Below the pieces are notes generated by a model that was given only the letters and a program-made list of their open reading frames with translations, did no database searches and was not told the origin of the DNA. Shown one piece after another: positions 1 to 64,000 of a stretch of DNA of 64,000 nucleotides (its first letter is position 1; each line of letters opens with the position of its first letter). Location: contig CDROCS010000253.1 of the NCBI GenBank assembly GCA_977020255.1, forward strand, positions 620,001-684,000, in the 5' to 3' direction. The position numbers and the translations under genes are program-made. The stretch comes from Obrimoposthia wandeli (taxonomy: Eukaryota).

Positions 1-192
1 GCAAAATGGCTACATATCAAATTAAGCTTAGTGATAATACTTTTTACCTATCATGGTTACTGTTTTAAATTAGTCAGTACCTTTAAACAAGATAAGAATA
101 CCCGCTCAGGACGTTTTTATCGAATATTCAATGAGATTCCGGTACTGATTTTGTTTGCGATTATTATTTTAGCTTACGTTAAGCCCATGTAA
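1..192 (+). CDS. hemJ: Protoporphyrinogen oxidase HemJ, 3' end (5' truncated by window)
   Basis: Frame 1 reads AKWLHIKLSLVIILFTYHGYC...RSGRFYRIFNEIPVLILFAIIILAYVKPM*, matching the HemJ C-terminal W-x-x-KL / YH / FYR-x-x-NE-x-P / KP pattern. Confidence 0.85.
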   Translation, partial: AKWLHIKLSLVIILFTYHGYCFKLVSTFKQDKNTRSGRFYRIFNEIPVLILFAIIILAYVKPM

Positions 193-230
193 TTATAAAT
201 TATTTAGAGATTTTGAAGGTAAGATAACTT

Positions 231-584
231 ATGTGGTATTTATATTTGGGTTACCTGGTAATACAGTTTTATGCTATTGCCGATGTATTCTCAAGAAACT
301 CGCTTGCAGCCAGTGCTGTGGTTTTTTCAATAGCGGTATTTTTCATTTGGTCCTTTATACCTATGCTGGGTTATGTTTTAGCCAAAGTATTAGGCGCACA
401 TGGATATGCAAAAAGACTAACATTACTTCTCGCAGGTGTGATCATTGCCCTGATTGAAAATAGCTTAAGTTACTTTAATTTATTAACGGATAAACAATAT
501 AATATTGGTACAGCAATAGTATTTATATTGTGCTTTGTTATAACCTACCTACCATTAAATAAAAAAGAAGCCGTAAGTTTGTAG
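231..584 (+). CDS. Small hypothetical membrane protein (about 4 TM helices)
   Basis: 117-aa ORF with AAGG RBS and alternating hydrophobic stretches; no recognisable family. Confidence 0.65.
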   Translation: MWYLYLGYLVIQFYAIADVFSRNSLAASAVVFSIAVFFIWSFIPMLGYVLAKVLGAHGYAKRLTLLLAGVIIALIENSLSYFNLLTDKQYNIGTAIVFILCFVITYLPLNKKEAVSL

Positions 585-713
585 CAAAAAAAACAGCAAC
601 ATTGTAGAAGACTTCATTTTTCATACATTGCAGTTATAATCATAATAGGATAATTTATCGAGTTGTTAACAAACCGTTAATTCCTCTAGTTTACCGTATT
701 AGGAAACATTGTA

Positions 714-2804
714 ATGAAGTACTTTTTATTCGCTGTGTTAGCGCTCTCAACATTATTGTCATCAGCAAACGCCACTAACCAATCTACCTTGCTGTTAGCA
801 AAACCTAAAATTGTCGGTGGCGAACTTGCTAGCAAAGATGAATTTCCCTGGATGTCTGCATTGGTTTTTACCTATAACGATGTCAATACCTCTTTAGACG
901 TCGCTGGCACTCAGTACGAGAATAAACCTTTTTCAAACAGTCCTTCAGGTCAAGCTAGTGCCACTATGGTTGATTGTGGTATTGGTGATGCTTTATGTGC
1001 TTTAGCTAACAATAAAATATGTTTAATTGCCCGTGGTGAAATAGATTTTTCAGTAAAAGTTGATAATTGCCAAGCCGCTGGAGGTATCGGTGCGATTATA
1101 TTTAACAATGTTTCAGGTGTTATCAATGGCACTTTAGGCGAGGATTTTACTGGTAACATTCCGGTGGTTGCCGTGAGCCAAAATGACGGTGCTATTTTAC
1201 TTAATACACTTGATAGCACAGCAACAATTAATATCTCCGCAAATCAAGCTATCGTGCAAAGCGCTAGTTGTGGAGCAAGCTTTATCGGTGATAAGTGGCT
1301 ACTTACTGCTGCACATTGTGTTGAAGATGCCAATATTGAGTTTTTAAAAGTAAATATTGGTGAATATGATTTAAGTAATGGCGCTGATAATGCTAAAGCA
1401 ATTAAGCGTATTTACCTGCACCCTGAATATAATGAAGGGGCTTCTTTTAATAATGATATCGCACTGATTGAACTAGTAGAAACTATTGAAAACCCTGCGG
1501 TTAAACTACTCGACTTCAATACCAGTAGAGAGTTAGCTATTGCTAACAGCTCTGCAACGGTCATAGGTTGGGGCAACAAAATAGCCTACGGCCCAGAAGA
1601 AGAATCTCCAGCGAATAGCCAACCAACGATATTGCATCAAGTAGAGTTATCACTGTTAAGCAATCAGCAATGTAAAGAGACCTTAGCCCAAGGAGAAAGT
1701 AATTTACAAAACACTACCATATTACCTGAGCAAATAGGTATCACCGATAGTATGATCTGCGCTAGCTACTTGGGTGGAGGTAGAGGCTCATGTCAAGGTG
1801 ATAGTGGTGGTCCCTTGATAGTCAGTACTAATCAAGGTTGGCAACAAATAGGAATCGTTAGTTTTGGTAAGGGTTGCGCCGATGCCGAATTTCCAGATGT
1901 TTATGCCCGTGTCGGCAAGTTTACTGACTGGATCAACAATATCACCCAAGGCATCGCCGTTGAACCTAGTTATGACTTTGCGATTACTCCACAAAACAAA
2001 GCACAAACTCAACAATTGTCAGTCACCAATAATAGCAATCTGACTACCAATTTAACTTTCACACTAGTCGCTGACAAAATTGGCAGTAGTGGTTTTAGTT
2101 TGAATACCGATGATTGCACCACATTAGCGGCAAAAGAAAGTTGTCAAATCCAAGTTAACTTTGATGCCAAAATCCTTGGTCAACAAAAGGTACGGATTGT
2201 CATTAATAGCAATGACGACAATATCCCAGCAAGCCAAAGCCATATAAGTGCACAAGCTATCGCCGCCAATAGTAATATCAATACTCAGTTGTCAAATGGC
2301 TCCTCAACATTACTCTGGTTTAGTGGTGGTGACCAATCGTGGTTACTCGATAATAGCGAAGCGGCTATTATGAGTGGTGGCATTACAGATGGTCAACAAA
2401 GCGCTGTTTTACTAAGCTTTTCTGGTACGGGTAGCTTATCATTCGAGTGGTCAGTTTCTTCTGAAGAGAACACCGATACTCCTGATAAACCTTACGATGC
2501 TTTATATTTAATTATTGATGGCAAGCAAGTCGACTTTATCTCCGGAGAAGTAGTTTATACCAAGGTAACCATCGATGACTTAGCCATAGGGGAACATCAA
2601 GTAACCTGGCTATATAAAAAAGATGGCGGTGCTAGTGAAGGAAAAGATAAAGGTTATTTAAAAAATGTTGTTTTTATTCCTACCATAACACCGACTCCTT
2701 CGATAACAGCACCAAGCACAACAGAGAGTAAATCGAGTGGCGGTAGTGCATATTTTATCTTGTTCATTCTTAGTTTGTTAACACTTAGACGTCGACGCGT
2801 TTAA
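714..2804 (+). CDS. Secreted S1 (trypsin-fold) serine protease with inserted PA domain, C-terminal beta-sandwich domains and GlyGly-CTERM anchor
   Basis: Signal peptide; K|IVGG activation site; TAAHC, NNDIAL and GDSGGP triad motifs; PA-like ICLIARGEIDFSVKVDNCQAAGGIGAIIFNN; ends SSGGS-hydrophobic helix-RRRR. Confidence 0.9.
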   Translation: MKYFLFAVLALSTLLSSANATNQSTLLLAKPKIVGGELASKDEFPWMSALVFTYNDVNTSLDVAGTQYENKPFSNSPSGQASATMVDCGIGDALCALANNKICLIARGEIDFSVKVDNCQAAGGIGAIIFNNVSGVINGTLGEDFTGNIPVVAVSQNDGAILLNTLDSTATINISANQAIVQSASCGASFIGDKWLLTAAHCVEDANIEFLKVNIGEYDLSNGADNAKAIKRIYLHPEYNEGASFNNDIALIELVETIENPAVKLLDFNTSRELAIANSSATVIGWGNKIAYGPEEESPANSQPTILHQVELSLLSNQQCKETLAQGESNLQNTTILPEQIGITDSMICASYLGGGRGSCQGDSGGPLIVSTNQGWQQIGIVSFGKGCADAEFPDVYARVGKFTDWINNITQGIAVEPSYDFAITPQNKAQTQQLSVTNNSNLTTNLTFTLVADKIGSSGFSLNTDDCTTLAAKESCQIQVNFDAKILGQQKVRIVINSNDDNIPASQSHISAQAIAANSNINTQLSNGSSTLLWFSGGDQSWLLDNSEAAIMSGGITDGQQSAVLLSFSGTGSLSFEWSVSSEENTDTPDKPYDALYLIIDGKQVDFISGEVVYTKVTIDDLAIGEHQVTWLYKKDGGASEGKDKGYLKNVVFIPTITPTPSITAPSTTESKSSGGSAYFILFILSLLTLRRRRV

Positions 2805-2817
2805 TATACCTAAAGAG

Positions 2818-2847
2818 CAAAAAAGGTAGGTTTACTTGCCTTTTTTG
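2818..2847. terminator. Intrinsic terminator (possibly bidirectional)
   Basis: CAAAAAAGGTAGG-ttta-CTTGCCTTTTTTG hairpin directly after the protease stop. Confidence 0.75.
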
Positions 2848-2957
2848 TTACATTTTTTCTCATTTTTCTAACGGTTAATCCTCCCTTTAGCATTCGCAAA
2901 GTAGCTGTTTTATGCTATATTCTGGCAAATTTTTCCCTGTCGATGTAATAAATCAAG

Positions 2958-3971
2958 ATGATGAAATTCCAAGGTAACCATATTCTCTCGGTATCACAAT
3001 TTGACCGTGAAGCTATCGCAAAGATCCTGCAAGTTTCTGCGCAAATGGCGCCTTATGCGTCTCGAAAAAAACGTTGTCATGTGCTTGATGGCGCAATATT
3101 AAGTAATTTATTTTTTGAACCAAGCACACGTACCCGAGTCAGTTTTGGTACGGCTTTTAATTTGCTGGGCGGTTTTGTACGCGAAACTGTTGGTCAGGAA
3201 AACTCATCATTAAGTAAGGGTGAATCTTTATTTGATACTGCCCAAGTAATCAGTGGTTACTCCGATGTTATTGCCATGCGTCACCCGCAAATGCACTCGG
3301 TAGAGCAGTTTGCTCAAGGTAGTTCAGTCCCTGTTATCAACGGTGGTGATGGAGCAAATGAACACCCCACTCAGGCTTTACTTGACCTATTCACTATTCA
3401 GTCTGAAATGATGCATTTTAACAAAGGCTTAGATGACTTAAATATTGTTTTGATGGGTGACTTAAAACATGGTCGTACCGTACACTCATTATCAAAACTA
3501 CTAAGCCTCTATGAAAATGTAAAAATCACTATGGTTGCGCCAAAAGCGCTACAAATGCCTGATAGTGTTATTTCAACCTTAAGCGATGCTGGTCATGAGG
3601 TTGTGTTAACCGAGACGATGGCGGGTAATTTATCTGCCGATGTAATTTATCAAACAAGAATTCAGCAAGAGCGTTTTGCCAGCAAAGATGAAGCAGAGTT
3701 ATATCGTGGACATTTCAGTTTAAATAAGCATGTTTACCAAAAATATTGCCGAGAAAACACAGTAATTATGCATCCATTACCACGCGACTCTCGCCCTGAA
3801 GCCAATGAACTTGATACCGATCTTAATGACTTAGATAACCTCGCTATTTTTAGACAAGCACAAAATGGTGTTTTAGTGCGCATGGCATTATTTGCCTTAA
3901 CCTTAGGTGTTGAAGATCAACTAACAGATTATGAAAAACCAGTAAACTGGTTTACAAATAAAAATGCCTAA
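2958..3971 (+). CDS. pyrB: Aspartate carbamoyltransferase catalytic subunit
   Basis: FFEPSTRTRVSF, MRHP, NGGDGANEHPTQALLD and MHPLPR motifs. Confidence 0.95.
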   Translation: MMKFQGNHILSVSQFDREAIAKILQVSAQMAPYASRKKRCHVLDGAILSNLFFEPSTRTRVSFGTAFNLLGGFVRETVGQENSSLSKGESLFDTAQVISGYSDVIAMRHPQMHSVEQFAQGSSVPVINGGDGANEHPTQALLDLFTIQSEMMHFNKGLDDLNIVLMGDLKHGRTVHSLSKLLSLYENVKITMVAPKALQMPDSVISTLSDAGHEVVLTETMAGNLSADVIYQTRIQQERFASKDEAELYRGHFSLNKHVYQKYCRENTVIMHPLPRDSRPEANELDTDLNDLDNLAIFRQAQNGVLVRMALFALTLGVEDQLTDYEKPVNWFTNKNA

Positions 3972-4014
3972 TGGCAATATTCCTTTTTAGAAACGATTTT
4001 TAGAAGAAACAATT

Positions 4015-5298
4015 ATGAATAAATCAGAACAGTTATTTGAACAAGCTCAAAAAATAATCCCTGGTGGCGTTAACTCACCAGTACGTGCTTTCAATGGCGT
4101 TGGTGGAACTCCTTGTTTTATAAAACGTGCACAAGGCGCTTATATTTATGACGCTGATGATAATGCTTACATTGACTATGTTGGCTCTTGGGGACCGATG
4201 ATCTTAGGCCATAATCATCCAGCCATTCTTGAAGCCGTTATTACTACCGCTAAAAATGGTTTAAGCTTTGGTGCTCCAACCGAAATTGAAATTACCATGG
4301 CTGAAAAGGTACGTGAATTAGTACCATCAATGGAATCTTTACGCATGGTTAGCTCTGGTACAGAAGCTACTATGAGCGCAATTCGTTTAGCTCGTGGTTA
4401 TACTGGCCGCGATAAAATATTGAAATTTGAAGGTTGTTATCACGGCCATGCCGACGCATTGTTAGTGAAAGCTGGCTCTGGTGCATTAACATTGGGCGTA
4501 CCAAATTCACCGGGTATTCCTGAAGATTTTGCTAAACATACCCTTACGGTTAGCTTCAACAATATCGACGAAGTGAAAGAAATCTTCGCAAAATATACTG
4601 ATGAAATAGCCTGTATTATCGTTGAACCTGTTGCGGGTAACATGAACTGTATCCCTCCTGTTGAAGGTTTTCTTGAAGGTTTACGCGCTGTGTGTGACCA
4701 ATACAGTAGCGTATTGATTTTTGATGAAGTAATGACTGGTTTTCGTGTTGCCCTAGGTGGTGCTCAAGCGCTCTATAACATTAAACCTGATTTAACCACT
4801 TTAGGTAAAGTTATTGGTGGCGGTATGCCTGTTGGCGCATTCGGCGGTAAACAAGAGATAATGGATTATATCGCGCCTGTTGGTCCAGTTTATCAAGCAG
4901 GTACTTTATCAGGTAACCCAATTGCTATGGCCGCAGGTTTAGCTTCACTAACTGAATTGGCTCAAGGAAACAAACACCAACAACTTACTGCGGCTACAGA
5001 GAAGCTAGCAATGGGCTTAAAAGCCGCTGCTGAGCGTAATGGTGTTAGTTTAAGTGTTAACTATGTTGGCGCTATGTTTGGATTTTTCTTTACTGAAGAT
5101 AAAAACCCTATTACTACCTATGAGCAAGCCACCCAATGTGATGGCGAAATGTTCAAGCGCTTCTTCCACTTAATGCTTGATGAAGGCGTATATTTAGCAC
5201 CATCATCTTATGAAACTGGCTTTTTATCAACATCACATACCGATGACATTATTGAAAAAACGTTAGTTGCTGCCGATAAGTGTTTCGCTCAGTTGTAA
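4015..5298 (+). CDS. hemL: Glutamate-1-semialdehyde 2,1-aminomutase
   Basis: [28 protein letters not shown] and [15 protein letters not shown] (PLP lysine) motifs. Confidence 0.97.
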
Positions 5299-5331
5299 CT
5301 AAATAACAATAAATCGTTTATTTAATAAATA

Positions 5332-5369
5332 AAAAAACGCTGCCCGTAGTGATACTGGCAGCGTTTTTT
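5332..5369. terminator. Bidirectional intrinsic terminator between convergent genes
   Basis: AAAAAACGCTGCC-loop-GGCAGCGTTTTTT. Confidence 0.85.
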
Positions 5370-5396
5370 ATGTCTTTTTTTCTAATACCCAATAGA

Positions 5397-5798
5397 CTAA
5401 CTTTTCAATTTTTCGCTATTTAACTCACTCTGTAACCAGTCTAAGCCTTCCTGCCAACCTAAATTTAAGCCATCAAATACTTTCAGGTTCCAACCATCAC
5501 GTTGGCGCATAGCAGCAACTTTGTTTACCGCTTTTTTGCTTTCATTATCGTAAGTAACTACAGCAATTGCTGCTAAGTTGTCATGCGAAGCCACGCTTAG
5601 CTTGGCTTCAAATGAAAAATCATACTGATTTATTTTGTTAATCAATAGCGCAAAATCATTCGAAAATATTTTAGTTAAAAAATCATCATACTCTTCAGAC
5701 ATCTCTAGTGAAATGACCACATCTTGACCAACAACAACCTCTGCAACGTGCTTATTTAAAACATTAATTTTAGCAAAACTAAGTTGGTGCTTCTGCAT
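5397..5798 (-). CDS. Hypothetical protein, possibly STAS/SpoIIAA-like fold
   Basis: 133-aa ORF with plausible composition; the fold guess comes from the alpha/beta pattern only. Confidence 0.6.
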   Translation of the reverse strand: MQKHQLSFAKINVLNKHVAEVVVGQDVVISLEMSEEYDDFLTKIFSNDFALLINKINQYDFSFEAKLSVASHDNLAAIAVVTYDNESKKAVNKVAAMRQRDGWNLKVFDGLNLGWQEGLDWLQSELNSEKLKS

Positions 5799-5934
5799 AA
5801 TGCCCTACCAATTTTTTGGACTTTAGAATAATAAGACTAGACCTATATGTTAAATTTAACAAACATGCGTTTGAATATTATTTACTATTTATTTATCCCC
5901 AAGCTAGCTTGAAAAGGCGTCTTTGAGTATAGAT

Positions 5935-7167
5935 TTAAAGGTAGTGATCAAATAATTGTACATTCACCATTTCACCGGCTTTTACGCTGCCTTGCTCACT
6001 AGATAAAATAATAAAGCAATTAGCCCGTGCTAAACTGGATAAAATACCTGAGCCTTGTGATCCGGTAGAGCTCACTACATTTTCACCTGCTGCGTTAATC
6101 GATAAAACCCCTCGTTGAAAATCCAGTCGACCTGGCGATTTACGTAACTCACTACTGCATTTCACTGTTAGATACGTACGTTTTAAAGGCTGTGCATTTT
6201 GCATTTTAGTTAAGGCGATCAACGCTAATTGATGAAAAGTCACTAACGCTGAAACAGGGTTACCCGGTAAGCCGAAAAAGACACTATTAGCTAGCTTACC
6301 AAAAGCAAAAGGCTTGCCTGGTTTCATCGCTATTTTCCAAAAGCTAATTTCTCCTAGTTCATCTAAAACAGTTTTAGTGTAATCCGCGTCTCCTACTGAA
6401 ACACCGCCAGAAGAAATAACCGCATCGGCCTGCTCATCAGCACTCACGAAGGCAGCTTTTATCAAATCAAAGTCATCGGCAATAATACCAAAATCAATAA
6501 CATCAACATGTAACGTTTTAAGCATAGCGGCTAAAACAAAACTATTAGACTCATAGATATCACCTACTCGTAAAGCGTGGCCTGGTAATTTAAGCTCATC
6601 ACCCGTGGCAATTAAAGCTACTTTTAATTTGCGATAAACAACAATATCAGCCACTCCCAAAGAAGCGAGCACACCAATATCAACCGCCGTTAATTTATGA
6701 CCAGACAGTAAGACTTGTTGAGCAAGTTTAATGTCTTCTCCGGCATTTCGAACATGAGAGCCAAAGCTCTTCTCTTGTAAAAAGGTTATTTGCTCACCAT
6801 CAGCGGTGACATTTTCTTGCATTTCTACAGAGTCACAACAGTCAGGCATTTTCGCCCCCGTCATAATTCGAATACATTCGCCAGACTGACAGGCTCCTTG
6901 AAATGGCGCTCCCGCCATAGAGCGTCCAACGAGCGTTAGCGTTTTACTCTCATTTAAGCTCTCAATAGCAAAAGCATAACCATCCATAGCAGAGTTATCA
7001 TGAGGGGGCACATTTAATGGGCTGGCAATATCTTCTGCTAGCACATAGTGCAACGCTTGCTCTATCGGCAAGGTTAATGTTTCGGTAATAGGTGATACTT
7101 GCGATAACATATTAGCTACGGCTTGCTCAAAAGGTAAAAGCCCTGGCGCGGAACAACAATCAGACAT
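5935..7167 (-). CDS. moeA: Molybdopterin molybdotransferase
   Basis: DNSAMDGYA, RIMTGA, SSGGVSVGDAD, KPGKP and GLPGNPVS motifs. Confidence 0.97.
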   Translation of the reverse strand: MSDCCSAPGLLPFEQAVANMLSQVSPITETLTLPIEQALHYVLAEDIASPLNVPPHDNSAMDGYAFAIESLNESKTLTLVGRSMAGAPFQGACQSGECIRIMTGAKMPDCCDSVEMQENVTADGEQITFLQEKSFGSHVRNAGEDIKLAQQVLLSGHKLTAVDIGVLASLGVADIVVYRKLKVALIATGDELKLPGHALRVGDIYESNSFVLAAMLKTLHVDVIDFGIIADDFDLIKAAFVSADEQADAVISSGGVSVGDADYTKTVLDELGEISFWKIAMKPGKPFAFGKLANSVFFGLPGNPVSALVTFHQLALIALTKMQNAQPLKRTYLTVKCSSELRKSPGRLDFQRGVLSINAAGENVVSSTGSQGSGILSSLARANCFIILSSEQGSVKAGEMVNVQLFDHYL

Positions 7168-7228
7168 AAAAAACTCGCTTAATTTCGTTAATACAATGAC
7201 TTGATACGATAAATTTCACTCTAAACTA

Positions 7229-7264
7229 ATACCAATCGGACTAATTTATTAATCCGTTTGCTAT
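7229..7264. repeat. Minimal ATACCAA-family hairpin element
   Basis: ATACCAATCGGA...TCCGTTTGCTAT imperfect terminal inverted repeat (10/12). Confidence 0.45.
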
Positions 7265-7313
7265 AACTCAATTTTCAAGCCTGTTTAGATAAATACTAGT
7301 CAAATCTATATGG

Positions 7314-7473
7314 ATACCAATTACACTAACTAAGTTAACATTTTCAAATGGCCTAAATATCCAATAACGTCGTTGCTTTCAATCCCAATAGCCAGCTATT
7401 GCTCAATCAAGCGTCTTGTTCTTGAACATTTAGTCACATTGAATTCTATAACCCTAATTAATCCAAATGGTAT
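7314..7473. mobile_element. 160-bp ATACCAA-family MITE-like element
   Basis: Begins ATACCAATT and ends AAATGGTAT, same termini type as 44580-44841 and 50607-50651; contains AAATGGCCT, shared with the 50607 copy. Confidence 0.55.
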
Positions 7474-7599
7474 GATAAATTCATTACCAGTAGTATCGCT
7501 TAAATACCAATAAAATTAATAGTGATTTAACCGCAGATTTATTGATTATAATCAATAATGAGGTTGGCAAAAAAAATTACCATCTCGCCATAAGGATAA

Positions 7600-7648
7600 T
7601 ATACCCGTTCCACTTGCTGAACTTGCATCTTGAAGTAGTGCGGGTATA
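7600..7648. mobile_element. 49-bp internally deleted ERIC-like element (termini only)
   Basis: TATACCCGTTCCACTTG...GCATCTTGAAGTAGTGCGGGTATA; both ends closely match the termini of the 315-bp copy at 54355-54669. Confidence 0.8.
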
Positions 7649-7671
7649 TACTAATTATTGAACAGAATTTT

Positions 7672-7846
7672 ATTTATAACACCGAGCTATCACAGCTAAC
7701 ATTGTTTTATTTTTTGGCTAAATCAAGTCAACTTATTTGAAACATTCATGTTGTGACACGCCGTAACTAAGTTCATGTATATCATGCTATTAGTTGCCAG
7801 GGTTAACAAGGAAACGCGTTAGCCTCCCTACATTTGGAAAGGTGAC
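7672..7846 (+). ncRNA. Moco (molybdenum cofactor) riboswitch in moaA leader
   Basis: CCGAGCT ... GCCAGGG-stem-GGAAAC-stem-GCCTCCC-TACATTTGGAAAGGTG-ac-ATG closely parallels the 3' half of the E. coli moaA leader (CCAGGG...GCCTCCCGTATCTGGAAAGGTG); 5' boundary approximate. Confidence 0.85.
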
Positions 7847-8818
7847 ATGCTAACAGACAACTTTGGCCGTAGGTTCTCATACCTGCGCCTCTCGATTACC
7901 GACGTGTGCAATTTTAGTTGCACTTACTGCTTGCCTGATGGTTATCAGTGCGATCAACCGCGTGATTTTTTATCACTCGCTGAAATTAAACGTATAACAA
8001 AAGCTTTCGCCGAGTTAGGAACTGAAAAGATCCGTATTACCGGTGGTGAGCCAGCCTTGCGTAAAGATTTACCTGAAATTATTCGTATTTGTAAAGAAAC
8101 TCCCGGCATCAAAACAGTTGCGATTACAAGTAATGGTTTTAAATTGCCAGAACATCTACCTCAATGGTTAGATGCTGGCATTGATGCTATCAATATCAGT
8201 ATTGATAGCTTAGACCCTCGTCAATTTCACGCGATAACTGGTCACGATAAACTTCAGACCATCCTCACGGGTATTGATATGGCATTAGCTGACGGTAGAG
8301 CGTCGGTTAAAGTTAATACAGTGCTGATGCGTGATCATAGCGGTAGAGAAATTAAAAGCTACCTTGACTGGCTAAAAAACACTCCTATTACTTTGCGTTT
8401 TATTGAGTTGATGCAAACAGGTGATAATCAAGAGTTTTTTGATGCGCAACATGTACAAGGTTCGCGTATTAAGCAGAACTTAATTCTCGATGGCTGGCTT
8501 CCAGTTATTCAAAATAAGTCAGCAGGCCCTGCACAAGAGTTTTACCATCCTGATTATCAAGGAAAAGTCGGCTTGATCATGCCCTACTCTAAAGATTTTT
8601 GTAGTAGCTGTAACCGCTTACGAATAAGCTCAAGCGGCAAGTTACATTTATGCTTATTTGGTGATGAAGGTTTGTCATTACGCGAACAATTACAAAGTGA
8701 TGATATTGAGCCTTTACAAGCACAAATTTTATCTCTACTTGGCGATAAAAAAGCCACTCATTTCTTACATGAAAAGCTAACAGGTGCCACTAAACACCTT
8801 GCTATGCTTGGAGGTTAA
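7847..8818 (+). CDS. moaA: GTP 3',8-cyclase (radical SAM)
   Basis: LRLSITDVCNFSCTYC (CxxxCxxC) and FCSSCNRLR...LHLCLF motifs. Confidence 0.97.
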   Translation: MLTDNFGRRFSYLRLSITDVCNFSCTYCLPDGYQCDQPRDFLSLAEIKRITKAFAELGTEKIRITGGEPALRKDLPEIIRICKETPGIKTVAITSNGFKLPEHLPQWLDAGIDAINISIDSLDPRQFHAITGHDKLQTILTGIDMALADGRASVKVNTVLMRDHSGREIKSYLDWLKNTPITLRFIELMQTGDNQEFFDAQHVQGSRIKQNLILDGWLPVIQNKSAGPAQEFYHPDYQGKVGLIMPYSKDFCSSCNRLRISSSGKLHLCLFGDEGLSLREQLQSDDIEPLQAQILSLLGDKKATHFLHEKLTGATKHLAMLGG

Positions 8819-8820
8819 GC

Positions 8821-9501
8821 ATGACTGTTCAAGCTATTGATTGTTTAGGTGTAGTACTGGCTGGTGGTTTATCTGCTCGCATGGGACAAGATAAATCCCA
8901 GCTTAGCCGTCAAAAGCTTAGTCATCAAAATAAGACAGTAAACTCATCAGTTGCTTCAGAAATTTCCATGCTGGATTTTTCTAAACAGCTTTTAATTGAT
9001 GCGGGTATAAAAAACATTGTCATTAGCGGTGATAACCATCAAATCCCAGACTGCGTAGCGCAAGCCGGACCTGTTGGCGGAATTTATAGTGTGCTGGCTC
9101 ATTACCTTGCACATAGCCCTGAACACTTGCAACCCAAAGCCTTATTAATATTACCCGTTGATTTACCCTTAATGACTGCCTCAGCGTTAGCTGAATTACG
9201 ACTAAAAGGCGAGCTGAGTCAGAAAGCGACTTTTTTCAGTGATAGTCAAAAGCACATGCATCACATCCCTTTGTACTTGCCAAACAATGCATTTTTATCT
9301 CTATTTTTAACACAAGCATTTCGTAGCGATAGAATACATGAGAGCAGTGGCAATGGTAGTCAAAAGAACAGTAAAAATGGTCCTTCCGTTAGGAGCATGT
9401 TAGAGAAAGTTCCTCATCAGACTATCTCGAGTCAAAACAGTAAAATACTCATAAATACCAATACGCCTGAACAATGGCAACAAGCAAAAAAACAATTTTA
9501 A
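8821..9501 (+). CDS. mobA: Molybdenum cofactor guanylyltransferase
   Basis: LAGGLSARMGQDK, GPVGGI, PVDLP and NTNTPE motifs; operon context. Confidence 0.85.
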   Translation: MTVQAIDCLGVVLAGGLSARMGQDKSQLSRQKLSHQNKTVNSSVASEISMLDFSKQLLIDAGIKNIVISGDNHQIPDCVAQAGPVGGIYSVLAHYLAHSPEHLQPKALLILPVDLPLMTASALAELRLKGELSQKATFFSDSQKHMHHIPLYLPNNAFLSLFLTQAFRSDRIHESSGNGSQKNSKNGPSVRSMLEKVPHQTISSQNSKILINTNTPEQWQQAKKQF

Positions 9502-9528
9502 TCTAAAGATTTAGTAAAGGATAAACCT

Positions 9529-10104
9529 ATGTCAGCACATGGCGGCAAAACTTTCGTTCCCTTAAATATCGCCGTTTTAACGGTATCGGATACACGTACC
9601 GAAGAAAACGACACCTCTGGTCAAGCACTTGTTGGACGCTTAATTGAGTCAGGCCACAACTTAGCCGATAAAGCGATTGTTATTGATGATGTATACCAAC
9701 TACGCGCCCAAGTATCAAAATGGATAGCGGATGATTCTATTCACGCCATTATTTCTACAGGTGGTACTGGTTTTACTGAGCGTGATAATACGCCTGAAGC
9801 CTTAACACCATTATTCGATAAAGCGGTTGAAGGTTTTGGGGAAATATTTCGTCATGTCTCATTACTAGAGATTGGCACCTCAACGATACAATCACGCGCT
9901 TTTGGCGGCATTGCCAATAAAACCGTCGTACTGTGTGTGCCTGGCTCAACTAACGCCTGTAAAACAGCATGGGATAAAGTCATTAAAGAACAGCTCGATG
10001 CCAGTCATCGCCCATGTAACTTTGTACCACACTTAAATATCAGTGCAGAGTCATCAACGGGTGAAGAATCTTCAAGCATTGAACAGTGTGGGACTCGCGG
10101 CTAA
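9529..10104 (+). CDS. moaB: Molybdenum cofactor biosynthesis protein B
   Basis: [26 protein letters not shown] and HRPCNF motifs. Confidence 0.93.
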
Positions 10105-10631
10105 TGACAACAGTTACTCCTAATACCACAGCACAAACAGCTGAGACAGCGCCAGAGTTAAGCCACCTAAACCAGCAAGGTGAAGCGAATATGGTCGATG
10201 TCACCGAAAAGGCCATGACATCACGTACCGCTACCGCGCAAGGTTTTATCAAAATGAACCGAGCGACCTTTGAGTTAATCACTACGGGTAAGCATAAAAA
10301 AGGCGATGTCTTTGCGGTTGCGCGAATTGCCGGTATTCAAGCAGCGAAAAAATGCAGTGATTTAATTCCTTTATGTCATCCTTTGATGCTCAGTAAGGTG
10401 CAAGTAGATTTCACCCTTGATAATGAAAACAGTCAAGTGCAAGTAAATAGCTTATGTCGCTTAACGGGACAAACTGGCGTTGAAATGGAAGCTTTAACGG
10501 CAGTTTCTATTGCTTGTTTAACCTTATTTGATATGTGTAAAGCGGCAGATCCTGCCATGATGATCCACGGTATTGAAGTCTTGACTAAAGAAGGCGGTAA
10601 GTCTGGTCATTGGCAAAGCCCGACAGCTTAA
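10104..10631 (+). CDS. moaC: Cyclic pyranopterin monophosphate synthase
   Basis: [20 protein letters not shown] and TGVEMEALT motifs; start placed at the TAATG overlap with moaB. Confidence 0.95.
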
Positions 10632-10658
10632 CTAAACTAAATTTTAAGAGAAAACATT

Positions 10659-10907
10659 ATGATTAAAATTGTTTTTTTTGCAGCACTCAGAGAGCAACTT
10701 GACTGTGCTGAACTGTCTTTAGCAGCTGATGACGCTAAAACAGTCGATGATATTAAGCAGTTATTAAGTGATAAAAATGAACAGTGGCAACAAACGTTCA
10801 GTAATACCTCACTTTTATCCGCGGTAAATCATGACATGGTTGATGGTAGTCACTTGGTAAAATCAGGTGATGAAGTCGCTTTCTTTCCACCAGTTACTGG
10901 AGGATAA
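10659..10907 (+). CDS. moaD: Molybdopterin synthase sulfur carrier subunit
   Basis: FFAALRE ... DEVAFFPPVTGG C-terminal Gly-Gly. Confidence 0.97.
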   Translation: MIKIVFFAALREQLDCAELSLAADDAKTVDDIKQLLSDKNEQWQQTFSNTSLLSAVNHDMVDGSHLVKSGDEVAFFPPVTGG

Positions 10908-10910
10908 GTG

Positions 10911-11393
10911 ATGTCCAATCCAAGTAATTTAAACGAAATAGCGATTCAGCAAGAAGATTTCAGCTTAGCTGATGAAGTTGCTTTACTTGAAAAAGATAAC
11001 CTAACGGATGGTGCGGTGGTTACGTTTACTGGCAGAGTTAGAAATAACAATAATGGTAATTCAGTCACTACTTTAACGCTTGAGCATTACCCAGGTATGA
11101 CAGAGAAATCACTCGCTAAAATTATTATTCATGCCAAAGAGCGCTGGAATATTGGTCGGGTAAAAGTTATTCACCGTATTGGCGAGCTCTGCATAGGTGA
11201 GCAAATTGTTTTCGTTGGCGTAACTAGTAAACATCGACAAGATGCCTTTGCTGCCAATGAGTTCATCATGGACTATTTGAAGGTTAAAGCACCCTTTTGG
11301 AAAAAAGAGAAAATTACCGACGCAGGGCAAGCCTCTGAAAACTGGTTAGATGCTAAAAACAGTGATACTGACAAAGCGGAGCTCTGGAGCTAA
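10911..11393 (+). CDS. moaE: Molybdopterin synthase catalytic subunit
   Basis: GAVVTFTGRVR, LEHYPGMTEK, HRIGEL and APFWKKE motifs. Confidence 0.96.
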   Translation: MSNPSNLNEIAIQQEDFSLADEVALLEKDNLTDGAVVTFTGRVRNNNNGNSVTTLTLEHYPGMTEKSLAKIIIHAKERWNIGRVKVIHRIGELCIGEQIVFVGVTSKHRQDAFAANEFIMDYLKVKAPFWKKEKITDAGQASENWLDAKNSDTDKAELWS

Positions 11394-11394
11394 G

Positions 11395-12273
11395 GTGTTA
11401 CGTCTGCTGTTAGTTTCGGTCTTAGTTATGGTTTTACTCGGCGTAAATAATAGCCAAGCGCAAGAAAGCACTAACAACCTAAATGACAACAGCAAGCCAC
11501 TGCGTATTGCTGTTGCCGCTAATTTCACACCCGTATTAAAAGTATTACTTAACGACTTCAGCAAACAAACAGGCATAAAAAGTCAAATCATTAGCGGTGC
11601 GAGTGGTGCCATGTTTTTACAAATTAAACATGGTGCTCCCTATGATATTTTTCTCAGTGCCGACAGCCGCCGCCCAAAAGAACTTGAGCAAGCGGGATAT
11701 GCCGTAAAAGATAGTCGTAAAACCTATGCTATCGGTCAATTAGCTTTATATTCGTCATCAATGAGTCCTAATTTACGCCCTAAGATAAACTCGCTTGAGC
11801 ACTCATCTATTGAAGAGCTGTTATCACTTGATGATCAGCTAAGCAAGCCAGCAGCACGCTTTGCTATTGCTAATCCAGATATCGCGCCGTATGGCAAAGC
11901 AGCAAAAGAAGCATTAACCCATTTAGGTTTATGGCAACGTTATCAGCCTCGGTTAATCAAAGGTATTAATATTGGCCAAACATTCGCACAATTACGTAGT
12001 AAAGCCGTTACCCTTGGTATTGTTGCTAATAGCCAATTAGTATTAAACCACTTACCCGGGGTCATTATTCCAACGAGTTATCACCAGCCTATTGAGCAGC
12101 AGTTAATTATCATTCGCGCAAGTAAGCAGCAAGTTAATGCTAAAAAATTAAGTGAATTTTTACTTTCTGCTCAGAGCCAAAAAACAATCGTCAGCTATGG
12201 TTACGCGCCAAATAAGCAAATAAAGCAAGTGAACAATACCAATAAAAAGTTAAACGAGTTAACGGCTAAATAA
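11395..12273 (+). CDS. modA: Molybdate ABC transporter periplasmic binding protein
   Basis: AVAANF, GASG, GAPYDIFLSAD and IANPDIAPYG motifs; start set at GTG 11395 after GGAG. Confidence 0.93.
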   Translation: MLRLLLVSVLVMVLLGVNNSQAQESTNNLNDNSKPLRIAVAANFTPVLKVLLNDFSKQTGIKSQIISGASGAMFLQIKHGAPYDIFLSADSRRPKELEQAGYAVKDSRKTYAIGQLALYSSSMSPNLRPKINSLEHSSIEELLSLDDQLSKPAARFAIANPDIAPYGKAAKEALTHLGLWQRYQPRLIKGINIGQTFAQLRSKAVTLGIVANSQLVLNHLPGVIIPTSYHQPIEQQLIIIRASKQQVNAKKLSEFLLSAQSQKTIVSYGYAPNKQIKQVNNTNKKLNELTAK

Positions 12274-12998
12274 TGAATTCAGACTTAACGGCACTAATCA
12301 CCACCTTAGAAATGGCGACATTAACCACCATCATTTTATTGATCATTGGCACCCCACTCGCTTGGACTCTGGCAAGAATGACCAGCCGATTTAAGGTTCT
12401 CATTGAAGCGGTAGTAGCATTACCGTTAGTGTTACCGCCAACAGTACTGGGCTTTTATTTACTTATCGCTTTTTCACCCGAACATTTACCCGGCCAACTA
12501 TGGCAACAAGCGATGGGACAACAGCTCGCCTTTAGTTTCTCAGCCATTGTTATTGGCTCCGTTTTATACTCTCTACCGTTTGTTGTACAGCCGTTACAAA
12601 AGGCTTTTGAACAATTGGGTGACTCTTTATTAGAAGCGGGTTCACTACTTGGCGCAGGTCCTATTGACCGATTTTTTTCTATTGTACTGCCGTTAACAAA
12701 AGCGAGTTTTATCACTGCAGCGAGCTTAGGTTTTGCTCACACGGTCGGCGAGTTTGGTATCATTTTGATGATTGGCGGTAATATTCCCGGCGAAACTCGG
12801 GTACTTTCTATCGCATTATTTGATCATGTTGAAGCCTTTGATTATACGCGAGCACACCTACTCGCCATCAGTTTATTAATCGGTTCCATGATATTGTTAG
12901 CGGCTATATATTGGTTAAATTTACCGAAAAAAAGTAGCCTAAAAAATAGAAGAGCTGAAGTAAAAGAGAAGCAAGAGGTACCTGCCAATTATGAGTAA
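12273..12998 (+). CDS. modB: Molybdate ABC transporter permease
   Basis: LPLVLPPTVLGFYLL and GFAHTVGEFG...GGNIPGET motifs. Confidence 0.95.
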   Translation: MNSDLTALITTLEMATLTTIILLIIGTPLAWTLARMTSRFKVLIEAVVALPLVLPPTVLGFYLLIAFSPEHLPGQLWQQAMGQQLAFSFSAIVIGSVLYSLPFVVQPLQKAFEQLGDSLLEAGSLLGAGPIDRFFSIVLPLTKASFITAASLGFAHTVGEFGIILMIGGNIPGETRVLSIALFDHVEAFDYTRAHLLAISLLIGSMILLAAIYWLNLPKKSSLKNRRAEVKEKQEVPANYE

Positions 12999-14130
12999 AC
13001 CTTCTCAACTCGACCTTAATATTAGCGTCAGTTATCAACAATTCGACTTAGCCATTCAGCTGCCAATACCATTAATTGGCATTACAGGTATTTTTGGCCA
13101 TTCAGCCTCGGGGAAATCCACCTTACTTCGCGCCATTGCCGGTTTGGAAAAAACACTTGTTGGTGAAATAACCGTAACTAATGCTAACCTTGCTGATAAA
13201 GTTTTAGACAGTAAAAGCTTAGTCAGTAAAACTTTAGTCAACAGTGAACAAGGTTATTACCTCAAACCCGAAGCGCGTCAAATTGGTTTGGTTTTTCAAA
13301 ATAGTCGCTTGTTTGAGCACTTATCAGTACTAGGCAACCTAGAATATGCGGTTAAGCGTTGTAAAAAAAGACAACTAGACTTGAACGAAATCATAGAGCT
13401 AACACAGTTAACAACTTTGCTTGAACACCAGGTCAATGAATTATCAGGCGGCCAACAGCAAAGAGTCGCCTTAGCAAGAGCCATTCTAGCCGAACCCAAG
13501 TTATTGCTGCTTGATGAGCCATTAAGCGCACTTGATCAACACAGCAAAACTCAGCTATTAAAAATGATACTTAACATTCAAAAGAAACTGAATTTACCTA
13601 TGTTGTATGTCAGCCATTCATTGGACGAATTACAACAAGTATGTGACAAGTTATTGGTCTTAGCAAAAGGTAAGGTCGTTAATTTTGGTAATATCCATCG
13701 AGTCATTCATCAGCTAAATAATTTTGGTGAAAATACACTTATTCATCAACAAACCAGCTTATCATTACCTATCAAGCAATTTAATAATGGCCATGGTTTG
13801 GCGGTATTATCACTAAACGCAGAACAAGACATTTACCTAACCAGTGATAAAGCCTTCGAAAACCAGACTCAGCTACGTTGCTTTATTTTGGCAAGTGATA
13901 TTAGTATTTCACTAACCGAACCAAATAATAGCTCCATTGTTAATCATCTCTTTGGCACAATAAAACAAATGAGCCATAAAGAAAACAAGGTTCTACTGAC
14001 TATTAACTGTGGCTCGCAAGAGTTTTTTGTCACTATCAGTGCCTTCTCTCAGCAAAAGTTAGCGCTAATCAGCAGACAGCAAGTCTATTTGCAGTTTAAA
14101 GCCAGTGCCGTACGTACTTTTATTCATTAA
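12991..14130 (+). CDS. modC: Molybdate ABC transporter ATPase
   Basis: Walker A GHSASGKST, LSGGQQQRVALARA, LLLLDEP; C-terminal TOBE-like region. Confidence 0.93.
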   Translation: MSKPSQLDLNISVSYQQFDLAIQLPIPLIGITGIFGHSASGKSTLLRAIAGLEKTLVGEITVTNANLADKVLDSKSLVSKTLVNSEQGYYLKPEARQIGLVFQNSRLFEHLSVLGNLEYAVKRCKKRQLDLNEIIELTQLTTLLEHQVNELSGGQQQRVALARAILAEPKLLLLDEPLSALDQHSKTQLLKMILNIQKKLNLPMLYVSHSLDELQQVCDKLLVLAKGKVVNFGNIHRVIHQLNNFGENTLIHQQTSLSLPIKQFNNGHGLAVLSLNAEQDIYLTSDKAFENQTQLRCFILASDISISLTEPNNSSIVNHLFGTIKQMSHKENKVLLTINCGSQEFFVTISAFSQQKLALISRQQVYLQFKASAVRTFIH

Positions 14131-14164
14131 CCTATACCTGACAATCAAGTAACGAGGAACACAC

Positions 14165-14914
14165 GTGTTAAGCAATCAAGAGCAACTAAAATACTCCCGA
14201 CAAATTATATTGGACAAAATTGGTAGCCAAGGACAAATCGCACTGCGTAACGCTAAAGTACTCATTTTAGGTGTGGGCGGTCTAGGTAATCCTGCGAGTT
14301 TATATTTAGCTGCCGCTGGAGTCGGTACACTCTATATCGCTGATGGTGATTGCATAGAACTCAGTAACTTACCCCGACAAATTCTCTTTAGTGAAGACAA
14401 TATTGATGAAAATAAAGCGGATGTAGCCGCTGAAAAATTACAGCAACAATTTCCCGATGTAACTATTGAAGCTATTGATGAAATGTTCGATGAAGAGTTA
14501 TGTGATTATTACCTGCCACAAGTAGACTTAGTACTCGATTGCTCTGACAACATCCAAACTCGCTACTTAATCAATCAAGCATGTGTGCAACATAAAGTGC
14601 CGCTAATAGTGGGTGCTGCTACAGGCTTTGATGGCCAACAATTAACTATAGACCCGCGTGATGAAACCAGTGCTTGTTATCACTGTCTTTTCCCCGCCAG
14701 TGAGAAAGCACCCACCAATAACTGCCAAACCATCGGCATTATTGGCCCAGTACTCGCTATGATTGCCGGTATGCAAAGCTTACAAGCCATTAAGCTGTTA
14801 ACCGGTAATAAAGTACAACTTAACCAGCTTAACTTACTTGATGGTTTAGCTAATCAATGGCAACAATTTACCATGAAAAAGCAAAAAAATTGCACCGTTT
14901 GTGGTTCAAATTAA
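14165..14914 (+). CDS. moeB: Molybdopterin-synthase adenylyltransferase (ThiF/MoeB family)
   Basis: YSRQIIL, GVGGLG, SNLPRQ, CYHC and CTVC motifs; last gene of the Moco operon; GTG start. Confidence 0.88.
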   Translation: MLSNQEQLKYSRQIILDKIGSQGQIALRNAKVLILGVGGLGNPASLYLAAAGVGTLYIADGDCIELSNLPRQILFSEDNIDENKADVAAEKLQQQFPDVTIEAIDEMFDEELCDYYLPQVDLVLDCSDNIQTRYLINQACVQHKVPLIVGAATGFDGQQLTIDPRDETSACYHCLFPASEKAPTNNCQTIGIIGPVLAMIAGMQSLQAIKLLTGNKVQLNQLNLLDGLANQWQQFTMKKQKNCTVCGSN

Positions 14915-14925
14915 CACTTGTTCCG

Positions 14926-15468
14926 TTAAAGATTCCCTAAACTAAATTGACAGTCGGCGCTGGAAAGGATTAATTCTGTGCCGTTTTCAGTCACCATTTC
15001 CTCCGCAATATCGACCCATTGGTAATAAACATTACGATGCACTTTCGCCAGTAAATTTCTGCGCACAGCCACATATAAATCACCATTGTCACTAACAGTC
15101 AACGGATGTTCTACATCTAGCAGAAACTCATCATCTAGGTTAGTACTAACTTGCATGACTGTTTTTTCTCCATCGAGCCAGCGCCACTGAGTCAATACAA
15201 ACGGCGCCTCATCCACTTTAATTTTTACCTTTTCAACTGGCGTCACTAAAAAATACTCTTCAACATCACTGTTTATTTCTTTAATGAGCACAGAGGCAAA
15301 TAACTTTACCAAAGGTAAACGTTTAAAAATACTGCCCCCGTAAAACCAATCACCATTGGCTTTTATCTGTATATCAATTTCACCACAATAAGGTGGGTTC
15401 CAAGACTCAACAGGCGGTAATGACTGCTGACTGCTAGCGAGCTGCTTTGATAATTTATCTAATGACAT
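14926..15468 (-). CDS. DUF1285-family protein
   Basis: PPVESWNPPYCGEIDIQIKANGDWFY, LVKLFASVL and LVTPVEK motifs; start moved to ATG 15468. Confidence 0.8.
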   Translation of the reverse strand: MSLDKLSKQLASSQQSLPPVESWNPPYCGEIDIQIKANGDWFYGGSIFKRLPLVKLFASVLIKEINSDVEEYFLVTPVEKVKIKVDEAPFVLTQWRWLDGEKTVMQVSTNLDDEFLLDVEHPLTVSDNGDLYVAVRRNLLAKVHRNVYYQWVDIAEEMVTENGTELILSSADCQFSLGNL

Positions 15469-15662
15469 TGTATAGAGAAACCTTAAAATTAGCCCTAATG
15501 GCTGAAACACGACAAGTTAACTATATTAAGCGATAAGTAAATTTGATTATAACTATTATCGTGCTAACTTAATGCTTGAAACATTTTTTTAACATTTATT
15601 TTACTAAAGCATCCGATTTATAGCTGATACCGTAAATGACCTTACAAGGAAAAGGACTTTTT

Positions 15663-17822
15663 ATGTCTCTAATTCTCTCAAAAACTAAGCTAAGCTTAAT
15701 TGTCTCCTCTGCCCTGCTTATCGCAGCATGCAGTAACCAACAAAATGACGCAACTAATACCATGGCCGATTTAACTGCCCCTATCGCTAAAAAAGTCCCA
15801 CATAAAATGGTTATTCATAACCATACTCGTGTCGATAACTATTACTGGATGCGTGATGATAGTCGCACTAACCCAGAAATTTTAGCGCATCTAGCCGCAG
15901 AGAATGATTATACAACAGCACAACTAAGTCATACCGAAGCGATGCAAGCGCAAATCTTTCAAGAGATCAAAGGCCGTATTGAAAAAGACGATAACTCAGT
16001 GCCAACCAAAAAAGGTGATTTTTACTATGCTAGTCAAATGCAAGGTGAAAATGAGTATCCAATCTACGTAAGATCAAGCGATTTCAAAGGCAGTAACCTT
16101 GAAGTATTACTTAACGTAAATGAATTAGCCAAAGCGCACGACTATTACCAAGTAAGTGGTTTAAGTGCTAGTCCAAATGGCAAGTTATTAGCTTACGGTG
16201 AAGATACCGTTAGCCGCCGCATTTATACGGTACAGTTCAAAGACATCGCTGGTAACACGCTACTTGATGATAAACTTAAAGGTACCAATGGTGGTATTGT
16301 TTGGGGTAATGACAATAAAACGGTTTATTACATCAAAAAAGATCCACAAACCTTATTAGGTTACCAAGTATTTCGTCACACGCTAGGCACGCCACAAGCT
16401 GATGATGAAATGATCTATGAAGAAAAAAATAAATCTTACTATACCAGCATTAGCAAATCTAAAGATGGCAGCAGTGTCTTTATTTTTCATTCAAGTACTG
16501 AAGCAAGTGGTGTATCAGTTATTGATGCCAATAACGCTAAATCAATGCCTAAAAAATTCATAACACGTGAAGAAGGTCATGAGTATTCAATCTCTAAGTT
16601 ACATGACTGGTATTACATCCATACTAACTGGCAAGCAACTAACTTTCGTTTAATGAAAGTGCATAAAAATCATCTTGGCGATAAAACACAATGGCAAGAT
16701 GTCATCAAAGCCAACGATACCGTTAAGCTTGAAAACTTTGAGTTATTTACCGACCATCTTGTTTATCAACAACGTGAAAAGGGCATTAGTCGAGTGACTA
16801 TTCAGCAACTTTCAACCGGTAAAGAACAACAACTCAGCTTTAATGACAGTGCATACAGCTTACATTTATATGGTAATAACGAATTAGCAAACAAAGCACT
16901 ACGCCTGTACTACTCGAGTTTTACTACGCCGGGTACACATTACGATGTGGACTTAACGACCTTCGATAAAACGCAATTAAAACAAACAAAAGTACTAGGT
17001 GACTTTGATAGCAAGAAATATGCCTCTGAGCGTATTTTTGTTAAAGCCCGTGACGGTAAACAAGTACCTGTGTCTTTGGTTTACCGTAAAGATAAATTCA
17101 AAAAAGATGGCACTAACCCATTATATCAATATGCCTATGGTTCGTATGGCCACACAATTGACCCCTCTTTTTCAGTGAGTCGTTTAAGTCTATTAGACCG
17201 TGGTTTTGTCTATGCCGTTGCCCATATTCGCGGCTCAGAAATGCTGGGTCGCCCTTGGTATGAAGACGGTAAGAAATTAACAAAGATGAATACCTTTACT
17301 GATTTCATTGATGTAACAAAAGACCTAACAGCACAAGGGTACGGCGATAAAGAAAATGTCTTCGCGGTTGGTGGTAGTGCTGGTGGTTTACTCATGGGCG
17401 CGGTCATTAACATGGCTCCGGAGCAATACAAGGGCATTGCCGCCGCAGTACCTTTTGTTGATGTAGTGACTACTATGCTTGATGAAAGTATTCCACTGAC
17501 AACCAATGAGTTTAAAGAATGGGGTAACCCAAAAGAAAAAACTTATTATGATTATATGTTGTCATATTCGCCTTATGATCAAGTGAAAGCACAAGACTAC
17601 CCTAACATTTTAGTTACTACAGGGTTACATGACTCGCAAGTGCAATACTTCGAGCCAATGAAGTGGGTTGCTAAGTTACGTGATTATAAAACCGATGATA
17701 ATGTACTATTGTTTAAAACTGATATGGAAGCGGGACACGGTGGTGCTTCTGGCCGCTTTAAACGTATTCATGATACAGCTTTACAATATAGCTTCTTCAT
17801 TGACTTGCTTAATAAGCGTTAA
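15663..17822 (+). CDS. ptrB: Oligopeptidase B (S9A) with lipoprotein signal peptide
   Basis: RVDNYYWMRD, GGSAGG (catalytic Ser), HDSQVQYFEPMKW and AGHGGASGRF motifs; N-terminal LIAAC lipobox. Confidence 0.9.
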   Translation: MSLILSKTKLSLIVSSALLIAACSNQQNDATNTMADLTAPIAKKVPHKMVIHNHTRVDNYYWMRDDSRTNPEILAHLAAENDYTTAQLSHTEAMQAQIFQEIKGRIEKDDNSVPTKKGDFYYASQMQGENEYPIYVRSSDFKGSNLEVLLNVNELAKAHDYYQVSGLSASPNGKLLAYGEDTVSRRIYTVQFKDIAGNTLLDDKLKGTNGGIVWGNDNKTVYYIKKDPQTLLGYQVFRHTLGTPQADDEMIYEEKNKSYYTSISKSKDGSSVFIFHSSTEASGVSVIDANNAKSMPKKFITREEGHEYSISKLHDWYYIHTNWQATNFRLMKVHKNHLGDKTQWQDVIKANDTVKLENFELFTDHLVYQQREKGISRVTIQQLSTGKEQQLSFNDSAYSLHLYGNNELANKALRLYYSSFTTPGTHYDVDLTTFDKTQLKQTKVLGDFDSKKYASERIFVKARDGKQVPVSLVYRKDKFKKDGTNPLYQYAYGSYGHTIDPSFSVSRLSLLDRGFVYAVAHIRGSEMLGRPWYEDGKKLTKMNTFTDFIDVTKDLTAQGYGDKENVFAVGGSAGGLLMGAVINMAPEQYKGIAAAVPFVDVVTTMLDESIPLTTNEFKEWGNPKEKTYYDYMLSYSPYDQVKAQDYPNILVTTGLHDSQVQYFEPMKWVAKLRDYKTDDNVLLFKTDMEAGHGGASGRFKRIHDTALQYSFFIDLLNKR

Positions 17823-17992
17823 TTAATTCAATTAACTTACATATCCTCTCCTGAGTTTACTTGGGTGAGGATAAATCCCCCTGACTTACTTCGCCTCTCA
17901 AACTTAGCTGCTCTGCGCTATTTACTAGAAACTCCCTTACTAATGACATTCGCGTTAATATTCTCTATATTGATACTATCTAAGGACTACCT

Positions 17993-18730
17993 ATGTACGT
18001 GTCAATGAAGACTTTCACCCCGATCTTTTTTATTAGTATGCTCTGTCTCAGTCATCAAAGTATTGCTGAGCATGCCTCAGATGCTCTACAAGTGAGAACC
18101 ATTGCAATTGCGCCTTATGGCATAGATAACTCAGGCGAGCTAAGCGGTATCTATTATGATCTAACGCATTCATTATTGATTAAAAGTGGCTTAGCGTCAG
18201 AGCACCATATATTCCCCTATGGCCGGATAATACATGAACTTAAGTTGGGCAAAACAGATATCACCATCATGTTTAAATATAAAGAGCTCGCCAATTATGT
18301 TGATTACATTTACCCTCTACCCGCCTTAAGAAATGTTGTTATTGGCCGCCATGGACATGATTACCAGAATATTACACAGTTGGAAGGCCTTAGCATTGCT
18401 TACCTAAATGGTGCACAATTTAGCGATGATGTAGACAATAATCCTAAAATTCACAAACAAATTGTTGTCGATTTTAAGCAAGGGTTATTAATGTTAAAAA
18501 AAGATAATGTTGATGCCATCATAGGACCAATGAAGCCAATTATCAGTGCTGCCAAAAAACTAGGCTTCAGTAATACCTTTTTTGGTAAACCGCTCATTGT
18601 TTCTGAACGCACTCCTTGGTTGCAGTTATCTAAACAAAGTAAAAGTCATATTTCCGCCGAAAAACTAAAAAAAATATTTAGCAAAATGATGACTCAAGGG
18701 ACATTAGAAAAAATTCAAAAAAAGTACTAA
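17993..18730 (+). CDS. Orphan periplasmic solute-binding protein (family 3-like)
   Basis: Signal peptide; PYG, FPYGRIIHELKLGKTD and LKKDNVDAIIG patterns; no transporter genes adjacent. Confidence 0.75.
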   Translation: MYVSMKTFTPIFFISMLCLSHQSIAEHASDALQVRTIAIAPYGIDNSGELSGIYYDLTHSLLIKSGLASEHHIFPYGRIIHELKLGKTDITIMFKYKELANYVDYIYPLPALRNVVIGRHGHDYQNITQLEGLSIAYLNGAQFSDDVDNNPKIHKQIVVDFKQGLLMLKKDNVDAIIGPMKPIISAAKKLGFSNTFFGKPLIVSERTPWLQLSKQSKSHISAEKLKKIFSKMMTQGTLEKIQKKY

Positions 18731-18778
18731 TAAAACCTCCTTGAATTGATTTATTCGCCTTTGAAATGGCAATCCGAT

Positions 18779-19030
18779 TATACCCATGATACTTCAAGAT
18801 GCGTGTGCGATTCATGATTGAGGCGCCTCTTTTTATTAAGGGTTATTCCCTTAAAAAGAGAGGCAACGAAGAGCATGATTTGCTCAGACATCCCCGTAGG
18901 CTGGTTTAGAAACGTTTTATGCTACGTTATTGATTTCGATAAGGGAATAACCATTATCTTCAATCAATGCCTTGCCTAAAGACGTTTATAATTCCAGCTG
19001 AATCCCGTATCTAGAGGTAACATGGGTATA
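18779..19030 (-). mobile_element. 252-bp ERIC-like MITE, reverse orientation relative to the 54355 copy
   Basis: TATACCCATGATACTTCAAGATGC...CATGGGTATA termini; interior aligns with the reverse complement of 54355-54669 apart from a missing 48-bp segment. Confidence 0.85.
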
Positions 19031-19122
19031 CTGTGTAAACTTATGTAATGTCGCTATTATCATCAATCATCTTTGATTACACTACCACCAAGAGTTATTT
19101 TTTAACATGAGTTAATCACTTT

Positions 19123-20529
19123 ATGATACGTCGATTTCGACTACTACTTCCATTACTTACCAGCGTATTTTTATACGCTTGTAGTAGCACTTCACAAGTA
19201 GATGAAAACCTAAAAGAGCTACCTCTTCCTCAAAATTGGCAAGACACTAAACAAGCCCTAGCCGTTGAACATAACTGGTTATCTGAACTTGATAATCCGC
19301 AAGTTCATCAATTAGTGAAAAAAGCCCTAAAAGCTAACCACCTATTTGCCATGCAAGCCTACTCACTGGACATAGCAGAACAGCAACTTATTGTTTCAGG
19401 CAGCCAGCTTTGGCCTGAACTTGATTTAGCCTTTCGTAGTGATCGTAATAAAGATAATCAAACCGACAGTTATTCAAACAGTAACTCGGTTAATTTAAAT
19501 TTAAGCTATGAAGTTGATCTCTGGGGCAAATTGTCTGACGCAGATCGCATCAGTAATTATAACTATCTAGCGCAAAAAGCGACTTTGGAACAGTATAAAC
19601 AACAACTCGTTGTGAACGTAATAACAACCTGGTTTCGTGTTATTGAAGCAGAGAAATTGTTAACACTTTATCGCAGTAGAGTCGAAAACTCTCAACAGAA
19701 TTTAGCTATTATTGAAGCCGGCTATAATTCCGGATTAACACCTGCACTTGATGTTTATTTAACGCGTAATGATTTGAATAATGAGCTAACCCGAGTTTCA
19801 GAACAAAAAACAGAGAAAACCCAATTAATTAGACAGCTTGAGCGTCTAATTGGGGAATATCCAAAAGGAGAGTTACTCGTCAATGCAAATTTACCACTGC
19901 TTACTACCGACATTCCTGTAGGTTTACCGTCCGAGTTAATCAGCCGAAAGCCTGAATTAAAAGCCAGCTGGTATCAACTTTTATCACAAGATGCCGGTCT
20001 AGCTTATGCACATAAACAACGTTTTCCTAGCATTATATTGTCAGGTTCAATCAGTGACTCTAACGCTGATATAGGTGATTTACTGTCAGGTTCTTCATTA
20101 GCATGGTCATTACTGGGCAGTGTTTCAGCCCCTATATTTAATGCTGGACGCCTTAAAGCAAATGAAGAAAAAGCCCGTATAGAGCTCAAACAAGGTGAAC
20201 AGTTATACCTTGATACTTTATATAACGCTTTTAGTGATGTTGAAAATGCTATTACCACTGAAAAAAACTTAAAACACAGTTATGACACCATGTTAGCCGC
20301 ACAAGAGAATGCAAAAATTGCTGCCACTTTATCGTTCGAACAATACCAAAGTGGTTTGGTTACCTATACCACAGTACTTGATGCACAAAAGCGCTCTTTT
20401 GAAGCACAAACAACGTTAATAAAAATTAAAAATCAGCTCATTGCCAATCGAATCAATTTACATCTTTCCTTGGGTGGCGACTTCACCACACCGTCACTTG
20501 CCTCATCACCTGCACCAAAGGCCAAATAA
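19123..20529 (+). CDS. RND efflux outer-membrane factor lipoprotein (OprM/NodT family)
   Basis: Lipobox LYAC; SYEVDLWG, GLPSELISRKPEL and HKQRFPSI motifs. Confidence 0.9.
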   Translation: MIRRFRLLLPLLTSVFLYACSSTSQVDENLKELPLPQNWQDTKQALAVEHNWLSELDNPQVHQLVKKALKANHLFAMQAYSLDIAEQQLIVSGSQLWPELDLAFRSDRNKDNQTDSYSNSNSVNLNLSYEVDLWGKLSDADRISNYNYLAQKATLEQYKQQLVVNVITTWFRVIEAEKLLTLYRSRVENSQQNLAIIEAGYNSGLTPALDVYLTRNDLNNELTRVSEQKTEKTQLIRQLERLIGEYPKGELLVNANLPLLTTDIPVGLPSELISRKPELKASWYQLLSQDAGLAYAHKQRFPSIILSGSISDSNADIGDLLSGSSLAWSLLGSVSAPIFNAGRLKANEEKARIELKQGEQLYLDTLYNAFSDVENAITTEKNLKHSYDTMLAAQENAKIAATLSFEQYQSGLVTYTTVLDAQKRSFEAQTTLIKIKNQLIANRINLHLSLGGDFTTPSLASSPAPKAK

Positions 20530-20531
20530 AC

Positions 20532-21812
20532 ATGTCTAACATCCTTACCTCCCCCAAGTATAAAAAAGTATTACTGCCGATCATTATTATCCTTACCACG
20601 ATTGTCTTAATGATGATTATTTTCAAAAATCCACCAACAAGTAAGCGTGGTAAACCATCAAAAGCACCACAAATGACCGTGGAAGTCATTACATTAGCAC
20701 CACAAACCTATCAAGTGATGGTACAAAGTTTTGGTACTGTTAAACCAAGAACTCAAAGTGTACTTTTTGCACAGGTTTCAGGACAAATTAATCATGTCAG
20801 CAAACAGTTCAGAGCAGGTGGATTCTTTGAAGAAGGCGATATTTTAATTCAGCTTGATGATAGAGATCACCGCGCTGAAGTAAAAATTGCGCAAGCAAGC
20901 TTAATGTCAGCCAAGCAGGTTTTGCTGGAAGAAGATGCACGTGTTAAACAAGCAAAAGCTGATTGGAAAAGACTTGGCAATGGTAAAGTGCCTAATGCCT
21001 TAGTATTACGTCAACCACAATTTGCAGCCGCAAAAGCGCAAGTTCTTTCCGCTGAAGCCCAACTCGATAAAGTAAAATTATCACTAGAGCGGACCAATAT
21101 TGTCGCGCCTTACGCCGGCCGTATATTAAAGAAAAATGTTGATATTGGTCAGGTAATTTCAAGTAACACCCAATTAGCCGATATTTTTGCTGTTGATTAT
21201 GTCGAGATTCGCCTACCAATAAAAAACAAAGATTTACCGCTAATGAAGTTGCCAGAAGAATACCGCAATGCCGATGAAAAATCACAAACGAGTAATATTA
21301 AGAGTAACGATACCGATAACCACAGTTCATTAATCAGTAATGTCATTATTTCATCTGATCTGATGGGTGAACAAATATGGCAAGGAAAAATTATTCGTAC
21401 CGAAAGTGCTATCGATGAAATGTCGCAACAACTTTATGTAGTGGCGCAAATAATTCGCCCTTACGACGGTGAATATAACCAAGGTGCGCAAATTAAAATG
21501 GGCCAATATGTTACCGCTAAAATTACTGGCCGTGAAGTTGATAATGCCTTAGTTATACCTAGTAGTGCCATTTATCAAGGCAGCTATGTCTATATAGTTA
21601 AAGATGGCTTATTGATGCGTAAAGAGATTAAGTTAGGTTGGCAAAACGGTACTGAAGCGATTGTCATCCAAGGTTTGATAGCTGGTGACCAATTAGTATT
21701 AACCTCATTAGGCCAAGTCAGTTCAGGTACACCCGTTGCCATTGCAGACCAAACATCGACTCAGAGCATAAAAAAATCGAGCACAACGCCAGTTGCTAAG
21801 GTGAATAACTAA
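20532..21812 (+). CDS. RND efflux periplasmic adaptor (MFP)
   Basis: N-terminal TM anchor; QVSGQI, coiled-coil hairpin and APYAGRI motifs. Confidence 0.9.
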   Translation: MSNILTSPKYKKVLLPIIIILTTIVLMMIIFKNPPTSKRGKPSKAPQMTVEVITLAPQTYQVMVQSFGTVKPRTQSVLFAQVSGQINHVSKQFRAGGFFEEGDILIQLDDRDHRAEVKIAQASLMSAKQVLLEEDARVKQAKADWKRLGNGKVPNALVLRQPQFAAAKAQVLSAEAQLDKVKLSLERTNIVAPYAGRILKKNVDIGQVISSNTQLADIFAVDYVEIRLPIKNKDLPLMKLPEEYRNADEKSQTSNIKSNDTDNHSSLISNVIISSDLMGEQIWQGKIIRTESAIDEMSQQLYVVAQIIRPYDGEYNQGAQIKMGQYVTAKITGREVDNALVIPSSAIYQGSYVYIVKDGLLMRKEIKLGWQNGTEAIVIQGLIAGDQLVLTSLGQVSSGTPVAIADQTSTQSIKKSSTTPVAKVNN

Positions 21813-24800
21813 TGATTGCTTGGTTTGCACGAAATCATGTTGCCGCCAACCTGCTATTAATTACCATTTTAATAACAGGTTTATTTAGCCTATCTAACCG
21901 TATTCCGCTGGAAGTCTTTCCCTCTTTTGCCACCGACCGCATTAACGTTAATGTGTCCTTACGTGGCGCAACACCTGAAGATGTGGAGAAGAGTATTTCT
22001 ATTCGCATTGAAGAAGCAGTGCAAGACTTAGAAGGGGTCAAGCAAATTGCCAGTCGTTCACAAGAAGGCTCTGCTGCAGTCAATATTGAAGTTGAGTCTG
22101 GCTACGATCCACGTGAGATGCTCGCCGATATAAAAAGCCGTGTTGATGAAATAAACACCTTTCCTGCTGACGCGGAAAAACCGGTAGTCTCTTTAGCAAC
22201 ACGTAAGCGTGAAGTTATTGCCGTGACTATTGCCAGCATTTACAGCGAAAAAGAAACGCGTGAATTCGCAGAAAAAGTCCGAGATGATTTATTAAAAATA
22301 CCAGATATTACTCAAGTTGAGCTCAGTGGTGTTCGCGACTACGAAGTTTCTATAGAAGTACCACAAGATAAGTTACGCCAATATGATTTAACTATCGCCA
22401 AAATATCTTCCGCTATTTCAGACTCAAGTACTGACATTTCTGCTGGCAATTTAAAAACCAAAGGTGGCGACATTCTATTACGCTCGAAAGGCCAAGCTTA
22501 CCGTAAGGACGAGTTTGAAAGAATAGCGATAAAAACGAATGCTGATGGCTCTATCATTCGCCTAAGTGACATCGCGATTATTAAAGATGACTTTGAAGAG
22601 ACGCCAGTACGTACACGTTTTAATGGTAAACAAGCCGCTTTTATCGACGTTTATCGAATAGGTCAACAAAGTGCGATTGATGTTGCTGATGCGGTAAGAA
22701 CTTACATTGATAATCAGCAAAGCAGCTTACCTGTTGGTGTTGAATTAAGCTTTTGGGATGACGACTCACAAATTGTTAAAAACCGTATTTCCACACTAAC
22801 CACCAGTGCATTACAAGGTGGTATTTTAGTCTTAGCATTATTAAGCCTATTCCTTAGACCTTCTATTGCCTTTTGGGTGTTTATTGGCATTCCCATCTCT
22901 TTTATGGGCGCTTTTATCATGATGCCCGTGTTTGGTGTTACCTTAAATGTCATGAGCTTATTTGGCTTTATCTTAGTATTAGGTATCGTGGTAGATGATG
23001 CCATTGTCACTGGTGAGAATATTTATACCCATTTAAAAACATCTGAATCAGGCGAGATGGCCGCCATTCGAGGTACTGAAGAAGTTGCCACTCCAGTTAC
23101 TTTTGGGGTGTTAACAACCGTAGCAGCATTTCTACCACTAGCCTTTATTGAAGGTGCTCGTGGTGCTTTATTTGCGCAAATCCCCGTGGTCGTTATTCCG
23201 GTATTGATATTCTCTTTAATAGAATCAAAATTCGTTTTGCCGTCGCACTTAAAACACTTGAAACTACGCTCAGATAAATCAAAACAATCAAAATTTAGTC
23301 AACTGCAACAATCCTTTGCCGATGGCTTCGAGCGAGCGATCATCCGTTTTTATCAGCCTTTATTAAAACGTGCTATCAATAACAAGACCTCCACCTTAGT
23401 TGGTTTTGTTGGCGTTTTCTTGGTTATTCTTGCGCTTATTATGAGTGGTTGGACTAAGTTTATTTTCTTCCCGCGAATTCCGAGTGAAACCGTAAGAGCA
23501 ACACTAACCCTACCTGCCGGTACCCCTTTTGAAGTGACCAATAAATACATCATTAAAATGGCTGAAAAAGCAGATGAGCTGAAACAAAAGTATATTGAGC
23601 CAGCAACCAATAGCAGTGTCATTATCAATATATTAGCGACCACTGGTGGTCGAGGTGGTGCATCAAATTCGGGCAGTGTTCGTTTTGAAATAACACCGCC
23701 AGAATCACGTGAACTGGCAATAACCTCAAGTGAATTGGTGCGTGAATGGCGTAACTTAATTGGCCCTATCCCTGGTGCTGAAAGTATTACCTTCAGAGCA
23801 GAAATAGGCCGTTCATCAGACCCTATTCATGTGCAATTTAAAGCAAGCTCACTCGAAACGTTAAAAGAAATAACAGATAAAGTGAAAGTACGATTAGCGA
23901 CCTACCCGACGGTATTTGATATTGCTGATAGTCTATCTAATGGTAAAGAAGAACTGCAAATTGAGTTAACCGAACAAGGTAAAGCCTTAGGGTTAACCCG
24001 TGTCAGTATTTCAAATCAAGTGAGACGCTCTTTCTTTGGCTCACAAGTACAGCGTATCCAACGCGGTAGAGATGATGTGCGGGTAATGGTACGCCTACCC
24101 ATAGATGAACGCCGTACTATAGCTGATTTAGAGGATATTCTTGTTATCACACCTTCTGGTGGCTCAGTACCGTTATCTCATGTTGCTAAGCTTATTCCCG
24201 GAAAAAGTCCCTCTACTATTTCAAGAATTGATCGCTACCGCACAGCCAATGTCAGTGCGGATGTTGAAAAGTCAAATACCAACATGACGGTACTACAAAC
24301 TGATTTAAAAGAGTATTTAGATGAGTTAATGCTGCAATACCCTGGCGTTAATCACTCCCTTGAAGGGGAAGCAAAAGAACAACGTGAATCTTTTGGTTCA
24401 CTTGGTTGGGCGCTATTATTTATCTTTTTTATTATTTACGCGCTATTGGCCATCCCTTTTAAATCATATATACAACCGATTATCGTGATGAGCATTATCC
24501 CCTTTGGCATGATTGGAGCTGTTATTGGTCACTGGATCATGGGCATGGAATTAACCATTATGAGCTTATTAGGCATGTTGGCGCTAATTGGTGTGGTAGT
24601 AAATGACTCTCTAGTACTAGTCGATTTTATCAATAAAAAGATCAGTGAAGGCGGTGAGTTAATGGACGCCGTGTTAACCGCTGGTGCTGCTCGATTTAGA
24701 CCAGTAATGCTAACCAGTTTGACCACATTTATTGGTTTAATGCCTTTATTATTTGAGCAATCGACCCAAGCACAGTTTTTAATTCCTATGGCGGTATCAT

Positions 24801-24931
24801 TAGGTTTTGGTATTTTATTCGCCACCTTTATAACCTTAATATTAGTGCCGGTAAATTATTTGATTGTTGAGCGTTTAAAAGAGTTATTTTCATCACAATC
24901 ACCTAGTGAACCGCAAAATGTAGCAGCATAA
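21812..24931 (+). CDS. RND efflux permease (AcrB/AcrD/AcrF superfamily)
   Basis: 1039 aa; GIVVDDAIV and RFRPVMLTSLTT proton-relay motifs. Confidence 0.93.
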   Translation: MIAWFARNHVAANLLLITILITGLFSLSNRIPLEVFPSFATDRINVNVSLRGATPEDVEKSISIRIEEAVQDLEGVKQIASRSQEGSAAVNIEVESGYDPREMLADIKSRVDEINTFPADAEKPVVSLATRKREVIAVTIASIYSEKETREFAEKVRDDLLKIPDITQVELSGVRDYEVSIEVPQDKLRQYDLTIAKISSAISDSSTDISAGNLKTKGGDILLRSKGQAYRKDEFERIAIKTNADGSIIRLSDIAIIKDDFEETPVRTRFNGKQAAFIDVYRIGQQSAIDVADAVRTYIDNQQSSLPVGVELSFWDDDSQIVKNRISTLTTSALQGGILVLALLSLFLRPSIAFWVFIGIPISFMGAFIMMPVFGVTLNVMSLFGFILVLGIVVDDAIVTGENIYTHLKTSESGEMAAIRGTEEVATPVTFGVLTTVAAFLPLAFIEGARGALFAQIPVVVIPVLIFSLIESKFVLPSHLKHLKLRSDKSKQSKFSQLQQSFADGFERAIIRFYQPLLKRAINNKTSTLVGFVGVFLVILALIMSGWTKFIFFPRIPSETVRATLTLPAGTPFEVTNKYIIKMAEKADELKQKYIEPATNSSVIINILATTGGRGGASNSGSVRFEITPPESRELAITSSELVREWRNLIGPIPGAESITFRAEIGRSSDPIHVQFKASSLETLKEITDKVKVRLATYPTVFDIADSLSNGKEELQIELTEQGKALGLTRVSISNQVRRSFFGSQVQRIQRGRDDVRVMVRLPIDERRTIADLEDILVITPSGGSVPLSHVAKLIPGKSPSTISRIDRYRTANVSADVEKSNTNMTVLQTDLKEYLDELMLQYPGVNHSLEGEAKEQRESFGSLGWALLFIFFIIYALLAIPFKSYIQPIIVMSIIPFGMIGAVIGHWIMGMELTIMSLLGMLALIGVVVNDSLVLVDFINKKISEGGELMDAVLTAGAARFRPVMLTSLTTFIGLMPLLFEQSTQAQFLIPMAVSLGFGILFATFITLILVPVNYLIVERLKELFSSQSPSEPQNVAA

Positions 24932-25063
24932 ACCTAATTAACTCCCTGCTCTTCACTTGTTGTTGAGCTGGGCTAAATGGGAAGTTTACTTGATATAAGA
25001 AGTGATCTAGCTATATCTAGCCAATGAATTTAAAGAGAAGATGTTTAGCATTGCTATGATTTT

Positions 25064-26446
25064 CTAAATAACCTCTTTACTTATTTTTGGTATTGATAAA
25101 TAGCATCGAATAGTAAGTCCTTCACCTAACACAGACTCTGCAGTTATTCGCCCATTCATTTGTTCCACACTACTTTTCATAATCGCCATACCTAAACCAT
25201 AACCTTCTATTCCTGCGGTAACATCATTACTTGCCCGATAGAAAGGCTCAAATATTCTCAAAAGATCATCCTCTGCTAAACCAGGACCATTATCACTAAT
25301 TTCTATTATTACATAAGGTGATTCTTGCGTAATATTTATGATTATTTTGCACTGCTCACCTGCATATTTCAGTGAATTATTAATCGCATTACGTAAGACT
25401 CTAGCGAGTAAATCAGATTCAATTAAGGCTTCCGCATCTGATTTTGGCGCTACAAATATAATTTCCTGTACTGATTTAGCCTGCATAACTGATTCATTAA
25501 TAACTTTTCTTACCACAGGAATAAGCTTAGTTTGATAAAGTTTAACTGGATAACTTCGGCTCTCTAAACGGCTAAAATCTAAAATTTGCTGAATTAAATT
25601 GTTCATCTCTTTAGCATCATCTTCGATTTGAAGAAAATATTTTACTTGCTCTGGCTGCAATCTATTCCTTAAAAGATGAATAGCGAGATTCTGCCTTGTT
25701 AATGGTGTTCTTAATTCATGGGATATATTTCGTAATAACTTTTTATGACTCAGCACTAATTTTTCTATTTGGCCTGCCATATGATCAAAATCGTCTGCTA
25801 AATCATTAAATTCTTTTATATTACTATTAAGTTTTTTTGGCAATCTAACTGATAGATTACCAGAAGCTAACTGGTTACTAAGACTTTGTAAGTGCTTAAG
25901 CGGGCGCTGAAGATGCCTTGAAAAGACCCAAGAAATAAGTGCAAGAAAAATACTTGCTACAGATAAACGTACTGTCCATAAATAATATTTTGCCCGATCT
26001 GCAGGGTGAAGCTGCCAAGGAAGTTGAAGCATAAGATGTAAACCTGAAGACAAATACATGGTTATCATTGGCTTACTAACTTTGTTATTCATTGGTTTAT
26101 TCAGTTCATGACTAAATGACATTTTCAATTTTACGTGAGGATGTATCTCTCTATTCGTAACACTTTGATTTTTAGCATCAACCACATAAAGTGTATATTT
26201 TTGGGCATTTTCCCACTTTTCTAAACCTGACTTATCATTTATTGACACATAACTTTCAGCTTCATCCGCTAACTTTTTAAACTCCATTTGTAGTTCGTCA
26301 GGCAAGGTTAATAAATCATCTAACAACATTGATTCAATCGTTGTTGATAAGGTAAATAAAATTAAAAATATACAACTCAAATATAAAAATAGCCGTTGTG
26401 CTATGCCTAAGTTTGAAAAAAAATTCATTCTTTTTATAAAAGACAT
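25064..26446 (-). CDS. Sensor histidine kinase, PfeS/PirS-like
   Basis: Two TM helices, HAMP domain, ISHELRTPL, NSLKY, DNGPGL and GYGLGM; periplasmic ...PM...LMLQLP..P pattern recalls PfeS. Confidence 0.88.
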   Translation of the reverse strand: MSFIKRMNFFSNLGIAQRLFLYLSCIFLILFTLSTTIESMLLDDLLTLPDELQMEFKKLADEAESYVSINDKSGLEKWENAQKYTLYVVDAKNQSVTNREIHPHVKLKMSFSHELNKPMNNKVSKPMITMYLSSGLHLMLQLPWQLHPADRAKYYLWTVRLSVASIFLALISWVFSRHLQRPLKHLQSLSNQLASGNLSVRLPKKLNSNIKEFNDLADDFDHMAGQIEKLVLSHKKLLRNISHELRTPLTRQNLAIHLLRNRLQPEQVKYFLQIEDDAKEMNNLIQQILDFSRLESRSYPVKLYQTKLIPVVRKVINESVMQAKSVQEIIFVAPKSDAEALIESDLLARVLRNAINNSLKYAGEQCKIIINITQESPYVIIEISDNGPGLAEDDLLRIFEPFYRASNDVTAGIEGYGLGMAIMKSSVEQMNGRITAESVLGEGLTIRCYLSIPKISKEVI

Positions 26447-27106
26447 TTATTGAGTAGACTCAAAACTGTAACCTATATTTCGCACAGTTAAGATGATATT
26501 TTTAGAGAAACCAGCTTGGGCTAATTTTCGACGGATATTACTAATATGCATATCTAAATTACGATCAAATTCACAAAAATCACGACGTAATACATTAATT
26601 TGTAATTCCTCTTTAGATACCGGTTTTTCTTTACGTAGCATTAGATAGTTAACCAATTCACTTTCTGTATTTGTAAATGGTAGCGAACAGATAGCCTGCT
26701 CAAATTCATTTTCTGGAGTGATATGTTTGTACCGTGTCCGTTCTAATGATACTCGCCTTAACATAGATTTTAAGCGCATTAATAATTCTGGAACACTGAA
26801 GGGTTTAGGTAAATATTGATCAGCACCCGCTGCAAAGCTTTCTATTTTTGAAGATTCATCATCCAATGCTGTTAACATTAAAATAGGTGTGGAAAAGCGT
26901 TTACACACTTGTCGCGCTGTTTGTATACCATTAAGTTTTGGCATCATCACATCAAGTAAAAGTATATCAATACTGACATCACTTAAAATTTCTAGCGCTC
27001 TTTCACCATCATTGGCAATATAAACTTGATAAGACTCTTCTTTTAGTACGGTTTCTAACAGTTCACATATGCGCAGATCATCATCGACAACAAGTATTGA
27101 AGGCAT
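26447..27106 (-). CDS. OmpR-family response regulator, PfeR/PirR/CpxR-like
   Basis: LVVDDD, LLDVMMP, YLPKPF and DRNLDMHISNIRRKL motifs. Confidence 0.92.
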   Translation of the reverse strand: MPSILVVDDDLRICELLETVLKEESYQVYIANDGERALEILSDVSIDILLLDVMMPKLNGIQTARQVCKRFSTPILMLTALDDESSKIESFAAGADQYLPKPFSVPELLMRLKSMLRRVSLERTRYKHITPENEFEQAICSLPFTNTESELVNYLMLRKEKPVSKEELQINVLRRDFCEFDRNLDMHISNIRRKLAQAGFSKNIILTVRNIGYSFESTQ

Positions 27107-27123
27107 AACTAATCTAAATAAAA

Positions 27124-27140
27124 ATAATTACTATTATCAC
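27124..27140 (-). promoter_or_regulatory. Possible second Fur-like box near response-regulator start
   Basis: Reverse complement GTGATAATAGTAATTAT shares TGATAATAGT with the box at 27257. Confidence 0.4.
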
Positions 27141-27256
27141 TTTTATCAAAGTGTAATTGCAAGTAAATTTAAGCTTGTTATTCGTTCGAGCAGTTTCATC
27201 ACCTCTTAGTTGTTAATCCTTTTATTACGATTGTAAATTTTGTAAATTAAATACAC

Positions 27257-27273
27257 ATGATAATAGTTATCAT
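27257..27273. promoter_or_regulatory. Fur box upstream of TonB-dependent receptor
   Basis: ATGATAATAGTTATCAT = 7-1-7 TGATAAT-N-ATTATCA with one mismatch, about 50 bp before the ATG. Confidence 0.75.
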
Positions 27274-27320
27274 TTAGAATCCGCGCAATTTCAAAACCAT
27301 AGTCTACGAGGACGTTAAAA

Positions 27321-29363
27321 ATGAAAATGCGTTATTTATCATTAGTTATCGCCGCATCATTGAGCAATCAATTATTAGCGAAAGATATTCAAGAATTAGA
27401 AACAACAGAAGTTACTGCCCAAGAAAAGAGCCAGTATAACGTTTCATCTGAAGAAATGATTTATGAGCAAGTAAATGATATCAAGGGTATTTTCAAAAAA
27501 ATTGCTGCTGTTGATGTGAGTAATAGCGTACGTTACAGCCAAAAAACCTATATTCGTGGTGTTGAAGAACATTCTGCTAATGTCACTATAGATGGTGCTC
27601 GTCAAGATGGGCAAATGTTCCATCATGGGGGGAACCAAATGGTTGACCCTACGATGTTAAAGAGCGTTTCTGTTGAGTTAGGCGCTTCATCAGTACTCAG
27701 TGGTTATGGAGCTAATGTTGGTGCAATTAAATATGAGACTAAAGACCCACAAGATTTGTTAGCACCAGAGCAAAAGTTTGGTTTTAGAACCTCAGCGGCG
27801 ATGGATACTGCAACAGAATTCAGACAAGTTAATTTGAGTGGTTACGGCATGTTAACTAACCAATTGAGCGCATTAGCAACGTTAAACTGGAATGAGTCAG
27901 GTGACATTGAAACTCCGGGTAAAGACCCTATTGTCAATAAACACAGTGAATTAAAAAGTAGTTTAATAAAGTTAGTTTATAACTTTAGTGATGTTGAACA
28001 ACTAGATTTTTCCGCGCAACGTTATGAAGATAGTGGTCATAGAGCATTTTCAGGTGAAAAACCAGGAGCAACCACAATAGAGGAAGCACTTGGTTTTAAT
28101 GGTTATGAACGAGATAGCTACACCCTTAATTATCAGAACAACAGTAATAATCCACTGTTAAATCTATCAGTTGATGCTTATTTTAATGAAAAACGAATGG
28201 TGCGAAGCGCTGTTAATGGCGATAACTCGTATCGTGACAGCGACGGTGAATGGCAAACTGATGGTACTGAATATATTCCGGCACGTGAATATTCCTACAC
28301 AACAATAGGTTTGAATGTTCGTAATACCTTTATCATTAACGATATTGCCTGGACCGCAGGCATTGAGAGCTTTAAATCAGAGCAAGCAATTGATGCGTCT
28401 GGTTTAAAAAAAGTGACTTTAGCTGATGGCACGGAAACACCTTCCCAAGTAACGGTTAATAATGGTCCAAAATCCTCTTTAATTGGTGCTTATGTACAAG
28501 GTGAATTCGAACTTGGCAACTTTACTATTGTTCCTGGTGTTCGTTATGACTCTTACACATTAAGTGGTGCTTATGATAGTTCGTTTAATCAATTTTCACC
28601 TAAATTGATGGTGAATTGGCAAGCAAATGATGATCTTCTATTTAAAGCGGGATACGGTCGTATATTTAAGGGGCCTGGCTTACCTGAAACTCTTATGATT
28701 AGAGAGGGCATGACTCAATCTACTGAAGCAAAAGCTGAAACAGGTAATCATTTTGAATTCAATATTATTCAAGATTTACAAAGTGTACTTAATGTTGATA
28801 GTGCAAGTACCTACATCAACTTATATCAATACACTATTGATAACTCTTATCATCCTACCAAAAATACTAGCTTAAATAGAAGCCGATATGATTTAACAAT
28901 GACAGGGGTTGAAGCGGGTTTCAATATTAGTCATCAAGACTTAACTGCCTACGTTAGTTATAGCTATAACACCGGTGAAAATGCTTACCCAGAGTATACC
29001 ACTGACAATTACTATTCAGGTACGCAGGTCATTAAAGTTGGTGCTGATTATAGAGTATCTGATTCAGTATTAATTGGCTGGAATAGTAATTTTTCTAATA
29101 GTGCTAGCTTAGACGATAGCTATATGGACGGTGGTAGTCTAACGACTGAAAAAGTGAAGAAAGTAGGTTTTGGCGTCAGTGATTTTTGGTTAGATTATCA
29201 AGTGGTACAGGTTGAAGGTTTATCATTGAATTTAGCCGTTGAAAATATCTTTGATAAAGCATACCAAAACCATAATAGCTTTGGCATGTACTGGGGAAAT
29301 GCAAAGTATAACAACAATGAAGTCGGTCGTAACTTCAAACTAGCAGCTAACTACCAATTTTAA
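27321..29363 (+). CDS. TonB-dependent outer-membrane receptor, FetA(FrpB)/VctA-like
   Basis: Plug motif YIRGVEEHSANVTIDGARQDGQMFHHGGNQMVDP resembles FetA/VctA; ENIFDKAY and C-terminal GRNFKLAANYQF. Confidence 0.88.
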   Translation: MKMRYLSLVIAASLSNQLLAKDIQELETTEVTAQEKSQYNVSSEEMIYEQVNDIKGIFKKIAAVDVSNSVRYSQKTYIRGVEEHSANVTIDGARQDGQMFHHGGNQMVDPTMLKSVSVELGASSVLSGYGANVGAIKYETKDPQDLLAPEQKFGFRTSAAMDTATEFRQVNLSGYGMLTNQLSALATLNWNESGDIETPGKDPIVNKHSELKSSLIKLVYNFSDVEQLDFSAQRYEDSGHRAFSGEKPGATTIEEALGFNGYERDSYTLNYQNNSNNPLLNLSVDAYFNEKRMVRSAVNGDNSYRDSDGEWQTDGTEYIPAREYSYTTIGLNVRNTFIINDIAWTAGIESFKSEQAIDASGLKKVTLADGTETPSQVTVNNGPKSSLIGAYVQGEFELGNFTIVPGVRYDSYTLSGAYDSSFNQFSPKLMVNWQANDDLLFKAGYGRIFKGPGLPETLMIREGMTQSTEAKAETGNHFEFNIIQDLQSVLNVDSASTYINLYQYTIDNSYHPTKNTSLNRSRYDLTMTGVEAGFNISHQDLTAYVSYSYNTGENAYPEYTTDNYYSGTQVIKVGADYRVSDSVLIGWNSNFSNSASLDDSYMDGGSLTTEKVKKVGFGVSDFWLDYQVVQVEGLSLNLAVENIFDKAYQNHNSFGMYWGNAKYNNNEVGRNFKLAANYQF

Positions 29364-29389
29364 TTAAGTTATTTTTTTAATAGATTAAC

Positions 29390-29421
29390 GTAGGTGATGA
29401 TATTAATCATCGCCTACTTTT
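29390..29421 (+). terminator. Intrinsic terminator-like hairpin after the receptor gene
   Basis: GTAGGTGATGAT-atta-ATCATCGCCTAC followed by TTTT. Confidence 0.65.
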
Positions 29422-29435
29422 CTGATGGTAAAACG

Positions 29436-29621
29436 ATGAATAAACGCTCTCGAATGTTTCTACACTTTAATATAATAGCCGCAATGGTATTGTGTTCAAT
29501 AAGTATCATTGCACAAAGTAATCTTAACCAATTGACTAAGCAATGGTTTGATCTTGATAAACCTGCCAATCAAAGTTGGTTACAAGAAAAGCAGCAACTA
29601 GTACTTGAATATAACGAGTAA
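29436..29621 (+). pseudogene. 61-aa ORF, probably the truncated 5' end of a DUF3450-type (TonB2/TtpC-associated) gene
   Basis: Signal-peptide-like start, then LNQLTKQWFDLDK...SWLQEKQQL, which recalls the N-terminus of DUF3450 proteins, then an abrupt stop. Confidence 0.4.
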
Positions 29622-29628
29622 AAGTTAA

Positions 29629-30204
29629 ATGCGTATCAATAAATCACTGTTAGCTTTTTCACGTTTTATCCACGTCTACGTTTCTATGGCTTTACTCACC
29701 CTAATGATATTTTTCTCCATTACCGGCGTTACGCTTAATCATCCTGAGTGGTTTGCTGATAATCAAGCCGGTGTAACTGAAGCTGACTTTATTATGCCCA
29801 CTGAATTACTTGCACCAAAAAATGAAGGCAATCTACTAAATTTTCTTATACAAGAAAATTACCTCAATGGTAATCGTCTCAATATTGAACGTGAAGATGG
29901 TGAACTTTTTATCACGGATAAGGGTCCTGGTGCCTATTTGAGTCTAACGATAGACCTGAACTCGGGCGATACCTATAAAGAAGCCACCGATTATGGTTAT
30001 TGGGCGTTACTCAATGACTTACACAAAGGAAGAAATAGTGGTCTATTTTGGCGTTTCATCATCGATTTGAGTGCAGTGCTCATGATCGTTTTTAGCCTTA
30101 CTGGTTTTATTTTAGCGCTCGCACAGCGTCGTATAAATCGCACAATTTCGGTTAGCATTATTAGTTCTTTATTAGTGATGAGTATTTATTTTATTTGGGT
30201 TTAA
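29629..30204 (+). CDS. PepSY-associated TM helix protein (PepSY_TM-like)
   Basis: RFIHVYVSM, FFSITGVTLNHPEWF and LNDLHKGRNSG (conserved His) motifs. Confidence 0.85.
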   Translation: MRINKSLLAFSRFIHVYVSMALLTLMIFFSITGVTLNHPEWFADNQAGVTEADFIMPTELLAPKNEGNLLNFLIQENYLNGNRLNIEREDGELFITDKGPGAYLSLTIDLNSGDTYKEATDYGYWALLNDLHKGRNSGLFWRFIIDLSAVLMIVFSLTGFILALAQRRINRTISVSIISSLLVMSIYFIWV

Positions 30205-30237
30205 TAACTTATTTTTAGCTTTAATTTGGAAGGCATT

Positions 30238-30735
30238 ATGAAAAAACAATTATTTTTTATCTTATTTATCTGGTTCGGTAATATAGCAGTAGTATCGGCG
30301 ACAGAATTGCAATTATCTTTAAATTTACCTCCACAATCAGGTGAGTATCACAATCCTTATGTGGCTGCGTGGATTGAAGATAGCGCAGGAAAAAGCGTGA
30401 GAACGTTAGTGTTATGGCGAGAAGGAAGCAAATGGCTGAAAGATATTCGCCGCTGGTGGCGCAAAGTCGGTCGTAAAGACGAAAATTTGGTTGATGCTGT
30501 TACGTCAGCCACTCGCGCTGCGGGTAATTACCAATTAAGTTTTCAAGCATTAGATGATGAGAAACATAATTTAGCGATAGGGGCGTACGTCTTAAATATT
30601 GAAGTAGTACGTGAAAATGGAGGTCGAGCCATGATAAAACAAAAATTTACATTAAATGGTGTTAATCAAACTTTTAAACTGGCATCGAACTCAGAAATTG
30701 CAAAATCAACTTTTACTATTAAGGAATCAGCATGA
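30238..30735 (+). CDS. DUF2271-family periplasmic protein
   Basis: YHNPYVAAWIED, KWLKDIRRWWR, DAVTSATR and EVVRENGG motifs. Confidence 0.85.
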   Translation: MKKQLFFILFIWFGNIAVVSATELQLSLNLPPQSGEYHNPYVAAWIEDSAGKSVRTLVLWREGSKWLKDIRRWWRKVGRKDENLVDAVTSATRAAGNYQLSFQALDDEKHNLAIGAYVLNIEVVRENGGRAMIKQKFTLNGVNQTFKLASNSEIAKSTFTIKESA

Positions 30736-31547
30736 AATTTAAAAAACTATTTATAGGCATTACCACTTTATTGCTCGCTGCACAGGCATCAGCACATAAC
30801 CGCTGGATATTGCCAAGTCACTTTAATTTATCTAACGATAAAGGCGCTTGGGTGATGGTTGATGTAACCGCATCAAATGAAACATTTAATGTCGACAAAC
30901 CTATGGGCGCTGAACGAATGGAAATTATAGGTCCTGATGGCAAGTCAATCTACCCTAGCTCTAGCTATCGTGGTCACCGTAAAAGCGTTGTAGATATTCA
31001 TCTTGAAAATGATGGCACCTATCAATTGAAAATGGGTGGAGAAACTGAATATTGGACAAGCTATAAACTTAAAGACCAAGAAGAAGAGCAATGGCTAGAC
31101 AATGTAAGTAAAGAAACCCGTAAAGCCAAATTACCTAAAGGTGCTTATGATGTGCGAACCATTGAATCATCTGGTAGTGTTTTAACGTATATCACACTAA
31201 ATTCTCCATCAGAAAAATTTGAGCTAACTAACAAAGGTTTTGAGTTTGTACCCGTAACGCATCCATCAGATGTTGCACAAGGTGAAGAAGCTAAATTTAA
31301 GTTTATTTATAACGGTAAAGCACAATCAGGCGTTAATGTTGAAATTATAAGGGAAGGGGTACGTTACCGTAACAATCCCGAAAGCTTAAAGTTAATAACC
31401 GACGCTAAAGGAATGATTAATTTCACCCTTGAGCACGCTGGTCGTTATTTATTAATGGCTGAGTTTGAAAATGAAGTACCTGATCATGCATTAGCTGATG
31501 TTATTGATGGTAAAATTTTTCTAACCTTCGAAGCGGTACTGAACTAG
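30732..31547 (+). CDS. DUF4198-family periplasmic protein
   Basis: Signal peptide ending A|HNRWILPS; GFEFVPVTHP, GVRYRN and TDAKG motifs. Confidence 0.8.
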   Translation: MKFKKLFIGITTLLLAAQASAHNRWILPSHFNLSNDKGAWVMVDVTASNETFNVDKPMGAERMEIIGPDGKSIYPSSSYRGHRKSVVDIHLENDGTYQLKMGGETEYWTSYKLKDQEEEQWLDNVSKETRKAKLPKGAYDVRTIESSGSVLTYITLNSPSEKFELTNKGFEFVPVTHPSDVAQGEEAKFKFIYNGKAQSGVNVEIIREGVRYRNNPESLKLITDAKGMINFTLEHAGRYLLMAEFENEVPDHALADVIDGKIFLTFEAVLN

Positions 31548-31770
31548 GAAAAACTAAACACATTCGCTATAAAGCAGCTATAAAAATATTACGCACTTTA
31601 AGTATGTTAACCCGACACATTTAAAGCGTGTCATATTTTTATTTCTAGCTTGCCATTAATCATTTATTAACGTAAAAGTTCTACTAATGGCCAAACTTGC
31701 AACAGTGTGTGCAAATAAAAGGCAATAAAAATTAAAAATTAAAAATAGTATTAAAAAATCAATCTTTCCC

Positions 31771-31807
31771 TTGTCAAAGTACGCATAAATACAATATAAT
31801 CCGCCGC
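31771..31807 (+). promoter_or_regulatory. Sigma-70 stable-RNA promoter for the tRNA pair
   Basis: TTGTCA-N18-TATAAT followed by GC-rich discriminator CCGCCGC, with an AT-rich UP-like tract upstream. Confidence 0.75.
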
Positions 31808-31839
31808 GTCTTATCAATAGACAGTAAAGTAAGTTCAGT

Positions 31840-31916
31840 GGTGGCTATAGCTCAGTTGGTAGAGCCCCGGATTGTGATTCCGGTTGTCGAGGGTTCAAGT
31901 CCCTTTAGCCACCCCA
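31840..31916 (+). tRNA. tRNA-His (GTG)
   Basis: GGTGGCTATAGCTCAGTTGGTAGAGC...ATTGTGATT...GGTTCAAGTCC...AGCCACCCCA; G-1 and encoded CCA. Confidence 0.97.
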
Positions 31917-31961
31917 TTTTTTACTTCTCCCTGAAGTAGAAAATAAAAAGTTATAAAATGT

Positions 31962-32038
31962 CGGTGATTAGCGCAGCTTGGTAGCGCACTTGGTTTGGGT
32001 CCAAGGGGTCGCAAGTTCGAATCTTGCATCACCGACCA
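31962..32038 (+). tRNA. tRNA-Pro (TGG)
   Basis: CGGTGATTAGCGCAGCTTGGTAGCGC; anticodon arm CTTGG-TTTGGGT-CCAAG; T-loop GTTCGAATC; encoded CCA. Confidence 0.97.
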
Positions 32039-32112
32039 CTTTTTAAATCCTCCCCCGTAAATATTCATAAGTAAAACACACAATAAATTCAGATAATTGA
32101 TGAATGAGATGT

Positions 32113-32207
32113 TGTCAGTTTTTTTTACACTTAGACATAATCCAATAAACACTGAAAACTATATCATTGATATTATAGCGCTTTACGTTTTTGGTGTGTT
32201 TATTGCA
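32113..32207 (+). promoter_or_regulatory. Candidate sigma-54 promoter (32192-32207) with upstream TGT-N11-ACA activator site (32113-32129)
   Basis: TGGTGTGTTTATTGCA has GG and GC separated by exactly 10 nt; dyad TGTCAG-N5-TTTACA lies about 65 bp upstream. Confidence 0.55.
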
Positions 32208-32279
32208 ATTCGTTAGTAACTTATCCATTTATTACTCATGGAAACTAATTTTATGAAAGACCATAAAAAAGGAAATAAA

Positions 32280-32972
32280 ATGAAATTTACGCTTTTAAAA
32301 ACTACACTGATGAGTTTAATTCTGTCACTTACTGCATTAACAAATGTTGCCCATGCAGGTCTGATTACCCTCGATATGAGCAATGTAATCGGTTCAACTC
32401 CACCCTATGATAGTAGATTTTTAGCTAAATATATCTTAGACAATCAGTCAGGTGTGATAACCGAAACGAACCAGTCGGCTAATGATGCAGACGGTGGATA
32501 TTGGCTTAACCCTAATAACGGCACGGCAGATGCGTGGATCACAATCGATCTAGGTAGCGCATATGTAATTGACTTTATCGAGTTGTTCAACACCCACAAT
32601 GCGCAGTACTTCGATAGAGGCACTGGAGATTTCCGTATACTGGCCAGCAACTCGGTCACACAAACGGGCAGTATGGGATTTGATCTGGCAGGTTCTGAGT
32701 CTATTCTAATTGACTCGACGTTATTGGCACAAGGCGGATTACAAGCCGGTCCACTTACGGCTCAGAACTTTTCTGTAGGTAACACTAATGCATTTAGATA
32801 TCTACAGTTCAACGCTGACAGTGTCGCAGTTGGAGGTAATCCCTGCTGTGGTACAAACGTTTACGGTCTCAATGAAATTCGTGTCTCTGCAGTGCCTGAG
32901 CCTACTTCTGTCGCTATTTTTGCATTAGGTCTAATGGGATTAGCATCACGTCGATTTAAGAAACAAGCTTAA
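32280..32972 (+). CDS. PEP-CTERM sorted surface protein with discoidin/F5-8-type-C-like domain
   Basis: Signal peptide ...AHAGLI; WITIDLGSAYVIDFIELFN and YLQF...GLNEIRV; C-terminal VPEPTSVAIFALGLMGLASRRFKK. Confidence 0.88.
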   Translation: MKFTLLKTTLMSLILSLTALTNVAHAGLITLDMSNVIGSTPPYDSRFLAKYILDNQSGVITETNQSANDADGGYWLNPNNGTADAWITIDLGSAYVIDFIELFNTHNAQYFDRGTGDFRILASNSVTQTGSMGFDLAGSESILIDSTLLAQGGLQAGPLTAQNFSVGNTNAFRYLQFNADSVAVGGNPCCGTNVYGLNEIRVSAVPEPTSVAIFALGLMGLASRRFKKQA

Positions 32973-32994
32973 TCACTTAAACGTATTTCATTCT

Positions 32995-33027
32995 AAAAAA
33001 CACTGGTCGTAATAATCAGTGTTTTTT
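32995..33027. terminator. Intrinsic terminator
   Basis: AAAAAACACTGGT-loop-ATCAGTGTTTTTT. Confidence 0.75.
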
Positions 33028-33400
33028 TGTTTCTAATCATTAACTATTTCAACAATTCAACTCTGCAAACCATGATAACTACAAGCAATAATAGTACGAT
33101 GATTGTTGTCTTTCTGATTTAATAAAATATACATTTATACCGTAAATTAGCTCAAGTTATTATGGCTGACCTAATAAGTGATTCCTAATGAGCAATATTT
33201 GCTATATATTGCTCATGAGTTATTTATGTAATATTACTGATGCATTGATATGGACCATTAACACAACTAACAAAGTCTCATGCGTATTTATTTTCTTGAT
33301 TTAACTCAAAATAATGCTGTAGCTCCTATGAGATAATACTTAACCATTCCATGCTGTGTTTTCGACACAAAATCAATATGGAATAACTAAAGAGTACAAT

Positions 33401-33619
33401 ATGCAGCAAAGTTTAACCCAAGTAACAATCATTTATTATCATGTTGATTCTCTTGAATTACTACATGAAGTAAAGTCCTTTCCAAAAAATCACCAAGGAA
33501 GAGTTGTCATACCTCAAGCGTTTAAAGAAGCTAAATCAATTATTGCAGTATGCGAGGGTGAAATTAAAATTTTAAATAAAGTGGGCGATCGTATTATGTC
33601 CGTTGGCAATGTCTATTAA
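33401..33619 (+). CDS. Small conserved protein, DUF2375/TIGR02922-like
   Basis: VTIIYY..DSLEL...V.SFP.N.QGRV.IP..FK..KSIIAVCEGEI.ILNKVGDR pattern. Confidence 0.7.
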   Translation: MQQSLTQVTIIYYHVDSLELLHEVKSFPKNHQGRVVIPQAFKEAKSIIAVCEGEIKILNKVGDRIMSVGNVY

Positions 33620-33662
33620 ATAATTTATGGAGCCTGAATCAGCTAACTCAACGCTGCCCCCA

Positions 33663-33722
33663 TATACCCGTTCCACTTGAAGATGCATGATTCAACTGGA
33701 AGTACAAACGCCTTTGGGGAAG
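33663..33722 (+). repeat. Truncated ERIC-like element (left end)
   Basis: TATACCCGTTCCACTTGAAGATGCATGATTCA identical to the start of the 54355 copy. Confidence 0.85.
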
Positions 33723-33762
33723 GCTGTAAAACCTCTCCCAAGCGCTTTTTTGCGTAGGCGTG

Positions 33763-34263
33763 TTAAAATAGCCTAGCGGCGGCATTTACATCATCAGGTG
33801 ATAGACGATATATACGCATGGTATCGATACAATATGCGCCTATTTTTTGGTAAAATTCTATGGCAGGAGTGTTCCAATCCAAGCAGCCCCACTCAAGCAT
33901 TTCACAGCCACGTTCGAGCGCAGTTTTTGATAAAAACTGCATTATGATATTACCTAAACCTTTACCACGCATAGAATCATCAATAAAAAAACCATCGATA
34001 AATAGCCCTGAACGTCCGGTAAAAGCTGAACTTTTTTCGTAAAAATATGCAAAAGCAACAACCTCCCCATCATAAAGCCCAAACACGACTTCACCCTGCT
34101 TAGATTCGAGCAAACGCTCTATCCGCTTTGGCGTGGCGGTAATATCATTTGCCATGTTTTGAAAAACACCTAACTTCTGCATAAATTGGACTACCAACGC
34201 GGCATCCGAAGGTGTACCAAAACGAAGGTCAAATTGCGGTACTTGAGTATGAATCAAAGTCAT
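33763..34263 (-). CDS. GNAT acetyltransferase, SSAT/diamine N-acetyltransferase-like
   Basis: FAYFYEKSSAFTGRSGLF, RGKGLG and EWGCLDWNTPAIEFY motifs. Confidence 0.8.
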   Translation of the reverse strand: MTLIHTQVPQFDLRFGTPSDAALVVQFMQKLGVFQNMANDITATPKRIERLLESKQGEVVFGLYDGEVVAFAYFYEKSSAFTGRSGLFIDGFFIDDSMRGKGLGNIIMQFLSKTALERGCEMLEWGCLDWNTPAIEFYQKIGAYCIDTMRIYRLSPDDVNAAARLF

Positions 34264-34581
34264 TGTTATCCTTTTACTAACGAGCTTATAGAATATCTCG
34301 TTTTATTTTATAGTATTTATTAATCGTAACTCGCTAACTCAATTAAATTTTTACAGTACAATTAATTTCCTTATCTTTAATTATTTTATAAAAACAACTT
34401 AGTAGACTTGCTATTAAACAAGCTACAACCCAAATAGTTTCGGGGTAAGTTTCCATGACTAAAGAAGGATTTTAAACATCTTGTGAATTAACCACATAGC
34501 TTGAAATAAAATTATTTAACTGCCGAATTATAACGTTTGAAGGTAGTAAAACGACTATCGCTATTTAAAAAATAATAATAG

Positions 34582-34616
34582 AAAAGACCAACTTGAGCTT
34601 CAAGTTGGTCTTTTTT
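34582..34616. terminator. Strong intrinsic terminator at the end of the glutarate operon
   Basis: AAAAGACCAACTTGA-gct-TCAAGTTGGTCTTTTTT perfect stem immediately after the lhgO stop. Confidence 0.88.
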
Positions 34617-34617
34617 G

Positions 34618-35829
34618 TCATTTAGATGGCGTAGAACAAAAATGTTCACTTACTTTATCGACGATATAGCTACCAATGGGAATTGCTGAAGTAGCGGCTG
34701 GCGATGGCGCATTACAGACATTAATGGTTCGCTCGCTATTAGCAAACAAAAAGTCATGGACTAAGCTACCATCATTCATCACCGCTTGAGCACGAATACC
34801 TGCGGGATACGATTTAAGATCTGATAATTCAATCGATGGGCAATATTTTTGCACTAAGGTTAAATAGCCGTTTTTAAAGAGTGAATTTTTAAATTCAGTA
34901 ATACCAGAACGCAAGTTTTTCCACAGTACTTTCCAGAATCCAGCAAACATTATCATTTCTTTAATATCGCGAAAGTTAATATTAATCTTGCCATAACCTT
35001 CTCGCTTAAAACCCAAGACAGCATTAGGTCCAACGGTAACACTGCCATCAATCATTCGGGTTAAATGCACACCTAAAAAAGGTAATGTTGGATCAGGAAT
35101 AGGATATATCAAGTGATTAACAATGCCGTTTTTATTCGCCGGCAACTGATAATACTCACCACGAAATGGCACAATTTGAAAATCAACGTTAATGTTTAGC
35201 ATTTTGACCACACGATCAGCCATTAGACCCGAGCAAGTGATTAAGTAACGACTAGAAAATTCACCAGCAGTTGTACTAACGCAAACCTGCTCTGCTGTTT
35301 CCTTTAGCTGGGTTACTTTGGTATTTAATAGATATTCACCACCTAACGCTTGAAATTCCTGCGCCATTTTAATGGTAATTAGCTGGTAATCGACAATACC
35401 TGTAGATTTAACCAAAATAGCGCCAAGCCCGGTAATATTAGGTTCATGGACTTTAAGTTGCTCTTTATCTAATAAGTCCACTTCAATATTATTTTTTTGG
35501 CAGCGTTGGTAAAGCGCCGCCATACGCTTTACTTCTACTGTATTGGTGGCAACCAATAACTTACCGCATTGATTAAAAGGAATATTATGTTGCTGGCAAA
35601 AATTGATAGTGGCGTCGACACCTTCTCGACAAAACTTAGCCTTTAAGCTGCCAGGCTCATAATATACGCCAGCATGAATAACACCGCTATTATGTCCTGT
35701 TTGATGTAGCGCAAATTCACTTTCTTTTTCCAGCAAGAGTACTTTTTTATTGGGATAACGTTGTTGTAGCTGCCAAGCAGTCGATACACCAACAATACCA
35801 CCACCGATAATTATGTAGTCATAGATCAT
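34618..35829 (-). CDS. lhgO: L-2-hydroxyglutarate oxidase/dehydrogenase
   Basis: IIGGGIVG, HQTGHNSGVIHAGVYY, PFRGEYY, PFLGVHLT and NAPSPAAT motifs. Confidence 0.95.
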   Translation of the reverse strand: MIYDYIIIGGGIVGVSTAWQLQQRYPNKKVLLLEKESEFALHQTGHNSGVIHAGVYYEPGSLKAKFCREGVDATINFCQQHNIPFNQCGKLLVATNTVEVKRMAALYQRCQKNNIEVDLLDKEQLKVHEPNITGLGAILVKSTGIVDYQLITIKMAQEFQALGGEYLLNTKVTQLKETAEQVCVSTTAGEFSSRYLITCSGLMADRVVKMLNINVDFQIVPFRGEYYQLPANKNGIVNHLIYPIPDPTLPFLGVHLTRMIDGSVTVGPNAVLGFKREGYGKININFRDIKEMIMFAGFWKVLWKNLRSGITEFKNSLFKNGYLTLVQKYCPSIELSDLKSYPAGIRAQAVMNDGSLVHDFLFANSERTINVCNAPSPAATSAIPIGSYIVDKVSEHFCSTPSK

Positions 35830-35844
35830 AAAAACATCCTAGCT

Positions 35845-36807
35845 TTACGGTTTTAGTTTGGCATTTTCACAATAAGCACCGCGCTGACGCAACAATTCAC
35901 GATAGAGGCCTTTATCAGCAACAAATTTATCACGACCATGTAACCAGGCATGATTATTGACAACCAACATACTGCCGACAGGAACACGGACATTAAAAGT
36001 ATTTTGCTCCTCTTCTAATGACTTGCCCATTTCATATAAATACTGACCTTGGCGCATGTTTAAAGGTTCGGCAAATTGATCAATAAACAGCATTTTAGGT
36101 CGACCATTAATGTCTTCTTCAAAAAACACCGGATGTTGTATTTTATAAGTGATATTTTTACTCGCTGGCGAGGTCCATTGAATTTCTTCTTTTGCTAATG
36201 GATGATTATAGAATTTTTCTAAATCTTGCCATTCGTCTACATGTAATAACAAAGAGTCGCCGCCTTCCATATTCTCTTCAGCGATCTTTTGCATAATAAC
36301 CCAGTCAGTACGCTCTTTTACATAGGTGCCGTCATTGTGTAATTCCATACGACGATGGGCTTGACGTAAATAGCTATCACTATCATCGTCATTTTTGACA
36401 CTAAAGCGCGCATAAAATTTTCCATACATTGCATCTAAATTAGGTACACCAATTAAATGAGAAACGGCAGTTGATAATAGAATATTAAACTCAAGCTGAT
36501 CAAATTCAGCGACTACTGGTTCGCACTGCAGCATAAATGCACCCGTGCCTCTACTCTTGATAATGCCTAGCAGTAAGGTGCCTAAAGTATCATTAGTGAG
36601 ATTATTAAGAATACTAGCAACATGAAAACGCAAAAATGGTTTGTATTCTACCGCCTGCACGCCTAATGGTAATGCCTGTTCAATAAATCCTTTCACTGTT
36701 TCAGAGCTTAGCTTTATCACTTGTAAACGTGGATTTGCTGCAAATGGAGCTACCGAAAAGCCATGTGGGATTGATTCATCATTTATTTTTATTACTGAAC
36801 TATTCAT
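35845..36807 (-). CDS. glaH: Glutarate 2-hydroxylase (Fe/2-oxoglutarate dioxygenase, CsiD)
   Basis: MELHNDGTY (HxD), WLHGRD and LLRQRG motifs; adjacent to lhgO. Confidence 0.93.
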   Translation of the reverse strand: MNSSVIKINDESIPHGFSVAPFAANPRLQVIKLSSETVKGFIEQALPLGVQAVEYKPFLRFHVASILNNLTNDTLGTLLLGIIKSRGTGAFMLQCEPVVAEFDQLEFNILLSTAVSHLIGVPNLDAMYGKFYARFSVKNDDDSDSYLRQAHRRMELHNDGTYVKERTDWVIMQKIAEENMEGGDSLLLHVDEWQDLEKFYNHPLAKEEIQWTSPASKNITYKIQHPVFFEEDINGRPKMLFIDQFAEPLNMRQGQYLYEMGKSLEEEQNTFNVRVPVGSMLVVNNHAWLHGRDKFVADKGLYRELLRQRGAYCENAKLKP

Positions 36808-36832
36808 ATTATCACTCTCTTATGCTTTTAAT

Positions 36833-38047
36833 TTAACTTACCGTAGCGTTAGCAAATAGCTTACTAATGTTGTCTTCACTGTAATTGAGCGTTTTTGATA
36901 AAACCTGATGACTGTGCTGACCCAAGTCAGGTGAAGCACTGTTATATTGTAATGGTGTCGTCGACAGGTTGATTGGCGATGCTATTGTGTCAATAAGATC
37001 TCCATGTTGATTGGCTACTTGCCTGACCATTTCACGATGCTTGATCTGCGGATGATCAAAGACCTGCGCTAAGGTATTAACGGGGCCACAAGGCACAGCC
37101 ACACTTTCAAGTTGTTCAAGCCACCATTGACTGGTATGTGCAGCAAGTTTAGCGGCCAAAATAGGGATGAGTTTGTCGCGATTAATCACCCGTTGCTCGT
37201 TGGTAGCAAAACAAGGGTCTTGTGCAATATTCGACAGCTTAGCCACGTGACAAAATTTACTGAATTGGTTGTCATTACCTATGGCTAAAATCATGCTGCC
37301 ATCTTGAGTAGCAAACGTTTGATAAGGCACAATGTTGGGGTGTCCGTTACCTAATCGCTGCGGGTTTTTACCCGTGGCTAAATAGTTCATCCCTTGATTG
37401 GCTAATGTGGCTACCTGTACATCAAGCAGGGCAATATCAATATGTTGACCTTCGTTAGTCTGATGTCGAGCCATCAATGCTGCTAGCACCGCATTACAAC
37501 TGTACAAACCGGTCATGACATCAACAAGCGCAACGCCAACTTTCATTGGCATACCTTCAGCATCGCCCGTGATACTCATCAAGCCGCCTTCGCCTTGAAT
37601 CATGCCATCATAGCCAGCCTTATGTGCGCTTGGACCACTTTGCCCAAACCCGGTGATGGAGCAATAAACTAATCTAGGATTAATGGCTTTGACACTTTGA
37701 TAATCAAGACCATATTTAACCAAACCACCCACTTTATAATTTTCAATGAGGACATCAGCCTGAGCGATTAAGTCTTTAATCACTTGTTGACCTTGCTCTT
37801 GGGTAATATCAATAGCAATAGATTGTTTATTACGATTCACGCAATGAAAATATGCGGCTTGCGGTGGCTGTTCTTCTGTCGCTTCTTTTATAAAAGGAGG
37901 CCCCCAAAAGCGAGTATCATCACCTTTTTTAGGGCGCTCCACTTTTATCACTTCTGCGCCCATGTCAGCTAACATTTGCGAGGCCCAAGGCCCCGCTAAT
38001 ATGCGGCTTAAATCGACAACTTTTATGTTCCCTAATGCGCTAGTCAT
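36833..38047 (-). CDS. CaiB/BaiF family III CoA-transferase, probable succinyl-CoA:glutarate CoA-transferase
   Basis: DLSRILAGPW, GDDTRFWGPPF, NRNKQS and GNGHPNIVPYQ motifs; start overlaps the gcdH stop. Confidence 0.85.
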   Translation of the reverse strand: MTSALGNIKVVDLSRILAGPWASQMLADMGAEVIKVERPKKGDDTRFWGPPFIKEATEEQPPQAAYFHCVNRNKQSIAIDITQEQGQQVIKDLIAQADVLIENYKVGGLVKYGLDYQSVKAINPRLVYCSITGFGQSGPSAHKAGYDGMIQGEGGLMSITGDAEGMPMKVGVALVDVMTGLYSCNAVLAALMARHQTNEGQHIDIALLDVQVATLANQGMNYLATGKNPQRLGNGHPNIVPYQTFATQDGSMILAIGNDNQFSKFCHVAKLSNIAQDPCFATNEQRVINRDKLIPILAAKLAAHTSQWWLEQLESVAVPCGPVNTLAQVFDHPQIKHREMVRQVANQHGDLIDTIASPINLSTTPLQYNSASPDLGQHSHQVLSKTLNYSEDNISKLFANATVS

Positions 38048-39228
38048 TAGCAGAAAGCCTGATGACCGGTAATAGCACGACCCAAAATTAGCGCATGAAT
38101 ATCATGAGTACCTTCGTAAGTATTGACGGCTTCAAGATTCATCATATGGCGAATTACGCCAAATTCATCACTAATACCATTGCCACCATGCATATCACGG
38201 GCAACACGAGCAATATCAAGCGACTTGCCACAATTATTACGTTTTAATAAAGAAATCAATTCAACTGGACACTGATCCGCGTCCATTAAACGACCCATTT
38301 GTAAGCAGCCTTGCAAGCCAAGACTTATCTCCGTTTGCATATCAGCAAGTTTCTTTTGAATTAACTGATTAGCAGCCAAAGGGCGACCAAATTGTTCTCG
38401 ATCTAAGGTATAATTACGCGCAGAATTAAAGCAAAACTCTGCAGCCCCTAATGCCCCCCAAGCTATTCCATAACGCGCCTTGTTAAGACAACCAAAAGGT
38501 CCTGCTAATCCGCTAATTTCAGGGAACATATTTTCAGCTGGCACAAAAACGTTATCCATAACAATTTCGCCCGTTATTGAAGCACGTAACGAAAATTTAC
38601 CTTCAATTTTTGGTGCAGATAAACCTTCCATGCCTTTTTCAAGCACGAAACCACGAATTTTACGATCAAGCTTTGCCCAAACAACAAATACATCAGCTAT
38701 AGGTGAATTAGTGATCCACATTTTACTACCGGTTAAACAATAACCGCCATCAACTTTGGTGGCGTGAGTACTCATAGAGGCTGGATCGCTACCTGAGTTA
38801 GGCTCAGTCAAACCAAAACAGCCAACCCATTCACCCGAAGCAAGTTTAGGCAAATATTTCATGCGCTGCTCTTCAGTGCCGTAAGCATAGATAGGATGCA
38901 TAACCAGTGACGATTGCACACTCATGGCGCTGCGATAGCCACTATCGACACGCTCTACTTCCCGAGCGATCAAACCATAACTGACATAATTAATTTCACT
39001 GCCACCATATTGAGCAGGCAAGGTAGCACCCAATAGACCTAATTGACCTAATTCACGCATTATTTCACGGTCAAAGTGTTCGTGTCTATTGGCTTCAAGT
39101 ACACGTGGCAGAAGCTTTTCTTGGCAATAATCATAAGCTGTATCACGTATCATACGCTCTTCTTCAGTGAGTTGATTATCAAGAAACATTGGATCTTGCC
39201 AGTTAAAGGCAGTTAATTTTTGGCTCAT
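38047..39228 (-). CDS. gcdH: Glutaryl-CoA dehydrogenase
   Basis: FNWQDP...[35 protein letters not shown] and [13 protein letters not shown] motifs. Confidence 0.95.
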
Positions 39229-39338
39229 ATGATTAGTCCGTTTATATCCTGTTGTGTAGAGATGAAAAGGGTTTAATTTATTGCTTTACTCTATCCTTAA
39301 AACATAAATAAATATAATATATAGTTTTTATAGTTTTC

Positions 39339-39353
39339 ATAACTTTTACTTAT
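39339..39353. promoter_or_regulatory. LysR-type T-N11-A site in the gcdH / regulator divergent region
   Basis: ATAA-CTTTTAC-TTAT dyad just upstream of the LysR start. Confidence 0.5.
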
Positions 39354-39366
39354 AAGGTGCGCGACG

Positions 39367-40248
39367 ATGAACTTAAAACGTCTTGAATATTTTTGTCAAT
39401 TAGCCATGCTGGGCAACTTTACTCGGGCAGCACATAAAATAGGTATTGCTCAACCAGCGCTAACGATTGCTATGCAAAAGCTAGAACAAGAAGTAGGACT
39501 AAAGTTAATTAATCGTGCTGAAAAAAATTCCTTGTTAACCGCTGAAGGTGAAGTTCTCTATAAACTGGCAACCCAACTATTAAGCCAAGCAAAACAGGTT
39601 GAATTAGAATTAGAAGAACTAAAAGATCTAGAGCAAGGTACTATTCGTTTTGGTGTTTCCGCTATGATGGGCTCTTATTACTTCCCGAAAGTATTAACGG
39701 AATTCAAACAACAGCATCCAAAAATAAAAATGCACTTAGTTGACCAAGGCACAGCGGCACTGGAGAAAATGTTACTCAATGGCGAACTTGATTTAGCCTT
39801 GGTACGCAGTGATTTAGAAAATCCACAACTGCGTTACACTGAGCTATTTAATGAGGAAGTGGTTGCGGGCATGGTCAGTTCACATCCGCTAGCCGCAGAG
39901 AAAACACTATCATTGGCACAATTTTGCCAAGAACCGCTGGTGTTATTTCATGAAGGTTATTTTTTACGTGAAGTTGTTAGCCAATATGCAAAAAAACATC
40001 ACTTAGCCTTAGATATCCGTATGGAAACTAATCTTGTTGAACTGCAAAAATCATTGGTTCGCAATGAGGTGGGTATTACCACGTGTCTATCACGTATTTT
40101 ACAAAACGAACAACAGATGACATCAATACCCTTTGAGCCAAAAATTGAATTTAAGCTGAGTTTGGCATGGAAAAAAAGTCATTACTTGTCTAAAGCCAGT
40201 AAAGCTTTCATGACTTACTTAAGCTCAACGCTTGATCCTATGGATTAA
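39367..40248 (+). CDS. LysR-family regulator divergent from gcdH (GcdR-like position)
   Basis: GNFTRAAHKIGIAQPALT...LEQEVG..L..R helix-turn-helix. Confidence 0.9.
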   Translation: MNLKRLEYFCQLAMLGNFTRAAHKIGIAQPALTIAMQKLEQEVGLKLINRAEKNSLLTAEGEVLYKLATQLLSQAKQVELELEELKDLEQGTIRFGVSAMMGSYYFPKVLTEFKQQHPKIKMHLVDQGTAALEKMLLNGELDLALVRSDLENPQLRYTELFNEEVVAGMVSSHPLAAEKTLSLAQFCQEPLVLFHEGYFLREVVSQYAKKHHLALDIRMETNLVELQKSLVRNEVGITTCLSRILQNEQQMTSIPFEPKIEFKLSLAWKKSHYLSKASKAFMTYLSSTLDPMD

Positions 40249-40664
40249 CTTCAATCAATTACCTCTGTGGATCTTCAAATAAAGTGAGAATTCTTGTGCA
40301 ATATTTTTCTGGGTTGTAACTAGTTAGGGATAAATTAAACGAAGCTTTTGCGTCAAAATTCGAAAGGAAATTACAGAATAATTCACAAATCGCTAGAATA
40401 TAATGGCGACTAAGTAGCTTAGTTGACGGTAGAGTTAGTTTCGCTAAGGACAATTGACCGACATTGCGGTCATTCATTGTTAAACTGGTAACGCTCACTT
40501 TGGCGCATAGGAGATATTAGCGTGAATTTTCTTAGCTATATATTTTCTAATGCTTATTTCTATCAATAGGGCTTAAATACAAGAAGAATAGTTACCTATA
40601 ACATGAGTATAAATTTAGTTCGTGTAACACAACCAAAAAAGCAGATATTACATTTAGAAGCTAG

Positions 40665-41234
40665 TTAGTTCTTTATAGGGACTTCTGGTGGGGAAGAATT
40701 GAAAGTTTTCAGCATAGCAGTCGCGCTTTCAGGAGAAATTTGTTTACTGCGCTCTTGTTCTTTAAGCTTTTGGGTAAATTCTTTGCCTATTTCTAATGTC
40801 ATCAAAACTTTATCGGCTATCTGTTGTTCAAGTACCGATACTGCTTGTTCTTTTTCGTCTTCGTTGAGTATTGTTGACTGCTTTATTTTCGATACTTCTG
40901 CCTTCAGCATCTTTATTTCCTCATCAACCCTGTCCTTTACCTCTTTCATTTTTCTATAATCAACAGGGAGATCGTTTACCTTTTCCTGATATTCTTGTTT
41001 GGCTATTTCATATTCTTTTGTCTTCTGCTCATAAGTCTTATCGCTTTCGGCTTTATCAATATTTTGCAATGCTAATGCTTTAGAGGATAAAATAACTTTT
41101 GTCTCCCCACTTTCTACGACATGTGGTTGAGCAGTTGAGACATTCGCTTTAACATCATTGTGATTATCGATAGAGGCATGCAAACCTTTACCTAAATTTT
41201 TATTCAGATGAAGTTGAGCAGCATAAATTTCCAT
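40665..41234 (-). CDS. Hypothetical coiled-coil protein
   Basis: Long K/E/Q-rich helical ORF; start moved to ATG 41234; no family recognised. Confidence 0.7.
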   Translation of the reverse strand: MEIYAAQLHLNKNLGKGLHASIDNHNDVKANVSTAQPHVVESGETKVILSSKALALQNIDKAESDKTYEQKTKEYEIAKQEYQEKVNDLPVDYRKMKEVKDRVDEEIKMLKAEVSKIKQSTILNEDEKEQAVSVLEQQIADKVLMTLEIGKEFTQKLKEQERSKQISPESATAMLKTFNSSPPEVPIKN

Positions 41235-41765
41235 TACAAAGTTCCATTTTGAAGTTATTAAATATCTCCAACCTACACCACGTTCAGGGTTAGTCAATTA
41301 ATATTGTCTATATAGCATCATATTTAGGTAATACGGACTTAGTGGTCACATTTTATACGCGTAAGTATCCGTTATCGATAAATAATCTAATCCGAAACGA
41401 CTTTAAAGCTCATCAGCTAATGTCCGCAATGCGGCTGTAGTTAGCGTTTCAAAATGACTTACCACTGACGGCTTTGAGCTTAAACCTGCCTAATAAGCTA
41501 GCAGCGAATTTCGATTAATATTACCCTAAATATGACCATGGTTTCACAAAATCCTAATGACCACCTGAACTAAAGCCTCATTGTTGCCGTTACGGACGAC
41601 AGATCTAATGTCAACAAATAGGTGAATAGGTTAACTTCAAAGATTGGGGCAGTCGAAAAAACGTAACAAGTTGTTAAATTTTATTATGGCGCAACGCATT
41701 GATCATTATTTACGATGGTCCACACCTCTCAACAGCAGACAACGATAAATTCGAAAGCCACAAAT

Positions 41766-41799
41766 AATAAAGCCACGACTAATTAGTCGTGGCTTTATT
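41766..41799. terminator. Perfect 34-bp palindrome, terminator for gabD-gabT-spuC
   Basis: AATAAAGCCACGACT-AATT-AGTCGTGGCTTTATT. Confidence 0.8.
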
Positions 41800-41831
41800 G
41801 TTAACAAATCTAAACTAAATTATGACTCAAT

Positions 41832-43187
41832 TTAAATAAGGTTATAAAACCTAGCGGTATCATCTAGGGTCTTTTTAGCTTTCTCTATTAACTCATCAAT
41901 TTCGGCTTTTGTAATAACCAACGGCGGTGCAATAACCATAATGTCGCCACATGGACGCATAATTAAACCATTCGCCATTGAATAATCACGACAAACACCA
42001 CCACCAGCTGAATTAGGTGCTAAGCGTTCTTTAGTTGTTTTATCTTTAACAAGTTCAATCGCTGCAACCATGCCTAAACCACGCGCTTCACCTACAATGG
42101 GGTGGTCAGCAAGCTCTTGCCAGCGTTTCTGTAAATAAGGTGAAACTTCACTTTTAACTTGCTCAACAATCCCCTCAGATTCTAAAATCTCGATATTTTT
42201 TAGCGCAACAGCCGCTGCTACCGGATGACCAGAATAAGTGTAACCATGGTTAAAATCACCACCTTTTCCGATAACCACATCAGCAACTTTATCTGAAATA
42301 ATAACGCCGCCAATAGGCAAGTAACCTGAAGACATACCTTTGGCAATAGTAATCATGTCAGGTTTTAAATCAAAATATTCACAAGCAAACCAATCGCCAG
42401 TACGGCCAAAGCCTGAAATAACTTCATCTAAAATAAATAGAATATCGTACTTGGCTAGAATTCTTTTAATTTCAGGCCAGTAGCTATCTGGAGGTATTAT
42501 CACCCCGCCAGCACCTTGGAAAGGTTCTGCAATAAAAGCGGCAACGTTCTCTTCACCTATCTCTAATATTTTAGCTTCCAACGATTGAGCGGCTTTAATG
42601 CCAAATTCATCTTTAGATAAATCGCCACCTTCAGCAAACCAATAAGGTTGGTCAACATGTTCAATACCCTCAATAGGTAAGTCACCTTGCTCATGCATAT
42701 AACCCATACCACCTAGACTTGCCGCAGCAACGGTGGATCCATGATAAGCATTTTTACGACTAATAAAGGTTTTCTTCGTTGGCTGCCCTTTTAAGTCCCA
42801 ATATCTACGCACCATTCTAAAGTTTGTATCGTTCGCATCAGAGCCTGAACCAGTAAAAAACACTTTATTCATATGTGGAGGAGCAAGTGAAGCTATCTTT
42901 GCTGCCAAGTTAGTTGCAGGCGCTGTGGTTGTTTTAAAAAACAAGTTGTAATAAGGCAGTTCTGCCATTTGTTGACTCGCTGCTTCAATCAGTTCTTTGC
43001 GACCATAACCAATGTTTACACACCACAAACCCGCCATGCCATCGAGGTATTTTTTACCATTATCTTCATAAATATAAACACCTTCAGCTTTAGATATTAA
43101 TTTAATACCTTTCTCTGCAAGCTCTTTATTATCACTAAATGGTTGAAAGTGATGGGCGGTGTTTTTCTGCTGAAATTCTGATTTCAT
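41832..43187 (-). CDS. spuC: Putrescine:pyruvate-type class III aminotransferase (SpuC-like)
   Basis: [40 protein letters not shown] and [10 protein letters not shown] motifs; polyamine context. Confidence 0.85.
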
Positions 43188-43261
43188 AACGTAACCTTTT
43201 TAGTTTTATTATAAATTACCCACTTTAATAAAGTGGTCTGTTTAAAACGGGTATATACCCG

Positions 43262-44548
43262 TTATTTAACAAGCGCTTTGAACATATTTTCAAAGACATC
43301 TAAGCCTTCTGCTAGTACTTCATCTGTCATGGTTAATGGCGGTAAGAAACGAATTACATTACCGTAAAAACCACACGCCAGTAAGACCAAACCATACTTG
43401 GCCGCGTTAGCGATAATAGCTTGAGTTAATTCAGTGTTTGGTTGCTCAGCATCACCGTTTTGAACTAATTCCATCGCAATCATTGAACCTTGATTACGCA
43501 CATCCAAAATTAAATCTGGGAATGCTTCTTGTAATTGGCTTAAGCGCTGATTAAATTGCTCGCCAATGTATACTGAACGTGCAATTAAATTTTCTTCTTT
43601 GATTATGTCTAAAACCGCTAATGCTGCAGCACAAGCCACGGGTGAACCACCATAAGTGCCGCCCAAACCGCCTGGTAAAGGTGCATCCATTACTTCACTT
43701 TTACCCACAACGGCAGCAATAGGGAAACCACCAGCAATACCTTTTGCCATGGTCATTAAATCAGCTTCGACCCCTGAATATTCAAAGGCAAACATTTTTC
43801 CTGTACGACCAAAGCCCGTTTGGATCTCATCTGCAATTAACATAATGCCATGTTGATCACAGAGTTTACGTAAGGCTTGCAAAAACTCAGTAGGTGCAGC
43901 ATAAAAACCACCCTCACCTTGTACAGGTTCAACAATAATGGCGGCTACATCGCTCGGTGCGATATCGACTTTAAATAAATTTTCAAGGGCTTTTAAAGAT
44001 TGCTTAACCGTAATGTCGTGACATTCAATTGGGAATGGGGCATGAAAAATATCGCCAGGAAATGGACCAAATAAATTTTTGTATGGTGTAATTTTTCCTG
44101 TTAGCGCCATTGTTAAGTTGGTGCGTCCGTGAAAGCCACCATTAAAGGCAATAACACCACGACGACCAGTATAAGCACGAGCAATTTTCACACAGTTTTC
44201 AACGGCTTCAGCACCTGTTGAAACAAATATTGCTTTTTTCTCAGAATCACCAGGGGCAATGTCGATTAGTTTTTCAGCTAATTCAACAGCAACTTCATAA
44301 GGGTTAACCATCACACAAGTATGACTAAATTTATCTAACTGTGCTTTTGCAGCAGCGACAACTTTTGGGTGGCTGTGGCCAGTATTACAAACTGCAATAC
44401 CCGCACCAAAGTCGATATAGCGATTACCTTCTACATCCCATATTTCGGAGTTTTCTGCGCGCTCTACATACACTGGATACATATTGCCTTGGCCACGCGC
44501 GATAACTTTAGTCTTTCTGCTTTGTAACTCTTGATTTGATGTTGTCAT
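43262..44548 (-). CDS. gabT: 4-aminobutyrate/5-aminovalerate aminotransferase
   Basis: DFGAGIAV, TGAEAVENCVKIAR, EPVQGEGGF and MAKGIAGGFP motifs. Confidence 0.92.
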   Translation of the reverse strand: MTTSNQELQSRKTKVIARGQGNMYPVYVERAENSEIWDVEGNRYIDFGAGIAVCNTGHSHPKVVAAAKAQLDKFSHTCVMVNPYEVAVELAEKLIDIAPGDSEKKAIFVSTGAEAVENCVKIARAYTGRRGVIAFNGGFHGRTNLTMALTGKITPYKNLFGPFPGDIFHAPFPIECHDITVKQSLKALENLFKVDIAPSDVAAIIVEPVQGEGGFYAAPTEFLQALRKLCDQHGIMLIADEIQTGFGRTGKMFAFEYSGVEADLMTMAKGIAGGFPIAAVVGKSEVMDAPLPGGLGGTYGGSPVACAAALAVLDIIKEENLIARSVYIGEQFNQRLSQLQEAFPDLILDVRNQGSMIAMELVQNGDAEQPNTELTQAIIANAAKYGLVLLACGFYGNVIRFLPPLTMTDEVLAEGLDVFENMFKALVK

Positions 44549-44579
44549 TGTATTGTCTCTAAATTCTATTTTTTAATTA

Positions 44580-44841
44580 ATACCAATTCTATTAAATTTA
44601 TTCCTAACTCAGAGCTATATTAGCGAGCTTAGAAAAAAAACTTGTTAAACATAGTTATTCTATATTTCATTGGTTTTGTGAAGTTATCAGTTTGCTAATA
44701 AGCTCCCGAAGGGTGAGTTTAAAAGGCTAATATACTGCGTTATTGATTTCGACAAGGGAATAACCATTATCTTCAATCAATGCCTTGCCTCTAAGCCTTT
44801 TAATTCTCACTGAGTCGGAAATAACTTAATAGATTTGGTAT
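44580..44841. mobile_element. 262-bp ATACCAA-family MITE between gabD and gabT
   Basis: Terminal inverted repeat ATACCAATTCTATTAA / TTAATAGATTTGGTAT (15/16); contains the 55-bp core shared with the ERIC-like copies. Confidence 0.85.
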
Positions 44842-44929
44842 CTACAGTGGCAGAGCTATCATTTTTTATAACGCTGCCGACATAATATAAATTTGCTTAA
44901 ACTTACCTAAACGAAATTATTTATCCAAA

Positions 44930-46414
44930 CTACTTATCTAAGCCACCCATACATAGGTATTTAATTTCTAAGTAATCGTCTAAGCCATATTTTGAACCTT
45001 CTCGGCCGTTACCCGATTGCTTAACACCACCAAATGGAGCGGCGGCGTTAGAAATAATACCTTCATTAATACCAACCATGCCGAACTCAAGGCCTTCAGC
45101 TACTCGCCAAACCGTACCAATATCACGTGAGTAGAAATACGCCGCTAAGCCGTATTCTGTATCGTTAGCAAGTTCAATAGCTTCTTCTTCTGTTTCAAAG
45201 GCAATAATAGGAGATACCGGACCAAAAATTTCATTGGCTGCAATTGGCATATCATTAGTAACGCCAGTTAGAATAGTTGGCTGATAGAACAGCTCTCCTG
45301 CTGCTGCACGCTGTCCGCCTGATACTATTTTTGCACCTGCGGCAACAGAATCAGCAACCAGTTTTTCAACATCACAAACTGCTTTGTCTGAAATCATTGG
45401 ACCAAGGTTGACGCCCTCTGCTAAACCATCACCAATGCGTAACTCAGCCACTGCATTTTTGAATTTTTCAGTAAATTCTGCTAATACGCCTTGTTGAACT
45501 AAAATACGATTGGTACATACACAGGTTTGACCTGCATTACGGTATTTAGAAATAATGGCACCTTGTACCGCAGCGTCAATGTCGGCATCGTTAAAGACAA
45601 TAAATGGTGCATTACCACCTAATTCCATTGATACTTTTTTTACCGTTGTTGCACATTGAGTCAATAATAATTTACCAACGCCAGTCGAACCGGTGAAAGT
45701 GAATTTTGCCACATCAGGGTGTTGCGTTAATACTTTACCCATACCTCTAGAATTACTACCAACAACAACATTAAATACGCCAGCAGGAATGCCTGCTCGC
45801 TCTGCTAGTTCAGCCATCGCTAATGCCGATAACGGCGTTGATTCAGACGGTCTAACAACAAAGGTACAACCTGCAGCTAATGCCGCGGCAGCTTTACGGG
45901 CAATCATCGCATTGGGGAAATTCCATGGGGTAATAGACGCGACCACACCAACCGGTTGTTTAATGACAATAATTTTTTTATCACTCGAAAGCGCAGGAAT
46001 AGTATCGCCATAAACGCGTTTACCTTCTTCAGCAAACCATTCTAAAAATGCCGCACCGTAGGCAATTTCACCTTTAGCTTCAGCCAACGGTTTGCCTTGT
46101 TCTAACGTTAGGATACGCCCTAAGTCATCTTGATTTTCCATCACTAAATTAAACCAATTACGTAATAACGTTGCACGTTCATTAGCTGATTTAGCTGACC
46201 ACATTTTTAAGGCGCCTTTGGCAGCAGACACCGCCAATTCAGTTTCTGCCACGTCAGCATTACTCACCTGAGCAACAACTTCGCCAGTCGCTGGGTTGGT
46301 AACTGAAAATTGAGTTTCACTGCTATGCCAACTGCCGTTAATATAAGAAAACGGTTTTATAAGCTGGCTGTCTTTTATGCCCGCAGCTGCTAGATCACAG
46401 GTAAATTTAGTCAT
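44930..46414 (-). CDS. gabD: NAD(P)+ succinate/glutarate-semialdehyde dehydrogenase
   Basis: ITPWNFPNAMIARK, FTGSTGVGK, MELGGNAP, KYRNAGQTCVC and EIFGP motifs. Confidence 0.93.
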   Translation of the reverse strand: MTKFTCDLAAAGIKDSQLIKPFSYINGSWHSSETQFSVTNPATGEVVAQVSNADVAETELAVSAAKGALKMWSAKSANERATLLRNWFNLVMENQDDLGRILTLEQGKPLAEAKGEIAYGAAFLEWFAEEGKRVYGDTIPALSSDKKIIVIKQPVGVVASITPWNFPNAMIARKAAAALAAGCTFVVRPSESTPLSALAMAELAERAGIPAGVFNVVVGSNSRGMGKVLTQHPDVAKFTFTGSTGVGKLLLTQCATTVKKVSMELGGNAPFIVFNDADIDAAVQGAIISKYRNAGQTCVCTNRILVQQGVLAEFTEKFKNAVAELRIGDGLAEGVNLGPMISDKAVCDVEKLVADSVAAGAKIVSGGQRAAAGELFYQPTILTGVTNDMPIAANEIFGPVSPIIAFETEEEAIELANDTEYGLAAYFYSRDIGTVWRVAEGLEFGMVGINEGIISNAAAPFGGVKQSGNGREGSKYGLDDYLEIKYLCMGGLDK

Positions 46415-46519
46415 GGTTTTATCTCAATAGTTATTTAATAAACAATATCTGTATTGAAACCTAGTTTTAAATCAGGTTAAATACAAAACAATAAACCTTT
46501 AGTTTTAAGTAGACCAAAC

Positions 46520-47443
46520 ATGTATAAGCATTCAATCATCCCTAAGCCTGTTAATGAATATGATTTACGTTTGCTACGTATTTTCATTTCGGTAGTTGAA
46601 CATGGCGGCTTTTCATCTGCCGCTAATGCACTAGGTATAACGCGCTCAACCATTAGTGTGCATATGTCTAATTTAGAAACTCGCATGAAATTAAAGTTGT
46701 GTTTACGTGGTCGAGGGGGGTTTTCGTTAACTGAAGATGGTCAAGCCGTCTATCAAGCCGTACTCGACTTGTTTGCTACCATGGATGGTTTTTCTTTATT
46801 AATTAATAGCTTAAGTAGTGAGTTAAGTGGTGAACTAGTTATTTTGTGTGCGGATATACTTGATGAAAACAAACAGCATAAAATGGCGCAAGTGATTAAA
46901 AAAATTAATGATATTTCACCTAATTTACACATAGTGCTAGATGGAGACTCTATCTCAAATATAGAGAAGTCTTTGTTAAAAGATAAAGCCCATATCGGTT
47001 TGTTTCCAAGTTATCAGCAAATAGAGGGGCTAAAGTACCAACCTTTATTTAGCGAACCCATTTATTTATGTTGTGGCAAGCAGCATCCCTTTTTTAATCA
47101 AGTCGACACTGCTATATCTGAAGAAAAATTAGGGGAAGCCCCTGCTATACACCCCGGTATTAATATAGATTTAGCTGGTAAACAACAATTAAAAAAACTT
47201 AACTTATCAGCAAAGTCCTATCAATTTGATACCCGTAAAGCGATGATTTTATCTGGCTGCTACATAGGTTATATGCAACAGAGCTTTATTCAAGCAGAAC
47301 TCAACCGTGGCGAGATTAGAATAATAAAGCCCAACAGCCATTATTATCAATTTAGATTATCTTTAGTAAGTAAGAAAACCCCCAGAGAAGTAAAAAAAGT
47401 TGAGTTACTAACGAGTGTGTTTTCTCAAGTATTTGAGTTATAA
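46520..47443 (+). CDS. LysR-family regulator, BauR-like, divergent from gabD
   Basis: LRLLRIF..VVEHGGFSSAANALGITRSTISVHMSNLETR...CLRGRGGFSLTEDG. Confidence 0.88.
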   Translation: MYKHSIIPKPVNEYDLRLLRIFISVVEHGGFSSAANALGITRSTISVHMSNLETRMKLKLCLRGRGGFSLTEDGQAVYQAVLDLFATMDGFSLLINSLSSELSGELVILCADILDENKQHKMAQVIKKINDISPNLHIVLDGDSISNIEKSLLKDKAHIGLFPSYQQIEGLKYQPLFSEPIYLCCGKQHPFFNQVDTAISEEKLGEAPAIHPGINIDLAGKQQLKKLNLSAKSYQFDTRKAMILSGCYIGYMQQSFIQAELNRGEIRIIKPNSHYYQFRLSLVSKKTPREVKKVELLTSVFSQVFEL

Positions 47444-47450
47444 AACTGTT

Positions 47451-47552
47451 TATACCCGCTCCACTTGAAGATGCAGGATTCAGCTGGAATTATAAACGCC
47501 TTTAGGCAAGGTATTGATTGAAGAGAATAGTTATTCAGGAGAATATGCTCCT
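47451..47552 (+). repeat. Truncated ERIC-like element with inverted internal segment
   Basis: First 86 nt match 54355-54440; the sequence then continues as the reverse complement of 54571-54586. Confidence 0.85.
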
Positions 47553-47888
47553 TTTTCAGATCCTGCTATTGTCCACAATTCTGCTGAAATAGTGGATTTT
47601 GCTGCATGTGAGTTGCTCCACTATTAAATTATTTTACAGTGAGAATGATAATTACGGCACGTTTACGTTACAAAAACTGATGCACCATTTACCCCATGAC
47701 AAATAAAATGGCTAAATTCACTGAGTCAATTTCCAATTTAATGGGAATAACTGCAATTTACCTCCCTAAGCGTTTACAACATTAATGAAGTGTTATTTAC
47801 AACAATAATTTAATATTTATTGATGTTTTATCGTTTATTGTTTAGTTTATCTAACACTAGAATTATTTAAAATAAGCTATAAGGCAAT

Positions 47889-49313
47889 ATGTTTATGAAA
47901 AATTTACGCCACTTTTATATTAATGGACAATGGGTATCGCCAGAAAAACCGCAGGACTTTATCGTTGAAAATCCTTCAAATGAAAGTCAAATTGGCATTA
48001 TTTCTCTAGGCACTAGTGTCGATGTTGATAAAGCCGTTATTGCCGCTAGAAACGCCTTTAATCATTATGGCTTTAGCTCAAGAGAAGAGCGTATTGCCTT
48101 ATTAGAAAAGTTATTAAGTGCCTATATGAATCGTTACGATGAAATGGCACAGGCAATTTCTCAAGAAATGGGCGCGCCAATCGATTTTGCCACAGCTGCT
48201 CAAGCTGATTGTGGCCGAGGTCATATTCAAACAGCGTTAGATGCTTTAAAAACTTATGAATTTGAGCACATCTCAGCCAATGCCACTATAAGCCATGAGC
48301 CGATAGGCGTTTGTGGATTCATTACGCCTTGGAACTGGCCTATTAATCAAATTGTTTGCAAAGTTGCACCGGCATTAGCCACAGGTTGCACCATGATTTT
48401 AAAGCCCAGTGAAATTGCCCCTTTATCAGCCCATGTGTTTGCCAAAATAATTGATGATGCGGGTTATCCCGCAGGTGTTTTTAATATGGTTAACGGTGAT
48501 GGCATGGGCGTAGGCGCTGCGATATCGTCTCACGAAGATATTGATATGGTCTCTTTTACTGGCTCAACTAGAGCGGGCTCGTTAATTTCAAAATCTGCGG
48601 CAGATACCGTAAAACGAGTCTCCTTAGAATTAGGTGGTAAATCACCAAACATTATATTTGATGATGTAGACCTAGAAACTATCGTGACCAAAGGTGTTAT
48701 CGGCTGTATGGAAAATACTGGCCAATCATGTAATGCACCCACACGTATGCTAGTGCAAGAGTCGGTTTATGATGAGGCAGTGAAAATAGCGACTCGCGTT
48801 GCTAATGGTATAAAAGTCGATGGTGCTGATAAGCCAGGTGATCATATTGGGCCATTAGTTAGCCAAGCTCACTTTGATAAAGTACAAGGTATGATCAAAG
48901 AAGCCATTGAATCTGGCGCTACCTTAGCTGCAGGTGGACTCGGCAAACCAGAAGGGTTTGAAGTGGGTCATTTCACCAAACCGACGATATTTTCCAATGT
49001 GAACAATAAAATGAACATTGCTCAAGAGGAAGTATTTGGTCCTGTTCTGGTAATAATTCCTTTCAAAGATGAACAAGAAGCAATTACTTTAGCAAACGAT
49101 TCCCCTTATGGTTTAGCGGCCTATATTAATACCCCTGATGAAGAAAAAGCGAGTCGTGTCGCAAGGAAAATAAGGGCTGGAATGGTACGAATTAACTGGG
49201 CTTCACATTATTACACCTCCCCGTTTGGTGGCTATAAACAATCAGGAAACGGTCGTGAGTGGGGTACCTATGGCTTTGATGATTATTTAGAAATTAAAGC
49301 CACCAGCCGTTAG
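47889..49313 (+). CDS. Aldehyde dehydrogenase (CddD/SSP0762-like subfamily)
   Basis: ITPWNWPINQIVCKVAPALATGC, FTGS, LELGGKSP, NTGQSCNAP and EEVFGP motifs. Confidence 0.9.
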   Translation: MFMKNLRHFYINGQWVSPEKPQDFIVENPSNESQIGIISLGTSVDVDKAVIAARNAFNHYGFSSREERIALLEKLLSAYMNRYDEMAQAISQEMGAPIDFATAAQADCGRGHIQTALDALKTYEFEHISANATISHEPIGVCGFITPWNWPINQIVCKVAPALATGCTMILKPSEIAPLSAHVFAKIIDDAGYPAGVFNMVNGDGMGVGAAISSHEDIDMVSFTGSTRAGSLISKSAADTVKRVSLELGGKSPNIIFDDVDLETIVTKGVIGCMENTGQSCNAPTRMLVQESVYDEAVKIATRVANGIKVDGADKPGDHIGPLVSQAHFDKVQGMIKEAIESGATLAAGGLGKPEGFEVGHFTKPTIFSNVNNKMNIAQEEVFGPVLVIIPFKDEQEAITLANDSPYGLAAYINTPDEEKASRVARKIRAGMVRINWASHYYTSPFGGYKQSGNGREWGTYGFDDYLEIKATSR

Positions 49314-49493
49314 TCTGTGAAATTTTAATTATATTTACTTGAGGTTTTAATTTCAGCTAAAAGGGTATTGATTTATTTACTTGACTATGTTTTTATAAGT
49401 AAGGATTGAAGAATATATTTAACAATACAATGTCATTCTGAGTTTTAAAAGAGCTTTATTAAGTAAATAACAAACAAAAACAGGGTATGAACT

Positions 49494-50579
49494 ATGAAAA
49501 AGAAAAGTATATTACTAATAGCAACAATGCTTGCTTCAATGGCCGCATCTGCATCAGATAAAGTGGTTAACGTTTATAACTGGTCAGATTATATCGACCC
49601 AGCCTCGATTAAACAATTTGAAAAAGAAACCGGCATCAAAGTTAACTACGATGTTTATGATTCTAATGAAATCCTAGAAGCCAAACTGATGGCTGGTGGT
49701 TCAGGTTATGATGTTGTCGTACCGACAGGTTCATTTTTAGAACGACAAGCAAAAGCGGGTATTTACGCACAAATTGATAAAAGCAGCCTTTCCAATTACG
49801 GTAACATTGATAAAACAATGGCAAGTAAAATGGCGCTTCATGATCCAGGTAATAAACACGGTATACCTTACACATGGGGAACGATTGGATTAGGTGTTAA
49901 TCCAGACATGGTTAAAGCACGCTTAGGTGATGTGGAACTTAATAGTTTAGATTTAATCTTTAAGCCTGAAGTCGCAGCAAAACTAGCTGATTGTGGTATT
50001 GGTATTTTAGACTCCCCTGCTGAAGTTATGGCTATCGCATTAAACTACGAAGGTTTAGATCCTAATTCAGAAAGCGTTAAAGATCTTAAAGCGACACAAG
50101 CGATGATTAAAAAGGCCCGCCCTCATTATAAATACTTTGACTCGAGCCGCCTGATTTCTGATTTAGCCAATGGCGATATTTGTGTCGCGTTAGGTTATAA
50201 CGGCGACATGTTACAAGCGAATAGTCGTGCAAGTGAAGCTGGACAAGGTATTAAAGTTGAATACTTAATTCCTAAAGAAGGTACCATTGCTTGGTTCGAT
50301 ATGATGGCAATTCCTGCCGATGCGCCTCATAAAAAAGAAGCCTATGCCTTTATCAACTACATCTTAAAAGCTGAAACTGCCGCAGGTATTTCTAACTATG
50401 TTTATTATGCTGTCGCCAATGAAGCTGCTGCTGAATTTGTTAACGAAGACATCAAATCTAATATCGGTATTTACCCCGTTGGAGAAACAAAAGAAAAACT
50501 GTTTTCTCAACTCGCTCATACTTCTCGTTTCGACCGTAAATTAACACGTGCTTGGACAATGATTAAAACAGGTAGATAG
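49494..50579 (+). CDS. potF: Putrescine/polyamine ABC transporter binding protein (PotF/SpuD)
   Basis: VYNWSDYI, DSNEILEAKL, YTWGTIG, LANGDICVALGYNGD and IPKEG...WFD motifs. Confidence 0.92.
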   Translation: MKKKSILLIATMLASMAASASDKVVNVYNWSDYIDPASIKQFEKETGIKVNYDVYDSNEILEAKLMAGGSGYDVVVPTGSFLERQAKAGIYAQIDKSSLSNYGNIDKTMASKMALHDPGNKHGIPYTWGTIGLGVNPDMVKARLGDVELNSLDLIFKPEVAAKLADCGIGILDSPAEVMAIALNYEGLDPNSESVKDLKATQAMIKKARPHYKYFDSSRLISDLANGDICVALGYNGDMLQANSRASEAGQGIKVEYLIPKEGTIAWFDMMAIPADAPHKKEAYAFINYILKAETAAGISNYVYYAVANEAAAEFVNEDIKSNIGIYPVGETKEKLFSQLAHTSRFDRKLTRAWTMIKTGR

Positions 50580-50606
50580 TTTTAATCAGTGAAAGTAAGG
50601 GCATTA

Positions 50607-50651
50607 ATACCAATCAAACTACCTGATCTATTTAAATGGCCTGATTGGTAT
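50607..50651. repeat. 45-bp ATACCAA-family mini-element between potF and potG
   Basis: Perfect 10-bp terminal inverted repeat ATACCAATCA / TGATTGGTAT. Confidence 0.75.
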
Positions 50652-50729
50652 AACTTGCTCTTATTCTTTAGAAAATAACTACAATAACAAACATCTAAAT
50701 CCTGTCGAAAATATCCCTAGGAATACCGA

Positions 50730-51860
50730 ATGACTCAAGAAACAACTATGCCTCTTTGGAAACAAGATGGCGCAAAACCTTTTATTCAAATAAAAAACGT
50801 GACTAAAAAATTCGGTGAATTTACCGCTGTAGATAATGTTTCGTTAGATATTTATGAAAATGAATTATTTTGTTTATTAGGAGGTTCTGGATCAGGAAAA
50901 AGTACCCTGTTAAGGATATTGGCTGGCTTTGAAGACCTCACTTCTGGTCAGGTACTTATCGATGGCGTCGATATGGCTAATATTGAGCCGTGGAATCGTC
51001 CGATAAATATGATGTTTCAGTCATACGCATTATTTCCTCATATGACCGTCGCTAAAAACATTGCTTTTGGCTTAAAGCGTGACAAGGTACCTAAAAAAGA
51101 AATTGAAAAACGTGTTGCAGAAATGCTGAGCATGATGCAAATAGAAGCGTTTGCTGATAGAAAACCCGACCAATTATCAGGCGGACAGCGTCAACGTGTC
51201 GCGTTAGCTAGAGCACTAATAAAGCGCCCGAAACTGCTTTTACTTGATGAGCCTTTAGGTGCACTAGATAAAAAGCTGAGAGAAGAAACTCAATTTGAAT
51301 TAGTCAATATTCAAGATAAGTTAGGGGTTACCTTTGTTGTCGTAACGCATGACCAAGAAGAAGCCATGACACTTGCCACCCGAATTGGCGTAATGGGTAA
51401 TGGTATTATTACCCAAGTTGATGAGCCCCGTGATGTTTATGAATACCCAAGCAGTCGTTTTGTTGCAGAATTTGTTGGCTCTATTAATTTATTCGAGGGC
51501 CGTATTTATGAAGATGACGTTGAACATGTAAAAATAAAATCAAAAGAAGCTGGCTGTAACTTTTTTGTAAATCATGGCCTCAGCTGTGCACCTAATCAAA
51601 AAGTGACCGTTGCTGTTCGTCCTGAAAAAATGAAAGTCACCCGTAGTAAACCCGAGCTTGAATATAACTGTTTACATGGTCAAATTATCGATATTGCTTA
51701 TATGGGTAACCTTTCAATCTTTAGAGTTAAACTAAAGAGTGGCGTAATCGTTCGTGTCACTTTGCCTAATCTTGTCAGAGAAAATCGTAATCCATTAACC
51801 TGGGATGATTTTGTTTACCTTTCTTGGGATTACGACAGCAGCGTGGTATTAACATCATGA
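50730..51860 (+). CDS. potG: Polyamine ABC transporter ATPase (PotG/SpuF)
   Basis: GGSGSGKST, LSGGQRQRVALAR, LLDEPLGALD and THDQEEAM motifs. Confidence 0.92.
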   Translation: MTQETTMPLWKQDGAKPFIQIKNVTKKFGEFTAVDNVSLDIYENELFCLLGGSGSGKSTLLRILAGFEDLTSGQVLIDGVDMANIEPWNRPINMMFQSYALFPHMTVAKNIAFGLKRDKVPKKEIEKRVAEMLSMMQIEAFADRKPDQLSGGQRQRVALARALIKRPKLLLLDEPLGALDKKLREETQFELVNIQDKLGVTFVVVTHDQEEAMTLATRIGVMGNGIITQVDEPRDVYEYPSSRFVAEFVGSINLFEGRIYEDDVEHVKIKSKEAGCNFFVNHGLSCAPNQKVTVAVRPEKMKVTRSKPELEYNCLHGQIIDIAYMGNLSIFRVKLKSGVIVRVTLPNLVRENRNPLTWDDFVYLSWDYDSSVVLTS

Positions 51861-52810
51861 GTAAAGTAACTGGTACCTTTTGGCTAGGTCGTTATGACAC
51901 AGTCAAAACCCAATTTAGTTCATTAAAAAAAATCCGCTGGGGTAGATACTCTGTTATCTCTATCCCTTCACTGTGGCTAGCCTTATTTTTCTTTATTCCT
52001 TTTTTGGTCGTGTTTAAAATTTCATTGGCTGAATCGGCTATTGCCGTACCTCCTTATACCGACATGTTTGGCTGGAATGTAGAAGAGGCAATGCTTGATG
52101 TAAAAATAAAGTTTGGCAATTACTTATACCTTTTTGAAGACTCCTTTTATGTGGATGCTTATTTAAGTTCAGTTAAGATCGCTGCTGTCTCTACTTTTTT
52201 TACCTTAATAATTGGCTTTCCTATGGCCTATTTTATTGCCAGTAAATCAGGCTCTACACGGACGCTATTATTAACGCTTGTTATCTTACCTTTTTGGACT
52301 TCATTTTTATTAAGAGTCTATGCGTGGATGGGCTTTCTTAAAAAGAACGGTATTGTGAATGAGTTTTTACAAGGTATTGGCCTTATTGATCACCCTATTC
52401 AAATGTTGCAAACCGACTTTGCCGTTTATATTGGTATTGTCTACACCTATTTACCTTTTATGATTTTACCTTTGTACACCACCTTAGAAAAATTAGATGC
52501 TAGCTTAATTGAAGCATCTAAAGATCTAGGTGCAGGGCCAATTAGAACCTTTTTCTTGATTACTTTGCCCATGTCTATGCCGGGAATTTTAGCCGGTTGT
52601 TTATTAGTATTTATACCTGCCGTTGGCGAATTTGTTATTCCAGCATTACTTGGTGCGTCAGATACCTTAATGATTGGACGAGTACTTTGGGATGAATTTT
52701 TCCAAAATAGAGATTGGCCAATGGCTTCAGCTGTGGCGACCATGATGTTACTTATTTTAGTTGTTCCTATCATGTTTTTACGTAACGGCAAAAAAGAAGG
52801 AACAGAATAA
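51857..52810 (+). CDS. potH: Polyamine ABC transporter permease (PotH/SpuG)
   Basis: LPFWTSFLLRVYAW and EASKDLGA motifs; ATGA overlap with potG. Confidence 0.92.
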   Translation: MSKVTGTFWLGRYDTVKTQFSSLKKIRWGRYSVISIPSLWLALFFFIPFLVVFKISLAESAIAVPPYTDMFGWNVEEAMLDVKIKFGNYLYLFEDSFYVDAYLSSVKIAAVSTFFTLIIGFPMAYFIASKSGSTRTLLLTLVILPFWTSFLLRVYAWMGFLKKNGIVNEFLQGIGLIDHPIQMLQTDFAVYIGIVYTYLPFMILPLYTTLEKLDASLIEASKDLGAGPIRTFFLITLPMSMPGILAGCLLVFIPAVGEFVIPALLGASDTLMIGRVLWDEFFQNRDWPMASAVATMMLLILVVPIMFLRNGKKEGTE

Positions 52811-53613
52811 TGACTAGAAATTCAAAGTTTTTATCAATCTCATCGTTATTTGGTTTCTTGTTTCTTTATGCGCCAATATTTTCATTAATTATTTATAGCT
52901 TTAATAAGTCCAAATTAGTGACAGTTTGGGGCGGCTGGTCGGTAAAGTGGTATGTTGAATTATTTAATAATCAACAAATTATGGATGCGGCAGTCGTGAG
53001 CTTGAAAGTTGCGTTTATCACCGCAACGCTCTCGGTTATTCTTGGCGTTCTGGCTGGTTATGTACTTAGCAGAATGGGAAAGTTTCCGGGTAAATTAATC
53101 GTTTCAGGTTGGATAAGTGCACCACTTATTATGCCTGAAGTGATCACCGGTTTATCATTATTATTACTGTTTGTTTCATTAGAAAACTTAATTGGTTGGC
53201 CTGCCGGACGAGGAATTACCACAATTATTATTGCCCATACTACCTTTTGTATGGCTTACGTTGCCGTTATTGTGCAGTCTCGTTTATCACAAATGGATGA
53301 TTCATTAGAAGAAGCAGCCATGGATTTAGGTGCCAAGCCACACAGTTTATTTTTTCTAATTACTTTACCTATTATATCTCCAGCGATAATTTCTGGTTGG
53401 TTATTAGCATTTACTATGTCTTTAGACGACTTGGTCATCGCAAGTTTTGTTTCCGGTCCAGGCAACAGTACACTGCCTATGGTTATATTTTCTAAGATAA
53501 GATTGGGTGTAACACCTGAGGTGAACGCACTGGCAACAATCATGATTTTAATTGTCGCGATTGGTGTAGTATCAGCTATGTGGCAAATGAGAAAAAAGGA
53601 AAAAAACATCTAA
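52810..53613 (+). CDS. potI: Polyamine ABC transporter permease (PotI/SpuH)
   Basis: FLYAPI...YSFN, MPEVITGLSLL and EEAAMDLGA motifs. Confidence 0.92.
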   Translation: MTRNSKFLSISSLFGFLFLYAPIFSLIIYSFNKSKLVTVWGGWSVKWYVELFNNQQIMDAAVVSLKVAFITATLSVILGVLAGYVLSRMGKFPGKLIVSGWISAPLIMPEVITGLSLLLLFVSLENLIGWPAGRGITTIIIAHTTFCMAYVAVIVQSRLSQMDDSLEEAAMDLGAKPHSLFFLITLPIISPAIISGWLLAFTMSLDDLVIASFVSGPGNSTLPMVIFSKIRLGVTPEVNALATIMILIVAIGVVSAMWQMRKKEKNI

Positions 53614-53642
53614 ATATATTTCATGTTTAATATTATTTATTA

Positions 53643-53672
53643 GGGGCTGTGACCTTTTAAGGTCACAGCCCC
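53643..53672. terminator. GC-rich hairpin after potI (no U-tract on either strand)
   Basis: GGGGCTGTGACC-TTTTAA-GGTCACAGCCCC. Confidence 0.55.
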
Positions 53673-54036
53673 AGTAGTTCGTGCGGATAGGTAGATATTA
53701 GGACATGGCTGAATAAACATATTACGCTAGCAACTTCCTGATAGCAGATGTTCTCAATAGCTAAAAAACATGCTCTTGATGTTTATAACGCACTCAATTT
53801 TTAAGTTCATTGACTGGCAGTAAAGCCACCAAAGCGGTCATAGATACTTTTAATCAAAGCAGCAGCTCTCACACGGCAAGTTGACGCAGCGAACATATGA
53901 ACTATCTAGTGAAAGCTGAGCAACAATACTTGTGCTGATTTATAAAAAAATTATGCAGTTATAATGCTAAGGGGCGGATTATATGATGCTCTGTGCCCAT
54001 TGGTTGTTCAATTATCTAATTAGATAATTCTGCTTC

Positions 54037-54270
54037 TTAATCTGCGGCATAGAGTTTCTTAAAATTTGTTAGATTCCAGCCAATCATTACTTCATTACCA
54101 ATTTTAAGGGCTGGTACAGAGCGAGCCCCTATAGCTTCAAGCTCTTTTCTACCGCGCTGCATTTTCGCATTTGTTAATCTGTATTTAATGCCATTATCAT
54201 CCAAGTATTTTTGAGCTTCTCGGCAATGGGGGCATTTATCTGAAATATATAAAACAACTCGTTTCATCAC
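54037..54270 (-). CDS. Glutaredoxin/NrdH-like redoxin
   Basis: CPHC active site; GARSVPALKIG cis-Pro motif. Confidence 0.88.
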   Translation of the reverse strand: MMKRVVLYISDKCPHCREAQKYLDDNGIKYRLTNAKMQRGRKELEAIGARSVPALKIGNEVMIGWNLTNFKKLYAAD

Positions 54271-54354
54271 TAACCTTTACAGAACTGTTAAAGACTAGCT
54301 ATTTTACTGAACTCTCAAAAAAAAACAAAGATGAATTAACTGAACTTTCGATTA

Positions 54355-54669
54355 TATACCCGTTCCACTTGAAGATGCATGATTCAGCTGGAATTAGAAA
54401 CGCCTTTAGGCAAGGTATTGATTGAAGAGAATAGTTATTCTATTGTCGAAATCAATAACGCAGCATAAAGCGTTTCTAAACCAGCCTTTTGGGGGAAGTC
54501 TGAGCAAATCATACTCTGCGTTACCTTTCTTTTTAAGGACGCTACATGGAGGTAGCTTCTTAGAGAATGCAGGAGCACATTCTCCTGAATAACCCTTAAT
54601 AAAAAATGCGCCTTGATTATGAATCGCTCAGACTTCCTGAAACGAGCATCTTCAAGTGGAGCGGGTATA
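54355..54669 (+). mobile_element. Full-length 315-bp ERIC-like MITE
   Basis: TATACCCGTTCCACTTGAAGATGC / GCATCTTCAAGTGGAGCGGGTATA (23/24 inverted repeat), flanked by TA on both sides; no ORF; termini resemble the enterobacterial ERIC end TATACCCGTCATACTTCAAG. Confidence 0.9.
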
Positions 54670-55002
54670 TACAAAGAAAATTAAGCTACTCTAGTAAATC
54701 AATGAGGTCAAAGCATTTGAAGTAGTCGTTTTGGCTTTGATTTAATAGTTTCAGGTTAGAGCTGTCAACAGCAACAATGAGCTTAGAGGGGGCGTAGATA
54801 ATGGAGACTTCAATTTATTTGTTGTGAACATGAAATGAGTCTCAAAACCTATTTCGTCAACGTCCGCAAGCCTTAACAATGAGTGAACAACCCCTTATCT
54901 CAGGACAAGATTAAAAAAAGCACATCAGACGATTTAATTTTTGAGTCCATAGGTTCAGCTCATTTGTATAGTTGATCTGATAGCTAATAAATTAAGGGCA
55001 AT

Positions 55003-55034
55003 AAAAAAGCTAACAATACGTTGTTAGCTTTTTT
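55003..55034. terminator. Intrinsic terminator downstream of puuB
   Basis: AAAAAAGCTAACAA-tacg-TTGTTAGCTTTTTT. Confidence 0.85.
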
Positions 55035-55060
55035 TGTTTACGCTTTTGATTAATAAAAGG

Positions 55061-56344
55061 TTAGATACCTAACTTATCTCTCATCTGGTAATACCAAGCG
55101 CCCATCGCGGTGTAAGGCGTTTTTAATAACCTACCACCAGGAAATGGATATTGAGGTAAGCCAGCAAATACATCAAAGCGTTCTGCTTGACCCGTTATTG
55201 CATCGGCAATAACTTTACCGGCTAAGTGTGTTGAAGTAACGCCATGACCACTATAGCCTTGAGCATAATAGACATTGTCATTTATACGGCCAAATTGTGG
55301 TAAGCGCATTAACGTGAGCAAAAAGTTACCTGTCCAAGCATAATCAATTTTTACATCCTTAAGTTGAGGAAATGTTTTCAACATTTTAGGAATGATAATT
55401 GATTCAATTTTAGAAGGCTCTCTCGCCCCATAGGTTGTGCCACCACCGTAGATAAGACGACCATCACCCGATAAACGGAAGTAATCTAATAGGTAGTTAC
55501 AATCTTCTACGCAGACATTGGTCGGTAATAATTGCTTTTGCACGGCTTCTGGCAATACTTCTGTGGTGATAATTTGCGTGCCACATGGCATTGATTGTTT
55601 CTGTTGCTTAGGTAAAAGCCCTTCTAAATAGGCGTTACCTGCTACGACAACGAAATCAGCTGTTACGCTACCTGAGTCCGTTTTAATGACCGCTTTTTTA
55701 CCATGAACAATATCAACAACGGTACTGTCTTCGTAAATTATTCCACCTAACTTTTCAAACGCAGCAGCTTCACCAAGCGCTAAGTTGAGAGGATGAATAT
55801 GACCACCTGCTTTATCTAATAAGCCACCCACGTAACGTTCAGTACCGACATGTTTTTGAATGTCACTTGCACTTAATAACTCAGTTTCATGGTAGCCATG
55901 CTTAGCCCACAGTTTTTGTTTTTCAGCCATTTCATCAAGCTGTTTGTTGTTACAAGCGGCAAAAACACCTCCTGGTCTTAAATCACACTTGATGTCGTAA
56001 TCATTAATTAAACGTTTAATTATTCGACTACCTTCAAAGGCCATTTGTCCCATTTCAGTACTAACATGCTGGCCATAATTACGTTCAATAAAGTCCATAT
56101 CTCGACTGTAGCTATTAACTAATTGGCCACCGTTGCGACCTGAAGCACCAAAACCAATACGACTGCCTTCAACAACAACCACTTTGAAACCTTTTTCGGC
56201 TAAATGTAATGCGCTTGATAAGCCAGTAAAACCAGAGCCAACAACGCATATGTCAGCGGTAATATCTTCTGTCAGCTTTGATCGCTGCACTTTATCATTT
56301 GCACTTGCCGCATAATAAGAGCCTGTGTGGGAAACATGATTCAT
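55061..56344 (-). CDS. puuB: Gamma-glutamylputrescine oxidase-like FAD oxidoreductase
   Basis: SYYAASAN, GFGASGRNGGQ, VEDCNYLLDYFRLS and YAQGYSGHG motifs. Confidence 0.92.
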   Translation of the reverse strand: MNHVSHTGSYYAASANDKVQRSKLTEDITADICVVGSGFTGLSSALHLAEKGFKVVVVEGSRIGFGASGRNGGQLVNSYSRDMDFIERNYGQHVSTEMGQMAFEGSRIIKRLINDYDIKCDLRPGGVFAACNNKQLDEMAEKQKLWAKHGYHETELLSASDIQKHVGTERYVGGLLDKAGGHIHPLNLALGEAAAFEKLGGIIYEDSTVVDIVHGKKAVIKTDSGSVTADFVVVAGNAYLEGLLPKQQKQSMPCGTQIITTEVLPEAVQKQLLPTNVCVEDCNYLLDYFRLSGDGRLIYGGGTTYGAREPSKIESIIIPKMLKTFPQLKDVKIDYAWTGNFLLTLMRLPQFGRINDNVYYAQGYSGHGVTSTHLAGKVIADAITGQAERFDVFAGLPQYPFPGGRLLKTPYTAMGAWYYQMRDKLGI

Positions 56345-56382
56345 AACTTGCCTCTGAAATTTTAAATTTATTAACTATTTGG

Positions 56383-57753
56383 TTAGCTATTAGATAAGTA
56401 CCATTTAACTTCTAACTCACTAATATGCATATCAAATTGTTCTAACTCTTTTTGTTTAACAAGGTGATAGTTTTTAGTAAATTCTTCGCCTAAATAGCTT
56501 GTAAGTATTTGATCTTTTTCTAATGCTGCAAGTGCTCTATCTAATTTTAATGGTAGTGCTTCACAATCATCATCAAACGCGTTTCCTACGGTAGGCGTTA
56601 TTGGTTTGATTTTATTGGTTATACCATAATGAATAGACGCTAAAATTACGCTCATCACTAAATAGGGGTTTGCATCGGCACCAGAAACTCTATGCTCTAT
56701 ACGCGTTGCATTTTTATGTCCTCTAGGAAGACGAAGTGCGACAGTTCTGTTGTCTACTCCCCAATTTTTTGCCATAGCAACATAGTAGCCAGGCATAAAT
56801 CGACGATAAGAATTCACGTTAGGACATAACAACGGCATTGAGGCTGGCATGAGCTCAAGCAAACCACCGATGGCGTGCTCTAATGTTTCATTGTAATCTT
56901 TATTGTCATCCGCAAAAACATTGTTGCCTTGTTCATCTAATAAACTAGCGTGAACATGCATACCACTACCGGCTTCATTTGAATAAGGTTTAGCCATAAA
57001 AGTCGCATCAAAATTATGTTTATCAGCAACAGTTTTTATAATACGCTTTAATAAAATCGCATTATCACAAGCAGCGACAGGATCAGCTTCATGTTTTAAA
57101 TTTATTTCAAATTGCCCAGGAGCACATTCTGCTACGGCGGTATCTGCAGGAACATTTTGCTCAATACACACTCTATTAATATCATCTAATAAGGCACTGT
57201 AATCATTAAGTGTATCAACAGAGTAAACTTGAGTATGTTCATCTCTTTTACCGGTTTTAGGCGAGATTGGTGCTTGTAAATTACCCTTGTTATCTTTGTT
57301 TTTATCTAATAGGTAAAATTCTAACTCAACAGCAACAACGGGGAATAAATTTAATTCGGCTAATTTCCCAACGATGTTACTTAATATATTACGCGGGTCA
57401 GCAAAAAAAGGTGTGCCATCGTGGTTAAACATACTCATTAATACTTGCGCTATTGGGCGATCATGCCAAGAAGCCATATGAAGGGTATTCGCTATGGGTT
57501 TACAAACCATATCCGGCTCGCCAATATCTTGCCCAAGTCCGCATTCTTCAATCGTTTCCCCAAGTACATTCATAGAAAATATTGTCGCGGGCATATTTAA
57601 ACCGCTGCTGTAAATTTTTTCTAAGCTACTTTTCTCAATACGCTTTCCTCGTGCAAAGCCAACTAAATCAGAAATGAGGACATCTATAGCCTCAACTTCG
57701 GGGTGATTGGAAAGAAATTTTTCTACCTCTGCTGCCTGTCCAACGTTTATCAT
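56383..57753 (-). CDS. puuA: Gamma-glutamylputrescine synthetase (glutamine-synthetase-like)
   Basis: VAVELEFYL, ECAPGQFEINL, ATFMAKPY, GSGMHVHAS and RIEHRVSGADANPY motifs; puu context. Confidence 0.9.
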   Translation of the reverse strand: MINVGQAAEVEKFLSNHPEVEAIDVLISDLVGFARGKRIEKSSLEKIYSSGLNMPATIFSMNVLGETIEECGLGQDIGEPDMVCKPIANTLHMASWHDRPIAQVLMSMFNHDGTPFFADPRNILSNIVGKLAELNLFPVVAVELEFYLLDKNKDNKGNLQAPISPKTGKRDEHTQVYSVDTLNDYSALLDDINRVCIEQNVPADTAVAECAPGQFEINLKHEADPVAACDNAILLKRIIKTVADKHNFDATFMAKPYSNEAGSGMHVHASLLDEQGNNVFADDNKDYNETLEHAIGGLLELMPASMPLLCPNVNSYRRFMPGYYVAMAKNWGVDNRTVALRLPRGHKNATRIEHRVSGADANPYLVMSVILASIHYGITNKIKPITPTVGNAFDDDCEALPLKLDRALAALEKDQILTSYLGEEFTKNYHLVKQKELEQFDMHISELEVKWYLSNS

Positions 57754-57798
57754 AAAATTACCTTAGAAATTGATACATATAATTTACCCACCACTAAA

Positions 57799-57852
57799 TG
57801 ATGAATATTTTCTTCACTATCTATTAATATGTAATTGTAATGTCTTCGTCAA
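57799..57852 (-). promoter_or_regulatory. Sigma-70 promoter for puuA-puuB with a candidate operator just downstream
   Basis: Minus strand TTGACG-N17-TATTAA (57852 to 57824), followed by TGAAGAAAATATTCATCA (57816 to 57799). Confidence 0.6.
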
Positions 57853-58006
57853 GGTAAAATCAAATAATTAAGCTTTATTTTTTACATAAAATCATTTTAA
57901 TGGTGTTTTACTGCCTTTTTGTAAAAAATATTGATTGAAAGTCGTTGTTTTTTAATTTACCTTAGAGTTATTGAAATTTCGCAGTAACTTATTTGGAATT
58001 GATTCG

Positions 58007-58774
58007 ATGGTTAGTACAAATCAGAAACCTATTGTTGGCATTACTTGTTGTAGTAGCCTTAACGGGATTCATCATCAACAAGTTGTTGGTGATAAATATA
58101 TTCGTGCCTTGATGGCCGGTAGTGATGTTATTCCCGTTTTAATTCCTAGTTTTGGTGAAGCAATGTTAGAAATATTACCGCATTTAGATGGTATATATTT
58201 AACAGGTAGTTATTCGAATATGGAACCACATCATTTTGGTGGTACTGAATTAGGGGTAGATATGCCACGTGACCCCAATCGAGATACCACCAATTTAACC
58301 TTATTAAAAAAAGCAGTAGAGCTAAAAATCCCCGTGTTGGGTATTTGCCGAGGTTTTCAAGAAATGAATGTTGCGCTGGGCGGAACATTACATCAGCAAG
58401 TTTTTGAACTCGATAATATGACAGAGCATAGAGAAGATAAATCGGTATCTATGGATGAGCAGTACAGTGTGTCTCATGACTTAAACTTATCTGAGGCCGG
58501 TATATTATCTTCACTTATGGATGGAGAGTTGGTTCAGCAAGTTAATTCATTACATGGCCAAGGCGTTGATAAATTAGCAGGCACTTTAAAAGTTGAAGGC
58601 ACTGCTCCTGATGGCTTAATTGAAGCTTTTTCATTGGCTGATAGCGCTAGTTATTATTTAGGCTTGCAGTGGCACCCTGAATGGAAAATTGCAGAGAACC
58701 CTTTTTACACCGAAATTTTTAAAAGTTTTGGCGATGCTTGTCGAAAATACAAAGCAAATGAAGCATACAGTTAA
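58007..58774 (+). CDS. puuD: Gamma-glutamyl-gamma-aminobutyrate hydrolase
   Basis: LDGIYLTGSYSNMEP, LGICRGFQEMNV (catalytic Cys), VNSLHGQG and LQWHPE motifs; start moved to ATG 58007. Confidence 0.93.
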   Translation: MVSTNQKPIVGITCCSSLNGIHHQQVVGDKYIRALMAGSDVIPVLIPSFGEAMLEILPHLDGIYLTGSYSNMEPHHFGGTELGVDMPRDPNRDTTNLTLLKKAVELKIPVLGICRGFQEMNVALGGTLHQQVFELDNMTEHREDKSVSMDEQYSVSHDLNLSEAGILSSLMDGELVQQVNSLHGQGVDKLAGTLKVEGTAPDGLIEAFSLADSASYYLGLQWHPEWKIAENPFYTEIFKSFGDACRKYKANEAYS

Positions 58775-58852
58775 CTCCCTTAATGTAATAAACTAACTCT
58801 TTATCAACGCAGATGCTGCCTAATCAGTGCAGTCAGCTTATTAAGGGTCATT

Positions 58853-59395
58853 ATGGAAGTAGGCAAAAGATTAAAAGAAGTTAGAGAAATGTATGGGCTT
58901 TCACAACGTGAATTAGCAAAACGCGTTGGTTTAACAAATAGCACTATTTCAATGATAGAAAGAGATGCTGTAAGCCCATCTATTAGCTCTTTAAAGAAAA
59001 TTTTAGAAGGTGTTTCTTTAACCGTTACTGAATTTTTCACCTTAGAAATTCCTACAGAATCTCAAGTGGTTTTTAAAAAAGATACCTTAATTGATGTAGG
59101 AAGTGATGGTGTAGAGCTTCATTTGGTTGGCGCAGCACAACCAGAGTCTAAACTTGCATTTTTGATTGAAACTTATCAACCAGCCTCTAGTACAGGCAAA
59201 GATATGATCACTCACATTGGTGAAGAAGCCGGAACAGTTATTGAGGGAAGTATCGAGATAACAGTTGCAGGGCGTAGTTTTAAGCTAACTAAAGGCGATA
59301 GTTACAAATTTTCGACCAGCCTACCGCATAGGTTTAAGAATACATCGAAAAAAGTTTGTAAAATTATTAGTGCGCATACGCCGCCTTCTTTTTAG
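58853..59395 (+). CDS. puuR: XRE-HTH + cupin repressor
   Basis: LSQRELAKRVGLTNSTISMIE...SPSISSL and HIGEEAGTVIEG...PHRF motifs; follows puuD as in E. coli. Confidence 0.9.
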   Translation: MEVGKRLKEVREMYGLSQRELAKRVGLTNSTISMIERDAVSPSISSLKKILEGVSLTVTEFFTLEIPTESQVVFKKDTLIDVGSDGVELHLVGAAQPESKLAFLIETYQPASSTGKDMITHIGEEAGTVIEGSIEITVAGRSFKLTKGDSYKFSTSLPHRFKNTSKKVCKIISAHTPPSF

Positions 59396-59534
59396 CGTAA
59401 TTATGTAGCCATAAAGCTAGCTGTTATTGATTTTTTAGCACCCATATGGGGGTTAATTAAAAAACTAAAATACATTAGATTGTATTTGATTTGATTTAAT
59501 TTAAAAAACCATAAAACCATAAAAAAGGAATAAC

Positions 59535-60200
59535 ATGAAAAAAATTAAATTGTTAGCAGCAGCACTCGCACTTACGGCTATAGCCCCCCTTACCCATGCA
59601 GAAGTAAGTGTTACCGGCACATTAACCTCAGATTACGTATTCCGAGGTGTTAGTCAAACAGATAGCTCTCCAGCTATCCAAGCTAGTTTAGATTACGAAC
59701 ATGAAAGTGGATTTTTTGCCGGTGCTTGGGCATCAAATGTCGACTTCGAAGATGATGCTAATGCAGAAATTGATTTCTACGCCGGTTACTTTGGTGAAAT
59801 TAATGACACTTTTTCTTATGATGTTATGTATAACTACTACACCTATCAAGGTTACAGTTCAGCAGATGATTCTGATTACGGCGAGTTCCTTTTTAATGCT
59901 TATGTTAACTCGTTCACGTTAGGCCTTGGTTATGCTTCTGATTATGTAAATACCGGTGATTCAGCACAGTATGTTTCCGTGGCTTATGATATCGAACTTC
60001 CTAGAGAGTATGCCTTAACTTTACAGGCCGGCTATACCATGGGTGATGCATTTGACGATGCCGAGTATGTAGATTACAGCGCAACGGTTGCAAAAACATT
60101 TTACGATTTTGATTTTACTGCTGCGGTTATAAATACTGATATTGATGACGTAGACACAGCTGACTTCCGCTTTGTTTTAGGTGTTTCTCGTACATTTTAA
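59535..60200 (+). CDS. TorF/TIGR02001(Gcw_chp)-like putative outer-membrane porin
   Basis: Signal peptide; SDYVFRGVSQT...PAIQASLDY, GAWASNV and EIDFYAGY motifs; terminal Phe. Confidence 0.85.
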   Translation: MKKIKLLAAALALTAIAPLTHAEVSVTGTLTSDYVFRGVSQTDSSPAIQASLDYEHESGFFAGAWASNVDFEDDANAEIDFYAGYFGEINDTFSYDVMYNYYTYQGYSSADDSDYGEFLFNAYVNSFTLGLGYASDYVNTGDSAQYVSVAYDIELPREYALTLQAGYTMGDAFDDAEYVDYSATVAKTFYDFDFTAAVINTDIDDVDTADFRFVLGVSRTF

Positions 60201-60240
60201 GCACTTTGTTCACCTAACGTGAAATCTGTTTGCTTTACAT

Positions 60241-60274
60241 TTAGCCTGCTTGTCAAAAAGCAGGCTAATTTTTT
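60241..60274 (+). terminator. Intrinsic terminator
   Basis: TTAGCCTGCTT-loop-AAGCAGGCTAA followed by a T-run. Confidence 0.8.
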
Positions 60275-60597
60275 ATCTGAATATTTTGGTCATCAAAGAC
60301 GATGGACGATAAAATTATATCGCCGATGATGCCATCTGCATTGAGACGAAAGGTGTCAAAGTTAATCTCTCCACCTCGCTATTTACTGTCATCTTTAATA
60401 TCTGTCTTTAGTTAGTTTTTTTACTGTTAAAGCCCATCACTTTTTTGTGTACCTGAGAGTGATCCATCAGCCCAAGCTCATACATTTTTCATAATTAATC
60501 ACTTTTACAGACACACAATATAAATACGAATAAATATCATTTGCATTAAGTTTAAAGGATGTGTACGATGACGCCTTTATAATTTAGAGACTTAAAA

Positions 60598-61224
60598 ATG
60601 CAGTACTTAATTAAGGGATTAACCTTACTGATTTTAATCGCATCATCAGCTACTCAAGCAAGTGTGATGAGCTATAAAGATTTTACTTTTAATAACGATA
60701 CCAATTATGTATCTGGTGCTGGCAGTCAATGGCTGCGATGGACTGAAACAGAGAATATGAGTATTGAGGAAGTGTTAGCGAATAATGATTTGCAGGCCCA
60801 AGGTTGGCAGGTGGCAAATAAAACAAAGGTGTTATCTCTATTTAATACTTGGTTTGATAAGGATCGTCTGTTTAAGCTATTTCCTAGCGATGAACAGCTA
60901 ACAGCTCAGCAAACATTTATTGAGTTCTTTGGTAAAACTGATGAAGCATATGACCGTTACTACGGGAATTTTATAACTAAAAGTAATTCGTTATTTATGA
61001 ATGAGCAGGGTAAAGCGAGTTTAGCTGAAGTATGGATTGATGGTGATTTTATCAATTTTGAAGTTGATTCAACTTTTAATGAAGCATTAACATATCGTAG
61101 TGACGCCATCGGTATATTTTTAGTACGTAATGATAATGTTACAGTACCGACACCGACGTCTTGGTTGCTACTGATTACTGGTTTGTTAGCTTTATCACGT
61201 AAGCAATACCTAGCGAGTAAGTAA
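60598..61224 (+). CDS. Secreted protein with PEP-CTERM-like (VPTP) sorting tail
   Basis: Signal peptide ...TQA|SV; WLRWTET motif; C-terminal VPTPTSWLLLITGLLALSRK. Confidence 0.75.
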   Translation: MQYLIKGLTLLILIASSATQASVMSYKDFTFNNDTNYVSGAGSQWLRWTETENMSIEEVLANNDLQAQGWQVANKTKVLSLFNTWFDKDRLFKLFPSDEQLTAQQTFIEFFGKTDEAYDRYYGNFITKSNSLFMNEQGKASLAEVWIDGDFINFEVDSTFNEALTYRSDAIGIFLVRNDNVTVPTPTSWLLLITGLLALSRKQYLASK

Positions 61225-61239
61225 ACAATATTAAGTGAC

Positions 61240-61269
61240 AAAAGGATAACCTTCAAATGTTATCCTTTT
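61240..61269. terminator. Bidirectional intrinsic terminator
   Basis: AAAAGGATAAC-loop-GTTATCCTTTT between convergent genes. Confidence 0.8.
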
Positions 61270-61444
61270 ATATTCTAACTATAATAATTCTATACTCTGT
61301 TATGGGAGACAGACAAGCCAGTTTATTGATATCAAATTTTGTCAGCTTTCTTAGGTTAGAGGTAATATTAATTGAGCTGAATATAACCCTTATCGGGTTA
61401 TATTCATAATGACAGTAATAACAACTATCATTTTGTAGTAACGT

Positions 61445-64000
61445 TTATAGCGCTTTACTCGTTGTCGCTTTATCCACTAGATAAAGAATGGATTGGTAAT
61501 CTATCCCCGCATGATGTGATAAACCTATTTCGCAGGTTCTGCTATTGCTATAGCCAACAGAGCAATCTTTCGGTACTTGTTCTTTTAAGGTTGCTAAGGC
61601 ATTTTCGTTCAACTCTGGGGTAGTAAAACCTTTATCTCCGGCAAAACCGCAACACTGAATATTTTCAGGAATAACAACATTATTACTACATAACTTGGCA
61701 AGTTGCTGCATTTTATCGGTTAAGCCCATACGCCTGCTGCTACAAGTAACATGCAACATGATGCTGTCGTTTAATGGTTTAAAGGTTAAATACTCAGCCA
61801 ATACGTCTGCGACAAAACCTACGGGTTCATAAAGGGATAACTTTGCTGTTGCTTCCACATCTTCAAGTAACATAGATTTACAGGGGCTTGTATCAATTAA
61901 AATAGGGTACTGCCCATTGTTACTCAACTCAGTTAGCATGGTTAGCAGTGAACTTCTTTTCTGATTAGCCTGGTCAAACATGCCTTTACTATTAAATGGC
62001 ATACCACAGCACTCGCCAGTAAAGTCAGGGCTAATCACATCAAACCCTGCTTTTGCTAACACCGCATAAGTCACTTCGGTTAATGAACGTTGTTCAGTTG
62101 CATCAACTGCTTGCCCCATACTTCTACTGGCACAGCTTGGTATATAAACCACTTTAGGTTTCGCGCTATCTTTGCTTGAAGCTAATTTTGGTTGATAGTT
62201 CGCTTTACTTGGTAGGTGCTTTGTCCACAATGGAATGTTATTTACGGAAAGTTTGCGCACAGCTCCCGTTAAACCACCCATGACTTTATTACCAAGCAAA
62301 CGTTGACTGAAACCAGCAATAGCTAAGGAAGCCCGGGTCATTTTTTCGATGCTAGCAAAGTTATTAGCCAGCTTTTTTGATAACCCTTGGTGTTTAGTGT
62401 TTTTAACGTGACGCAGCTCTCTAATAAGATCACCGGTATTAATACCAACAGGGCAACGATCTGCACACAAACCTGTCGCCGCACAGGTATCAATGCCTAA
62501 ATAATTGAAGTCTTTTTCAAGTTCACTTAACAATTCAGGATTATCACCTGAAGCGGTTAAACGACTGATTTCACGATACGTGGTAATGCGTTGTCTTGGT
62601 GTTAGGCTCAGCCCTTTTGAAGGGCACACTGGCTCACAAAAGCCGCATTCAATACATTTATCGACAATATCATTTGCCGCAGGCAAGTTTTTTAAGTTTT
62701 TAATGTGAGCTAATGGATCATCGTTAATGATAACTCCGGGGTTAAGTAAATTACTTGGATCAAATAAGGTTTTTATTTTTTGCATTAAAGCAAAGCCTTG
62801 TTCACCCCATTCTAATTCAATGAACGGCGCCATGTTTCGCCCAGTGCCATGCTCAGCTTTCAATGAGCCTTGGTAATCTACCGCCACCAGCTGACAAACA
62901 TCATCCATAAAAGCTTGATATCGGTCTACCTCTGCTTGCGTTGAGAAATCCTGTGTAAAAACAAAATGTAGATTACCATCAAGAGCATGGCCAAAAATAA
63001 TGGCTTCATCATAATGATATTTCTCAAAAAGGGCCTGTAATTTAGCAACCGCATCAGCAAGTTGTTCAACAGGAAAAGCAACATCTTCAATGATGACGGT
63101 AGTACCTGTTTCGCGTACGGCACCAACCGCAGGGAACGTACCTTTTCGAATAGCCCAAAGTTGTGAATACTCACTTGCTACATCAGTGAATTTAATCACG
63201 TTGGTTTGCTCAAAATCACTTAATAACGTTTCTAAGTCCGCTATTTGCGCAGTTAATAACTGTTGATTGGCAGCGCGCGTTTCAATCAATAATGCACCAA
63301 CGTTGTGGTCGAGTGTTTTTATGAATTCAGGCAAACCCGGCATATCACTGACAGAAGCTAACGATCTCCTGTCCATTAATTCAACGGCAGATACATTTGC
63401 ATCCGCTAAAGCACTTACCGCTGAGCAGGTTGTTTGCATGTCAGGAAAAAATACTATCGACGAGGCACGGTATTTATGCTCAACCACAGTGTTATAGGTA
63501 ATTGAAGAAATAAAACCTAAGGTGCCTTCTGAGCCAATCATCAAATGGGCAAGAATATCAATAGGATCCTCAAAATCAACCAAGGCATTAATGGCATAAC
63601 CTGTGGTGTTTTTTAAGCGATATTTATGTTTAATTAATTGACTTAATTTTTCATTACAACGGGTTTGAACAGCCAGTGTATTTAGACGGTCTAAGAGTGC
63701 CTCATGGCTCTCTTTAAACGCTGAAACACTCGCCTGATCAGCGGTATCAAGTACGCTACCATCATGTAAAACTAGTCGAATATTATCAAGTGTATGGTAA
63801 CTATTTTGCGCGACACCACAACACATACCACTGGCATTATTAGCGGCAATACCTGCGACTTTACAGGTATTAATCGAAGCAGGATCTGGACCTATTTTTC
63901 GCCCGTAAGGGTATAAATATTTATTCGCATCAGCACCTATAACACCTGGGCCTAATTTGATTTTTAAGCCGAGATCTACTATTTCATGATCACGCCAATT
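61445..64000 (-). CDS. dld: FAD/Fe-S D-lactate dehydrogenase (Dld-II type), 5' end outside window
   Basis: The frame stays open to the window edge (…GPDPASINTCKVAGIAANNASGMCCG); GHALDGNLHF, EHGTGRNM, CIECGFCEPVCPS and CCG domains. Confidence 0.85.
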   Translation of the reverse strand, partial: NWRDHEIVDLGLKIKLGPGVIGADANKYLYPYGRKIGPDPASINTCKVAGIAANNASGMCCGVAQNSYHTLDNIRLVLHDGSVLDTADQASVSAFKESHEALLDRLNTLAVQTRCNEKLSQLIKHKYRLKNTTGYAINALVDFEDPIDILAHLMIGSEGTLGFISSITYNTVVEHKYRASSIVFFPDMQTTCSAVSALADANVSAVELMDRRSLASVSDMPGLPEFIKTLDHNVGALLIETRAANQQLLTAQIADLETLLSDFEQTNVIKFTDVASEYSQLWAIRKGTFPAVGAVRETGTTVIIEDVAFPVEQLADAVAKLQALFEKYHYDEAIIFGHALDGNLHFVFTQDFSTQAEVDRYQAFMDDVCQLVAVDYQGSLKAEHGTGRNMAPFIELEWGEQGFALMQKIKTLFDPSNLLNPGVIINDDPLAHIKNLKNLPAANDIVDKCIECGFCEPVCPSKGLSLTPRQRITTYREISRLTASGDNPELLSELEKDFNYLGIDTCAATGLCADRCPVGINTGDLIRELRHVKNTKHQGLSKKLANNFASIEKMTRASLAIAGFSQRLLGNKVMGGLTGAVRKLSVNNIPLWTKHLPSKANYQPKLASSKDSAKPKVVYIPSCASRSMGQAVDATEQRSLTEVTYAVLAKAGFDVISPDFTGECCGMPFNSKGMFDQANQKRSSLLTMLTELSNNGQYPILIDTSPCKSMLLEDVEATAKLSLYEPVGFVADVLAEYLTFKPLNDSIMLHVTCSSRRMGLTDKMQQLAKLCSNNVVIPENIQCCGFAGDKGFTTPELNENALATLKEQVPKDCSVGYSNSRTCEIGLSHHAGIDYQSILYLVDKATTSKAL

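What the first reader, a model, noticed from the sequence alone, without database searches (positions are those of the whole stretch)
33763..60200. ~26 kb diamine catabolic cluster with all steps for cadaverine to 5-aminovalerate to glutarate, not only putrescine to GABA
Seen: uptake (potFGHI), gamma-glutamylation (puuA, puuB, puuD, puuR), transamination (spuC-like), an ALDH, gabT/gabD and the glutarate operon are all clustered. Known: putrescine (C4) ends at succinate and needs no glutarate genes. Cadaverine (C5) processed by the same enzyme types gives 5-aminovalerate and then glutarate, and E. coli GabT/GabD accept these C5 substrates. Inference: the linkage to glutarate genes suggests the cluster also handles cadaverine or other C5 amines from decaying marine protein, using four local regulators (two LysR, PuuR and possibly a shared operator).
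Basis: partly seen in the sequence, partly recalled or inferred. Interest (0 to 1): 0.7.

Follow-up and report, generated by a model that had tools for sequence, protein, structure and literature searches.

The report
Diamine and glutarate breakdown gene island
A Colwellia-like marine bacterium carries, in 26 kb, intact genes to import diamines and break them down to succinate (C4) or, through glutarate, to central metabolism (C5); this is a new arrangement of pathways already worked out in E. coli and Pseudomonas.

Summary
The gene content is confirmed. Window 33763-60200 holds these units:
- gcdH-gcoT-glaH(csiD)-lhgO, with a divergent LysR.
- gabD-gabT-spuC, with a second divergent LysR.
- ALDH-potFGHI.
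- puuA-puuB, facing puuD-puuR-Gcw_chp.

The C5 reading is well supported by association but not shown biochemically.
- The window holds the only close GabT, PuuA-type enzyme and GcdH found on this >=4.5 Mb chromosome.
- Within its own GlaH clade, gabDT lies within 10 kb of the glutarate genes in 9 of 13 loci.
- In a sister GlaH clade from marine metagenomes, glaH-lhgO sits beside spuC/puuA/puuB/potFGH in all 12 informative contigs.
- E. coli csiD-lhgO-gabDTP and GabT/GabD activity on 5-aminovalerate are published (Knorr 2018).

- There are three regulators, not four.
- The sequence shared by several spacers is a 321-bp MITE with at least 40 copies on the chromosome, not an operator.
- The cluster is an accessory trait. 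GlaH was found in 1 of 201 sampled family genomes, and four Colwellia genomes lack GlaH, PuuA-like and SpuC-like genes.
- The ALDH belongs to none of the known aminoaldehyde dehydrogenase families.

New detail: the four-gene operon with both glutarate routes recurs in relatives and decays by deletion. A sister species in the same assembly and this strain appear to have lost reciprocal gcdH-gcoT pairs.

The scan had already noted the operon (s1-204581). Interest is modest.

The parts
33763..34263 (-). GNAT acetyltransferase (166 aa). Membership in the cluster is uncertain.
   Evidence: Pfam PF00583, E 2.6e-16. It is separated from lhgO by a terminator. It is absent from sister contig C2253. Homologues of 72-77% identity lie within 4-6 kb of lhgO or beside gabD in L137 and L150/L153.
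34582..34614 (-). Intrinsic terminator ending the glutarate operon
   Evidence: A 15-pair stem followed by a T run.
34618..35829 (-). lhgO, L-2-hydroxyglutarate oxidase/dehydrogenase
   Evidence: NF008726, 621.9 bits against a cut-off of 299, matched over its full length.
35845..36807 (-). glaH (csiD), glutarate 2-hydroxylase
   Evidence: NF002814, 472.1 bits against a cut-off of 333, model positions 1-311 of 311.
36833..38047 (-). gcoT-like family III CoA-transferase (succinyl-CoA:glutarate)
   Evidence: The best NCBIfam match is NF052585, 515 bits, under its cut-off of 750. Human SUGCT (9br6) matches at E 1e-97. Its stop overlaps the gcdH end.
38047..39228 (-). gcdH, glutaryl-CoA dehydrogenase. 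It is the only copy found on chromosome C253.
   Evidence: PDB glutaryl-CoA dehydrogenases 3gnc/3eom/3d6b at E 2e-190, human 1siq at 1e-182. The own-genome search found one hit on C253.
39229..39366 (.). Divergent control region between gcdH and lysR1, holding a conserved operator/promoter block
   Evidence: About 75 nt are nearly invariant in the window, C2253, G147 and G003. This holds whether gcdH or glaH follows.
39367..40248 (+). LysR1, a GcdR-type LysR regulator
   Evidence: LysR family. An 89% orthologue is divergent from gcdH alone in G003. Homologues of about 50% identity are divergent from glaH-lhgO in Vibrio-like genomes.
40249..41769 (.). Strain-specific 1.5-kb insert carrying orf210 (40665-41297, -), which matches no family
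   Evidence: It is absent from C2253 by blastn breakpoints. There is no Pfam or NCBIfam match.
41832..43187 (-). spuC-like diamine:pyruvate aminotransferase, the last gene of gabD-gabT-spuC
   Evidence: PRK07480, 768 bits against 510. PDB 6hx9, 9j4z (polyamine:pyruvate transaminase) and 6gwi (putrescine aminotransferase) match at about E 1e-195 to 1e-199.
43262..44548 (-). gabT, 4-aminobutyrate (and predicted 5-aminovalerate) aminotransferase. It is the only close copy on C253.
   Evidence: TIGR00700, 574.5 bits against 506.65. The next-best hit on C253 is 40% identical.
44571..44861 (.). Insertion inside the gabD-gabT spacer that contains a MITE fragment (44705-44800)
   Evidence: It is absent from C2253. 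Inverted repeats I1/I4 match the MITE.
44930..46414 (-). gabD, succinate- (and predicted glutarate-) semialdehyde dehydrogenase
   Evidence: TIGR01780, 689.7 bits against 646.35.
46520..47443 (+). LysR2, divergent from gabD
   Evidence: LysR family. The lysR2-gabD-gabT trio is conserved in Colwellia, Psychromonas, Pseudoalteromonas and Shewanella loci.
47447..47640 (.). MITE fragment (47447-47536), then a degraded remnant of the 5' end of a second (type-B) gcoT (about 47577-47640)
   Evidence: In C2253 an intact gcoT'-gcdH' pair sits at this position.
47889..49313 (+). Aldehyde dehydrogenase of an unassigned subfamily, the first gene of ALDH-potFGHI. It is the predicted amino-aldehyde or gamma-glutamyl-aminoaldehyde dehydrogenase.
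   Evidence: Pfam Aldedh. It is under the cut-offs of PatD-type PRK13473 (399 against 615), PuuC (325 against 850) and TIGR03374 (285 against 909). The nearest PDB entries are 3i44, 6x9l and 3ty7. A 58% homologue lies between puuB-like and spuC-like genes in L169.
49494..53613 (+). potF, potG, potH, potI: PotF/SpuD-type diamine ABC importer
   Evidence: The best matches are the E. coli PotF/G/H/I equivalogs, each under its cut-off. PotG passes TIGR01187. PotF matches E. coli PotF and P. aeruginosa SpuD at about E 1e-115.
54353..54673 (.). Complete 321-bp MITE with about 35-nt terminal inverted repeats. Partial copies lie at 33662-33748, 44705-44800 and 47447-47536.
   Evidence: At least 40 copies lie on C253 (217 candidates in the first look).
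55061..56344 (-). puuB/pauB-like FAD oxidoreductase
   Evidence: Pfam DAO, E 1e-72. It lies 38 bp downstream of the puuA-like gene.
56383..57753 (-). puuA/pauA-like gamma-glutamyl-polyamine synthetase. It is the only copy found on C253.
   Evidence: Gln-synt_C, E 1e-107. NF045547 gives 243 bits, under its cut-off of 650. The own-genome search is.
57754..57970 (.). Divergent puuA | puuD control region
   Evidence: It has the same layout as the E. coli PuuR-bound puuA-puuD spacer (PMC9951944). It is highly conserved in C2253. A 10-mer occurs in the window only twice, both times here.
57971..60268 (+). puuD-like hydrolase (57971-58774), puuR (58853-59395), Gcw_chp protein (59535-60200) and a terminator (60241-60268)
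   Evidence: NF008471, 209 bits against 266. NF007408, 212.6 bits against 211. PF09694. The terminator has 11 pairs.

Best explanation
This is an accessory catabolic island of a Colwellia-like bacterium. One set of enzymes degrades both C4 and C5 diamines and their omega-amino acids.

Proposed route:
1. PotFGHI imports diamines.
2. Two entry routes convert them to omega-amino acids. One is the SpuC-type transaminase plus the ALDH. The other is PuuA gamma-glutamylation, PuuB oxidation, the ALDH, then PuuD hydrolysis.
3. Putrescine yields GABA. Cadaverine would yield 5-aminovalerate.
4. GabT and GabD convert GABA to succinate and 5-aminovalerate to glutarate.
5. Glutarate is predicted to activate the GcdR-type LysR1. 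LysR1 drives one transcript, gcdH-gcoT-glaH-lhgO, which encodes both known glutarate routes. The first is GcoT/GcdH to crotonyl-CoA. The second is GlaH to L-2-hydroxyglutarate, then LhgO to 2-oxoglutarate.
6. PuuR controls the divergent puu promoters. LysR2 controls gabD-gabT-spuC.

Shown here: gene identities, gene order, terminators, conservation and rearrangements.
Inferred: chain-length range of every enzyme, the regulators' effectors, and co-transcription.
For: Gene identities:
- Family and PDB matches.

Single copies:
- The own-genome searches found only one close GabT, one PuuA-like protein and one GcdH on chromosome C253, all in this window. The same GabT/GabD would therefore have to serve any C5 flux.
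- PotFGHI is the only transporter in the island.

Linkage of gabDT to glutarate genes:
- Sister contig C2253 has the whole cluster.
- G147 has gabT-gabD, lysR2, lysR1 and gcdH-gcoT-glaH-lhgO back to back.
- The same holds in metagenome contigs L144, L145, L147, L149, L157 and L158.
- 10 of 20 GlaH-positive genomes sampled in the order have gabD within 10 kb.

Linkage of polyamine genes to glutarate genes:
- In C2253, gcoT'-gcdH' is transcribed divergently from ALDH-potFGHI.
- All 12 informative contigs of the sister GlaH clade carry GATase, agmatinase, puuB, spuC, puuA and potFGH next to glaH-lhgO.

LysR1:
- Its operator block is conserved in four genomes.
- Its orthologue pairs with gcdH alone in G003. 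This is the P. putida gcdR-gcdH layout, where glutarate is the effector (PMC6667623).

Literature:
- E. coli GabT/GabD take 5-aminovalerate (Km 439 against 197 uM for GABA) and PatA/PatD take cadaverine (PMC6265302).
- PuuA acts on cadaverine about as well as on putrescine (PMC9397018).
- P. putida U spuC2 is induced by cadaverine (PMC10606097).

Independent sample:
- A contig from a run of another study spans the glaH-gcoT junction.
Against: - No enzyme here has been assayed, and sequence does not separate C4 from C5 specificity.
- PotF is of the putrescine-preferring PotF/SpuD type.
- The ALDH is not a PatD, PuuC or TIGR03374 member.
- PuuA, PuuD, GcoT and PotFGHI fall under their equivalog cut-offs.
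- G147's minimal module lacks adjacent polyamine genes. The nearest lie 15-20 kb away.
- No lysine decarboxylase of the PF01276 type was found on C253, so any cadaverine must come from outside the cell.
- The two polyamine-linked GlaH clades are sisters in the tree. That association may therefore be one old event, not two independent ones.
- No RNA data were found.
Confidence: 0.65

Rival explanations
1. There are two modules that merely sit side by side. The pot/puu/spuC genes degrade only putrescine (and agmatine-derived putrescine) to GABA. The gabDT-glutarate module is fed by 5-aminovalerate from lysine or from outside, or by free glutarate. Cadaverine is not a substrate.
For: - G147 and L149 carry gabDT plus the four-gene glutarate operon with no polyamine gene directly attached.
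- PotF resembles the putrescine-binding PotF/SpuD.
- The sister-clade clusters contain agmatinase, a C4-specific enzyme.
- The region is full of MITE copies and strain-specific indels, so neighbours can change easily.
Against: - The island has no importer for 5-aminovalerate or glutarate, such as GabP or a dicarboxylate carrier.
- spuC is in the same transcription unit as gabD-gabT (74-bp gap).
- In C2253 the glutaryl-CoA genes share a control region with ALDH-potFGHI.
- glaH-lhgO stays beside polyamine genes across a diverse clade.
- Homologous SpuC, PatA and PuuA enzymes accept cadaverine.
Confidence: 0.25
2. The adjacency has no metabolic meaning. gabDT serve GABA only. The glutarate operon serves lysine/tryptophan-derived glutaryl-CoA and removal of L-2-hydroxyglutarate. 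The cluster is a chance product of island assembly.
For: - Relatives keep lysR2-gabD-gabT without any glutarate gene nearby.
- Relatives keep gcdH elsewhere.
- LhgO alone can serve L-2-HG catabolism in some bacteria (PMC8206213).
Against: - GlaH specifically needs free glutarate, whose known bacterial source is 5-aminovalerate via GabT/GabD.
- gabDT-glaH-lhgO linkage recurs in enterobacterial, Vibrio-like and Colwellia-like lineages in three different gene orders. It is noted as common in the literature.
- After the apparent reciprocal deletions, both sister species still keep one gcdH-gcoT pair inside the cluster.
Confidence: 0.08

Closest known systems
E. coli csiD(glaH)-lhgO-gabDTP operon with CsiR (lysine > cadaverine > 5-aminovalerate > glutarate > L-2-HG > 2-oxoglutarate; Knorr et al. 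2018, PMC6265302)
   Same: GlaH and LhgO orthologues pass the equivalog cut-offs. They are physically linked to gabD and gabT. The proposed flow is the same, with GabT/GabD acting on both C4 and C5 substrates.
   Different: - No CsiR (GntR) and no GabP are present; a LysR regulator takes that place.
- glaH-lhgO are fused behind gcdH-gcoT.
- gabDT form a separate unit with spuC and their own LysR.
- puu and pot genes are adjacent, whereas in E. coli they lie elsewhere.
Pseudomonas putida KT2440 glutarate catabolism: gcdR-gcdH-gcoT plus csiR-csiD-lhgO (PMC6667623)
   Same: Both glutarate routes are present. A divergent LysR sits beside gcdH-gcoT in the same order. Glutarate is the likely inducer.
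   Different: In P. putida the two routes are at separate loci, with independent regulators and no cross-regulation. Here they lie in one apparent operon behind one LysR-controlled region.
Pseudomonas aeruginosa / P. putida polyamine catabolism (spuC, pauA-D, pauR, spuDEFGH) and E. coli puuA-puuD-puuR
   Same: - A SpuC-type pyruvate transaminase (PDB matches at about E 1e-199).
- A GS-like PuuA/PauA with a DAO-type PuuB/PauB.
- A GATase-type PuuD.
- An XRE-cupin PuuR, with the divergent puuA | puuD-puuR layout.
- A PotF/SpuD-type binding protein.
   Different: - There is one copy of each enzyme, where Pseudomonas has many paralogues.
- The ALDH is not PauC/KauB, PuuC or PatD-like.
- No PuuP or PuuE is present.

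Membership tests
Glutarate hydroxylase GlaH/CsiD (NF002814) | Full-length match over the curated equivalog cut-off | tested here: met
   472.1 bits against 333, model positions 1-311 of 311.
L-2-hydroxyglutarate oxidase LhgO (NF008726) | Full-length match over the curated equivalog cut-off, and a position directly after glaH | tested here: met
   621.9 bits against 299. There is a 15-bp gap after glaH.
Decarboxylating glutaryl-CoA dehydrogenase (GcdH/GCDH) | Much closer to solved GCDHs than to other acyl-CoA dehydrogenases | tested here: met
   636 bits to Burkholderia GCDH and 610 to human GCDH, against 227 or less for other ACADs. Catalytic residues were not inspected one by one.
Succinate-glutarate CoA-transferase (NF052585 / GcoT / SUGCT) | Score over the curated cut-off | tested here: not met
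   515 bits against 750. It is still the best family match, and it resembles human SUGCT at E 1e-97. The function is inferred from this and from its position beside gcdH.
GabT (TIGR00700) and GabD (TIGR01780) | Scores over the curated cut-offs | tested here: met
   574.5 against 506.65, and 689.7 against 646.35. Activity on C5 substrates is not testable with these tools.
SpuC-type polyamine:pyruvate aminotransferase | Member of the PRK07480 subfamily and nearest to solved SpuC enzymes | tested here: met
   768 bits against 510. PDB 5ti8, 6hx9, 9j4z and 6gwi match at E 1e-195 to 3e-199.
E. coli Puu pathway (PuuA, PuuB, PuuC, PuuD, PuuR) | Each protein over its equivalog cut-off | tested here: not met
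   - PuuR passes narrowly (212.6 against 211).
- PuuA scores 243 against 650.
- PuuD scores 209 against 266.
- The ALDH scores 325 against 850 on the PuuC model.
- No PuuB model was matched.
The locus works like a Puu/Pau system by layout, but it is not an orthologous set.
PotFGHI putrescine ABC importer | Four genes in the order F-G-H-I, each over its equivalog cut-off | tested here: inconclusive
   The order is met. The equivalog scores are under their cut-offs: 435 against 636, 484 against 613, 420 against 489 and 350 against 476. PotG passes the TIGR01187 polyamine subfamily. PotF matches E. coli PotF and SpuD at E 1e-115.
Aminoaldehyde dehydrogenases PatD/YdcW (PRK13473, TIGR03374) | Score over the cut-off | tested here: not met
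   399 against 615, and 285 against 909. The nearest solved structures carry no polyamine annotation.
E. coli-type csiD operon | A CsiR (GntR) repressor and a GabP permease in the locus | tested here: not met
   None of the ORFs of 90 aa or more in 33763-60200 is a GntR regulator or an amino-acid permease.
GcdR-gcdH-gcoT locus (Pseudomonas type) | A LysR regulator divergent from gcdH, followed by gcoT | tested here: met
   The layout is met. The lysR1|gcdH pair is conserved in G003 and G147. Orthology to Pseudomonas GcdR itself was not tested, and the glutarate effector is not testable here.

The most novel reading that the evidence does not exclude
In a clade of cold-marine bacteria, glutarate hydroxylase genes have been kept next to polyamine uptake and catabolism genes over long evolutionary time. 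One non-redundant enzyme set handles both putrescine and cadaverine. The chain lengths are separated only at the dicarboxylate stage. There, a single glutarate-sensing LysR switches on both glutarate routes from one promoter, unlike the independent GcdR and CsiR circuits of Pseudomonas. This would mark cadaverine as a regular dissolved organic nitrogen substrate in sea-ice and marine habitats.
Probability: 0.4. Interest if true: 0.45.

Novelty: new variant of a known kind. Interest (0 to 1): 0.3.

Why it matters
Putrescine and cadaverine are common nitrogen-rich products of decaying biomass. A compact single-copy island that covers uptake through to central metabolism would be a convenient model for how marine heterotrophs use them. 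It would also be a usable marker set (glaH-lhgO beside spuC/puu/pot) for reading cadaverine use from metagenomes.

The fused gcdH-gcoT-glaH-lhgO operon and its natural deletion variants are a ready-made comparison of the two glutarate routes under one regulator. The variants are loss of gcoT, loss of both CoA-route genes, and relocation of the pair.

None of this changes the known biochemistry.

Tried and rejected
1. Shared operator. The only sequence shared by several spacers is a 321-bp MITE with about 35-nt inverted ends. It has one full copy and three partial copies in the region, and at least 40 copies on the chromosome. A direct repeat upstream of the ALDH gene is local and not enriched. 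A 10-mer repeated in the puuA|puuD spacer occurs nowhere else in the window. A second candidate motif is at chance level.

2. Conservation across the family. Within 10 kb of gabD, the closest species representatives keep only lysR2-gabD-gabT. Five Colwellia genomes lack GlaH, and four of them were also searched for PuuA-like and SpuC-like genes and lack those too.

3. An endogenous cadaverine source. A PF01276 decarboxylase was found only on another contig, C506, and not on C253. The tool's counts are lower bounds. DavB/DavA were not searched, because no specific model accession was at hand.

4. RNA families. Rfam gave no match in 33000-64000.

5. Expression. No RNA run holds the stretch.

6. 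'Own genome' counts. G000 is a 1.35-Gb mixed assembly with several bacteria, so only hits on contig C253 were counted.

8. The large protein searches were not used, because family scans and PDB searches sufficed.

Full report
**Setting**

The window is G000:C253:620001-684000. G000 is a 1.35-Gb assembly of 6912 contigs that holds several bacteria; five GlaH genes lie on five contigs. Contig C253 reaches at least 4.48 Mb, so it is essentially a bacterial chromosome. I therefore counted only hits on C253 as belonging to the same organism. The best GabD relative is Colwellia piezophila at 84%. The best GcdH relative is the genome of locus L012, Colwellia sp. MB02u-6, at 94%. The organism is a Colwellia-like gammaproteobacterium with 36-41% G+C. 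Small shares of its 31-mers turn up in sea-ice and marine metagenomes.

**Observation**

On the minus strand lie lhgO, glaH, a gcoT-like CoA-transferase and gcdH (34618-39228). A strong terminator follows lhgO, and a LysR gene is divergent from gcdH (39367-40248). Next come spuC-like, gabT and gabD (41832-46414, minus strand), with a second divergent LysR (46520-47443). Then come an ALDH and potFGHI (47889-53613, plus strand). After that lie puuB-like and puuA-like genes (55061-57753, minus strand). These face puuD-like, puuR and a Gcw_chp protein (57971-60200, plus strand), which end at a terminator.

- GlaH, LhgO, GabT, GabD, the SpuC subfamily and PuuR pass curated cut-offs.
- GcoT, PuuA, PuuD and PotFGHI are best matches under their cut-offs.
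- GcdH is unmistakable from solved structures (E 2e-190).
- GcoT resembles human SUGCT.
- SpuC resembles solved Pseudomonas SpuC-type and polyamine:pyruvate transaminases.
- PotF resembles E. coli PotF and P. aeruginosa SpuD.
- The ALDH is the weak link. It falls under the cut-offs of PatD-type, PuuC and TIGR03374 models. Its nearest structures carry no polyamine annotation.

The assembly is sound. A source-sample contig spans 36676-40091 without a difference. A 2307-nt contig from a run of a different study spans 35000-37177, covering the glaH-gcoT junction, with 3 differences.

**Regulators and the 'shared operator'**

There are three regulators: LysR1, LysR2 and PuuR. The sequence that recurs in the spacers is a 321-bp element at 54353-54673 with about 35-nt inverted ends. 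Partial copies lie at 33662-33748, 44705-44800 (inside the gabD-gabT spacer) and 47447-47536. It has at least 40 copies on C253 and also occurs on related contigs. It is a MITE, not an operator. I found no motif shared between the control regions.

The LysR1 control region has a block of about 75 nt that is almost invariant in four genomes. The puuA|puuD spacer has the same layout as the PuuR-bound spacer of E. coli.

**Is the linkage conserved?**

It is not conserved across the family as such.
- Within 10 kb of gabD, species representatives of Colwellia, Psychromonas, Pseudoalteromonas and Shewanella keep only lysR2-gabD-gabT.
- GlaH was found in 1 of 201 sampled genomes of the family and in 20 of 401 of the order.
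- Five Colwellia genomes lack GlaH. Four of them were also searched for PuuA-like and SpuC-like genes and lack those too.

The island is an accessory trait. Where the genes do exist, however, they are linked.
- A sister species in the same assembly (contig C2253, about 89% nucleotide identity) has the whole cluster.
- The single GlaH-positive family genome, G147, has gabT-gabD, lysR2, lysR1 and gcdH-gcoT-glaH-lhgO back to back.
- Metagenome contigs repeat both layouts.
- In the order-level sample, 10 of 20 GlaH loci have gabD within 10 kb. Some are in the E. coli order. Others are in a Vibrio-like order where a LysR about 50% identical to LysR1 is divergent from glaH-lhgO.

**Link to diamines specifically**

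Three observations go beyond gabDT.
1. spuC is the third gene of the gabD-gabT unit, and PotFGHI is the only importer in the island.
2. In C2253 a second, divergent pair gcoT'-gcdH' (54% and 76% identity) is transcribed divergently from ALDH-potFGHI, sharing a 248-bp spacer with it.
3. A GlaH clade of 61-67% identity from marine metagenomes (G+C 0.33-0.42) has glaH-lhgO directly beside polyamine genes in all 12 contigs with enough flank. The neighbours are a GATase, agmatinase, puuB-like, spuC-like, puuA-like and potFGH genes. In contig L169, a 58% homologue of the window's ALDH sits between puuB-like and spuC-like genes. This is the best support for the ALDH's role.

In a quick GlaH tree this clade is sister to the window's clade (joint support 100). 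The association may therefore be one old event that has been kept, not two independent ones. The accompanying polyamine genes are only 37-55% identical and are differently ordered.

**Single-copy argument**

The own-genome searches found only one close GabT, one PuuA-like protein and one GcdH on C253, all in the window. If the organism converts 5-aminovalerate at all, this GabT/GabD pair does it. That matches the shared-enzyme logic shown in E. coli.

**Micro-evolution of the glutarate operon**

The four-gene operon occurs in the window, G147, L149 and L152. Derived forms also exist.
- C2253 and six metagenome contigs have lysR1|glaH-lhgO. The same operator block is present, and a remnant of about 54 nt of the gcoT 3' end lies upstream of glaH.
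- L150/L151/L153 have gcdH, a gcoT remnant, glaH and lhgO.
- L154 has lysR1|glaH-lhgO.

Conversely, the window has a MITE fragment where C2253 carries gcoT'-gcdH'. Beside it lies a degraded stretch that aligns to the first ~55 nt of gcoT', with the start codon lost. The simplest reading is that the common ancestor held both pairs and each species lost one. The remnants are short, so this is moderate evidence. None of the 20 order-level GlaH loci has gcdH or gcoT beside glaH. One metagenome contig, L174, has the two routes convergent but not fused.

**Mechanism**

The steps are given under Best explanation. Gene identity, gene order and conservation are shown here. Substrate range, effectors and co-transcription are inferred from homologues:
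- GabT/GabD and PatA/PatD on C5 substrates.
- PuuA on cadaverine.
- Cadaverine-induced spuC2.
- GcdR sensing glutarate.

**Comparison and novelty**

The biochemistry is that of the E. coli lysine-cadaverine-glutarate pathway and the Pseudomonas Pau/Spu and Gcd/Csi systems. The differences are these:
- Both glutarate routes lie in one LysR-controlled operon. In P. putida they are separate loci that are independently regulated, with no cross-regulation.
- No CsiR or GabP is present.
- spuC is appended to gabDT.
- There is one copy of each enzyme.
- Uptake, both entry routes and both exits are consolidated in 26 kb.

I rate this a new variant of a known kind, of modest interest. The scan's note s1-204581 had already flagged the fused operon on this same stretch. 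My checks agree with it.

**Limits**

- No RNA evidence exists in the runs offered.
- Tool counts in the mixed assembly are lower bounds.

Noticed in passing
window 54353-54673 (full copy); 33662-33748, 44705-44800, 47447-47536 (partial copies); weaker match at 7624-7648: A 321-bp MITE-like element with about 35-nt terminal inverted repeats. It has at least 40 copies on chromosome C253 (217 first-look candidates) and copies on related contigs. In sister contig C2253 one copy lies between puuB and puuA and another just after lhgO, so insertion sites differ between the two species.
   Followed up: partly
window 47577-47640 and 36833-36886; G000:C2253 14527-14600 and 21314-23701: Apparent reciprocal loss of two redundant gcdH-gcoT pairs in two sister species. 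Each genome keeps one pair inside the cluster and a short degraded remnant of the other.
   Followed up: partly
L150, L151, L153 (metagenome contigs), about 8636-12189 in locus coordinates: A variant operon, gcdH-glaH-lhgO, in which gcoT is reduced to a remnant of about 110 nt covering residues 348-384. A gcdH without its CoA-transferase partner raises the question of how glutaryl-CoA is made there.
   Followed up: no
L159, L160, L163, L164, L167, L169, L171, L173, L179, L182, L185, L187: In an uncultured marine lineage (G+C 0.33-0.42), glaH-lhgO follows rppH. It is flanked by GATase, agmatinase, puuB-like, spuC-like, puuA-like and potFGH genes. The taxon is not identified.
   Followed up: partly
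window 59535-60200: A Gcw_chp protein (PF09694, function unknown) follows puuR and ends at a terminator. It is conserved in C2253. A 62% homologue lies beside lysR2-gabD-gabT in a Psychrosphaera MAG (L020). It may be an outer-membrane component for amine or GABA uptake.
   Followed up: no
window 33763-34263: A small GNAT acetyltransferase lies downstream of lhgO. Homologues of 72-77% identity lie near lhgO or gabD in unrelated loci (L137, L150, L153), but it is missing from sister contig C2253. It could be a diamine acetyltransferase.
   Followed up: no
window 61445-63826 (-): A YdiJ-like protein with FAD-oxidase_C, 4Fe-4S and CCG domains. Its ORF starts only 116 residues before the FAD-oxidase_C domain, and no FAD_binding_4 domain was detected. 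An in-frame stop lies upstream inside the window. This could be a frameshift, a split gene or a truncation. It is conserved at 90% in C2253.
   Followed up: partly
window 40249-41769 (orf210 at 40665-41297) and 53646-55052 (glutaredoxin-like ORF at 54037-54270): Two strain-specific inserts, absent from C2253. One carries a Lys/Glu-rich 210-aa ORF that matches no family. The other carries a 77-aa CPHC glutaredoxin-like ORF and the MITE.
   Followed up: no
G000 as a whole: The assembly (1.35 Gb, 6912 contigs) holds several bacterial genomes. These include a near-complete chromosome (C253) and fragments of a sister species at about 89% nucleotide identity (C2253). 'Own genome' searches therefore mix organisms.
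   Followed up: partly

Follow-up and report, generated by a model that had tools for sequence, protein, structure and literature searches.

A gcdH-gcoT-glaH-lhgO cluster in Colwellia places both glutarate degradation routes in one predicted operon beside a single LysR-type regulator

To our knowledge, Pseudomonas putida is the only organism that has been studied for both routes of glutarate degradation, one of them CoA-dependent and the other proceeding by hydroxylation. The two routes are independently regulated there by GcdR and CsiR, which has been attributed to their separate evolutionary origins (PMC6667623). Their genes lie at separate loci, as the initial annotation of the present DNA stated. 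The first locus, gcdR-gcdH-gcoT (gcdHG) of P. putida and P. aeruginosa, has a divergent LysR-type regulator gene, gcdH, and then a gene for a family III CoA-transferase, with a T-N11-A box in the divergent region; the P. putida GcdR operator is GTGACAAAATATCAC (PMC6667623). The second, csiR-csiD-lhgO, has its E. coli counterpart in glaH-lhgD-gabDTP-glaR, an arrangement that agrees with the initial annotation. In a survey of 4929 genomes, CsiD, LhgO and GcdH occurred together in only 26, nearly all of them Pseudomonas (PMC5974017).

We analyzed a window of 64,000 nucleotides from a Colwellia contig in which gcdH, a gcoT-like CoA-transferase gene, glaH and lhgO follow one another on the same strand, with one LysR gene, identified by its HTH_1 and LysR_substrate domains, divergent from them (Table 1). 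The open reading frame coordinates, the strand, the head-to-tail order and the spacings are exactly those first read from the sequence. The regulator, gcdH and the CoA-transferase gene are arranged as in the Pseudomonas gcdR-gcdH-gcoT locus, and the divergent regions of both contain a T-N11-A box; in Colwellia, however, glaH-lhgO continues the same unit, the regulator is no GcdR orthologue, and the operator differs. GlaH and LhgO are matches at the equivalog level, and their genes adjoin in the order known from E. coli and P. putida, with gabD and gabT nearby as in E. coli. Unlike the csiD-lhgO operons of those two species, the Colwellia locus has neither a GntR-type CsiR/GlaR nor a CsiR operator, and its glaH is internal, behind gcdH and gcoT, with a LysR regulator at the locus. 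We consider it likely that gcdH-gcoT-glaH-lhgO is one operon transcribed from one promoter and activated by this LysR, with glutarate as the probable effector and no CsiR, and that the fused form is older than that of its relatives, which would derive from it by deletion. As each of its enzymes is of a familiar kind, the locus does not amount to a new kind of system. We found no description of such an operon in the literature searched.

Table 1. Features of the glutarate locus and its surroundings, in window coordinates
Feature	Position	Strand	Basis or remark
Operon intrinsic terminator (predicted), 15-pair stem and T-run	34582-34614	-	Terminator scan and direct reading
lhgO, L-2-hydroxyglutarate oxidase/dehydrogenase, 403 aa	34618-35829	-	NCBIfam equivalog
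glaH (csiD), glutarate 2-hydroxylase, 320 aa	35845-36807	-	NCBIfam equivalog and Pfam CsiD
Family III CoA-transferase, GcoT-like (succinyl-CoA:glutarate, predicted), 404 aa	36833-38047	-	PF02515
3'-terminal 53 nt of the CoA-transferase gene, counterpart of the relic in relatives	36834-36886	-	Alignment
gcdH, glutaryl-CoA dehydrogenase, 393 aa	38047-39228	-	Similarity to solved GCDH chains
Divergent control region, 138 bp	39229-39366	-	Between LysR and gcdH
LysR-type regulator, 293 aa, divergent from operon	39367-40248	+	Pfam HTH_1 and LysR_substrate
SpuC-like aminotransferase	41832-43187	-	NCBIfam; context, outside operon
gabT	43262-44548	-	NCBIfam; context, outside operon
gabD	44930-46414	-	NCBIfam; context, outside operon
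Second LysR	46520-47443	+	Context, outside operon
Aldehyde dehydrogenase, then potFGHI	47889-53613		NCBIfam; context, outside operon

Sequence comparison places the regulator in a clade separate from Pseudomonas GcdR. It is 26% identical over 172 amino acids to the Pseudomonas GcdR orthologue P0121, and all-against-all BLASTP gave 208-333 bits inside its own clade versus 42-64 bits to the GcdR clade. The half-sites of the candidate operator are ATAA/TTAT, as against GTGA/TCAC (GTGA-N7-TCAC) in P. putida (PMC6667623). In this comparison, made with a Pseudomonas gcdR-gcdH-gcoT locus from the class-level sample, the low identity, the separate clade and the different operator, ATAAGTAAAAGTTAT, led us to reject orthology with GcdR, whose role the Colwellia protein would take by position. 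No name beyond the family came from NCBIfam or the PDB, and a word-based protein search gave "LysR family" only. Within its clade, the regulator is 84-94% identical to the LysRs at other Colwelliaceae loci (types A, B and C, defined below) and 38-54% identical to LysRs from other taxa whose genes lie divergently by a gcdH-CoAT or glaH-lhgO pair; at the latter level of identity, all six lineages checked have the gene divergent and next to one of these pairs.

A GntR-type CsiR had been reported as missing from the locus, and we likewise found no GntR gene there. We found no orthologue of CsiR/GlaR in the genomes of five Colwellia and Cognaticolwellia relatives, whose proteins most similar to E. 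coli GlaR are generic GntR matches (24-27% identity, at most 48 bits) encoded far from glaH. Sites fitting the CsiR consensus are about as frequent as expected by chance, and none falls in the control region. CsiR would thus appear not to be involved.

The T-N11-A box pointed out in the initial annotation is present at 39339-39353 and occurs nowhere else in the window at zero mismatches. It is the putative site at which the divergent LysR, most likely an activator of the promoter, would bind; the control region also holds a second, AT-rich site. A candidate -10 hexamer, TAGAGT at 39288-39293, would place the box near -65, with promoter positions deduced from spacing only, and a consensus scan proposed an alternative promoter at 39340-39311; these AT-rich elements can be read in more than one way. 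In an alignment of eight loci the block 39282-39366 is conserved, and the LysR-proximal 95 bp or so hardly vary, both in loci that continue with gcdH and in those that continue with glaH. By eye, we saw no obvious common box in the divergent regions of two distant clade members (Photobacterium, L023, and Granulosicoccaceae, L059).

Glutarate is the probable effector of the LysR, as it is the one substrate common to both routes. It is unlikely, in our estimate, that the genes form one operon whose regulator instead senses L-2-hydroxyglutarate, glutaryl-CoA, 5-aminovalerate or an upstream amine, or acts as a repressor. The GcdR effector is not transferable by homology to a LysR that is not a GcdR orthologue, and P. 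putida CsiR responds to L-2-hydroxyglutarate as well as to glutarate (PMC6667623). L-2-hydroxyglutarate and glutaryl-CoA belong to one route each, however, and members of the LysR clade adjoin gcdH-CoAT alone in some taxa and glaH-lhgO alone in others, which argues for glutarate, the sole metabolite that the routes share.

The evidence for the age of the fused layout comes from the Colwelliaceae. We distinguished four types of locus: gcdH-CoAT only (type A, L054), the fused layout (type B), glaH-lhgO behind the LysR gene (type C), and loci with gcoT deleted internally (type D). The initial annotation had put forward co-induction of the two routes without a GntR-type CsiR as something not known to be described. 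The four-gene arrangement itself is real and not confined to this genome: it also occurs in other Colwelliaceae, namely in the genomes of two Cognaticolwellia species (C. sediminilitoris, L013, and the complete 4.66-Mb genome L043) and on two metagenome contigs (L092 and, in part, L095). No GlaH locus examined outside the Colwelliaceae has it. The glaH-lhgO pair is present in 7 of 55 species of the genus Colwellia and, besides the reference genome, in 1 of 400 Gammaproteobacteria sampled for CsiD, too few for a frequency of gcdH-glaH linkage to be derived.

A close comparison is with the Colwellia psychrerythraea/C. demingiae group, which has the orthologous LysR (89-92% identity) and the same promoter directly upstream of glaH-lhgO. 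The control region is shared, the gabD-gabT-aminotransferase genes on the flank correspond, and identity in GlaH and LhgO is 90-94%, but gcdH and gcoT are missing between the promoter and glaH. In each of the type C loci tested (L007, L009, L003 and L012), 37-53 nt from the 3' end of gcoT survive as a relic, and the left breakpoint is common to all. Local alignments of the relic score 21-27, compared with 7.7 +/- 1.4 for shuffled sequences (maximum 14 in 500). Given this relic upstream of glaH, we infer a deletion in the fused operon as the origin of the type C layout; for the C. psychrerythraea group, one event of about 2.4 kb would have taken out gcdH together with most of gcoT and left the regulator and promoter to drive glaH-lhgO. 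The C. chukchiensis clade yielded no such relic. In a tree of GlaH and LhgO, the nine type C Colwellia form the sister group of the window (support 100/98), and the remaining fused loci branch outside. Other lineages lost gcoT alone (type D loci have an internal gcoT deletion) or, probably, glaH-lhgO. The type A locus retains the gcoT-glaH spacer, and a hairpin with the same GACCAACTT...AAGTTGGTC stem core as the window's terminator is present both in L043, after lhgO, and in L054, after the CoA-transferase gene. Judging from one comparison, the direction was probably from type B to type A, by loss of glaH-lhgO. The fused operon recurs in the Colwelliaceae and is apparently ancestral there.

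The anatomy of the cluster is consistent with a single transcript, most likely read from one promoter in the divergent region and ending at the terminator after lhgO. The gcdH stop and the CoA-transferase start overlap by 1 bp (TAATG at 38047-38049), and the remaining gaps are 25 bp (36808-36832) before glaH and 15 bp (35830-35844) before lhgO. Translation of gcdH and gcoT is probably coupled. The initial annotation named one strong terminator and no internal hairpin, and our scan of 34300-40400 agrees: the hairpin at 34614-34582, just 3' of the lhgO stop, is the sole strong terminator-like site, and the other minus-strand matches are stems of 5-10 pairs with poor T tails (8 matches in total, with 5.3 +/- 2.3 expected from shuffles).

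It is nevertheless conceivable, though quite unlikely, that the cluster consists of two tandem units, with gcdH-gcoT controlled by the LysR and glaH-lhgO expressed mainly from a promoter of its own within the gcoT 3' end, so that the routes would not be strictly co-induced. The sporadic distribution of glaH-lhgO suggests that it arrived as a two-gene cassette, which could have brought a promoter with it. Weak promoter-like hexamers are indeed scattered throughout the AT-rich sequence of the locus, but promoter-like matches number 18, with 18.3 expected, so no internal promoter stands out. The spacer before glaH is also short, as it is at 40-53 bp elsewhere among the fused loci, and lacks a hairpin. 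Furthermore, the type C deletion moved glaH up to the LysR-dependent promoter, at a distance of no more than about 100 bp, and as only 37-53 nt of gcoT were retained, little of any putative internal promoter could have survived there. Anatomy and comparative data together thus point to a single operon in which both routes would be co-induced.

The enzyme identities proposed at the outset are borne out by profile and similarity scores. GcdH scores 635 bits against the glutaryl-CoA dehydrogenase of Burkholderia pseudomallei (3D6B) and 610 against the human enzyme (1SIQ), and at most 227 against the best chain outside this group. GlaH reaches 472 bits on its NCBIfam equivalog model (cut-off 333) and 421 on Pfam CsiD; it shares 49% identity with the E. 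coli protein, and the HxD and distal H/R motifs of the two align. LhgO reaches 622 bits on its equivalog model (cut-off 299). The CoA-transferase has 443 bits to PF02515 and 330 to human SUGCT, and against the NCBIfam model for succinate--glutarate CoA-transferase it scores 515, short of the cut-off of 750. That shortfall would fit a dehydrogenase and transferase acting on another acyl-CoA or dicarboxylate, leaving a single glutarate route, which we regard as very improbable given the GcdH scores, the rank of the succinate--glutarate model as the transferase's best NCBIfam match by more than 220 bits, and a gene order like that of the Pseudomonas gcdR-gcdH-gcoT locus (L074), to whose products GcdH and the transferase are 75% and 59% identical. 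From synteny and its identity to this GcoT homologue, the transferase would use glutarate.

The source contig belongs to a 1.35-Gb mixed assembly of 6912 contigs that also contains a second Colwellia, with the unfused layout, but an assembly error, or a rearrangement that is very recent and private to the strain, is scarcely credible, since contigs from two studies cross the junctions (a 2307-bp contig from a run of another study, spanning 34872-37177 with the CoAT-glaH junction and 11 differences, and a 3416-bp contig from the best-matching run, spanning 36676-40091), the same gene order occurs in the four other genomes and contigs, and relatives carry the deletion relic.

The genes beyond the LysR could supply glutarate from cadaverine or 5-aminovalerate. 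These are gabD, gabT, the SpuC-like aminotransferase and aldehyde dehydrogenase genes, and potFGHI; in E. coli, GabT and GabD turn 5-aminovalerate into glutarate (PMC6265302). Loci of the C. psychrerythraea/C. demingiae group have, about 7 kb away, a CoA-transferase/gcdH pair of a second type (54% and 75% identity, reversed order) that is absent from the window, and we found no remains of it between the second LysR gene and the aldehyde dehydrogenase gene. An 86-bp repeat element lies between these two genes.

The locus would thus join two pathways. In the CoA route, the family III CoA-transferase would activate glutarate and glutaryl-CoA dehydrogenase would convert the product to crotonyl-CoA; in the hydroxylation route, the Fe(II)/2-oxoglutarate dioxygenase GlaH would form L-2-hydroxyglutarate, which LhgO would oxidize to 2-oxoglutarate. 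We lean, somewhat cautiously, towards the view that the LysR clade is a third, independently evolved glutarate-sensing family, apart from GcdR and the GntR-type CsiR, that controls whichever glutarate route is present in marine Gammaproteobacteria. On that view the fused operon of the Colwelliaceae would have served as an ancestral hub, and alternative deletions that left regulator and promoter unchanged would have given lineages with the CoA route, the O2-dependent one or both. The LysR and its promoter are a new candidate glutarate-responsive pair for biosensors. Compared with the independent control in P. putida, the Colwellia locus is a natural alternative in which both routes appear to be wired to one promoter and one sensor, and its close relatives form a series with one or the other route deleted under an unchanged control region. 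It would offer a clean system for asking why cells run an O2/2-oxoglutarate-dependent and a CoA-dependent route together, and it documents the handover of a regulator between pathways by deletion.

The four glutarate genes lie on the minus strand with a LysR-type gene diverging from them, and the ORF listing and direct reading agreed to the base with the coordinates, spacings and divergent LysR of the initial annotation. The gcdH stop and the start of the family III CoA-transferase gene (CoAT) overlap by one base (TAATG), the gaps from CoAT to glaH (csiD) and from glaH to lhgO are 25 bp and 15 bp, and the LysR-gcdH spacer is 138 bp and AT-rich. In a consensus scan of 34300-40400 the hairpin past lhgO was the sole strong terminator-like site, as had been proposed, and promoter-like hexamer pairs occurred at the chance rate (18 vs 18.3 +/- 4.1 in shuffles). 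We infer that the four genes are co-transcribed. G+C is 0.42-0.45 across gcdH and CoAT (36500-38500) vs 0.35-0.39 in glaH-lhgO and the flanks, a difference that could stem from strong protein conservation or from a different history.

Features of the glutarate locus and its surroundings in the window
Feature	Position	Strand	Basis or remark
gcdH, acyl-CoA dehydrogenase, 393 aa	38047-39228	minus	ORF listing, direct reading
CoAT, family III CoA-transferase, 404 aa	36833-38047	minus	ORF listing, direct reading
glaH (CsiD/GlaH), 320 aa	35845-36807	minus	ORF listing, direct reading
lhgO, FAD oxidoreductase, 403 aa	34618-35829	minus	ORF listing, direct reading
Terminator hairpin, 15 pairs and T-run	34614-34582	minus	directly past lhgO stop
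LysR-type gene, 293 aa	39367-40248	divergent from the four genes	ORF listing, direct reading
Candidate LysR box, ATAAGTAAAAGTTAT	39339-39353		alignment A1
Putative -10 element, TAGAGT	39288-39293		
Alternative hexamer pair	39340-39311		consensus scan
Segment from LysR stop to SpuC-like aminotransferase gene, ~1.48 kb	40249-41731		
ORF in that segment, 210 aa	40665-41297		TTG start
Copies of ~86-bp repeat	47451-47536, 54355-54440, 18945-19012, 33663-33723, 44758-44806	both orientations	intergenic

All parts of the locus are of known kinds. GlaH scored 472 bits against an NCBIfam equivalog cut-off of 333 and shares 49% identity with E. coli GlaH, the metal-binding motifs being aligned, and LhgO scored 622 bits against a cut-off of 299. 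GcdH gave 635 bits with the Burkholderia pseudomallei glutaryl-CoA dehydrogenase and 610 with the human enzyme, vs at most 227 for any chain not in the glutaryl-CoA dehydrogenase group. CoAT matches PF02515, scores 330 bits with human SUGCT, and has as its top NCBIfam match the succinate--glutarate CoA-transferase model (515 bits, under the cut-off of 750). These matches support all four of the enzyme assignments first made. The Pseudomonas gcdR-gcdH-gcoT locus (L074), recognised by its cluster names and pntAA neighbour, has the same gene order, its GcdH and CoAT being 75% and 59% identical to those of the window. In the 90%-identity cluster that contains the Pseudomonas GcdR orthologue, many entries are 373-aa PntAA transhydrogenases; neighbouring genes appear to have been merged by the clustering, and its names need care.

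The window comes from contig C253 of an assembly of 1.35 Gb in 6912 contigs. C253 is bacterial, and its GlaH is 94% identical to the Colwellia psychrerythraea and C. demingiae proteins. An assembly artefact is ruled out as the source of the fusion, since independent contigs cross the junctions: one of 2307 bp, belonging to a run of another study, extends over 34872-37177 (lhgO, glaH and the start of CoAT), and a 3416-bp contig from the best-holding run covers 36676-40091. A second Colwellia contig in the assembly, C2253 (L003, L037), is nearly identical to C. demingiae at the locus and carries an unfused LysR<>glaH-lhgO plus a second type of CoA-transferase/gcdH pair, so that one sample contains two Colwellia that differ in their glutarate wiring. 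Three further csiD-lhgO pairs (L001, L002, L004; 58-59% and 68-69% identity) lie elsewhere in this assembly, on contigs of other bacteria (C6770, C3817, C3917).

Among loci from species genomes, metagenomes and encoding contigs, the orthologous LysR (84-94% identity) was found in four arrangements. In layout A it faces gcdH-CoAT only (L050, L051-L056), with LysR, GcdH and CoAT of L050 being 94%, 96% and 91% identical to those of the window. Layout B is the fused LysR<>gcdH-CoAT-glaH-lhgO, which is real, as initially described, but not confined to the window: it recurs in Cognaticolwellia sediminilitoris (L013), a complete 4.66-Mb genome (L043), L092 and a truncated TARA contig (L095). Layout C, LysR<>glaH-lhgO, occurs in the C. 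psychrerythraea/demingiae group, C2253 and C. chukchiensis. Layout D, gcdH-glaH-lhgO on metagenome contigs L093, L094 and L096, has an internally deleted CoAT and has mostly lost the LysR gene, of which ~70 bp remain, with a 369-aa ORF in its place. Neither gcdH nor CoAT adjoined glaH in the GlaH loci examined outside the Colwelliaceae, which included SUP05/Thioglobus, Endozoicomonas, Photobacterium, PS1, Bermanella, Dasania and Oceanospirillaceae. CsiD itself is sporadic: 7 of 55 species have it in the GTDB genus of C. demingiae and 3 of 22 in the genus of C. sediminilitoris, while the family sample gave 7/401 and the class sample 2/401, the last count including the reference genome itself.

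In four C-type loci (L007, L009, L003 and L012), the conserved promoter block is separated from glaH by DNA that aligns with the final 37-53 nt of the CoAT gene in the window, the match extending to the CoAT stop codon in strain ND2E (L012). Local alignment scores of this relic were 21-27, vs 7.7 +/- 1.4 in 500 shuffles (maximum 14), and the left breakpoint is identical in 4/4 loci. Given the relic and the common breakpoint, the C layout of this clade arose once, through a ~2.4-kb deletion that began at about the transcription start and spared the final 53 nt of the CoAT gene. In a GlaH+LhgO tree all nine C-type Colwellia together form the sister group of the window (support 100/98) and the other fused loci branch outside, a topology consistent with an older fused state kept in the window's lineage. 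The C. chukchiensis clade yielded no CoAT relic. The D-type loci are fused loci minus ~1 kb inside the CoAT gene. The A-type L054 and the fused L043 have their whole genomic context in common; L054 still has the CoAT-glaH spacer, which a GAGTAA repeat now follows, and its terminator hairpin shares the stem core of the one found after lhgO in L043 and the window. This suggests, less firmly than for the C-type deletion, that glaH-lhgO was lost from L054.

C-type genomes have the second-type pair (CoA-transferase 54% and GcdH 75% identical to the window's) ~7 kb away, between a second LysR and an aldehyde dehydrogenase, in the reversed order CoA-transferase then gcdH. In L045, L049, L085 and L037 this pair is convergent with the second LysR, and no regulator dedicated to it is evident. 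It is absent from the corresponding place in the window. One copy of an ~86-bp repeat lies exactly there; the copies are 84-97% identical, occur in this Colwellia and its relatives, including L045 (inserted in the LysR-glaH spacer) and L049, and look like a MITE/REP-type element.

Some 95 bp beside the LysR start hardly vary among the eight loci aligned, whether gcdH or glaH comes first (alignment A1). This block contains the LysR box proposed in the initial annotation, GATAGAGTAAA and a second, AT-rich site of T-N11-A-like form. Taking TAGAGT as the -10 element would centre the box near -65 and put the second site at roughly -45 to -27, as is classical for promoters activated by LysR proteins. 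C-type loci and the CoAT-glaH spacer of the window also share the final ~25 bp ahead of the glaH start, RBS included.

Orthology of the window LysR to GcdR was rejected (26% identity over 172 residues to the Pseudomonas protein by BLASTP). All-against-all comparison resolved two clades, scores across them being only 42-64 bits, one of Pseudomonas GcdR (P0121, P0136, P0137; 212-330 bits among themselves) and one of the window LysR (P0153, P0154, P0156, P0157; 208-333 bits), which places the latter in a distinct lineage. The window's predicted operator, ATAA-N7-TTAT, is unlike the P. putida GcdR operator GTGACAAAATATCAC (PMC6667623), which the GTG-N9-CAC box of L074 resembles. Among 1.84 billion representatives, searched exhaustively with phmmer, one match stood at 54% (340 bits) and the next at 35-41% (200-234 bits), so the clade is narrow. 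Every member whose context was examined diverges from glutarate genes: glaH-lhgO for the Photobacterium ganghwense protein (52%) and P0154 (54%), gcdH for P0153 of Granulosicoccaceae (49%), gcdH-CoAT-thiolase for P0157 (41%) and gcdH-CoAT for P0156 (38%). Glutarate is the most economical candidate effector because it is the only metabolite common to both routes.

The claim that no GntR-type CsiR takes part also held. E. coli GlaR, from the annotated K-12 record, found just generic GntR/FadR matches (24-27%, at most 48 bits, all far from glaH) in five genomes, of which two are fused-type and three C-type, and the CsiR consensus motif (bioRxiv 10.1101/557751) occurred at chance frequency in the window and not at all in the control region.

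Beside the LysR gene lie genes for a SpuC-like aminotransferase, gabT, gabD and the second LysR, then an aldehyde dehydrogenase and potFGHI. E. coli GabT and GabD convert 5-aminovalerate to glutarate (PMC6265302), and the neighbouring genes could feed cadaverine or 5-aminovalerate into glutarate, which supports glutarate as the substrate, short of proof. The segment between the LysR and aminotransferase genes is missing from all related loci fetched, and its ORF has no Pfam or NCBIfam match.

The main papers on the subject describe csiD-lhgO under CsiR and gcdH-gcoT under GcdR as separate units only (PMC6667623, PMC5974017, PMC6265302, PMC8206213, PMC12622518, bioRxiv 10.1101/557751). All three enzymes were found jointly in 26/4929 genomes, 25 of the 26 being Pseudomonas (PMC5974017), and the lack of cross-regulation in P. 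putida was ascribed to independent evolution of both routes (PMC6667623). Full-text searches, with most subscription journals outside their scope, turned up neither the fused operon nor a glaH-lhgO pair under LysR control, in keeping with the initial annotation. Overall the evidence supports the initial interpretation. Novelty lies in the wiring, in the lineage of the regulator and in the series of deletions, and the fused operon is recurrent and apparently ancestral in the Colwelliaceae.
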